This document shows, one piece after another, positions 1 through 36,661 of a stretch of 36,661 nucleotides of DNA. Location: contig NKIB01015301.1 in NCBI GenBank assembly GCA_002256025.1, forward strand, positions 1-36,661. Reading direction: 5' to 3'. Position 1 is the stretch's first letter; the number at the start of each line of letters is the position of its first letter. The stretch comes from Asterionella formosa. Taxonomy: Eukaryota. A model generated the notes under the pieces. It saw nothing but the letters and a program-made list of their open reading frames with translations, had not been told where the DNA came from and did not search any database. Both the position numbers and the translations under genes were made by a program.

Positions 1-227
1 ATAACATGGAAAATACAATCGTAAAAGAAGTAAAGTAATAACACTAATAATGACAACGAAAATTGAGATCGCCGATAACAACATGAAGTCGCGTTTTTCT
101 TGCGAGGTGAAGAACTCTCTCATTTTTCACAAGACGGAAATAATTGTCATATTAATACATCTTAGAAAAATGTGCGCTATCCTGTAGAACTAAAGAAATT
201 TACTTAGGTCCATTATAAGGGAAATCT

Positions 228-310
228 CTTCATTGTCCTGGGCCCCCCTTAAGTAAAATCAGTCAAATTCAGTCACGGCAGTGTACATTGGGGGGTCCAG
301 GACAATGAAG
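228..310. repeat. 83-bp hairpin / MITE-like element with 21-bp inverted repeats
   Basis: 228-248 CTTCATTGTCCTGGGCCCCCC and 290-310 GGGGGGTCCAGGACAATGAAG are reverse complements with one mismatch; 41-bp spacer; no clear TSD. Confidence 0.7.
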
Positions 311-843
311 TATACGGTATTCTTGGAGTTTTTCAGATTTCTTGAATATAGACTACCGGTAATCTTGTTTCATCGGAAATTATAATTTTATGACGAAGAT
401 AAACAAGAATTTATACATATGGACCAAAATACATTGACAAATCTGCAGCTACCTGGTACCAAAGCACCCCAGCAATGCATTTTATGCTAGAATAGAATTA
501 TAGTAATGTAATTGTAAAAATTTAGCTTCATCAAACAAGTTAATGAAGATTTCAATATAACAAGAATTGTTGCTCAGTGACTGATTATTTTTGAGGAAAA
601 GAAAAAAATATACAAACAAGCAAGCTAAAGACGAGAGCAAACTACATGCCTAAGAGAGGATTCATTTTGGACTCTTTGACACGACCTGTCACCTCCCGAC
701 AAACAGCAAGCAGCAACAACAACAACAAAGAAGCGCCGATACCGGTAGTCACTTGTTTAGCATCTGATTCAGACGAGAGTTTATTCGGTTCCAAAGGTCA
801 TTTCATCAAAGGCTTTCATCGAGACTTTTTCAAGGCACTTATA

Positions 844-1737
844 ATGGCACACCGTTTCAGTCGCAGCAAGGCTCGAATGTCAAGTGATACACATGCTCAC
901 GACGACGCGCTTGCAATATTGGCAAGTACGTTTCCAGCTGCGACAGAAGCCGAGCGTCAGAGGTTCTTGAAGGCTCGCAAAGGAAACCTTCAAAGTGCCA
1001 CTGAGAAGCTTGGTGAATTCATGGACTGGAGAGTCCGACACAACTTGGACTCTCCGGAACATGCATGTGATGGTCGAACTGACGAACAAGATTGGGCATT
1101 GGCCTCAAAACTAGCGTTGGAGTGGGAAGAACAACAAAAGGAGCACGAATCAAATCAACGATTTTCCACAACCAAGAAACGAAATAAAGTCACGATTCTG
1201 CCACAAATCGTTAATATGTATTTTATGGAAGTAGACCACAATAACAACAAAATTGTTTCACCATACAGGACCAAGGACTCCAAACTAATCCTTCACGTGT
1301 TACCTGCCCAAGTCAACAAGAAATTTGCTACTGCTGAAACCTACGCCCTTGCCAAGGCCATTTACTTGGATCTTAAATTTGATCGACACACGTCATGCGA
1401 GTTGGCTACTATTTTTATTGATGTTCGTCCCGGTCGTGGATGGGCCAACCCCCCGGCGTATACCATGATGCCATTCATATCGAATGTCAGTAGTGTATTG
1501 CATCAATACTTTCCAGAACGACTTCATCAATGCATCGTTTATCCTCTTCCTAAGGCTGCCATTTGGATTTGGGACATTGCCAAAACGTTTTTAGACAAAC
1601 GTGTGGTTGACGCTGTGTCGTTGATTGCAGGGTCGGATGCTTTGACTGCAGAGGCGCCAACGAAGGCGTTGAGTTTGCTATTGGAGGATGATGTTATCGA
1701 AAAAATGGAACAAAGGAGAGTGGATTTGTTTTTGTGA
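844..1737 (+). CDS. CRAL-TRIO (Sec14-like) lipid-binding domain protein
   Basis: N-terminal RFLKARKGN..A..KL.EF..WR (CRAL_TRIO_N), then IFIDV, LHQYFPERLHQCIVYPLP..AIWIW.IAK.FLD. The ORF is open from 646, but ATG 844 or 878 is a more likely start. Confidence 0.85.
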   Translation: MAHRFSRSKARMSSDTHAHDDALAILASTFPAATEAERQRFLKARKGNLQSATEKLGEFMDWRVRHNLDSPEHACDGRTDEQDWALASKLALEWEEQQKEHESNQRFSTTKKRNKVTILPQIVNMYFMEVDHNNNKIVSPYRTKDSKLILHVLPAQVNKKFATAETYALAKAIYLDLKFDRHTSCELATIFIDVRPGRGWANPPAYTMMPFISNVSSVLHQYFPERLHQCIVYPLPKAAIWIWDIAKTFLDKRVVDAVSLIAGSDALTAEAPTKALSLLLEDDVIEKMEQRRVDLFL

Positions 1738-1880
1738 CTTTATCATTGTCAATTAAAAAATGAAAGTAGATTTTCTCCGCATTCCTTGGATATAATTGAG
1801 GTTGCTACTCCAAAATGAACTTCAAAATAGCAATTATAACATTGAAATGATATTTGAACTTATTTTTCAAAGCAACTATT

Positions 1881-2689
1881 TTATTCCACTTCCAACGGTT
1901 CTGCTGAACACATGACACACTCGTGCAACAATGCTGTGCATTGGTTGTTCCATGTCCCACCACAACCACCACCACCACCACCCCTTTGAATTTTGTTTAC
2001 TAAGGTTGCATCCACTTCCGTTGGGCTGGTTTCACTCTCTTCCACCAACATTTTCAAAATGAAATAATTGATGCAAGCAAAGCACCCTAGTGTCAGAAAA
2101 AATGAAATAGTACGGTCCACACCAAACTTGACAAGCGATGTACTCATGGCAGTTGTCCCGATCAACGAAATGGCGTATCTGGGCGAAGGAAGAGGGGAAG
2201 AAACATAATGAGAAATGCTTTTTTAAAAAAAATTTAACAAAACGGTCACATTCAAAAAGGGCCCCAAAGCCCGTAGCAAGGAACGTACACTCGATAACAG
2301 CCTCTAAGGGTTCTCAGATACTTCTCTTTAGTCGAAATGGAATCTAGGCCATACACAAAAAATGCATTCAGCCAATGTTGCGTGGCCACTTGAACCAAAT
2401 ATGCCAGAAAAAAGGAAACAGCATGCTTATGCTCCTCAATTAGGATTGGTAGATTGGTCAGTTTGCATATACGACCATACAATATCCTTTCGAGGGTGTA
2501 AAATACAACGTTACCGAAATTTCCACTAACGAAGAATCGAAACGCTTCCGGTAGCTTGTAAAATTCGGAATAAATGCTGTCTATGTTTACTGGTACCGGC
2601 GCTGACACCGGCGGAGGAGGGATGCCTCCACGAGCAGCAGCCGATACAGCAAGTGCAAGAACAGAATAGGAGGTAGCAATGGGAAACAT
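1881..2689 (-). CDS. GtrA-like multi-pass membrane protein, 2 exons (2689-2289, 2178-1881; 232 aa)
   Basis: Intron 2288-2179 (GTACGT...CCCAG) joins two ORFs in frame as ..GCYRV/YAISLIGTTAM..; FRFFVSGNFGNVVFY...VSFFLAY..QH.LN.FFV resembles GtrA flippase-like proteins; hydrophobic N-terminus. Confidence 0.7.
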
Positions 2690-3120
2690 GCCAAATAATG
2701 AATCAGAATAAAGAAAGATTCCACAAGCTTTTTGGCATCGGCTTTTGTTTGAGCGTCGTTCTTGTCGTTTGACCCTGATATTAACAATAGTAAATATAAT
2801 AATGATGATAATAATAATGGTGTCTGAATTTTGCTGGATCAATCATTCACTTCGTCGTCGTACCTTCTTGTCATCCTCGATCTTCGTTGCTTGTTGGAGC
2901 GAGTAATGATACATTCAAGTACGTTGAATACAAGTCACGAGCAATTGGAATTCATTGGATTGGCTGTCAGTCATGAATCATTGACAAGATAACAACACCG
3001 GGTACCGATAAAATGACGGTTTTTATATTCATATACAGATATATGTATATTTGACAGGTATACTCCGTCGCAAACAAATCAGGGACGAGTGAAAAAAAGG
3101 TTTTCGCCAGCATATTGGCC

Positions 3121-3894
3121 ATGGCGCTTCGTCCATTCCTCGCCCAGTCGCAGCGCCTGGCATCTTGTTTCATCCTGCTTCTCAATATCAATCTCTCAGT
3201 ATGCTGGTCCTACACCTCTCACAGATCATCATTGTCCATGAAGCGCATTCCTCTCTCCTCTAAATCTGTAGAGTCCGACCTTTTCCGACGGGGCTTTCGT
3301 TACGTTCTTGGCAGTGACGAGTCTGGAACTGGCAGCATCGCTGGTCCTGTTGTGGTGGCCACGTGCTGTTTGCTTCAAGAAGAGGAGACTGTGATGCTGG
3401 GAGTGCAGGACAGCAAGACCTTGACGGCAGAAGAACGAACTCGCATATATCACCATGTGATCACCCGTCCTGACACGTATGCCTGGAACTATCACATTGC
3501 CACACCGATGGACATTGAACAAAGCAACACCATCAAGGCCACAATGCAAGCATTCCAGAATTCCATTCAACGACTGGTAGAAGATTATGATTTGCCACCC
3601 AACCAAACGTACAGTATCGTGGACGGCCATCGGACACCAATGCTACATGTTCCCATCAAATGTCGGCCTTGGAAACATGCAGACGCCCAAGTGTATACTG
3701 TCGCTGTGGCTTCCATTTTAGCAAAGGTCACTTTGGATGCCATTATGATGGACCTGCATGACCAATATCCAATGTATGACTTTCATACTAACAAGGGATA
3801 TCCGACGCGGCAACATGTGCAGCACATCCATACGTACGGAATTACACCCTGTCACCGAATTCAGGCCAAGCCAACCCAAGGACGAAAGCAGTAA
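3121..3894 (+). CDS. rnhB: Ribonuclease HII, bacterial type, with N-terminal signal/transit-like extension
   Basis: GSDESGTGSIAGPVVVA, QDSKTL, IVDG, DAQVYTVAVASILAKV, NKGYPT..H, YGITPCHR are RNase HII motifs; first ATG at 3121. Confidence 0.93.
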   Translation: MALRPFLAQSQRLASCFILLLNINLSVCWSYTSHRSSLSMKRIPLSSKSVESDLFRRGFRYVLGSDESGTGSIAGPVVVATCCLLQEEETVMLGVQDSKTLTAEERTRIYHHVITRPDTYAWNYHIATPMDIEQSNTIKATMQAFQNSIQRLVEDYDLPPNQTYSIVDGHRTPMLHVPIKCRPWKHADAQVYTVAVASILAKVTLDAIMMDLHDQYPMYDFHTNKGYPTRQHVQHIHTYGITPCHRIQAKPTQGRKQ

Positions 3895-4935
3895 ATCGAG
3901 GAGATAGTATACGTACATTTCAATCCACGAGTGAGACAAATGAAAAAACAAAATTTCGGCATGGAATAGATTGAATTGCTTGGAGGCAAACATGCTCTAT
4001 ACCCGACATTTTCATTCTTTCGAAAACTGCCTTGGCAGGAGAACTCATACTTTTTGGTCACGTCCCAATAAAGAACCTCGAGAATACTTGTAATTTTCAG
4101 CATACGCTGTATGGTTCATCATGAAACACCAACATGAGATGTAGTTTCCAACATCCACCAAACGCAGATTATTTATCTCACATGGCAAAAGGTTGTACAC
4201 TCTAATGCAACACTATTGACGCTGCATGTAGGAGAACCGACATGGAAAGTAACAAGCTTATAACGACTGACTTTTTTCTCAAGACGCTACTTCTGCGTTC
4301 ACAGTTAAAAAATAATTTATTGCTGTGTCCTGCCCAATATTATGGCCTAAGTAATTTCGTCATATCGAGCTCATTGGTATTCACCACTTGAAACGACTCT
4401 GCTGCTTCTATGCACATGGGGCGCATAGGCTCCAGCAAGTGAGCAAATGTAATCATTACTCCAGAGGATGACGAAAATGGAGTAGATCCAGACAAATTTT
4501 ATAAGCATTATTTCATTTGCATTGTCCCTGCCATTGCCACTTTCTGCTGCTTTTACTAGACTCCATGATAAAATTAATTTTCAAAATGCAATGACTCGAT
4601 CGTTAGCGACATTCCAATGCTGCACACATTAGTTGATCAAATCTTACAAATGGTCATGGCGTCCACTATATACGGAACGCTGGCGAAATCGTACAATAGA
4701 GATGGCATTTTTGTCTCTATACAGTGCTGATTCGCTGATAGGAGATTCCAAAAATCATTTTGGAGGTAGACACTATTGGGGTTACCGTTCCATTGACAAT
4801 TCCCTGGGACCGAAATTTGCGACACATTAATAATGTAATTAGAACGATTTTGATGATCAAAGCATTGCTTTGGAAGACATCTTTATGGGATTCCGTAAAT
4901 GTTATTATTAGTGATTTCTATTCATGTGTTATTCA

Positions 4936-7900
4936 TTACTCACCCCCTTTTCTAGTGCTCCTGGCAAGAGAACGCCCGACAAAGGCTCTTGTGAAAGCTC
5001 CACCAAGTGATGGAAGATCAGTCGTAAGGATTGCACCACCAACTTCATCTCCCATGAATGCCGCCAAAGATGCAACCGTCGGAGCTCGCTTTGTTACTGG
5101 CTCCTCATCCACAATAGACGAAGCTCGTGGTCGCTTTCTATTCTTCTGTTGGGGGGGAACATAAATTCTTGGAACATTTTCTTCCTCATGCTGGTCATTA
5201 CTTGATATGGATAATGGGGAAAGCTCTTCTTCGAAATCCACGCACGTTTTAAGCAACATCATCTCGCCAGAGCTACATACAGCAAACAATCGTACCGGTG
5301 TCTCCTTTACCTCCTTTAGCTTTTCTCCAACTCTGACCCACGCGGCGGTTTGCTTTTGCTTACCGGTGGCGACAACCGAGATTACCTTACCATTCAATTC
5401 CCATATCAGGCTTTTATTTGGGGTCCCGGAAGTCGCATCTAACAACAACACCTTGGTCACCTGCTTCTTCACGAAAAAGGTTGAAATAGCAACCATCTCG
5501 TGACTTACCAGGAACTGAGCGTTCAGGACTGCGGCGTCCTCACAGTTGGGAGGTACGGCACATTTCCAACCTTTCTGACCTTTTGACCCAAAAGGTGACT
5601 GAACTAACACTGCAGATTTAGATATTGTCATTACCATGTCAGCATTGGTTGTTGTACTGATGAATTGGATGCTGTCAATGCAATTGGTATCACAATGCTT
5701 GATTGTATGCATGAGGACGGCTTCCTTGTGATTCCATAGAGAAATCAAATGGCCATAACAGATAGCTAAGGTGGAACCGTCTGGGGAAAAGCAAGCACCT
5801 CCACGACTAGTGCTGTGATTCGAAAATCCAGCTGGTGTTGTCACCTTGTACTGGCAAACCCATACCGGAGTCCGTCGACTCTTCGTGTGATCCTCTTCAT
5901 CTGGGATCGCCGAGATTCGTCTCCAGACTCGAAAGGCATTTTCATCATTACTGACTGTGCATGCAACGTCCCCACGAGGCGACAGTGCAATTGAAGAAAC
6001 TTGATTTTCTTCCCCATGAGGAAAAGTCATGACCGCAGATACGACGTACGGCACTCTCTTTCCTTCATCTGTGGTCGTAGGAGAATGCGTCCAAAACTTG
6101 ACAGCTGTGATTGTACCCAGTTCTTCGTCGTGGTAGGTACGGGGTGCCCCTACATAAGCGTTTTCTGTTGGAATAACTTCAACAGTCATGACATCATCGC
6201 CAGACTTGCTAAAGGCGACCTGCGTCACCTCTGGAGCTGGCATGGGATTGTCAGCTTGTTCTGTTCGACTGACTCGGTTGTAGGGTGCAACTTCCAGTTT
6301 ACATGTCACATGTTCCTCTCGAGGATCAAACCAGTGCAAACAACCAGGAGCTCCTTCCAGTCCAGTCAAGACCAAGTGAGAGTCTGATTTTGGGTCAACG
6401 AGTACGGTGGCTTCATTACCAGGAGTTGCCAATCCATGCACCTTCCAGATTCGCTTTCGGTTGTGCGCTCGAACTAACTGCAAAGAATTGTCTTCACAGT
6501 AAATCAAAATTCCATTTGGATTGATCGCAACAATGTGCACAATACCTCCCAAAGCTACACGAGGTAAGACGTCGGCTGGCCCAGATGTCCCCTTCGATAG
6601 CTGCCAAATGACCAATACACTTTCTTCTCCTCCACTATACAACATGGGCTCTACGGCATCACTGAGTCCATGGTAAGCCATGGCCATGACTGGGTGAGCA
6701 TGCCAATGCACTCGTCGAACAAGGACTGATTTGTAAGGCTGTTGTGGTTTTTCTGTCGCATCTTTGTCGGCTTTTATTACTTGTTGGTGATAATCTAAAA
6801 CGGTGGGAATCACATTCGTCATGACTCGAACATCTCCTAGCCAATAGCCGCACGTCACGTCATTTCCGTTGGGCGAAATAACTACTGAAGACAGAGTATC
6901 ACCATCTTGTGCTGGAAAGGTTAACATGGGAGATCGATTTGTTACGACTCCGCTCACCGTTGATCCAAGATGTTCATGATAGATATGAAAACCATTGCTT
7001 CGGGCAAGGACACAAAATATGTCACGATTCGTTTGTTCAGAAAATTGCTTGTGTGCCTTGCGAGACAAGGAACAAAGTCGAAAAATAGAGGTATTATTGT
7101 ATTCGCCAAACTTGTCGAAACCAACAGTGCACTTGATTTCTTCTTTTAGAGACACCTGCTTCTTCTTAAGTTGAATCGTTGAGAGGTTTTGGTGCAGAGA
7201 TTTATCGAAGACTGGCAGCATGATGCGGTGGAGACATTGGGTAATTAAGTGAACGTTTTCTGGTATGTCATCATCACTGTCCTTGCAAGGCTTTTCAGAC
7301 AAGGAAAAAAGCACAGTTCCATCATTCAAATTCAGGTCGGTTGGAGCAGTTAAATGATTGATAATAAGATTGTCTAGCATACGAAACACTCGTCTGGGAC
7401 GAAAGCAAGGACCAGAGAGTTGAAATGTGCCACAATCTGGGTTATTTGGTTGCGGAACTGCTTTCGCAGAAGTCAGCTCAGCCAATGCAAACTCACGAAG
7501 GGATCCATCCTGACAACCAACCAGTAAAATTTGTTCTTCGGTTTCCATAGAAACCATGGCTGCATCATCTTCGTCGCCAGATACATCGATATCATTGTCA
7601 GACTCGTCGTCGTTAAGTTGTTCTTGAAGAGCCAAATGAATGTCAGTTTGTTTTTTAGGAAGGTTCGCAAGGCAAACACTCTGAATAAGGATATGTTCTT
7701 CTTCGCCATTTCTCCTTGGAATAAAATGTGCGACTTTTCGTCCTGTCTTGTACGCTAACACAGTGACAAAGCGCTTGTTGGGCAATAAGATGAATTGCTC
7801 GTTTCCATCATCAAAAATCACAGGCTCGAGTATTTCCCATGCAACTGGATCTTGATGCGTCTTCCGCTTTGTCCTTGAGTGAAGGTCTCGCTTGGCGAGC

Positions 7901-7953
7901 ATGGGGCCGCCTACCCTTAGGGTTGCAGTCTCGATCGCCGCAATATCCGTCAT
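4936..7953 (-). CDS. WDR75: WD-repeat protein 75 / Utp17 (Nan1), t-UTP small-subunit processome component
   Basis: 1005-aa single ORF with VHWHAHPV, LYSGGEESVLVIWQL, VLPRV, CFSPDGSTLAI and a C-terminal LPSL...F motif typical of WDR75/Utp17. Confidence 0.85.
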   Translation of the reverse strand: MTDIAAIETATLRVGGPMLAKRDLHSRTKRKTHQDPVAWEILEPVIFDDGNEQFILLPNKRFVTVLAYKTGRKVAHFIPRRNGEEEHILIQSVCLANLPKKQTDIHLALQEQLNDDESDNDIDVSGDEDDAAMVSMETEEQILLVGCQDGSLREFALAELTSAKAVPQPNNPDCGTFQLSGPCFRPRRVFRMLDNLIINHLTAPTDLNLNDGTVLFSLSEKPCKDSDDDIPENVHLITQCLHRIMLPVFDKSLHQNLSTIQLKKKQVSLKEEIKCTVGFDKFGEYNNTSIFRLCSLSRKAHKQFSEQTNRDIFCVLARSNGFHIYHEHLGSTVSGVVTNRSPMLTFPAQDGDTLSSVVISPNGNDVTCGYWLGDVRVMTNVIPTVLDYHQQVIKADKDATEKPQQPYKSVLVRRVHWHAHPVMAMAYHGLSDAVEPMLYSGGEESVLVIWQLSKGTSGPADVLPRVALGGIVHIVAINPNGILIYCEDNSLQLVRAHNRKRIWKVHGLATPGNEATVLVDPKSDSHLVLTGLEGAPGCLHWFDPREEHVTCKLEVAPYNRVSRTEQADNPMPAPEVTQVAFSKSGDDVMTVEVIPTENAYVGAPRTYHDEELGTITAVKFWTHSPTTTDEGKRVPYVVSAVMTFPHGEENQVSSIALSPRGDVACTVSNDENAFRVWRRISAIPDEEDHTKSRRTPVWVCQYKVTTPAGFSNHSTSRGGACFSPDGSTLAICYGHLISLWNHKEAVLMHTIKHCDTNCIDSIQFISTTTNADMVMTISKSAVLVQSPFGSKGQKGWKCAVPPNCEDAAVLNAQFLVSHEMVAISTFFVKKQVTKVLLLDATSGTPNKSLIWELNGKVISVVATGKQKQTAAWVRVGEKLKEVKETPVRLFAVCSSGEMMLLKTCVDFEEELSPLSISSNDQHEEENVPRIYVPPQQKNRKRPRASSIVDEEPVTKRAPTVASLAAFMGDEVGGAILTTDLPSLGGAFTRAFVGRSLARSTRKGGE

Positions 7954-8030
7954 GGTTTCACTGAACTATGTGAAGTTACTCTGTGCAGGAGGGGGCTATA
8001 CCTACTTTCATTTACGGTTATGACATCTAG

Positions 8031-8073
8031 TACCGGTAGGGGACTACCAGGTACCGGGGTACCTGGTACCGTA
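8031..8073. repeat. Cluster of TA-CC(n)GG-TA palindromic units
   Basis: TA CCGG TA ggggac TA CCAGG TA CCGGGG TA CCTGG TA CCG TA. Confidence 0.8.
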
Positions 8074-8324
8074 GTTTTCATTGCATGTTGTGATGCTTTT
8101 GTCTTCTTCCTCCCCCTTTGTTTCTTCGCCTTCAAAATTATTGGGTGGAGCCTAAGGCTTGAATCACAAAAGGTTATGAGGAATTTGCCAATGCATGCAT
8201 CGCTGTGGTTTTACCTGGTAGGATTGCTTCTTACTTGGTACCCCTGTTACTGGTACTGTACCTGGCAGAGACCGCGTGATCTTCGTACATACCGGCAACT
8301 GGTTCCCAACCTGGTACCTGGTCC

Positions 8325-8412
8325 TTGCGGTCATTTTGCTCATACTAACATTTTAATCTCCGATAAAGATAGCTAAATCTTTAGTTTCAGCAAAATTTCC
8401 GCAACTTGCTGG
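8325..8412 (+). mobile_element. MITE-like family A, copy 1 (left end truncated)
   Basis: TTGCGGTCATTTTGC...GATAAAGATAGCTAAATCTTTAG..CAGCAAAATTTCCGCAACTTGCTGG matches the copies at 13.4 kb and 25.4 kb. Confidence 0.7.
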
Positions 8413-8878
8413 TGTCCCAGACCACCACAACTGGGAAATGAGCAGCCATACCAGTACGTGAGGATCCGTACCACCTACGTACAATCAAATTCTTACCTAT
8501 TTACTGCTTTGCTTCGTCCAAACATACAGCACGAGCGAGGTATCGGTACATAGAATAATGCATGGATGAATTACCGGTATAGGCCCGTAATGTTATGCAG
8601 TCTTTAGTCGTCAAAGTGCATGCGGGGGAAGAGTAATGAGCCCCTCAAATGCATGTTACACATGTGAGACACGTAACATCAATTTCTATTTTTAGCATTG
8701 GAATTTTCCCTTTTTCTGGTGTACAGGAGTATCAAAGTTGGTAATTCTATCGCAATAATACGCATTGGGGAACAAGCCGTTGCTTGCTATAGGTACTAAA
8801 TTGGAGTGCGAATTTATTTAAACTTGGACGTTTCTTGTGCAGGGTACAACACATTCATCATCTATGCATGAAAAAAAG

Positions 8879-9904
8879 TTAGGATTTCACCGTGACCCAA
8901 CTAGGCTTGGAGTCATCATAAGCTCGGCATGTATCTTCCTCGCATTTGGTACAGCCAACAGGATGTTTCCAAAATGTGGAATGTCCTTTCCCAGAACAAT
9001 CTCCGTCAAGACATTCATCTGTAGGCCGTCCATTGGTGTAGTAATACAAGGCCATGGATCTTCGTGCCCTTCCCTTGGGTGCTACCAACGGCTGAGGGTG
9101 CCCATGGTATGAAAAATCAGTCGTACTAAATACCACCACACGACCCAGAACGGGAAGGATACGCTGTACACAGCTGGTCAAGTCCTTCGACCAAAGTTCC
9201 AAATGTCCTCCATGGTCTTCAGACCAGTCGGGGTTTAGGTAAATAAAGGCATTGACTCGTCGATCAATGTTGTATTTGGGTCCATGCTTGTTAAAGTCGG
9301 CGTGTACCTGTAGTGATCCACCAGTAGCTGTAAAGTGAATTCCACTCCCCTTATAGTGAGGATCTGGAATAATCCCCACAATCCCTGACAGGTCTTCCAG
9401 AAAGGTGAGAAAGGGCGACGATTTCATAACTCCAAACAGAATTCTGGTATACACGCCCATCAAATCTTCGTGGTCAATATAGGATTTCTTATTTTGCTCA
9501 AAGTTCTGATAGCACGTCTTGTGGGCATTGTGCAAGCATCCACTGAGTACTTCCGATTCTGGGTTTTCTTTCAAAACTTGTTGCAGGATGGAATCAGGAA
9601 AGATGCCATCAATGGCAATGTGAGGGTATGGATCCCCCATGCTGTACTGTTGCTTGTACTGGTCTGAAATGGACTTGAGTCGTTCGGCAGATACTGCGGC
9701 GAAGAGCTCTTCAATGACAGACACTTGAATATCCTTGGTATGCTTGGTGTCCTTCATTTTTGCGTACAACAATGCTTCCGTGCACGCTGACGAAGAGTTC
9801 CAAAAGTACATGAGCAATGACGCGACCACGACGCTCCCTGCGATGAGCGGGATTGGCACTTGTCGTTTGGCGGCAGCATATCTCTTGGTGACGAACGGCG
9901 ACAT
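8879..9904 (-). CDS. 2OG-Fe(II) dioxygenase (2OG-FeII_Oxy_3 / prolyl-hydroxylase-like) with N-terminal membrane anchor
   Basis: HxD in LQVHADFN, RRVNAFIYLNPDW, GGHLELW, distal His in SYHGHP, RRSMALYYY (2OG-binding Arg); hydrophobic residues about 16-34. Confidence 0.9.
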   Translation of the reverse strand: MSPFVTKRYAAAKRQVPIPLIAGSVVVASLLMYFWNSSSACTEALLYAKMKDTKHTKDIQVSVIEELFAAVSAERLKSISDQYKQQYSMGDPYPHIAIDGIFPDSILQQVLKENPESEVLSGCLHNAHKTCYQNFEQNKKSYIDHEDLMGVYTRILFGVMKSSPFLTFLEDLSGIVGIIPDPHYKGSGIHFTATGGSLQVHADFNKHGPKYNIDRRVNAFIYLNPDWSEDHGGHLELWSKDLTSCVQRILPVLGRVVVFSTTDFSYHGHPQPLVAPKGRARRSMALYYYTNGRPTDECLDGDCSGKGHSTFWKHPVGCTKCEEDTCRAYDDSKPSWVTVKS

Positions 9905-10466
9905 GGTGGGGTAGTTTAATTAGTCCTGTCTTTAATATTACTACCGGTGCTAACAACAGAGGCTACCGGTAAATGTATGACTCAAATCAGCAAGATACAA
10001 GGAATTTGTCTACCGGTATGTTCTATGCATCAGAAATAATATTCCGGTAATCCGGTAATAGTGAGCGACACAACCTAACAAGAGATTCTTGTCTTACATC
10101 AGGATATGATCATGTATGTTTAATCATACACCGAGTCAAGTTGACAAAAGTGAGTGGCGGACTTGCGTTGATATGCAAGAATGGATATATAGAAGTTTAA
10201 AATCCCAATTCCATATAACAATGAGTACATTGATACTTTGATTTCGAACTAGGGGCGAAATAAATATCTTATAAATCGCATTAGTAAATCATTCGTTTTT
10301 TGCTTCTACTATTTTTTTTTCATTTATACCCGTATATGTAAAAAAACCCAAATGTTTTGCAAAGCTGCTTCGGTATGATAATACTGTATAAGACTATCAG
10401 CGGCAGTTTTGGGTCGTGCGTGCACAAATCCGAACCACTACAGCTGTCAATACAGTACTAACATCG

Positions 10467-11240
10467 GTGGCTAGTATGCATATACATAAAATGATGGATA
10501 GAAAGAAATGATTATGTTCATGATGTAGTATGGAAGTGGAGCATGTTTATAGTACCAGTAAATAAGAGTCTTTGCAACACCTGATGTGTTCTGGACTCTT
10601 GTTCAAACAGTGAACTGTAGGTTTACTGTACAATGAATAGTCTCTGTTTCAGACCACAGCAAATTGTGTGTGTTATTTGGGAGGAAAGTAGAAAGCAGCT
10701 TCAAAAATACCATTATTCAGATGGTGTTGCATTGTGCAACTAAAGCAATTTGACTTACTAGCTACTAGCAGTTGACTGGCTGGGATTGTTAATGGCAAGT
10801 GGATGAGTTCCCAAGATGATATATAGGATCATGGTGAAGTAGATAACAAGCAATGCTGCTATACAAAATGTATGGCTTGGAATGTTTGTTTGGAGCAGGA
10901 GCAATGTCTTTTTTGTTTGTACAAACAACCCAACATACATACAAGCAACTGTGCCAGTACTTCTACTTACTGGTCTACCATATCATGTTCAGCCCCCATC
11001 ATGAATGCATGCATGCATCATTCAGGAGCATTGCATGTGACTGCCAACTTATAATATAGTACTGATAATGGCCATCTCCAATGCACCATTCCAATCTCAC
11101 ACAGCAAAGCAAGGCAACAAGGAGGAAGTAACTACCAGTACAGGTATTGCAAGTAACAAAAACCACATCATGCAGGATGGCACAGCATCAGGGAACAAGC
11201 AATGCAGCCCTGCTAATGATAGGTGTTGGTGTTTGTTTGA
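10467..11240. other. CpG-free intergenic block, probable decayed methylated repeat/TE
   Basis: No CG dinucleotide found by eye between the CGs at 10465 and 11241; rich in TG/CA; no credible ORF. Confidence 0.6.
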
Positions 11241-11445
11241 CGAAAGCTGGTCTGTAGTCAGTACGGAATTTATTCATACCGCTACCGGTAGTAAGGTATT
11301 ATTTTGGTATACCAGCACTACCGGGAGCTTTACTAGTGCATAACGGTGGCATAAGTAAGAATATATTTTTGCCACATCAAAAACTCCGATTCTCTGAATT
11401 CATAAAAATTAAACAGCGCCGACCATCATCTGCTATATCATCACC

Positions 11446-12351
11446 ATGGCCACCATGGCGAGCGGACCAGACGAAGACTTACCAACGCTTATCCGTCGAA
11501 AGGATCATTTGAACATTCTCCGATATGTTCGCGCTCATCAGCTGAGAGATCCTGATCTTGTCATTGTGCACGCCAAGGCGCTGTTAGGGGACGACCTCCA
11601 GAAGAAGCTCAGTGATGAATCTGCCCGTCTAGCTGCACTAGAACAGACTTGCTTGGCTGCTCTAGACGTGCAAAATCACGAATTATCAGAGAAATGTCTC
11701 TCCAGGCTTTCAGAATCGGTTGGGAATGAAGCGACTCGATTTCGCATGTTGTTGGCACGTTGTCTGGAAAGTGCCGGGGACACGAGCGGTTCCAAGATTA
11801 TTTACGATGATCTTTTGAAAGACAACCCATCCAACCTCATGGCATTAAAACGCTTGTACTGCTTGTCTTCGACAGAAAAGGAAGCTGTCGAATCGCTCAA
11901 CAAATTTATTCAGCAAAACATTGCCGACCCCGCCGGCTGGTATGAAATGGCCAAACTACGTTTGAGCATGGGTGATTTCAAAGGAGCTGCTTACGCACTA
12001 GAGGAAGTTGTTTTGGCATGTCCATTGGACTCGTCGCTTCACTGTCAACTGGGTGAAGTGTATGCTACCCTGGGAGGTACTGAGAATTTGCTCCTGGCCC
12101 GAAGACACTTGTGTCAGAGTTTGGAACTTGACGATTCCAATCGACGGGCAATGTTCGGCCTGGTATCCGCTGGAAGCAATTACATTGAAGCCACAAAAGG
12201 GAAAAAGGACGCAGATGAACACGAAATTGAAGTTTCGAAGGAGCTGGTCAAGTACGGCGTTGAGAAGATTGGCATGGCTTACAAAGGCACCAAGATGAAT
12301 AGTGCCGTCCAAAGCGTGATGAAGGATCATTCGGATATTGCTAATCTCTAG
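11446..12351 (+). CDS. EMC2: ER membrane protein complex subunit 2 (TPR protein, TTC35)
   Basis: 301 aa; LEQ..LAALD, YDDLLKDNPSN..ALKR, GWYEMA.L....GDFKGAAYALEE.VL..P, LGEVYATLGGTENLLLARRH..SLEL..RAMFGL. Confidence 0.9.
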   Translation: MATMASGPDEDLPTLIRRKDHLNILRYVRAHQLRDPDLVIVHAKALLGDDLQKKLSDESARLAALEQTCLAALDVQNHELSEKCLSRLSESVGNEATRFRMLLARCLESAGDTSGSKIIYDDLLKDNPSNLMALKRLYCLSSTEKEAVESLNKFIQQNIADPAGWYEMAKLRLSMGDFKGAAYALEEVVLACPLDSSLHCQLGEVYATLGGTENLLLARRHLCQSLELDDSNRRAMFGLVSAGSNYIEATKGKKDADEHEIEVSKELVKYGVEKIGMAYKGTKMNSAVQSVMKDHSDIANL

Positions 12352-12635
12352 GAATATAAAATGTCATCGTTGATCCAAACTTTTCTCGAATGTTTTTATT
12401 CATGGTGAGAAGTTTTGAGAAACGGCATATGATTTAAAAAATTTACACTCCGAATATTGAAGGATCTGTCGATTTCGCTTACACATTGCCAATCGCTACT
12501 ACTCTGAACGAAGAAACCAAGAAGATGCGAATAATCTTCTTCTCTATCTTAAAACAAGGCGAAAATCCATAGTAGTTTCTACAGGAGCGAACGAGCAAAG
12601 AAAGAACCATCGATCTAAAATTGTTTTCAAAACTA

Positions 12636-13097
12636 TTAACTATTACTCTCAATTCGTTCAATCATGGCATCTACAGCTGTCTGCACTTTCTCTGGAGTGG
12701 ATTGACTATCATTCCACGCAGGTTTCAAATTGTCTTGTAACAAAAACCGCCCAACTAGATTTCCTTTATGGACTGTCAACCAATGCTTCTTCTCCACGGC
12801 ATCAAAGGATGTCCATATGCGAGCTTGGTCGACTTCGTAGGTTGGAAATTTCAACAGAAATGTGCCATCTCGTTGAAGCACAAGTCCCGTGTCAAGACCC
12901 GTTCGTTGGACCCATTCACTCCTAGATGTTTGCAAATGTTCTAAAACAAGTTGAGAGAGTGGATGGACATACTCTTTTGTTGTTGCCTTGATTGAAAGAT
13001 AGCGTTGAGGTAGAAATGGAATTGCTTTGGTGGAATGGCAATTTATGGAACCAATTATAGAAGTAACGCTTCGGCTTCGACCAATTGATGACAACAT
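12636..13097 (-). CDS. Hypothetical protein with a mitochondrial-presequence-like N-terminus
   Basis: 153-aa ATG ORF; N-terminus rich in S/R/I and lacking acidic residues, ending QRYLS; globular-looking core (HPLSQLVLEHLQ, RIWTSFD..KKHWL). Confidence 0.7.
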   Translation of the reverse strand: MLSSIGRSRSVTSIIGSINCHSTKAIPFLPQRYLSIKATTKEYVHPLSQLVLEHLQTSRSEWVQRTGLDTGLVLQRDGTFLLKFPTYEVDQARIWTSFDAVEKKHWLTVHKGNLVGRFLLQDNLKPAWNDSQSTPEKVQTAVDAMIERIESNS

Positions 13098-13201
13098 CTT
13101 TGGTCAACTAGAAATTTACAACCAAATGAAGGATGACACGAAAAAACGTCGCGGGTAAAACTTAAAAGCGAAGGGAGTTTTTTTGTAATCAACTACGACA
13201 G

Positions 13202-13247
13202 TACAAGTATTATTTTACGACATTACAAGTATTATTTTACGACATTA
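13202..13247 (+). repeat. 22-bp tandem duplication
   Basis: TACAAGTATTATTTTACGACAT x2. Confidence 0.9.
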
Positions 13248-13367
13248 TTAAGAAAGTGAATCAAAATCTAGGATACATACCGTATGAGAATAAACTACCG
13301 GTATAATGCTGAGCTGGAAGAAAGCAACGAAGACGAGGAGGATGGCGTGGCATACTGCGCAATTTTG

Positions 13368-13432
13368 GTAATTTTGCTGTAGCTAAAGATTTAGCTATCT
13401 TTATCCCAGTCAAAATGAGCGCAACTTGCTGG
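13368..13432 (-). mobile_element. MITE-like family A, copy 2 (minus orientation)
   Basis: Minus strand reads TA|CCAGCAAGTTGCGCTCATTTTG..GATAAAGATAGCTAAATCTTTAGCTACAGCAAAAT. Confidence 0.7.
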
Positions 13433-13459
13433 TATACAACTTACAACTGCAAGGTCCGG

Positions 13460-13496
13460 TAAAATAGAAATTTAGCTTTAAAATAGAAATTTAGCT
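13460..13496 (+). repeat. 19-bp tandem duplication
   Basis: TAAAATAGAAATTTAGCT(T) x2. Confidence 0.85.
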
Positions 13497-14017
13497 ACAT
13501 TTGCCTCATAATAAAAACCGTGATATATGGTTATTCACTAGGAGACGGGACTGATTTGAGTGTATATTTTAATGAGACGATGCTAATTATGATGCTTTAC
13601 GACCGAGTCATCCCCCTCCCCTCTCACGGAAAATGTTGATGTACAAAAATATTTGCATTATATTTTCTCTTGTTCCATACTCATGTGTTACTACCGGTAG
13701 ACCTTTTAATCGGATATCATAAAAATTTCTAATATTGCAAATGTGGTTACGAAAAAAGGTTAGAACCAACGAGATTCTTGATTTTCAAATTCAGGTTTGG
13801 GAGGAGAATGCTGTTATGATAATAAGCATTTGAGACACATTACTTCCTGCAGTACCTTGAAGATCATTTCATTGTTACTAGTTAAAAGCACCAAGTTCCT
13901 GCCTTTTGTACCTATAGCTATCTCTAGAGCCATTATTGCTTATCAAAAGGAAAAAAAACACTTGTTACATTGGCACGATATACATGATTCTCCAAGTCAC
14001 TTTTTGAATGTACGTTT

Positions 14018-14059
14018 TCCTAAACTAAATGTCAGCTATCCTAAACTAAATGTCAGCTA
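14018..14059 (+). repeat. 21-bp tandem duplication spanning the formamidase stop codon
   Basis: TCCTAAACTAAATGTCAGCTA x2. Confidence 0.9.
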
Positions 14060-15680
14060 CTTGCCAAGGCGAGGGTCGAGGGGCACAGCATCACCAACTG
14101 CCGCAATGCATACATTCTTTTCCACGACTCGAATGCCCCTAGCAAGTGCTTCGAGACCCTTTGTAGGACGAACGTCTTGATCGAAAATTGCCAATGGAAT
14201 GGCCAATGTGCAGACAGCATTTGGAACATCAACGATTCCACTGATGCGTCCTTCACAAGGGATGCAAGACAACATCAAGTACACCTGCTCCTCCGAATAT
14301 CCAAACTGAGCCAAATATTTGATGCAATTCAACACCGCTCTTTTGTATGCAATTGTTGCATCTGGGTGGTAACAAAATGTCAGTTTGTTTGATATGAATC
14401 GAAAAACACACTGAAATGGCACTGGCTTGACTTACCAAGGTAATGCTGGACTCCCTTCTCATCAACAGATATTCCCTCAAAGACCAGCCACTCCGAATAT
14501 CGTGGTCCAAGGGGGCCAAGTTCAAAAATGGGATTTACACACAGTGGACTGGGTCCAACGACTGGAAGTAGTTTCATACCGTCCTTGATGACGGTGCATT
14601 TGAGATCTAACCATCCCGACATTTCAATTGCACCACAGAAACTCACTTCGCCATCCCCTTGAGAAAAATGCATATCACCCATGGACAAATTGGCGCCAGG
14701 TACAAAAACAGGAAAGTATACAATTGAGCCACGAGACAAATTTTTGATATCACAGTTACCACCATTTTCGCGTCCAGGCACTGTTCGGGCGGCTTCCGAA
14801 GCAATCATATCCCATGCGTCGTCTATTCCTTGCTGATATAGTTATGAATATAATGTGTTGGGAATAAAATTATTACCACAAATTCCAGGTACTTTGGGTT
14901 CACATACCTTGTCTTTGAAATGCCCAAGCTTGCCAAGCATTGCACCTTTAGCTTCTGGAAGACATGCCAGCGGTCGAGTATGTAGACACCCGCAGAGCGT
15001 TGGTGCCTCGGGTGTTCCTTCCTTGGCACAAAGCGCACCTTCTCGCTCATTCCACATGGCAAGGAGTTCCGCACTTGGGGCTGTTCCGATCAATCCTGGG
15101 TGAATCAAACCAGCAAATTTCACCCCTGGAATGTGACGACTGGAACAATAGATTCCTTCCAAATCCCAAATCGCTTTCGTCGCATGTGGGAAGTGTTCCG
15201 TCAGGAATCCGCCTCCATTTTCCTTGGCAAATGACCCAGTAAAGCCCCATTCATCGCCATCCAAACATCCTAAATTCAATATTTCTACTTGGAGCAAATC
15301 TCCTGGTTGAGCACTTTCAATAGCAATGGGCCCACTTAGATAATGCACTTGTGACAAATCGACGTTTTTAACGTCATCAGCGCTATCGTTGTCTTTGATT
15401 TGGCCTCCCGTCCAATCCACACACTCGACACGAAAGACTTCCCCCTCACTGACACTAGCAACAGGAGGAATGTCTTGGTGGCAGTATCAACACGACATTA
15501 CGGTGAGAGCAATACGCACACAAGAATTTTGCGATCCTCAATTGGAAATGGTTTTGTTCATCAGATCCTTGGTTTTGCTCCAAGCAGCGGTGACGTACCA
15601 GGGTGCCATCGATTATGAAGCGGCGTTTCTTGATCCCACGGAGCAAGCTTCGGGTCAACAGAAATCAATTTCTTCACCAT
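14057..15680 (-). CDS. fmdA: Formamidase (FmdA/AmdA family), 4 exons: 15680-15599, 15473-14908, 14832-14436, 14361-14057 (449 aa)
   Basis: LHNRWHPDIPPV, ECVDWTGGQI, VHYLSGPI, ENGGGFL, HPGLIGTAPS, RENGGNCDIKNLSRGS, GDMHFSQGDGE, SGIVDVPNA; three GT-AG introns of 125, 75 and 74 bp restore one frame (1350 nt). Confidence 0.95.
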
Positions 15681-16090
15681 GGTCGAATGATTGATGCTTT
15701 ACTTGCAGGGGAGGAGGACAAAGAGGACGACAAAAAGAAAGGATATCGGATTATATCCAATTCCGAGTGAAAAGATTCTCGGAGCACTTGTTGCAGAACC
15801 TTAAGTTGCAAACTTCTGAAATAATGAGAGAATATATGATGAAAATGTTAGTCATCATCAGATTCTTTTTCACGAAGCAAACGGTGAAGGATATATGATA
15901 CGGCACTACACATGTGTACATGAGCAAAATGAATGCATTTAGGTAGATACATACTTCCGGTACTTATTACCGCATTTACCTGAGCAGCTTTCGGTTCGGA
16001 ATAATTATTAAATGTGTGGGGCTATTATAGATAGCCGAAGAATTATCGGAGCTAGTGCCTCATGAGAGCAGTAAGTTTGGTTGCAACTTC

Positions 16091-16117
16091 CCGGTACCTG
16101 GTACCAGGTACCAGGTA
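16091..16117. repeat. Tandem 7-bp CCWGG-TA array
   Basis: CCGG TA CCTGG TA CCAGG TA CCAGG TA. Confidence 0.85.
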
Positions 16118-16732
16118 TCGTACTTATGCCGGAACAGAGGGACTACCGGTACGCAGGTATGATATGTACTCCAACAATTAAAATGAATTCACACTTCATA
16201 CATGAGAAAAACAATTTCCAAGTGTACTGTACTGACAAGGTAGAGTTGTCTATAGACTATGCTTCGAGGAGCTAGTCAATCAAATGAAAGAATGGCACAG
16301 AAGAGCAGTTTTCACAAGTGCAATGTATTTTACAGTGATTATGTTGAGGACAAGGAGTGAAGCCAAACTGCGACTACATTAAGGTATTGTGCCCGACAGT
16401 TCTAATTAACTAGTTTCCTAATATGGCACTCAGGTTTGGATCAGGGCTTATCGAACATGTAGGTGCAAAGTACCTGACTCTGGTCCGTAAGTCGGTCAAC
16501 GAATGTACCTTTTCAGCATTTTTCTCGATTGTTTTTGCCGCATCATCACACCGAAGCACAATTACTTGTGAATGGGTTGGCACCAATAAACACCATGCCT
16601 GCACTTCCTTCACAATAGGTAGTCTCCTGATGTGAAGGAAGGAGAGGTAAAAACGCAGCTGATAGTGATGGAATCATAGTAACTGCAGTTTTCTGCCCAC
16701 CACCAGTCACCCATTTAACAAAAATGTTCGTA

Positions 16733-18730
16733 CTATTGCTCCTTAGTCCGTCGATGCAATGCTTGCCGGGTTTTAGCATCTTGAATTTTAACAACAGTGA
16801 CGACCACACGCTTTTTGATAAAGGTTGGCAGGCGTTGCACCAGAGCAGTGGCTTTTCCACTTGCCCACTCCTTGGTAACGGACAGTACATTTCGAAATCG
16901 AACTCGATTGGTGCGCTCGGTTGCATCGCCCTGATTTCGAAGCAATACCTCGCGAGCGATGGGAGCCCATTCTCGACTCAAACTCCAAGGGATATCCAAA
17001 CGGCTTGACAGACCCTTGATTAAAATGGTAGCACGACCCACCAATACCAGGTCCTGTGGGAAACTTTTTAATTCCTTGACAGGAGAGTTGGGACTCAATT
17101 CACCCTTGTCGTAACCACCAGGCAGGTTTTGTACTGATCCGTCAAAGAGCCACATGGCCACAGCCGCCGCCGCTTCGTCCTTGGCATCATCGTTAATTTC
17201 CACACCCAATTCAAGTGCAAGATTTCCAATTTTGGTCAAGTCCTCTGGATTGCCGTCACCAATTCTTTCATCCAAGGCAATCATGACCTTCGCAAGTGTT
17301 TCTCGATTCCGGCCTGAAATTTGTTTGACTTGACCAAAGTCAATAAGACCAACTTGGCCGTCCTCCAAAACAAAAATGTTACCTACAGATGAAAATAGGG
17401 TGTTAGAGATGTGACGATATGTAGAACAAACGTGACATACCTTGCAAGTAGATCAATAAAGGGCAATGGGGAGAAGCCTCATGAAAGGAAAATGTTTTGT
17501 CATCATTCGATTGATATGGAACTATTGAACTCACCTGGGTGGGGGTCTGTGTATGTTCAAAATATTCGAGTGAGTTTGATATATTTTCGTCACCAATATA
17601 AATCAATTTATTCCTATAAGCACAAACTGACCTGCATGAAAGAATCCAGTCTCCAGAATCGTTCGTCCAAAGACAGCCGTCAAGGCTGTCAATAGCCTCC
17701 GTCCAAACAACTTTGCCTCTGGACCAGCTGGATCTATTCCTTTCTTGATCATTTCGTCTCTTGCCCTGGACAACGGTACGCCATGTAGATAATCCATCAC
17801 CAACACTCGTCGACAAACCAATCCTGGTACAGGCCGTGGTATGACCAATGGTGCCTTTCTTGCACTTCCATTTGGCGAAATCGTAACAGACGTGTAAATC
17901 CGATCCATGGCAGCTGCTTCGGCAACAAAATCAAATTCATCAGCTAATTGTTTTTCTAGTTCACAAAAGACAGTATAGTAATCCAATGGCAATGCGTCTT
18001 GAAGGGCCTTGGATATTGTCTTTAGGTTGCTAATGTCCCCCATTAATTTCGATTCAATCGATGGTCTTTGAACTTTGACAGCCACTTCTTTAGGTCCACC
18101 ATACTTTGGAGTTAGTACTGCTCGATGTACTTGTGCCACCGAGGCGGCACCAAGTGGAATATCATCAAACTCGCTAAAGACCTCATGAAACTGTTCCCCC
18201 CCACCACGTAATAGCTCTTGCTCAATGACAGCCTTAACTAGCGTTACGGGCATGGGGTCAATATTGTCAGTGAATCCCCCAAGTGCGTCAGTGTATTGTT
18301 TCGGAAAAAGATCTTGTCGGGAGGCAATGATTTGAGCCGTTTTGACATAAAAGCCTTTCAATGACTCGATTGTGGCCGACAACGTTTGAGCACCTCGAAC
18401 ATGTTGTTGATCCCATGTGCGTTCCAATTGATCTGCTGTCATGATTTCTCCCAACACTTCTTGTCGGAATTGTAGTTCCAACATTGTACTGTAATACGAC
18501 GCAATGACGGGAACGGCAGTGGCCCAGAACTGACCGGCTCGCTTCAGTCGATCCACTCGAGATAGAGGAGGAGGAAATTCCGTGGACTTGTCTTGTTTTT
18601 GTGATGTGGGAGACAAGAAACGAGACGTGTCCACAACGTGCCGACTTGTGAGAGGAGAAAAGGCGAAAGCATTGCCACAACAACTACTCCACACAACCCA
18701 TAATAGTAGACATGGAAACAGATTCGTCAT
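16733..18730 (-). CDS. ABC1/UbiB-like atypical kinase (ABC1K), probably plastid-targeted; 3 exons: 18730-17632, 17546-17535, 17382-16733 (586 aa)
   Basis: LKGFYVKTAQIIASR.DL, PLGAASVAQVHRA, VAVKVQRP, EFDF..EA, spliced FFHADPHPGNIF, LIDFGQ; signal peptide followed by NAFAFSP. Confidence 0.92.
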
Positions 18731-19435
18731 GAGGGGCAGCTCTGGATTAATTTATAATGTGTTCAGTGGATACAGGAGATGCGGATTATTTTGTTCCTAA
18801 CTGGGTTGAGCCAATGCGGTGATCTAGGCTAAGAATATATTCATCGGTATTATTATATGTGTTCTGTAATGACAAGCAAGGCTGAAATGCGAGAGCACTA
18901 ATACCGTATGATATATCAGTATTGTTCAGCATCGTCATCATCATCATGCGGAGTAAGTGCTACTCCAATGATGTGCGCGTACTAGGATAGTTTTTCTTGA
19001 ACATCATATACCGGTATATACATAATCGTCAATAATGGCCTTGTATGAATTTGAGAATGAACGACGGCCGAGGCAGCATCGCTCAGCCAGTCGTGAAGGT
19101 TGTTACATATATTTAGTAATTGCACCGGTGCTATTTAAATATTTAAAACTAGATCTACACATTGGTAATCCAGCACATGATATGTATAATAAGGCTATGT
19201 ATTACTCGGAGTATGTACAGTTAATTATTACCGGTAGCTATACAAGTACCTTGGTACCGTATGCATTACGCATGTTCCATTCAGTACTGAAGAGTCAGAT
19301 TGATGACGAGGCAGGATATTGTCTCGTTTCCCTGACACCAATTCTGACTCATCCAAACAACAACAAAAAAAGCAACCCTGCTGTCTGCGCAATTCGCTCA
19401 TCTTAAACCAACTACGGGACATTTTTCTCTCTACA

Positions 19436-19670
19436 ATGAAGACCTTCAATAATCTCATTGCCATCATTGTTGGAACTGCAACTTCTGGTGTCTCTGCCTT
19501 TGTTCCACTTCCTACTAGCAGATCATTCTCTTCGTCTACTAGTGCAACTAAACTAGAAGCTGCTCCTATCATGGTACTTTACTGAACCATCAAGGTACGT
19601 ATTGTTTGTAATTCACATGTGAAATGATTTTGGGACTATACTCACCACCTTTACTAATCATACTTTCATG

Positions 19671-19753
<83 letters not shown>

Positions 19754-19960
19754 ACGATATAGACGGCCTTTGATACGGCCTCATATGCAATGGGTATGAC
19801 TGATAAAGTCAAGGGGACTGGTGTTTGGGGAGGATTTGAACTCGTACGTGAAGTGGACGACAATACAAGGACATTGAACGACAAGGCAAAAGTGGATGAC
19901 AAGATGTTGGTAGAGGAAAAGAAGGACGAGACTTCTCCTTCTTCATCAACTACCAAATAG
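19436..19960 (+). pseudogene. Small plastid-targeted protein (118 codons, exons 19436-19594 and 19763-19960) interrupted by an in-frame TGA at 19583-19585; pseudogene, recoded gene or sequence error
   Basis: MKTFNNLIAIIVGTATSGVSA-FVP presequence; ..AAPIMVLY*TIK then phase-0 intron GTACGT..TAG, then TAFDTASYAMGMTDKVKGTGVWGGFELVRE..TTK*. Confidence 0.75.
19671..19751. repeat. Compound microsatellite (AC)6(AT)34 inside the intron
   Basis: Read directly from the sequence. Confidence 0.95.
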
Positions 19961-20382
19961 CCGCTTGCAGTCGTGTGATGCATGTGTGTGTGTGCAAACT
20001 GCATACTTTTCATTGTTAATACACAAGTATTTGTTTTTGGGTGAACATTGAGAATGACGACAATGATTGGATCTATATTAGAAGGATTCATCTTGTCTGA
20101 AAAAAAGGGGTTGAAAAATTATTATTCCTTTCTGGATGGAATGATGATACTATTTACCCTTCAATTGATCCGACTCTATACAAAGGTACTAACCAAATGG
20201 TAAAACCGTAACTATCATCTCATTAATATTTTATAGTTCGCATTTGTGTTCAACACAATCCAATTTGGTACAAATTATATCCACATGTGACCAAGATATG
20301 TAATATCGACACGTTGAAAATCACAAACTACAGTTTACATCGCATAATAACTTCTTACTATAAAAAAGTGACTTAATGCCGA

Positions 20383-22395
20383 CTAATAGACTTTCTTCAT
20401 TTTCTTCTCCTTCTTTCGCCGCTTTCTCTCTTTTCGACGATGTCGTCGATCATCACTATCGGTGGACGCATCACTGAAGCTATAATCAGAAGACCGTCGG
20501 TTCTGCTTCCTTGATTTCTTGCTTTGCTTCATTTTATCACTTTTTGATTCCAAAACTTCAGATGGACTAGTTTTAGCCAGCATCGAACCAACTGCAATGT
20601 ATTGAAATGGATCCGAGTGGATCAATTCACTAGGCCTTGGCACTCCCGTTGGTAAAGGAGGTAAGATCGTACTTTCCGAGTCAAAAGGAGGACGTTCTGC
20701 AACTACATTGGATTCATCAGAGTCTGACGAATCCGATTCAGGTTGAAAGATTGACTGATACACCTTCCGGTCGGGTCTGGATTCTGCAGGTTCCATCATT
20801 TCTTCATGTTCATCCTTGCGAGCAAATACTGGTTTGGGGGCTCCGACAGCGTGCACCATGACATGTTTCTCAAAAAAGGACGCTTCGGCACCTAGTTTTG
20901 TTTCAAGTTTGGTAGACTTTGAATGACTAGGAGGCTTGACATTTAACCTTTTGCAAAGCAACGGATCGGGTATAAATAGCATTGTAGTTCGTGTCAACTT
21001 GATTTCTTTTCGTGCTTCTTTTCGAACTGGTTCCATGATGGGTTCTTTGGATTCGCTTTCAGGGTGAGAGAAGGGAACATGCAAGCCTGCAGGATGAGCT
21101 GCCTTCTCTTCCACTGAAGTTTGAGTACTAAATCGATTCTTCATTGCTTCTGCAAGTCCAACGAATGTTGAACCCGCCATCGCGCCGATCGGTTTTTCCT
21201 CTCGTTTCTTCTTGGTTGCTTTTTGTACTTTGTGAATAATCCGGTCCACCACAGATTCGGACCGGAACGTCTCAGGGCATTCGTTATCAGAAAAGACATG
21301 CCGTTTCAATTCAAAATTATGAGGGATATCAGGACCTGGATAGCGTTGTTGCGTTGACCTAGAACAAGCACCTCCAAGCACAAAGCCGGGTAGAACCTGT
21401 CTGCCATCCGATGTCAGGCCGCCACCTTTCTCTGCACCCACTGCATTCGAAGTTTCCGCCCACGACGAGAAGATACCTCCCACGTCGTAATTTGCTTTGG
21501 TGCTGGATTCTTCCTCGTCACTAATAGGATCATAAATTTCCACATCATAGTGTTCCTTGTCGATTTTGAAGGCGGACTCATCCTTGGGAAGGGGCGCTGC
21601 ATCGTAGACATCGTCATCATCTTCTCGTAATGCGAAACCACCTACAGACTTAGTCCCCACAAAGTCCTGCATCATTTCATGAGAAACATCGTAGTCATTG
21701 TCTTCGTCCAAATCGTCGGCTGGAGTTTCTCCTCGTTCGCTAGTCAAATCCGACAATCGGTACACATTACTTCCAGTTTTGTTAGTAACTGCTTTGATTC
21801 TCTCCTGAGCCTTCCGTCTCAATTGCTCACGATGTTTTTTAAATTCGGGTGCTTCCAAAAATGCATCATACCCAAGACCACAAGTATCAAGTTTTGGCAT
21901 CGGAAGCTTGACCAGCGTTTGCTGAAGTTGAATTCGCTTGAGCTTTCGATCTGACAGATGAGCTGCAATGTGGTCGTTACTTGATTTCTCGTTATTTGCC
22001 TCATGTGATGCTGGGACGTATGCAGTATCGCCATCTCTCCAACCTAACATTCTCAGTAATCGTTTACCAACATTGAGCGGAGGATCAATCGAAAAAAGAC
22101 TAGCCGCTGGTGGTGGTCGCAGTTTTGTTTCCGAAAAGTCTTGCTTCACGGACGTTGGTCCGCCCCATTCATTGAAATCTTGTTCGTCCATGAAATCCTC
22201 CATTTTCTGAGGCTTTCTGGAAAGTGATTTGTCGTCTGCATGCTCATGAGACTCGTTGCTTGGCTTGGGTGCCCAACCTTCTTTAGTGTCGACAGAGTTG
22301 AAATACCCTGCAGAAAAGCCCCCAGTAAATGCCCCGTGAAAGCGCTGTTGTTTCGTCCTTCGTTTCCCCGAAGGAACAAACAACGGGCGACTCAT
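20383..22395 (-). CDS. GPATCH1: G-patch domain protein 1 / TOUGH-like (DUF1604 + G-patch)
   Basis: RFHGAFTGGFSAGYFNSVDTKEGWAP, EDFMDEQD, VGKRLLRMLGWRDG..GLGY, PDPLLCKRLNV, K/R-rich C-terminus. Confidence 0.9.
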   Translation of the reverse strand: MSRPLFVPSGKRRTKQQRFHGAFTGGFSAGYFNSVDTKEGWAPKPSNESHEHADDKSLSRKPQKMEDFMDEQDFNEWGGPTSVKQDFSETKLRPPPAASLFSIDPPLNVGKRLLRMLGWRDGDTAYVPASHEANNEKSSNDHIAAHLSDRKLKRIQLQQTLVKLPMPKLDTCGLGYDAFLEAPEFKKHREQLRRKAQERIKAVTNKTGSNVYRLSDLTSERGETPADDLDEDNDYDVSHEMMQDFVGTKSVGGFALREDDDDVYDAAPLPKDESAFKIDKEHYDVEIYDPISDEEESSTKANYDVGGIFSSWAETSNAVGAEKGGGLTSDGRQVLPGFVLGGACSRSTQQRYPGPDIPHNFELKRHVFSDNECPETFRSESVVDRIIHKVQKATKKKREEKPIGAMAGSTFVGLAEAMKNRFSTQTSVEEKAAHPAGLHVPFSHPESESKEPIMEPVRKEARKEIKLTRTTMLFIPDPLLCKRLNVKPPSHSKSTKLETKLGAEASFFEKHVMVHAVGAPKPVFARKDEHEEMMEPAESRPDRKVYQSIFQPESDSSDSDESNVVAERPPFDSESTILPPLPTGVPRPSELIHSDPFQYIAVGSMLAKTSPSEVLESKSDKMKQSKKSRKQNRRSSDYSFSDASTDSDDRRHRRKERKRRKKEKKMKKVY

Positions 22396-22557
22396 CTTTA
22401 AAATGTAAAACTAGCACATTGACGGAGAGTCAAAAGTGAAGTATGGATGGAGAGCCAAGGAGCCGGTATATTAGATTTTTGATTAAAAATATATTAAAAA
22501 GGCTGCTCTTGCTGCGTTTGAAACCCTATATAGTCATACACGGTATAAATATATACA

Positions 22558-22710
22558 CATGGTGCTGTTGTGATGCACAAAAAGGATTCGGATGCCGCGA
22601 CTAACAACATGTTTTGTATTCAGACCGACAGAAAATTTGTTACAAATAAATATAAACCAGTATATACTATTCTTGTAACTCTCACACCCGACTTGGCTGC
22701 TCCAAGAAAT
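22558..22710 (+). repeat. Repeat family B, copy 1 (inverted relative to 25531-25671)
   Basis: Colinear shared blocks CATGG, TCGGATGCCGCGACT, ACATGTTTTGT, GAAAATTTGT, TGTAACTCTC, CCGACTT, TGGCTGCTCC, AGAAATT. Confidence 0.8.
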
Positions 22711-25399
22711 TAAGTGATAACCAGCAGACCGAATATTGTAGCACATCATTGTCCATCAGAATCTCACTCGTCCTCTTGCGCATTTTTGTACCGCCTCCTC
22801 TCTCTTGCAGAAGCAGCAATAACAATACTATGAGGAATGGGATAATTTGCAAGATAACTGACAAAATGAAAATCCAAGAAACATCCTTCAAGGCAGATAA
22901 CAGCAACCAGGCAAGGAATCAATTGGCAAAGATTTCAATCAATGCTACAATTATCAACAGAGCACCAGCCAGCAGGACTGGGGGAAGCAACAAACGGGTA
23001 GTTAAATGGACAGGTGTAGTGATGGAGATGAGGCAAATTGCGATTCGCAGATGCATGGTTGGGAGATCAATTTTGGAATAGTAAGCCATTGCATGCAGAT
23101 TGCCTAGTAAATGGCCTACAGATCCGTCAGATTGTTGTCAAAGTGCCCCAAAATATGTAAAAACCCAGTAGTCTCTAAGAATCATTAATTTCTATTGTTT
23201 GTTATCATTATACCTGTTCAATAGTTCACCAATGCAACCAAAAGCGCAACCATTGTCGATCAGCTGGTTGATTTAACATTGCTGTGGTTTTCTTGTGCTA
23301 TAATGTGCTTGAGGGGTATCTCAATGGCCGATTTTCCAAAATATAAAAAGATTGACATAAAGTAGTACTATAGGCATGATTTGTTGAGAGGCTCCACTAA
23401 GATTTCAGTGAAACTCGAAGAAGAAGTTTCACCTATAGGAATAATAGTTAAAACAGCCAAGAAAATAAGGTTGCATGTATAGTAGGAGTGAATATTTAGA
23501 GGAGATTGTAGTTCATCTTTTCCTATGGTAAACGGAGAAAAATAATTTTGTTGGTTGGCATTTGTTGACCAGTTTTTGGACGCCCCTCGCACATGTGATG
23601 CATAAGGTAATCATGCGTCATGTTACCAATAAACCGATCAGCATTATCAATGATGGTTGCATTGGATGAATAACTATAACAAATAAAACAACATGGATGA
23701 GGCCAATATTCTAACTAGCTAGCACAGTTTCTAGTCAATAAGTGGCTGATGGTATGATAACGGGAACGCACTATATTTATAGAGCATCTATGTGGTATGC
23801 ATCATCCCCCATTTTAGTGAGTATGTAAGGCTGCAGATGGAAAATTTCCATTAAATTTTTATACTACGTTAAAGCTATCCAATAATCGTACTCTTGCCAA
23901 CTTGAATGGACACAATTAGTACCGGTTTTATTCATCCATACAGTACAACGTGACCTGTCTCTTCACCAGCCTTTCCCCGGAACCCTAGGGACTATATAAA
24001 AGAAAGACTGGTGAAAAAATTCAGGAATCTAACCCTGCTGCACCTCATGAAGTGTGCTTTCCAATTAAACCATTCCCTTAAGGCTGCAGATGAATAGGTT
24101 TATTGTAGATTGTTGGACGCAAAATCCTTTTTTTTTGATACCACAAAATATTCCAAAAAGAACTTACTTTGGATGCAACACTATTCTTCAGCAGCACCTC
24201 CCAAATCGGGCCATCTGTAAATTTCCCAACACATGCTGGTCCCTTGGTTTCTTGGGTGCAATCAAATCATTGTCGCATCATCTTCTTCCTGTTCCACTTG
24301 TCATCAGCCCTCTTCCATGCAGTCACTCACCATCGAATCACGAACACCTCCTACTAATGGAAATTTATGAAGCAAGAGGGAGAGTTTGCTGAGCGAAGCT
24401 TGGAGTGGTTACTACACATCAAACCCAAACAATCAACCTACAGACAAGAGTTTGCTTTGTCACTGTCAAGGTCTCATCATTCAACGGGCTTAATAACCAA
24501 ATGTAACACTTACTGTGGTGCCACCCAACAATGTTGGGCTTTGTATGCTGTGCAAGGCCGATTGTCAAACTACAGTGGCAGAGGAATGATCATGGCTGAT
24601 GAAGCAACTAACAACAATGTGACAAGTGTATCATACATGGTGGGTCAGGTATCAGTATTTGAAAAAGCTTCATACTCCTTCCTGCATGCTGGGTTTCTTT
24701 GCGTAGATTTGTACATGCTAGTAGTACTCCCTAGTATCACTTACTTTTTCTCTGCTCTGCTTCTAGTAGTAGCCTTCCTCCTAGAAAAGCTAATTGGCCT
24801 TCCTGTCAATTCACACACTGTTCCCTGAATTGATAATCTAAAAATTATAAGCTAAGCTAAAGTTTCCTTTCTATGCATCTTTGCTTCCCACAATGTCGTT
24901 CTAAGACACTATATTCAGCTGATTGGCATGGCAATGCAAGATTTGACTCATTGGATTACAATCGAGTCCACAATCCTCTTGACTTAAGCTAATTTTCTTG
25001 ACAACAGTAAACCACCCTGCAAGAAATGCACATCTTGAGAAGCAACTTACTCCATGGTTCATATCTTGCCAGTCATGTTCATTGTTTCTATTCAAGATTT
25101 TTTTTAAATTCATCGCGGTTTTGTCAATTTACTTACGATTTTACTATTACCTACTATTTATTCAAATATTACATGTGCAATTTGATCGCTCATCAGAGCA
25201 GCCGGCCGATTCACGAACTTCCTCCGTCTAACTTTTAAGCAATGACTTGCTGGTAAGCTGCGTTTTGTATGCTTTGTTCATTTTAATATATGCATTGGAT
25301 AAAAGCACCCAGAAAGTCATTGACCTGATCGAGATCTCAGTCCGCTGCAGGACCAAAATTCTACAGTACCAGGTACCTGGTACCAGGCAGGTACAGGTA

Positions 25400-25499
25400 C
25401 CAGCAAGTTGCGGTCATTTTGCATAAATACGTGATTTTATATGAGATAAAGTCAGCTAAATATTTATCTTCTTTCAGCAAAATGACCGCAACTTGCAGG
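25400..25499 (+). mobile_element. MITE-like family A, copy 3 (most intact, about 100 bp)
   Basis: Perfect 20-bp inverted repeat GCAAGTTGCGGTCATTTTGC (25403-25422) and 25477-25496; left end TA|CCAG; preceded by a CCWGG-TA array at 25367-25399. Confidence 0.8.
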
Positions 25500-25530
25500 G
25501 ACCAGGTACCTGTTATACAAGGGCACCCCA

Positions 25531-25671
25531 AATTTCTCGGAGCAGCCACGGAAGTCGGAGAGAGAGTTACAGGATTACCGTTAGTATACAAATTTTCAGT
25601 CTGTAGGACAAAACATGTAACCAGTCGCGGCATCCGACCAGTATTTCTACATCACTCACAAGAGCTCCATG
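25531..25671 (-). repeat. Repeat family B, copy 2
   Basis: Reverse complement aligns by eye with 22558-22710. Confidence 0.8.
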
Positions 25672-26067
25672 CGTTTCAGGTTCGTAGATCATTGGTACAT
25701 AGATACTAATGACGACGTATTTACTTCGTATCAGAAAGACGCCCACCGGTATGTTCATGCAACCAATAGACCAAACTCGCGCTTGTCGGAGTTCTTCGGC
25801 TCGCTAAACGTCGTCCCAACTCGCTGGCGAGTCTCCCTTGACACAAATGTACCGAAATTTGCGTCCGTTGAGCTGAACCGTGGCATTGGTGTTCTTTGAC
25901 CGGTACCGGTATGATATATATTGGAGGAATCTTCCTTACCTGGTACCCGTACCTGGAAGCTGATGGATGGTGTACCATGCAATTTAGTCTAAACAATATT
26001 CGCCTAAATTTCTGTGCCACGAAACAAGATAACAGAATAAGCTTTTATTTCACAGCCGCAAGCAACG

Positions 26068-28246
26068 ATGAAGATGATAAAAGTTCCATCGACAATGAAA
26101 GTCCATGATAATCAGTACAGCAGGGCAGGTATGTTAAGTTTTGAGGAGCTTCGTGATGACATGACCAAATATCTTAACAATCTGTGTGTATGTTTCTATT
26201 GCAGGACAAATGGATACCCGAGATCCGCCTCCTTTGGCTTGGAGCATGCCAATCCAATGCGCTTGCGGAAAGCCAATTGTCCCTTCGGATAACCGAAAGA
26301 AAAATACTTCTTCTCTCGATGCCTTTGGAGGACTCTGCTACCCAAGTCTACTCATAACAGCTGTTACATCTTTCAGCGAAGAACGCAAAGAATCATCGTA
26401 CCATCATGAAAAGAATTCATTGGGTTTCCCGACAAGAAAGGGTGGCTCGTCAGCGTTAGATCAAAGTCTTAATGATCTGGGCCATATGTGTCACATGTGT
26501 GCGCAGCGATACAGAGACCAAGCAAGCATCCAAATTCTAAAAGAAGCCGTAAGTTTCTTTGTTTCGACAGGGGGGTGCACTTTAGAAAGGTACAAAGCTC
26601 ACCATTTGTAATTGTTGTTGAAAAATCAGATAAGTGGAAGCCAACTTGCTTCTGCCGCAAAAGGTCAAGATGAAGCTGGTGCTCTCACTATTCCACTTGG
26701 GCAAATTGAATTCTACAAGAATCGACAGATACAATTTGAGGAAATCAATCAACGAAGCCGTTCAGACTTTTTAGCCAAGTTGAAATTGAACTTGGCACCT
26801 ATTCTGCCCACAGCAAGGAATCGCTCGATCCCAATGCGAGCAAGAATACCCGCAGTATCAAGACCTTCAAATCAAGTGCTTACACAAACTTCAATTCCAC
26901 CTCTGTCACCAATCCTAACGAGATCATATTCCGATGGAACCATTGAGTCTTTGGTGGCTTTAACACTTTCGCCTAAATCTATTTTGAAGCAATCCACATA
27001 CGCACCAACTGGTATCGACATGAAAGCATCAACCTGCTCGTGTGACATGAGCACCACCACCAGGGGATCTACTTTAACCCAGTTGGCCAATAATGCAAAG
27101 TACAATCAACTTTATTCCACACTGGAAGCAGAATCTTCTGTGGAGGAAGCCCAAGGTCTCAGCGAAGGACTTTTGGAGGCTCTGTCGCAGGAAAGTCATC
27201 TTGAAATGACACTCCTGAATATAGTGAGTGTGGGGTCGGATGGGATAGAGTTGATCGAGCTGGAGACGTTGGACGATTCAGACGAAGCACTTGTAGAGTT
27301 TGTTGAGAACAAGCTCCAAGGACTACTAGACAATCCATCGCCACTGGGAAGTCAGGCAAACGAAGCACTTGTAGAGTTTGTTGAGAACAAGCTCAAAGGA
27401 CCACTAGACGATCCATCGCCACTGGAAAGTCAGACGAACGAAGCACTTGTAGAGTTTGTTGAGAACAAGCTCCAAGGACCACTAGACGATCCATCGCCAC
27501 TGGAAAGTCAGACGAACCAAGCACCTGAAGTAGAGTTTGTTGAGAACAACCTCCATGGACTACTAGACGATCCATTGCTACTGGAAAGTCAGACGAACGA
27601 AGCTCTTGTAGAGTTTGTTGAGAACAAGCTCGAAGGACTACTAGACGATCCATCGCCACTGGAAATTCAGACGAACAAAGCACCTGTAGAGTTTGTTGAG
27701 AACAAGCTCGAAGGACCAGTAGACGATTCATCGCCACTGGAAAGTCAGACGAACGAAGCAGTGGTAGAGTTTGTTGAGAACAAACTTGAAGGATCAGTAG
27801 ACGATCCATTGCTACAGGAAAGTCAGACGAACGAAGCCACTGTCGAAAAAGAGACTATTCGTGCCCCCCTCTCTCTTGACGCGGATCGCGTACGCTATTT
27901 TAGCATTTTCGATTATGAGAAAGTAGTGGTTGCCGTCTCCACAGAAGAAGCGGAAGCTCAAGCTGCTGCTTATAGAATTTGTCCCGAACAAGGCGCTGAA
28001 TGTAATGGCAAGAATCCCAATATCTTTCAATTACGTACCACTGTATTTGGTGAATCCCAATCTAGCAGAGTTGAGGGGAGAGATGATGATGGGGATGGCT
28101 CGGAATGCTCAATCATTGAGGTACAAGGAACAACGAACGAGAAAACTGGCGTGGAACGAACCATTAGTGAGGAAAGGGTGGGTTGGTTCACAGATTGTCA
28201 CATTTCTACCTTTGTCTTAACCTTGTGTCACAGATATCGAGGATAA
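26068..28246 (+). CDS. Hypothetical protein with Cys-containing N-terminus and acidic 26-aa tandem repeats; exons 26068-26128, 26205-26548, 26630-28246 (possible extra intron 28178-28233 extending to TGA 28314)
   Basis: Phase-compatible introns 26129-26204 (GTATGT..TTGCAG) and 26549-26629 (GTAAGT..CTCAC..CAG) join three ORFs and remove the TAA at 26609-26611. Confidence 0.65.
27283..27839 (+). repeat. Coding minisatellite, 78-bp unit x about 7 (EALVEFVENKLQGPLDDPSPLESQTN)
   Basis: Unit starts at 27283, 27361, 27439, 27517 (81-bp unit), 27598, 27676, 27754 and a partial unit at 27832. Confidence 0.95.
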
Positions 28247-28358
28247 AAGTATGTTGCACATTGTCGCGACCCGATTACGACGAAAACAGACCAAGAAAAA
28301 GGAGTGTGGGGTGATTTTACAATTAGTTAATATACACAATTACAAAAATGCGAGTTTT

Positions 28359-29918
28359 TTAAATTTCCATATCAGAAGTATCCTTAGCCGCAACTACCGA
28401 TATTCTTGCATTTTCCAATAGGTCTGAATGAATCCGCTCAATGCTTAATGTACAAACTTTGGATGCGTCATTTGTCAAAGTTTGCATGGCATATTCCGAC
28501 GATTCATGTTCCATGAGAGAAATGATTCGGGCCCACCCCGGAGTGGTCAATACATGTGCCATTGTCATGTCATCGTGGCTACAACAGACCAATGACATGG
28601 ATTGTTGATTTGCTTCTGCCTGATACAACTGTACATCTGCTTCATTATTGGCATCATACCAAATAACCCTCCAATCCAAAAGCGCGTTTCTCACCCATAA
28701 GCAAATCTCTTGCTGATCTGATAGTAGATGCAATTGCTTGGGTGGTGTTTTTTGTCGAAACACATGGATTATTGCTAGAATCGCTCGTCGAACACCAGAA
28801 CCAATCAATTCAACCATTGACACTGTAGATACTAGCAATGATGGTGGCGTGTCATTGGTAAAATCCTCCACTTTGGTTGCGTCATTTTTGTCGTCGTCGA
28901 CATGTTGGAGCTCGTTGTATAGTTGTTCCATTTTAGTAGCAAGCACTGTAGCAAGGGCACCTCGTCCATCCATGTAGATTGTCGTCATGGGACTTTCAAG
29001 TAGTCCTAGTAAGCTTGTAGGACATGGTCCTGTACCAACAATGAGAGTAGCAATGTCCCCCTTTTGTCGCAAGACACGCTGCGCCAAAATATTGGCAGCT
29101 AACAAAGGAAAGGTAGTAGTTTGTTTGAAGTACGTGGCTATAGACTGCGAAATATCAGCCTGGAGGACTACCAAAGAAGATTCCAAAGTATAGGAGCAAT
29201 CTCTTAGCGGCATTTGATGTAGGTCGTTTAGATTCACTGGAATTGCGATTGGAATCATTTTAACATTGTTCTGTCTCGACGAACGCAAATTACCAAGACT
29301 AAGTACAACATGTTCGTTTCTGTTGGTTCTATTTGTCTGGGTAGGAGTATCATGTTGCGTTGGTGACAAGGCAGAAGCGTCTGCGGCTATCGATTTCTGT
29401 TGTTCTTCTCGTTGTTTTCGATACAATACATATGCAGTCACAATCCCAGCGCCCATGAGCATAAATCGAGTCCGTCTCATGGCTTCGGCGAGTGGCGTTG
29501 GTAATGTCTGTTGACCGAGCCCCGTCAAGTATTGTTTTGGTGGCAAGGCACTGATTGTATTTGAATGTGACGACATTGTTGATGACGATACAGTAGATGG
29601 ATACTTCAACAACGCACGTTGATTCTGAACTCTAGCTCTTTGAACACTATCATTGAAGGACAGCACTTCTCCTTGGTTCGGAATGTCATACGGCACGACC
29701 TTGTGAAACTGAGTCGGTAACAATGGAAAGGAAGCAATCATGGTGGGCCCAGGGGAGGCTCCAATGACACTTAATGGCAAGGAACATGAGGCGTAAAACA
29801 CGGATGGAATGATGTACCGTAGGACGGAGGCTTCCTTGGAAGAATCAGCATGCCCGAATACCGAAGCTCCTTCGATGACTCCAGCAGTCCACGCGGCGGC
29901 AAAAAACACTTCTGCCAT
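28359..29918 (-). CDS. Hypothetical membrane protein; C-terminus weakly resembles an RCK/TrkA-N fold
   Basis: 519-aa ATG ORF with hydrophobic segments near the N-terminus and at about aa 150-167; C-terminal LHLLSD..VRNAL..RVIWYD..LVCCSHDD..ARIISLM pattern. Confidence 0.7.
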   Translation of the reverse strand: MAEVFFAAAWTAGVIEGASVFGHADSSKEASVLRYIIPSVFYASCSLPLSVIGASPGPTMIASFPLLPTQFHKVVPYDIPNQGEVLSFNDSVQRARVQNQRALLKYPSTVSSSTMSSHSNTISALPPKQYLTGLGQQTLPTPLAEAMRRTRFMLMGAGIVTAYVLYRKQREEQQKSIAADASALSPTQHDTPTQTNRTNRNEHVVLSLGNLRSSRQNNVKMIPIAIPVNLNDLHQMPLRDCSYTLESSLVVLQADISQSIATYFKQTTTFPLLAANILAQRVLRQKGDIATLIVGTGPCPTSLLGLLESPMTTIYMDGRGALATVLATKMEQLYNELQHVDDDKNDATKVEDFTNDTPPSLLVSTVSMVELIGSGVRRAILAIIHVFRQKTPPKQLHLLSDQQEICLWVRNALLDWRVIWYDANNEADVQLYQAEANQQSMSLVCCSHDDMTMAHVLTTPGWARIISLMEHESSEYAMQTLTNDASKVCTLSIERIHSDLLENARISVVAAKDTSDMEI

Positions 29919-30112
29919 TGTATTTTTAAAAAATATTACTTATACCCGAGTATTATTTTTCTTTCTGTTTTCCCTTGTTTTATAAAAATTGAAATTTCTG
30001 GACTTAAAAAGTCCCATGTTTTTAGTGTATGTAAAAAATTGAAGAATTGTCGGATCTGTTGATCATTGATCTCATAAAACATCGTCAGTCGCCATTAAAC
30101 AACAACAACAAC

Positions 30113-31792
30113 ATGTGCATTCTACCACAATCACCTCAAGACGACAGCACTCATTATCATGTTGTATCACGTCTTGGTTACATACAAGAGCTTCGACAAC
30201 AATTGAAAACATCAGGACCTGCCATGTTGAGTATGCTTCTCAATAAGATTCCATGGCTAATATCGTTACGATTTGTGGGAAACATGGGTTCCAATGCCCT
30301 AGCGGCAGCTGCACTGGCAACCACGTTGTGCAATGTTACTGGCATGAGTCTAAGTATTGGATTCTCGAGCGCCATGTCAACACTGACAGGACAAGCTCGA
30401 GGGGATTGGCTGTCTAGAAATCAATCGCAGCGGCAGTTTGCAACAACAAATGATAATCGAGCACAAAAAGAGTCAGAAGAAAAGGCTCCTTTTCTATCAG
30501 AAAATGAATCATTCGCATCACAGCAGCCACTGCTGCCGTTGATGTATCTCTATCGAGGAATGTTCATTCAACTCGTATTGATAATACCAGTTGGATGCTG
30601 GTGGTTACATGGCATCAAACCATTGCTCGTTGCACTTGGTCAAGGCGAGATCTTATCAGAAATGACACAAGACTATATCAGAATACTGACAATCGCATTA
30701 TGGGCATATTCAACCAATTGGACCATCACTTCATGGCTGCAGGCGATTGAAATGGCTGATGTCCCGGGATATACTGCCATGGTTGGATTAGTGTTTCATA
30801 TTCCATTTAATATTCTCTTTATTCATTTCATGGGATACTTGGGTGTCGCCATGGCGACAGCTGCCTTCCAAGTTGTTCAACTTTTGAGTGTGACTGTTTA
30901 CTTGATGGGAACTAGTGCTGGAGTTTCACGAGTTCTGAAGCAGTGTGGTGCACATGCCAGCATTACAAAAATTCCCTTTAGAAGGGAAGCTACTCTCGCC
31001 TTATCCATACCTGGCATTTTGCAGTACTTGTCTCTTGCCATTCCTGGTATTGTCATTATCAGTGAATGGTGGGCCAGCGAAGTATCCATATTCTTGTCTG
31101 GAACACTCATGCCCAACCCCAACTTGGCACTGGATGGAATGACCATTTACCAATCCATCAATACGTTTTGTTTCATGTTTCCTGTTGGTTGCAGTGTGGC
31201 GGGATCTACTCGAGTTGGAGCATTTTTAGGTTCTGGAGATGCACATGGAGCCGCCATGGCTGCCAAAGTGAGCGTCATGAGTGCATCAGTGCTTAGCGCC
31301 ACCATGGGATTGATTCTGTTTTGGACACCTCATTCGTTCTTCCCATCATTCTTTTCTCCAGATAACGAGGTGGTGGACGAAGCAAGTCAACTAATACCAC
31401 TACTGGCAATCTATGTATTTGGTGATGGAATTCAATCTGCATGCAATGGAGTTATCAAAGGCTGTGGACGCCAATGTATTGTCATGCCCATTGTTGTGTT
31501 TGCCTATTGGATTGTTGGTGTTCCTCTGGCATATTATATTTCGTTTACTCTACACAATGGTGTCATGTGCGAGGATAGCTACTTTTGTGGTGTCCGAGGG
31601 TTAGTGACAGGTATGACAACTGCAACATTCGTGCACATGTTACTGTTGGCCCTGGTGGTGCTGTGTACTACCAATTGGAACTTGGAGGCCAAACGGGCGA
31701 AAGAGAGATTGTCAGTAGATGACCATGAAGGGGATCAAGAAATGACATCTACTTTGAATATCCCGGACGTTCGTGATGAAGGTGTCTTGTAA
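30113..31792 (+). CDS. MATE (DTX/NorM-like) efflux transporter
   Basis: SLRFVGNMG..ALAAAALATTLCNVTG.S..G.SSAMSTLTGQA.G, EWWASE, STRVG..LG.G, DGIQ...NGVIKGCGRQ, YWIVGVPLA, TNW..EA; first ATG at 30113. Confidence 0.95.
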   Translation: MCILPQSPQDDSTHYHVVSRLGYIQELRQQLKTSGPAMLSMLLNKIPWLISLRFVGNMGSNALAAAALATTLCNVTGMSLSIGFSSAMSTLTGQARGDWLSRNQSQRQFATTNDNRAQKESEEKAPFLSENESFASQQPLLPLMYLYRGMFIQLVLIIPVGCWWLHGIKPLLVALGQGEILSEMTQDYIRILTIALWAYSTNWTITSWLQAIEMADVPGYTAMVGLVFHIPFNILFIHFMGYLGVAMATAAFQVVQLLSVTVYLMGTSAGVSRVLKQCGAHASITKIPFRREATLALSIPGILQYLSLAIPGIVIISEWWASEVSIFLSGTLMPNPNLALDGMTIYQSINTFCFMFPVGCSVAGSTRVGAFLGSGDAHGAAMAAKVSVMSASVLSATMGLILFWTPHSFFPSFFSPDNEVVDEASQLIPLLAIYVFGDGIQSACNGVIKGCGRQCIVMPIVVFAYWIVGVPLAYYISFTLHNGVMCEDSYFCGVRGLVTGMTTATFVHMLLLALVVLCTTNWNLEAKRAKERLSVDDHEGDQEMTSTLNIPDVRDEGVL

Positions 31793-31871
31793 TTTCATTT
31801 TGCAATAATTGGTGTTTCCTCTATTTTCAAAGTTTTGGGAATTTTTGGGTTTCGGGGCGACATTGAGTCAT

Positions 31872-34800
31872 TTATTCTTTCTTCCGTGTACGGCTCTTCT
31901 TCTTGCCTGCTTTGTAGTTGCCATATCCTACAGACCACGATTGTCGTTCATGCATCATTACTTGTTCACTTATGATTCTCACAAATAGAGGAACAGCCTT
32001 GTCGTGCTTCTTCGGGATGCTTTCGTGCACTGACAGTCCCTGCAGTGTGGTGACTGCCTCTTCCTTTTCATCTTCATCAATCATGTTTGCAGGCACTTCA
32101 GCCAAAGCTTCCATCGGGTTGATATTTGCCAGTCTATTTTCTTCACTCTCCATTGCATGCCATTCATGAGAGTCAGTGAGCTGACGAAGCTCTGGATGCA
32201 GAACAGATGCTGGCTTAATGTGATCATCGGGCTCCTTGTGAGCTATACGACGTGCGAGATCTCGTTTCGCCATGATATACGCAAAACTCAGTGGGACCAA
32301 ATTGTTACCCCATTGCACATGCTCTTGGTACCACTCACAACGGAGCCTTTTAGCTTCCTCAAGTTTCAGATTGTGAACAATCCATTTGCTTCGAGTCCAA
32401 TGATGCATATCGTAGCGATACCATGGCTCGTCGGGCGAGCGCATATCAACTTGATTGACATAGGTTGAAACTCTTTCGTAGAATTCACGCTGTTTCTTGA
32501 CACCTTGGGTCTCCTTGGCATCAATATCTTCACCGTTCTCAACCTGCATATACTTGGTAGCTTCGTAGACAGTTAAAGAGTGATAATTGGTGTTTTTCGA
32601 CGGATCGTGCACCTTTCCTTTCCTTAACGGTGACAGCATCAACACTGCCCGTCGTTCTGGCTCTGCAGGGAGCCGGTACTTGTGCTTCTTGCCATCGACT
32701 TCCACTCGCCAAGCGTTTCGTATAGGTATTTTCGGTCTGTGTGACTGGCTGACAAGAAACAATACGTCCTCCGTGCTGGGAGAGATTGCAAAGTTTTCGT
32801 CCACAAATAATGCATGTTTTACATCCGACGAGAAAAAACTACCTGGAGATATCTTTAGTAAGGAACTGTCGAAAACTGACAGCTCGTCGATGCCCTCGTC
32901 CACCCACATTAATATCCATCCTTTGTAAAGGAGTCGACCATTAAGTCCGTTTAGCTTTCTCGTATGAAAAGAATTGAGATCAGCCGCTTCTCCTGGGTTC
33001 AGCTTGATGCCGAATCCTTCGAGCTGTTCCTCAGGTACCTTTGCAACAGCTGCATGTACAAGGTGGCTCAACTTTGGCACAAACGCAAAGTTGCAGATCG
33101 AAACCTCTTCTTCCTCACTATATGTCGTATGCAACTTCAAATCACGTACATTATATCCAAGCGATTGTGTATAGAGGACAATATCACAGCCTTGTGACAC
33201 CTCACGAGTAACAAATTGTATGCTATCAAATATTGATGGCTTGCAATTTTGTCGAGTCGAACATTCCGAAGAACATGGGATGTAGGTTGCCCCAAGATGG
33301 CAAAGTAAATCGTCGGAGCTGCAAGTGTCGATTTTCAGCCGAGTTCGAAACTTGTCCCCAGTCTCTGACGTAGTAGTATTGGCTCCGAATGGAAAAGCAT
33401 GGTCTAAGTGCCACGCCATAGTCTTGGCCAAGCCAGTTTGCAGTGAAGTTTCTGGTTTCCACTGGAGCAAATCTCGAGTTAGCTGTTTCAACGGGTTTGT
33501 CGGTACACGGCTCCTTTCAAGTGTTAAATTGGTCTGCACTGATCCTCCTGGCAGCATTTCCTTTATTAAACTAGCAACCGTCGACAACTTATGTGTCGAA
33601 TCGGAGCTAAGATCAAATATTGCTGGCATCGGTGATCGAAACTGCATGGACGCAATAATAGCGTCAACAACATTGTCCACAAAAGAAAAATCGTAGCTTC
33701 CATCAGTTCGATTTAAAAGGGTATCTGGCGAGCGTCCCCACTGTTGAATCGCAGCTTCTGCAATTTGATGAACCGATGTTTGAGGTCGATCCCAGGGACC
33801 AAAAACAGCATTCGGTAATCTCATAGCGACTGAAAATGTCCTATTCATGTTGTAATACGTATTAGCTAGGATTTCGTCCGTCAGTTTGCAACTGTCGTGC
33901 GTGTCGAAGCTGGATGCAACAGAGACCGAAGAAGCATAGCTGAAATGAGGTCTGTCTGTATCAGCGCTTGCACTAACCAAAGAAGCGAGAATATGCTCCA
34001 TCGCGACTGCATTTGATCTAATCTGATACAAGTCAGACTGGCCTCCGTATGGTGAGTGTGTGTTTACAAATTGACCTTTGTTGAACTCTGAAGCAGAATA
34101 TGAAGCCAAATGAACAATGTGTGTGGGTTTCAGATTGAGCAAGCTAATTTCTCCAGTCGCATCTAAGAAACCTTGGTCTGTGTCTTTTCCTTTGGTGGGA
34201 CGTTGATCTAGGCCGATACGCGAAAGCACCACAGGCTGAACCAGCTTTGGTATATTTGTCGCCAAGAGCTGAATACGCTCTTGCATGGCGATTCGGTTTT
34301 CGACCGTGTTTGGAAACATGGGATCTATTCCAGCAATAACTTCCACACCACATCGTTTTTTCAATGTCAAAGCCAAATGCAAGCCAATTGGATTAAGAAT
34401 CCCCGTAATGAGCACTCTAGATTCTGAATTCAGCACATCGCGCGAACGAAATAATTCCGAATGCAAGACAGCCGCATTACGAGCGTGGATCCCGCACAGC
34501 TCTTTCAATGAAGCCGGTTCGCCTAAATCTATTTTTTCAGCGTTGTCTCTCCTTGGAACTTTGTCTAAGAGTGCAAAGTCACAGGGCTGCAATTCTGCAA
34601 CATCCATAGCTGGCCATGTCCGACGTTGCCCTTCCATTCTTTGCCTATTCAGCCATCTCATCTGTGAGAATTGTTCTCGTGCCGCATACAAAACCTTACG
34701 AGATCCAGGCGGAAAGTCTCGAGTCACGATTTCGTGACTTTGCAGCATTTGTAATCCTCGATACATGAGCCAAACGTAGGCAATGACAATGGAAGCCACC

Positions 34801-35120
34801 CCTATTCGTTTCAACTCAACCCACTTTTTTCGCCGCGGTCTTTGCTTTTGATAAGGACGAGAATGACCATTATGAAAAATGGTTTGACGCTGCTGTGAGT
34901 TTGGGTCCTCCCCTTCTTTGTGAAGCGGATGCCGATGAATTAGGTCTTGATTCAAATGCTGAACTAGGTAGTCACTGCGTCGGCCGTCAAACTCGTCTGA
35001 ATAGCTTCTGTGTCTTACAGCGTTGTTCTGCATCTGTTCCTCGCTGTCTGAGTAATGATCATGGTGCTGCGGGAAACTCCCGACTGTACACATCCATCGA
35101 TCATCAGCTTCCATCATCAT
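31872..35120 (-). CDS. Type-II membrane protein: degenerate UDP-glucuronate-4-epimerase-like SDR domain fused to a DUF616 (MUCI70/TOD1-like) domain
   Basis: TM segment at about aa 106-122; RVLITG..IG, THIVHLAS, YASS, VFGPWDRP, DFSFVDNVV, WKPETSLQTGL..W; then CDIVLYT, CNFAFV, GWILMWV, LLKISP..FF..ALFVD, LRCEWYQE..LSFAYIM. Confidence 0.8.
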   Translation of the reverse strand: MMMEADDRWMCTVGSFPQHHDHYSDSEEQMQNNAVRHRSYSDEFDGRRSDYLVQHLNQDLIHRHPLHKEGEDPNSQQRQTIFHNGHSRPYQKQRPRRKKWVELKRIGVASIVIAYVWLMYRGLQMLQSHEIVTRDFPPGSRKVLYAAREQFSQMRWLNRQRMEGQRRTWPAMDVAELQPCDFALLDKVPRRDNAEKIDLGEPASLKELCGIHARNAAVLHSELFRSRDVLNSESRVLITGILNPIGLHLALTLKKRCGVEVIAGIDPMFPNTVENRIAMQERIQLLATNIPKLVQPVVLSRIGLDQRPTKGKDTDQGFLDATGEISLLNLKPTHIVHLASYSASEFNKGQFVNTHSPYGGQSDLYQIRSNAVAMEHILASLVSASADTDRPHFSYASSVSVASSFDTHDSCKLTDEILANTYYNMNRTFSVAMRLPNAVFGPWDRPQTSVHQIAEAAIQQWGRSPDTLLNRTDGSYDFSFVDNVVDAIIASMQFRSPMPAIFDLSSDSTHKLSTVASLIKEMLPGGSVQTNLTLERSRVPTNPLKQLTRDLLQWKPETSLQTGLAKTMAWHLDHAFPFGANTTTSETGDKFRTRLKIDTCSSDDLLCHLGATYIPCSSECSTRQNCKPSIFDSIQFVTREVSQGCDIVLYTQSLGYNVRDLKLHTTYSEEEEVSICNFAFVPKLSHLVHAAVAKVPEEQLEGFGIKLNPGEAADLNSFHTRKLNGLNGRLLYKGWILMWVDEGIDELSVFDSSLLKISPGSFFSSDVKHALFVDENFAISPSTEDVLFLVSQSHRPKIPIRNAWRVEVDGKKHKYRLPAEPERRAVLMLSPLRKGKVHDPSKNTNYHSLTVYEATKYMQVENGEDIDAKETQGVKKQREFYERVSTYVNQVDMRSPDEPWYRYDMHHWTRSKWIVHNLKLEEAKRLRCEWYQEHVQWGNNLVPLSFAYIMAKRDLARRIAHKEPDDHIKPASVLHPELRQLTDSHEWHAMESEENRLANINPMEALAEVPANMIDEDEKEEAVTTLQGLSVHESIPKKHDKAVPLFVRIISEQVMMHERQSWSVGYGNYKAGKKKSRTRKKE

Positions 35121-35724
35121 TTTTCCAGAAGTATGACGATGAATGTTGAAGCCGTGACCTCCTCGCTGCGAGATAACAAGTCCACAAGACCTGACGCTGT
35201 CTACAAGTAGGAGATAGTCTACACTTGAGGATGGGGACTGAGCTATTATTAGTCAGAAGGACTAAACAACCGGTTCGTGACGGGTCTGGGTCCAAAATGC
35301 CATTGTGTGGCAATATTACTGGTACAGAATCCCCGAATAATATATATATGTAGGACTGCGACCACATATACGACAAAACACCATCCAATTACCAGTACAT
35401 GTTGCAAATGTATCTATTCATATATGTATACCATGTACAATCCTAAATAATACGACAATATGATACAGATAATGTACAATGTTGTCATAGGATTTATTTC
35501 ACAATAGCCGTCGATATTCCAGCTACCCACATTCTCAAAAATACTTGTCAAAACGCACGTACAGCCAGATGAACATGTACCCCAACGTATGCACAGTATA
35601 CCCGGAAATAAAAAAACCAATCCAACCGGTACGTCGTTAATTTGTTACCTTTAACGGTAATGGTTATGAGCAGCATTCACAGCCATGTAGGGACTATTCT
35701 GCTGACACAAATGAATTAGTCTGC

Positions 35725-36085
35725 TGAATGAAGGGTCATATCCTGACTTTTCCAAAAACATGGTGCACAAGTGGTTTTCATGATATCTGGGTCAAGCAAC
35801 ACAGACCAGGTAATAGAAACATTACCTATTCTTTATGATCCTTGTGCTTTTTTTCATTCACATTTGTTTGCTCTCTCGCTCAGTCAAGTAGAATAACTGT
35901 TCAACCTCTGGAACATATACCATTTTTCATCCACATGAACCTGATCATAATAGCCATCATCAACCCAAAACTTAAGTGGTTCAGGACCCAGCCACTTCAG
36001 GCAAAGGGTGAAGTTGTTCTGGGTGATTCGCTCAACTGTCAACTTTGGAGGGATAGCATTTGTATATGCTCAAATGACATCCCTC
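35725..36085 (-). mobile_element. Degenerate Tc1/mariner (plant-mariner DD39D-like) transposase fragment
   Basis: Minus-strand motifs in the expected order: VI*AYTNAIPPKLT (about 36078-36037), YDQVHVDEKWY (35949-35917), VMFL and VA*PRY (35825-35783), GKVRI*PF (35753-35730); contains frameshifts and stops. Confidence 0.8.
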
Positions 36086-36585
36086 TGTCAATCCCCTCTT
36101 GAAATTGAAGAAACTGTGGAATTTGGCAAATTAAGTGCTGAGGCAAGTAGCTTACAAAACATGGTGCATTTGTGAAAAGTAATTTGCTTTATATCTTTTT
36201 ATGGTAGTTGATTTGGTAATGCATTGTTACAATTGTTGCTGTGCCTCGTACAGGTACTGTAGTCTGAAGTCTACTGGCTTAAACAACACACAGGGTATCA
36301 TTACCGGTAGGTATGTATGTATGTATGTAGACCTCGTTTTGAAGAAAAAGTAAATATTATGATAGCTCGATCTCATGTATGCGTTACTACCGTTACATGA
36401 GATACACCGATAGTACATATCATAGCCAAAATTAAATTTCATATTCCTGTGTCTACCCGTGCATACATGTGTGTACCAGGTGCGCACAGGTACACATTCC
36501 GGTAACCAGGTACCAGGTCTACCGGTAATCTACTTCTTGTTACATCGGGAACATCTTCCCAGCACGTCCCAGTAAATTCTTTCAG

Positions 36586-36587
<2 letters not shown>

Positions 36588-36618
<31 letters not shown>

Positions 36619-36661
36619 GGGTGCCACGGGGCCAGGCTAACACGTTGCCGGCGGCTTTGCC
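36588..36661 (-). mobile_element. Poly(A) tract (30 nt) after GC-rich sequence; possible 3' end of a retroposed element running off the window
   Basis: T30 at 36588-36617 next to a sharp switch to GC-rich sequence. Confidence 0.35.

Follow-up and report, generated by a model that had tools for sequence, protein, structure and literature searches.

A TA-bounded palindrome over-represented in the noncoding DNA of a diatom most likely marks the landing and excision of a small transposon

Why should a single 8-bp palindrome, TACCGGTA, recur throughout the noncoding DNA of a diatom? The question was addressed in a 36,661-nt stretch of DNA, analyzed as a whole and referred to here as the window. 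It contains eukaryotic genes with introns whose best named protein matches are diatoms, in agreement with its preliminary description as a diatom-like genome. That description had reported 15 exact copies of the palindrome, all of them outside coding exons, and had proposed a transposon footprint, a promoter element, or a methylation/chromatin signal as their origin. We recovered the same 15 copies at the same positions. They are given below, where "7-type" refers to a sister 9-mer, TACCWGGTA, and strand is stated only for features to which one was assigned.

354..361, TACCGGTA, 292 bp upstream of the CRAL/TRIO ATG (646) and 89 bp from the 7-type word at 450
740..747, TACCGGTA, in frame within the CRAL/TRIO coding exon; RNA contigs from runs X10 and X12 have TACCGGCA here (746 T>C)
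8031..8038, TACCGGTA, about 94 bp past the 5' ends of the WDR75 RNA contigs (7927-7937)
8572..8579, TACCGGTA, 144 bp past the 3' end of the 2OG-oxygenase RNA contig, with a miniature transposon (MITE) 160 bp away
9964..9971, TACCGGTA, within the likely 5' UTR of the 2OG-oxygenase gene
10011..10018, TACCGGTA, within the same likely 5' UTR
11283..11290, TACCGGTA, 163 bp upstream of the EMC2-like ATG (11446)
13296..13303, TACCGGTA, 199 bp upstream of the ATG of the ORF 12636-13097 (- strand), with a partial MITE 64 bp away
13692..13699, TACCGGTA, 165-212 bp past the 3' end of formamidase transcript contigs
16144..16151, TACCGGTA, lying between the 3' end of ABC1 (16177) and the 5' side of formamidase
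19009..19016, TACCGGTA, 279 bp upstream of the ABC1 ATG (18730)
19229..19236, TACCGGTA, 499 bp upstream of the ABC1 ATG
25899..25911, CCGGTACCGGTA, two in-phase 6-type units, one of them the exact copy at 25904; the ATG at 26068 lies 164 bp downstream
36302..36309, TACCGGTA, followed by a (GTAT)n run
36470..36527, decayed array of mixed 6- and 7-type units, the last of which is the exact copy at 36520

Dinucleotide-preserving shuffles of the window yielded a mean of 0.18 copies and a maximum of one, and 15 copies were reached in none of 100 shuffles. Window-trained Markov models of orders 0 to 3 predicted 0.17 to 0.63 copies. The expectation rose to 4.2 at order 4 and 12.7 at order 5. This rise is circular because the window's 24 ACCGGT hexamers include 15 that belong to TACCGGTA itself. 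When all 256 palindromic 8-mers were ranked, only two (AT)n words, both from one microsatellite, outnumbered it. Enrichment among the 16 palindromes of the form TA-xy-y'x'-TA was limited to the word with CCGG and the microsatellite word.

According to an approximate gene map, 22,238 bp of the window are coding and 14,423 bp (39%) are noncoding. Fourteen of the 15 copies are noncoding and one is coding, though coding DNA makes up 61% of the window; in the noncoding DNA of this freshwater diatom the word exceeds expectation about 25- to 80-fold. The earlier placement of every copy outside coding exons was slightly wrong because the copy at 740 lies in the CRAL/TRIO ORF (646-1737), which has an N-terminus common to homologues; this copy is also within RNA contigs. 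The genes adjoining the sites have no evident common function. HIP1, the highly iterated palindrome GCGATCGC of cyanobacteria to which the word had been likened, is also an 8-bp palindrome far above expectation. It is prokaryotic and abundant inside genes too, whereas TACCGGTA is eukaryotic, TA-bounded, nearly absent from exons, and transposon-linked, and the resemblance is superficial.

Comparison of the flanks of the 15 copies revealed no alignable sequence past 13-14 bases, and longer matches arose between overlapping extraction windows only. The copies are therefore not units of a longer repeat. One-mismatch variants are also in excess (28 observed versus 7.0 expected) and are raised 3- to 4.5-fold in each position class, an evenness as for decaying neutral scars. 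The ratio of variant to exact copies implies approximately 16% decay.

The sister 9-mer TACCWGGTA occurs 10 times, always in noncoding DNA, and TACCSGGTA does not occur in the window; its middle base is thus A or T in 10 cases and C or G in none. It builds arrays with a 7-bp period. Units sharing their TAs, with a period of 7 or mixed 6/7, are found at 16095-16117, 25367-25382, and 25899-25911 and at 818-846 of L033, the one 1-kb relative compared. The single units, arrays, and related words are as follows.

450..458, 7-type unit TACCTGGTA
8045..8068, two 7-type units, TACCAGGTA and TACCTGGTA, with CCGGGG between them; these units, at 8045 and 8060, form a loose cluster that begins with the 8-mer at 8031
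8212..8220, 7-type unit TACCTGGTA
10043..10059, two tandem TCCGGTAA units, one mismatch from TACCGGTA
16095..16117, array of three 7-type units with common TAs; one 7-bp unit shorter in an X12 contig
25367..25399, partly decayed 7-type array that reaches straight into a MITE-flanking TA
25937..25945, 7-type unit TACCTGGTA

Arrays run directly into the TA flanking a MITE at 25367-25399, at 8311-8322, and in L033. This element, of about 100 bp, is present in three copies in the window and one in L033. Its copies and tip-like sequences in the window are listed here.

8317..8412, + strand, MITE copy with a damaged left tip, CCTGGTACCTGGT units before it, and a right end ...CTTGCTGG followed by TG
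13367..13432, - strand, partial MITE with an intact tip ...CTTGCTGG, followed by TA (13433-13434)
16081..16094, + strand, weak MITE-tip-like GTTGCAACTTCCCGG directly before the array at 16095, not significant alone
25246..25255, + strand, solo MITE-tip-like CTTGCTGG, followed by TA
25400..25499, + strand, fullest MITE copy (100 bp), reading TA/CCAGCAAGTTGCGG... and ...CTTGCAGG/GA, followed by CCAGGTACC

The ends of the MITE, CCAGC...GCTGG, are conserved at the tips across the four copies. Identity between MITE copies is 75-87%, and the arms of the copy at 25400-25499 are 32 nt long and 88% complementary. It is Stowaway-like, being short and noncoding with inverted ends and many dispersed copies. 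No Pfam match was obtained among the ORFs scanned in 22.4-26.1 kb, and the element had no Rfam or tRNA match. In the DNA run X2, summed contig depth at 8343-8344 was 2270-2661, compared with about 5 elsewhere, over many different flanks and possibly with other organisms included. On the left, TA/CCAGC was read in all four copies and in the contig-end consensus from three runs. On the right, TA follows in one of the four copies (13367-13432), the remaining three having TG, GA, and GA; GCTGG followed by TA was also read in the consensus of 21, 3, and 2 contigs of X2, X10, and X12, respectively. The consensus of these runs thus has TA on both sides of the element, at a low agreement of 0.42-0.65. 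A 4-bp duplication of GTAC fits almost as well as one of TA, and the flanking context, in the copies and in the run consensus, is G...C, i.e., GGTACC-like.

TACCGGTA equals TA, the first two and the last two bases of this MITE, and TA. Of the three origins proposed at the outset, the transposon footprint is the one best supported by this anatomy. We put the chances about even that the word is the excision footprint of cut-and-paste transposons that insert at TA and have CC...GG ends, with repeated visits building the arrays; that the MITE represents this transposon family in the window appears to us equally balanced. Tc1 transposase is known to cut two, sometimes three, bases inside each end. 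If an element inserted at TA, duplicating it, and were excised by cuts at these positions, end-joining would leave TA-CC-GG-TA, adding 6 bases, or TA-CCA-GG-TA or TA-CC-TGG-TA, adding 7. Each scar would regenerate two TAs, and later landings at that site, among them short hops by a neighboring MITE, would add in-phase units and generate arrays with a 6/7-bp period. Scars would be kept in spacers and UTRs and removed from exons by selection, except where a 6-bp scar keeps the frame in a tolerant region; the copy at 740, which adds a multiple of three, would be one of these.

Tc1-type excision of the MITE should thus leave exactly the two enriched words. In a grid of 36 strings, each composed of TA, the first k bases of the left tip, the last j bases of the right tip, and TA, the (2,2) string was found 15 times versus 0.63 expected, (2,3) 6 times versus 0.24, and (3,2) 4 times versus 0.17. 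Mildly raised were two shorter pairs, TACCAGTA/TACTGGTA (7 versus 1.8) and TACCGTA (5 versus 1.4). The third bases of the two MITE tips are A and T, as is the middle base of the 9-mer. Decay of the 8-mer is of the same order as the divergence between MITE copies, and 5 of the 14 noncoding 8-mers are within 100 bp of a 9-mer or MITE (1.8 expected; P = 0.027).

Four sequencing runs were compared with the window, and 12 of 18 indels and all but 164 of the substitutions were listed. In one run, which represents a related strain, an X12 RNA contig lacks one 7-bp unit of the array at 16095 (indel at 16100) and carries six additional bases, TGCCGG, directly before the 8-mer at 16144. These two unit-sized changes are among the 12 indels listed, and ordinary slippage could also cause them. 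At the 15 sites themselves, neither an empty (plain TA) nor a filled (MITE) allele was observed, and we infer their putative history of insertion and excision from sequence spanning 36.7 kb and one 1-kb relative.

Several observations count against an excision footprint. A clean TA duplication is seen only to the left of the MITE and in the run consensus. Isolated 8-mers tend to be flanked by C..G and the MITE is flanked by G...C, and the footprint therefore needs the extra assumption that surviving MITEs sit mostly in older scars. The window holds about 25 exact scars and three MITE copies, and we know of no genome in which the ratio is this high. Seven of the 14 noncoding 8-mers have no exact 9-mer or MITE within 1.5 kb, and no transposase gene is present in the window. 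Some of these points would suit a different order of events, in which the word family is primary and GGTACC-type palindromes expand by another route, such as replication slippage or gene conversion. The MITE would then prefer TA inside such palindromes, and the tip match would be a coincidence or an adaptation to the target. This would account for the G and C outside the MITE-flanking TAs, for the microsatellite-like variation of arrays by whole units, and for the half of the 8-mers far from any MITE. We consider it unlikely: it leaves the origin of about 14 isolated single units, which have no repeat to slip on, unaccounted for, explains the TA-bounded form, the A/T-only middle base, and the exclusion from coding DNA no better than a footprint does, and requires a tip-base coincidence that we estimate at 1 in 16.

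The main rival to the footprint is a promoter site. TACCGGTA (perhaps CTACCGGTAG) would be a palindromic cis-regulatory site, possibly one long present in stramenopiles, at which a dimeric transcription factor binds promoters and 5' UTRs, and the 7-bp arrays and MITE would be separate, or the MITE would merely carry or mimic half-sites. The word had been thought undescribed for a diatom-like genome, and our search of the diatom literature found no paper with it. The identical 8-mer has, however, been published in oomycetes, another stramenopile lineage, where it is over-represented upstream of genes: passages of PMC3597505 (Roy et al. 2013) give it as M94, a predicted promoter motif of Phytophthora infestans, and a passage of PMC10031896 relates to it streme-5 (ATACCGGTAT) of Plasmopara halstedii and motif-9 (GTACCGGTA) of Seidl et al. 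In oomycetes it has a partner, TACATGTA (M93/motif-1), another word of the form TA-xy-y'x'-TA.

Placement in the window also favors a promoter site. All 24 noncoding family members (8-mers and 9-mers) lie in spacers with a gene 5' side, or possibly so at the window ends, and none is in the 2,030 bp of 3'-3' spacers, an absence that a promoter element would predict and that counts against a footprint. Eight copies are 60-300 bp upstream of an ATG, and a homotypic cluster occupies the 5' UTR region of the 2OG-oxygenase gene (ATG at 9904; RNA contigs extending to 10088 and 10091). The palindrome is extended by its flanks, 8 of the 15 copies having C at -1 and 6 having G at +1; in oomycetes, however, the flanks are A..T and G... 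The sites keep to no fixed position: they fall between about -250 and about +130 from the ends of transcript contigs, which cannot fix true starts, and also occur just past 3' ends (8572, 13692, and 16144) and in a coding exon, where the sister strain carries a mutated copy. Regulation leaves the A/T-only spacer base, the in-phase 6/7-bp overlap, and the arrays touching MITE ends unexplained, and the match of the inner CC/GG to the MITE tips stays a coincidence of about 1 in 16 by our estimate. No candidate factor suggested itself, and M94 is not among the motifs described as functionally tested in those passages of PMC3597505. A promoter role seems to us rather doubtful.

A methylation or chromatin signal on a CCGG/CCWGG core, kept by a sequence-specific DNA methyltransferase or reader, is very improbable. 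Such cores are classic methyltransferase targets, and the somewhat raised TACCAGTA and TACTGGTA are what CpG decay would produce. CCGG as such is not limited to noncoding DNA (37 noncoding and 25 coding occurrences), and the outer TA, the arrays, and the MITE link would remain unexplained.

An excision footprint has precedents in other hosts. A passage of PMC3520976, citing Eide and Anderson (1988), gives taCATGta as a rare Tc1 footprint in Caenorhabditis elegans. As in TACCGGTA, two bases of each element end between duplicated TAs make an 8-bp palindrome; the inner bases are CA/TG there and CC/GG in the diatom, where the word is not rare but the most over-represented 8-mer of the window and forms in-phase arrays. 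Mariner/Stowaway excision sites retain the duplicated TA and bits of element ends, according to a portion of PMC4561436. The mariner-mobilized MITEs in that source are, like ours, short, noncoding, and numerous, with inverted ends. They have TA flanks; here the left TA is present in all four directly read copies and the right TA in one of the four, and the window has no autonomous partner. Published Stowaway-like MITE footprints found in a literature search showed no build-up to about one per kb of spacer and no arrays.

Unlike the oomycete motif, which is read as a transcription factor site tied to expression stage, the diatom word is linked with a MITE. For TACATGTA, a footprint origin was considered by Seidl et al. 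(2012) and rejected on abundance and conservation; both TACATGTA and TACCGGTA are enriched ahead of oomycete effector genes in transposon-rich regions. In the diatom, TACCGGTA most likely marks where a small jumping DNA element landed and was later excised, rather than a gene switch. We tentatively suggest that cut-and-paste elements of unicellular stramenopiles may move so often that their scars dominate the short words of intergenic DNA, and that re-landing in scars may give birth to microsatellites of 6- and 7-bp period ("scar trails"). If this is true, the abundant oomycete "transcription factor sites" TACATGTA and TACCGGTA would wholly or partly be transposon scars too, and the promoter motif catalogues of stramenopile groups would need re-reading.

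Each of the 15 copies of the palindrome TACCGGTA (form TA-CC-GG-TA) that the preliminary description had placed in the window was found at its position. Dinucleotide-preserving shuffles of the window yielded a mean of 0.18 copies and a maximum of 1, and window-derived Markov models (orders 0 to 3) predicted 0.17 to 0.63. Expectations from higher-order models came near the observed number only because the word itself accounts for most occurrences of its sub-words (15 of 24 for ACCGGT). Lower-order k-mer bias, which had been named as a refuting explanation, therefore does not account for the count. Among the 256 palindromic 8-mers, the word was outranked only by two words of one perfect (AT)34 microsatellite at 19683-19751; a T30 run lies at 36588-36617. 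The other explanation raised at that time, a longer alignable repeat holding the word, was rejected, since the ±150-bp flanks of the 15 copies had nothing in common beyond 13 to 14 bases and longer matches occurred only between overlapping extraction windows. The observation is real and strong. In 11 of the 15 copies a T stands at offset +7 after the word, with no mirror-image A on the opposite side; it starts a further GGTA or TA in several cases and may reflect chance or a decayed neighboring unit.

The 8-mer statistics revealed a second enriched set in the window (ACCWGGTA, CCWGGTAC, and GGTACC, where W is A or T). The corresponding 9-mer, TACCWGGTA, occurs 10 times versus 0.10 in shuffles, and TACCSGGTA (S is C or G) is absent from the window. 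Units of either word also form arrays, in which they have TA in common.

Arrays of 8-mer and 9-mer units
16095-16117: array of period 7
25367-25382: array of period 7
25899-25911: two period-6 units in phase
Copy 36520: last unit of a decayed mixed array

The window is nuclear DNA of a freshwater diatom, as follows from the eukaryotic domains in its long open reading frames (ORFs) (WDR75, RNase HII, CRAL/TRIO, ABC1, MatE, DUF1604, formamidase, and 2OG oxygenase), from an ABC1 protein with a 98% match in a metagenome and named matches that are all diatoms at ~60-70% identity, from the presence of 7900-17800 in DNA and RNA runs labeled algae, freshwater, or lake metagenome, and from short GT..AG introns visible in RNA contigs. 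An approximate gene map built from ORFs, Pfam hits, codon scores, and RNA contigs totaled 22,238 bp of coding and 14,423 bp of non-coding DNA; gaps in RNA cover (e.g., 10673-11339) were left out of the evidence.

Several local features were recorded alongside this map. A tandem repeat in coding sequence, with a unit of 78 bp or 26 residues (27282-27837; 7.1 units, ~90% identity), lies inside the long ORF 26612-28246, which has no firm Pfam family. Between two divergent genes, 3.7 kb (22396-26067) without a Pfam hit or an ORF of convincing codon usage contains a miniature transposon and arrays, along with a weak inverted match (22555-22640 versus 25588-25674); the stretch may be mobile DNA in decay or an unrecognized gene. 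The formamidase spacer and 3' region contain tandem duplications of short units (21, 22, and 19 bp) at 14018-14059, 13194-13247, and 13460-13496, with one fewer 21-bp unit in contigs of two of the four sequencing runs aligned to the window (X10 and X12). A single polyA-RNA contig from run X8 (11467-13164) covers an EMC2-like gene (+) and the convergent ORF 12636-13097 (-), which suggests overlapping 3' ends in the 284-bp spacer, the contig being no proof of a single transcript. In the ABC1 gene, X8 has a 73-bp GT..AG skip from 17569 to 17643, and X10 and X12 have 247 bp swapped for 10 other letters from 17384 to 17632; the disagreement probably reflects a difference between strains or an alternative structure in the intron region.

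On this approximate map, the earlier statement that all copies lie outside coding exons holds for 14 of 15; the copy at 740 is inside the CRAL/TRIO exon (ORF 646-1737). It lies in frame, in the poorly conserved N-terminal part of a protein whose start is common to its homologues, and reads TACCGGCA in RNA contigs of X10 and X12. A relative at 98% identity has the same two extra codons, mutated, and relatives at 57-59% are unalignable in that stretch. All 10 copies of the 9-mer are non-coding. With 14 of 15 copies of the 8-mer non-coding, the proposed analogy to HIP1, the iterated palindrome of cyanobacteria, fails on distribution. A methylation or chromatin signal, a hypothetical role for the word, strikes us as very improbable.

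Distribution of 8-mers among spacers
5'/3' spacers: 3,664 bp, 7 8-mers
5'/5' spacers: 5,613 bp, 4 8-mers
Window-end spacers: 2,186 bp, 3 8-mers
3'/3' spacers: 2,030 bp, 0 8-mers

This preference for 5'-containing spacers speaks for a putative binding site in promoters or UTRs, with the candidate form CTACCGGTAG, but the copy positions are scattered. Relative to transcript contigs they are not fixed: copy 8031 lies ~94 bp outside the WDR75 contigs, copies 9964 and 10011 lie within 2OG-oxygenase contigs, and copies 8572, 13692, and 16144 fall just past the 3' ends of transcript contigs. The ends of the 2OG-oxygenase contigs at 10088 (X8) and 10091 (X10), from two studies, give a weak hint of a transcript start.

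Comparison of the window with itself identified a repeat of ~90-100 bp at 8325-8412, at 25408-25499, and, inverted and partial, at 13367-13417. It is a miniature transposon (MITE) with ends CC...GG.

Best MITE copy
25400-25499: 32-nt inverted arms; left, TA followed by CCAGCAAGTTGCGG...; right, ...CTTGCAGG followed by GA

In the DNA run X2, summed contig depth over the MITE stretch was 2270-2661 versus ~5 elsewhere, a depth that may include other organisms, and contigs exit the stretch into many different flanks; the MITE is therefore a high-copy dispersed element. The contig-end consensus, at low agreement (0.42-0.65), was ...GTA ahead of CCAGCAAG on the left and TA following ...CTTGCTGG on the right. 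An alignment of four copies, from the window and from L033 (a ~1-kb metagenome locus with a further copy), had TA at the left flank in 4/4 and at the right flank in 1/4, the others being TG, GA, and GA. These features fit a Stowaway-like element of the Tc1/mariner type, with a 4-bp GTAC target duplication conceivable as an alternative to TA. Pfam scans found no transposase among 28 window ORFs.

A metagenome scan with the 14-base MITE tip, a short pattern, returned 120 loci, and L033 was the only real copy. The other 119, chance matches spanning 635,549 bp mostly in high-GC contigs of other organisms, contained 7 copies of the 8-mer (0.011 per kb) and 1 of TACCWGGTA. Viral contigs gave no hits with a 20-base MITE end or a 3-unit array. 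Scans for tRNA and Rfam matches, run in case RNA genes lay behind the spots of very high depth, found nothing; a degenerate MITE at 16081-16094 was likewise rejected, the resemblance being confined to the tip and the match not significant. A second MITE-like element at 228-310 (repeat to about 319) has a ~40-bp core between 21-nt inverted ends (CTTCATTGTCCTGGGCCCCCC and its complement, with one mismatch). All four runs show very high contig depth there (in X2, 2124 at 289 versus ~5 elsewhere), and contigs jump from 319 to the other MITE or to the arrays.

The link between the words and the MITE was evaluated with a grid of 36 strings, in each of which the leading k bases of the left tip and the final j bases of the right tip were joined and bordered by TA on both sides.

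Selected strings of the grid (k,j), with observed and expected counts
(2,2), TACCGGTA: 15 observed, 0.63 expected
(2,3), TACCTGGTA: 6 observed, 0.24 expected
(3,2), TACCAGGTA: 4 observed, 0.17 expected
(3,1) and (1,3), TACCAGTA / TACTGGTA: 7 observed, 1.8 expected
(2,1), TACCGTA: 5 observed, 1.4 expected
(3,3), TACCATGGTA: 0 observed, 0.11 expected
One end only, TACCATA / TATGGTA: 3 observed, 5.4 expected

If the ends were cut independently at 2 or 3 bases, the 15:10 ratio would predict only ~1.7 copies of the (3,3) product, so its absence is unremarkable. The A/T-only middle base of the 9-mer corresponds to the third bases of the two MITE tips. Arrays extend without a gap into the TA beside the MITE at 25367-25399 and 8311-8322, the copy at 25400-25499 continues rightward with CCAGGTACC, and L033 carries the mixed run TACCGGTACCTGGTACCTGGTACCTGGTA plus another 8-mer ahead of its MITE. 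A further reading, in which the words are primary and the MITE merely targets them, we regard as distinctly unlikely. For five non-coding 8-mers out of 14, the nearest exact 9-mer or MITE is within 100 bp, versus 1.8 expected for positions drawn randomly from non-coding DNA (P = 0.027), and 7 of the 14 lie more than 1.5 kb away. In one of the four runs (X12), a contig lacks a 7-bp unit at 16100 and has six bases, TGCCGG, added directly before copy 16144, these being 2 among 12 indels listed, of 18, for 20 kb. One-mismatch variants of the 8-mer numbered 28 in non-coding DNA versus 7.0 expected, and all four position classes showed a 3- to 4.5-fold excess. If read as neutral decay, the ratio of variant to exact copies would correspond to ~16% divergence, comparable with the 75-87% identity among MITE copies.

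We hypothesized that both words are excision scars of the MITE family. If an element with TA flanks and CC...GG ends is cut two bases in from either terminus, as for Tc1, it would leave TA-CC-GG-TA behind, and arrays would grow when the element or a relative lands again in a TA that an earlier scar had recreated and then leaves. This mechanism would explain the palindromic form with its TA borders and CC/GG core, the restriction of the middle base to A or T, the array periods of 6 and 7 bp and their contact with MITE ends, the indels of unit size, the near-absence of the words from exons (one in-frame copy excepted), and the even decay across positions. It fits poorly with the isolated 8-mers favoring C before (8/15) and G after (6/15), the MITEs lying between G and C; with a ratio of scars to elements of about eight to one; and with the absence of the word family from 3'-3' spacers. 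Because the key event was not seen, with an empty or filled allele at none of the 15 sites in the window, we give the scar origin about an even chance. The cause is likely transposon excision repair, a process already known, here on an unusual scale and giving rise to arrays. According to the accessible text of PMC3520976 (citing Eide and Anderson 1988), the Tc1 excision footprint is taCATGta; that element ends in CA...TG, whereas the ends here are CC...GG and the word is TA-CC-GG-TA. Mariner/Stowaway excision sites retain the TA duplication and short end pieces, as stated in the accessible text of PMC4561436. Our literature search found nothing pertinent on diatom MITE/mariner footprints or genome-wide footprint abundance.

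Effector genes of oomycetes lie in transposon-rich regions. The oomycete palindromes TACATGTA and TACCGGTA share the form TA-xy-y'x'-TA, and the available parts of the oomycete reports describe both as enriched ahead of effector genes. In three oomycete analyses, as far as their available text goes, the word identical to ours was predicted as a promoter motif; diatoms and oomycetes both belong to the stramenopiles, which adds to the case for a binding site. The flanking bases differ between the lineages, however, and the arrays and the MITE link also count against that role, which we consider rather unlikely. In the literature searched, the word was not joined with diatoms except in an oomycete paper with a passing diatom mention. 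If it is instead a real site common to both groups, it would be among the few candidate ancient stramenopile cis-elements.

Seidl et al., in the text available, considered a Tc1-footprint origin of TACATGTA and dismissed it as too abundant and conserved. Our analysis suggests that abundance alone would be a poor reason for doing so. If the scar origin is true, it would be a warning that palindromic words from promoter-motif discovery can be repair scars rather than binding sites, above all words with the pattern TA-xy-y'x'-TA, two well-known oomycete motifs included. One short word would then let past transposon movements in a diatom genome be counted, with roughly ten departures per element still in place, and there would be a simple route from transposons to microsatellites and to reshaped promoters and UTRs.

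Follow-up and report, generated by a model that had tools for sequence, protein, structure and literature searches.

Within 36.7 kb of Asterionella formosa DNA (hereafter the window, i.e., the whole stretch of 36,661 nucleotides analyzed here), short palindromic units of the form CC(N)GG recur between TA dinucleotides, and the view that each such unit was inserted at a TA, and that the units stack, gains support from allelic differences between strains and from a mobile-element copy that carries such a stack. The TA-bounded units are probably scars of a TA-duplicating transposon other than the resident family A, a non-coding MITE of ~90 bases with CAAGTTGCGG at the start of its inverted repeat. 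As an overall explanation we favor, with some reserve, scars left by a CC(A)-ended, TA-duplicating element, together with family A as a CWG-duplicating user of the tracts that the scars form.

The DNA of the window is eukaryotic and compact, and its long open frames are those of ordinary cellular proteins, among them RNase HII, a WDR75-like protein, MatE, an ABC1 kinase, a formamidase and others. By k-mer enrichment, TACCGGTA and TACCWGGTA headed the lists of 8- and 9-mers. TACCGGTA was found 15 times vs. 0.18 expected, a count that no shuffle reached, and TACCWGGTA 10 times vs. a mean of 0.10 in 100 shuffles, none of which reached 10. CCAGG and CCTGG, each the reverse complement of the other, occurred between TAs four and six times, respectively. 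When words of the form TA-X-TA were tested across the window, only CCGG, CCWGG and variants one base short of these (CCAG, CTGG, CAGG, CCG) were enriched, with no enrichment of the 3-base mariner-style scar words TACCATA, TATGGTA and TACCATGGTA. TA was present on at least one side of 36 of the 62 CCGG sites in the window and of 31 of its 59 CCWGG sites. The strict TACC(N)GGTA sites numbered 25 in 36.7 kb, with 20 of them lying outside stop-to-stop frames of at least 150 codons; four were inside a 151-codon frame (7921-8376) without a Pfam match, and one was close to the beginning of the stop-to-stop frame 595-1737. Isolated sites were CCGG in 14 of 15 cases. Clustered or stacked units were present at the following positions, in addition to the tract around family A copy 3 described below:

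8031..8074, no strand assigned: cluster TACCGGTA...TACCAGGTACCGGGGTACCTGGTACCGTAG, 240 bases upstream of family A copy 1
16093..16117, no strand assigned: stacked tract (G)GTA-CCTGG-TA-CCAGG-TA-CCAGG-TA, from the letters and Tandem Repeats Finder
25900..25957, no strand assigned: two further small stacks, CCGGTACCGGTA at 25900-25911 and TACCTGGTACCCGTACCTGG at 25937-25956

Contigs of four runs (X2, X6, X7 and X8), each from a different study, were compared over positions 7900-26100, and among the 12 of 123 indels listed were differences at two isolated units:

13692..13699, no strand assigned: isolated TACCGGTA with a 6-base indel, the allele of some strains being TA
16144..16151, no strand assigned: isolated TACCGGTA that varies in X6, one of the four runs, where 4 + 2 letters are absent at 16146/16151, giving TA-T

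At 13692, six letters (TACCGG) were absent in X2 (depth 153.5 of 153.5) and X6 (446 of 446), and present in X7 and X8. An earlier note on this DNA, in which chains of such motifs were read as serial excision footprints, had proposed a search for allelic series between strains; the comparison of runs returned TACCGGTA vs. plain TA at this site. Two of the three isolated TACCGGTA sites within 13373-16208 varied in X6. The indels at 13692 and 16144 are differences between alleles that may be gains or losses. The same runs also differed in the copy number of a 21-base tandem unit at 14018.

A family A copy in a metagenome contig (L097) carries CCAG-TA-CCTGG-TA-CCGG-TA right after an internal TA, a stretch of 15-19 bases depending on alignment, and this internal TA was plain in all four of the other full family A copies. 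The family consensus represents the older state, which makes the L097 stack an insertion, and a stacked one. A second insertion in the same copy was of 10 bases and TA-bounded (CTGGTTGGTA), with non-canonical content. Both at 13692 and in the L097 stack, a short filler lies between two TAs and is absent from the alternative allele or from the four other full copies, respectively, a feature of excision footprints.

Three pairs of neighboring units in the window share a TA, vs. 0.58 expected with random TA use, and 34 of 2000 simulations reached three. Some preference for the scar's TA, or slippage, is therefore needed. All three of these pairs were CCWGG-CCWGG. Over the window and three further loci, adjacent units were identical in five pairs and different in four, and 6- and 7-base units were mixed within stacks at 16093-16117 of the window, at 327-355 of the metagenome contig L003 and at 374-388 of L097. 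The earlier note had also proposed that chains are built by re-insertion into the TA of a footprint. Stacking beyond random expectation would suit either such repeated visits or slippage, between which the five identical and four different pairs are divided. Slippage may contribute to the tracts.

Six family A copies were read, namely copies 1 to 3 of the window and a further three (L003, L042 and L097) from contigs of metagenomes. The latter three came from a metagenome scan with a degenerate end pattern, which returned at least 120 loci; among the matches listed, three were family A and 117 were chance. All three sit in DNA with GGTACC-rich motifs like those of the window. A tighter end pattern gave 54 genome-contig loci and four viral-contig loci, none with family A features. 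In the window, the 19-base inverted repeat was matched four times with at most three mismatches (0.02 expected), and the copies are as follows:

8321..8408, + strand: family A MITE copy 1, with CTG at 8318-8320 and 8409-8411; first 4 bases of the left repeat diverged (GTCC)
13358..13428, + strand: family A MITE copy 2, with the right end intact and followed by CTG at 13429-13431, then GTA; left end decayed and its flank unscorable
25404..25495, + strand: family A MITE copy 3, 92 bases, with perfect 19-base inverted repeats at 25404-25422 and 25477-25495

On alignment of the copies, similarity ended at a 3-base CWG on both sides. The flanking triplets of the five scorable copies, left and then right, are:

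Copy 1: CTG / CTG
Copy 3: CAG / CAG
L097: CAG / CAG
L003: CT(T)G / CTG, with one extra T on the left
L042: CTG / CAG, with W differing

The triplets were thus identical in three of the five (copies 1 and 3 and L097), and W was the same letter on the same strand on both sides in four, the exception being L042. Since the target GGTAC-CWG-GTACC is itself palindromic, only its middle letter separates a duplication from an inverted repeat. The same W on both sides is the pattern of a target-site duplication, unlike that of an inverted repeat, in which W would be complementary. TA followed the right-hand CWGG in one of the six copies. In L042 the left side reads AATCTG and the right side CAGGTC, so that TACC is missing from the one and GGTA from the other. 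The left flank GGTAC was present in four of six copies and an intact right flank GTACC in none, an asymmetry without explanation. From these flanks we infer that family A duplicates CWG on insertion, in the manner of NuwaI-type PIF/Harbinger elements, choosing the CCWGG core of the units as its target. By analogy, family A would behave like a CWG-duplicating PHIS element, a likeness of behavior that does not assign it to that group.

The tract around copy 3 bears directly on the order of events. The letters at 25367-25399 read TA-CCAGG-TA-CCTGG-TA-CCAGG-CAGG-TA-CAGG-TA, followed by CCAGCAAGTTGCGG, and the right side of copy 2 reads ...CAACTTGCTGG|TA, ending at 13434. The letters of the chain and those at 25398 and 13434 are exactly as the earlier note had recorded them, and the motifs are far beyond chance. 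Tandem Repeats Finder assigned 25366-25403 to an array of period 7 (6 copies, 76% matches). Taken with its continuation on the other side of copy 3, the tract (25366-25512) amounts to ~8 GTACCWG units, some of them decayed:

25366..25400, no strand assigned: left part of the GTACCWG tract, GTACCAG GTACCTG GTACCAG GCAG GTACAG GTAC, with two units decayed
25401..25403, + strand: left CAG of the 3-base duplication flanking copy 3, where family similarity ends
25496..25498, + strand: right CAG of the same duplication, from the letters
25499..25512, no strand assigned: continuation of the tract past copy 3, GGACCAGGTACCTG = GGACCAG GTACCTG

When copy 3 and one CAG are taken out, the site reads ...GGTACAGGTAC-CAG-GGACCAGGTACCTG (GGTAC-CAG-GGACCAGGTACCTG). 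Since the GTACCWG tract goes on beyond copy 3, copy 3 interrupted a pre-existing tract. As part of the overall explanation, and with the same reserve, we lean towards copy 3 being an insertion into an existing tract by CAG duplication, which would make it the tract's user rather than its maker.

In all four runs, many contigs from other places in the genome continued past the right end of family A, with a consensus of ~ACCAGGTAC; in X2, for example, 35 contigs continued after the right end at 8413, with an agreement of 0.39. Contigs from other genome places that lie ahead of the left end finished in ...TTACCAGCAAG. Given these two consensus flanks, most family A copies sit in such tracts, and the continuations past the right end fit the target GGTAC|CWG|GTACC. 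Contigs spanning copy 2 (X8) and copy 3 (X6) carried the MITE, with no MITE-free allele among the 15 of 189 joints and 12 of 123 indels listed. Three candidate features were tried and rejected. A solo right end at ~25245-25255 gave local alignment scores of 16-22 vs. a null maximum of 30. Five hairpin-type microRNA matches from Rfam on 25200-25700 were far below gathering scores (e.g., 32.3 vs. 139.7 bits). Finally, double-CWG words (CCWGCWGG), possible scars of family A excision, were found four times vs. 1.37 expected, with seven of 100 shuffles reaching four and none of the words in a tract.

The mechanism that we propose is as follows. One or more cut-and-paste transposons that duplicate TA and have ends beginning CC(A) would leave the units behind as excision scars, the cut being made 2 or 3 bases inside the element end, as in mariner-like elements. 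Two bases kept per end would give TA-CC+GG-TA, and three-base overhangs meeting at one mismatched base would give TA-CC(A/T)GG-TA, comparable to the TAC(A/T)GTA that Sleeping Beauty leaves. Stacks would then grow through repeated use of the scar's TA, possibly with slippage, and family A, duplicating CWG, would take the CCWGG core of the scars as its landing site. A search of the window for TA|CC...GG|TA elements yielded three matches with an inverted repeat of at least 12 bases and four with at least 9, all of them the palindromic motifs themselves or chance, and a general scan for short inverted repeats found family A alone near the tracts. No transposase domain was detected by Pfam in the 38 frames scanned of the 69 in the window of at least 90 codons, and the same 38 frames held neither a Myb/SANT partner gene nor a DDE transposase. 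With no such element or transposase found in the window, the scar model therefore stands without its element.

In the account given by the earlier note, family A is itself a MITE that ends in CCAG...CTGG and duplicates TA as Tc1/mariner (or Stowaway-like) elements do, and the chain next to it was produced as it inserted and excised time after time. TA|CCAG does stand to the left of copy 3 and CTGG|TA to the right of copy 2, TACC precedes WG in four of the six copies, and ends beginning CCA would yield exactly the scars seen. However, the proposed TA|CCAG boundary is a reading of the letters rather than an observed one, CCAG/CTGG are not part of the inverted repeat, W is the same rather than complementary in four of five scorable copies, and a right-end TA occurs in one of six; the flanks of L042 are also at odds with such ends. 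By the note's own standard for refutation, consensus ends other than CCAG/CTGG with a TA duplication, this half of its reading fails. The note's own caveat, that none of the three copies then in view had TA at both ends, holds for all six read here. The chain next to copy 3 runs on past it at 25499-25512, as expected of an insertion into a tract. The model of a TA-duplicating family A is thus close to refuted, and we give it very little credence. What survives of the serial-footprint idea is the insertion of CC(N)GG units at TAs (13692, 16144 and L097), and what is lost is the resident MITE as their maker. A better case can be made for the tracts being ordinary 7-base minisatellites, in which one seed unit was multiplied by slippage and no transposon came back again and again. 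The period-7 arrays called by Tandem Repeats Finder, the variable copy number at 14018 and the uniform CCWGG-CCWGG make-up of the window's three TA-sharing pairs are all in keeping with it, as is the finding that five of seven such pairs over four sources are identical. Yet neighboring units differ in four of nine pairs and 6- and 7-base units are mixed in one stack; moreover, slippage cannot create isolated TACCGGTA sites or TA/TACCGGTA alleles. We therefore judge this explanation unlikely, although of some weight.

Two further readings do without excision. Were the micro-insertions products of break repair at TA, made without a transposon either by templated copying from existing tracts or by a site-specific enzyme, the failure to find a source element in the window would be no surprise, and multi-unit stacks such as that of L097 could form in one event. 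On the other hand, a duplicated TA and the keeping of 2 or 3 bases fit known transposase chemistry, and we know of no mechanism that adds a fixed CCGG or CCWGG while duplicating TA, which leaves break repair rather improbable. The palindromes could also be cis-regulatory or methylation-target words under selection in promoters, with the link to TA belonging to the binding site. The credible sites are all non-coding, and they are perfect palindromes with CG or CWG, both of which suit this idea; their origin by 6-7-base indels rather than point changes does not, nor do the appearance of one inside a MITE copy, the head-to-tail stacking of units and the variability in X6 of two of the three isolated sites in 13373-16208. 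Selection as the origin of the units is scarcely credible; it may act on them later, without explaining how they arose. The preferred reading, excision scars used by a CWG-duplicating family A, has points counting against it as well: the copies number only six, the L042 pair is discordant in W, the GGTAC left and GTACC right flanks are asymmetric, the inverted repeat starts CAAG, the 3-base scar words are unenriched, no source element turned up in the window, and isolated units there are mostly CCGG while the TA-sharing pairs are all CCWGG.

Stowaway-type MITEs are derived from Tc1/mariner elements and duplicate TA. Family A is like them in its small size (~90 bases), its terminal inverted repeats, its non-coding nature and its occurrence at many places, and differs in the CWG, rather than TA, that it would duplicate. 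Excision footprints and CWG-duplicating elements are each already known. In mariner-like elements the 5' break is described as falling 2 or 3 nucleotides in from the end (PMC2642840), and the canonical footprints given for Sleeping Beauty are cag or ctg between TAs (PMC5224488). The units in the window resemble such Tc1/mariner footprints in their duplicated TA bounds, their short palindromic filler with A or T as the middle base, filler sizes that suit 2 or 3 bases kept per end, and the indels at TA. They differ in having CC(W)GG instead of CWG as filler, in their number (25 strict sites in 36.7 kb), in stacking, and in being known from sequence alone. TA duplication is also reported beyond Tc1/mariner, for PHISTA and ESTA from fungi (PMC12730594), so the scars could come from an element other than a mariner; ends in the CMCT clade, to which ESTA belongs, are described there as mostly CA..TG, vs. 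CC..GG here. For NuwaI, CWG duplications are presented as a defining trait, in an account limited to animals and with inverted repeats that usually start GGG (PMC4482050). Family A shares the 3-base CWG duplication, its flanks being likewise CWG, and differs in coming from a diatom-like genome and in a repeat that starts CAAG, not GGG. Harbinger3_DR is reported to integrate into a palindrome centered on CCWGG (PMC3016246), a target similar to the TACCWGG(TA) contexts in which family A mostly lies, although the target flanks are GGTAC/GTACC for family A vs. AAACA/TCTTT in the NuwaI/Harbinger system compared. Judged by titles, no literature report of TA-bounded CC(N)GG motifs in diatoms was found. 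The literature matches to TACCGGTA resemble primer or barcode letters. What is unusual here is how dense and uniform the TA-bounded units are, and also that they stack into tracts and that a second family, one duplicating CWG, makes use of these.

The present analysis reverses the causal arrow between the MITE and the repeats: the MITE uses the repeat tract and does not make it. More tentatively, and with our expectation on the side of doubt, a two-tier ecology can be envisaged in which dense CC(W)GG scars stack into GGTACCW tracts that serve as preferred landing pads for a CWG-duplicating second family, whose kind has to date been reported from animals alone, and in which the scars also supply more than half of the intergenic CCGG and CCWGG. 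If the scar reading is true, transposon excision would be a main source of short palindromes in the intergenic DNA of this alga, and the scars would steer the landing of a second transposon family; the influence of one mobile element on the targets open to another would seldom be seen so clearly. Should a CWG-duplicating family exist outside animals, this type of target would be known from a wider range of organisms.

Among the six copies of family A, the ~90-base non-coding MITE, that were compared at their flanks (c1-c3 in the window and L003, L042 and L097 on metagenome contigs), GGTAC formed the left flank in four, whereas an intact GTACC right flank was found in none of the six. In the genome-wide loose-end consensus for the family, GTACC was present on the right side. 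The left/right asymmetry in the six copies may reflect small-sample chance or an orientation bias. A second insertion, of 10 bases (CTGGTTGGTA), was observed after a TA within the L097 MITE copy, at ~339-348. This insertion is TA-bounded with a non-canonical filler, and may represent either a double unit that has decayed or a scar left by a different element.

Among contigs from four sequencing runs (X2, X6, X7 and X8), length differences from the window were also present at other positions. In contrast to the TA-bounded indels, the difference at 14018-14059, where one unit of a 21-base tandem duplication was missing in X2, X6 and X8, is an ordinary slippage polymorphism. Four additional letters, TTAA, were present after TATATTT at 13568 in X6, and may be attributed to slippage or to a TTAA-type scar. 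Further features of the window were as follows:

228-310, near-perfect hairpin of 83 bases, with 21-base arms (CTTCATTGTCCTGGGCCCCCC and its complement)
14060-15486, minus strand, formamidase/acetamidase gene (Pfam FmdA_AmdA), spread over three consecutive frames
19683-19751, perfect (AT)34 microsatellite
27204-27920, tandem repeat of a 78-base unit (x7), within the open frame 26612-28246

The hairpin, at which no clear flanking duplication was detected, may be another small inverted-repeat element. Run contigs broke at the microsatellite. The three-frame reading of the formamidase/acetamidase gene is likely due to short introns or frame breaks, and the protein encoded by the open frame 26612-28246 contains 26-residue repeats, with no firm Pfam match.

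Across 23075-24895, a non-coding stretch, summed contig depth in each of the four runs was ~8-40x the depth of neighbouring single-copy DNA. This stretch is therefore a repeated element adjoining MITE copy 3 and its tract; no frame within it gave a Pfam match. The following feature lies around it:

22570-22617 and 25608-25655, inverted repeat of 48 bases, 77% complementary

This inverted repeat may mark the bounds of the repeated element, which would then possibly extend over 22570-25655.
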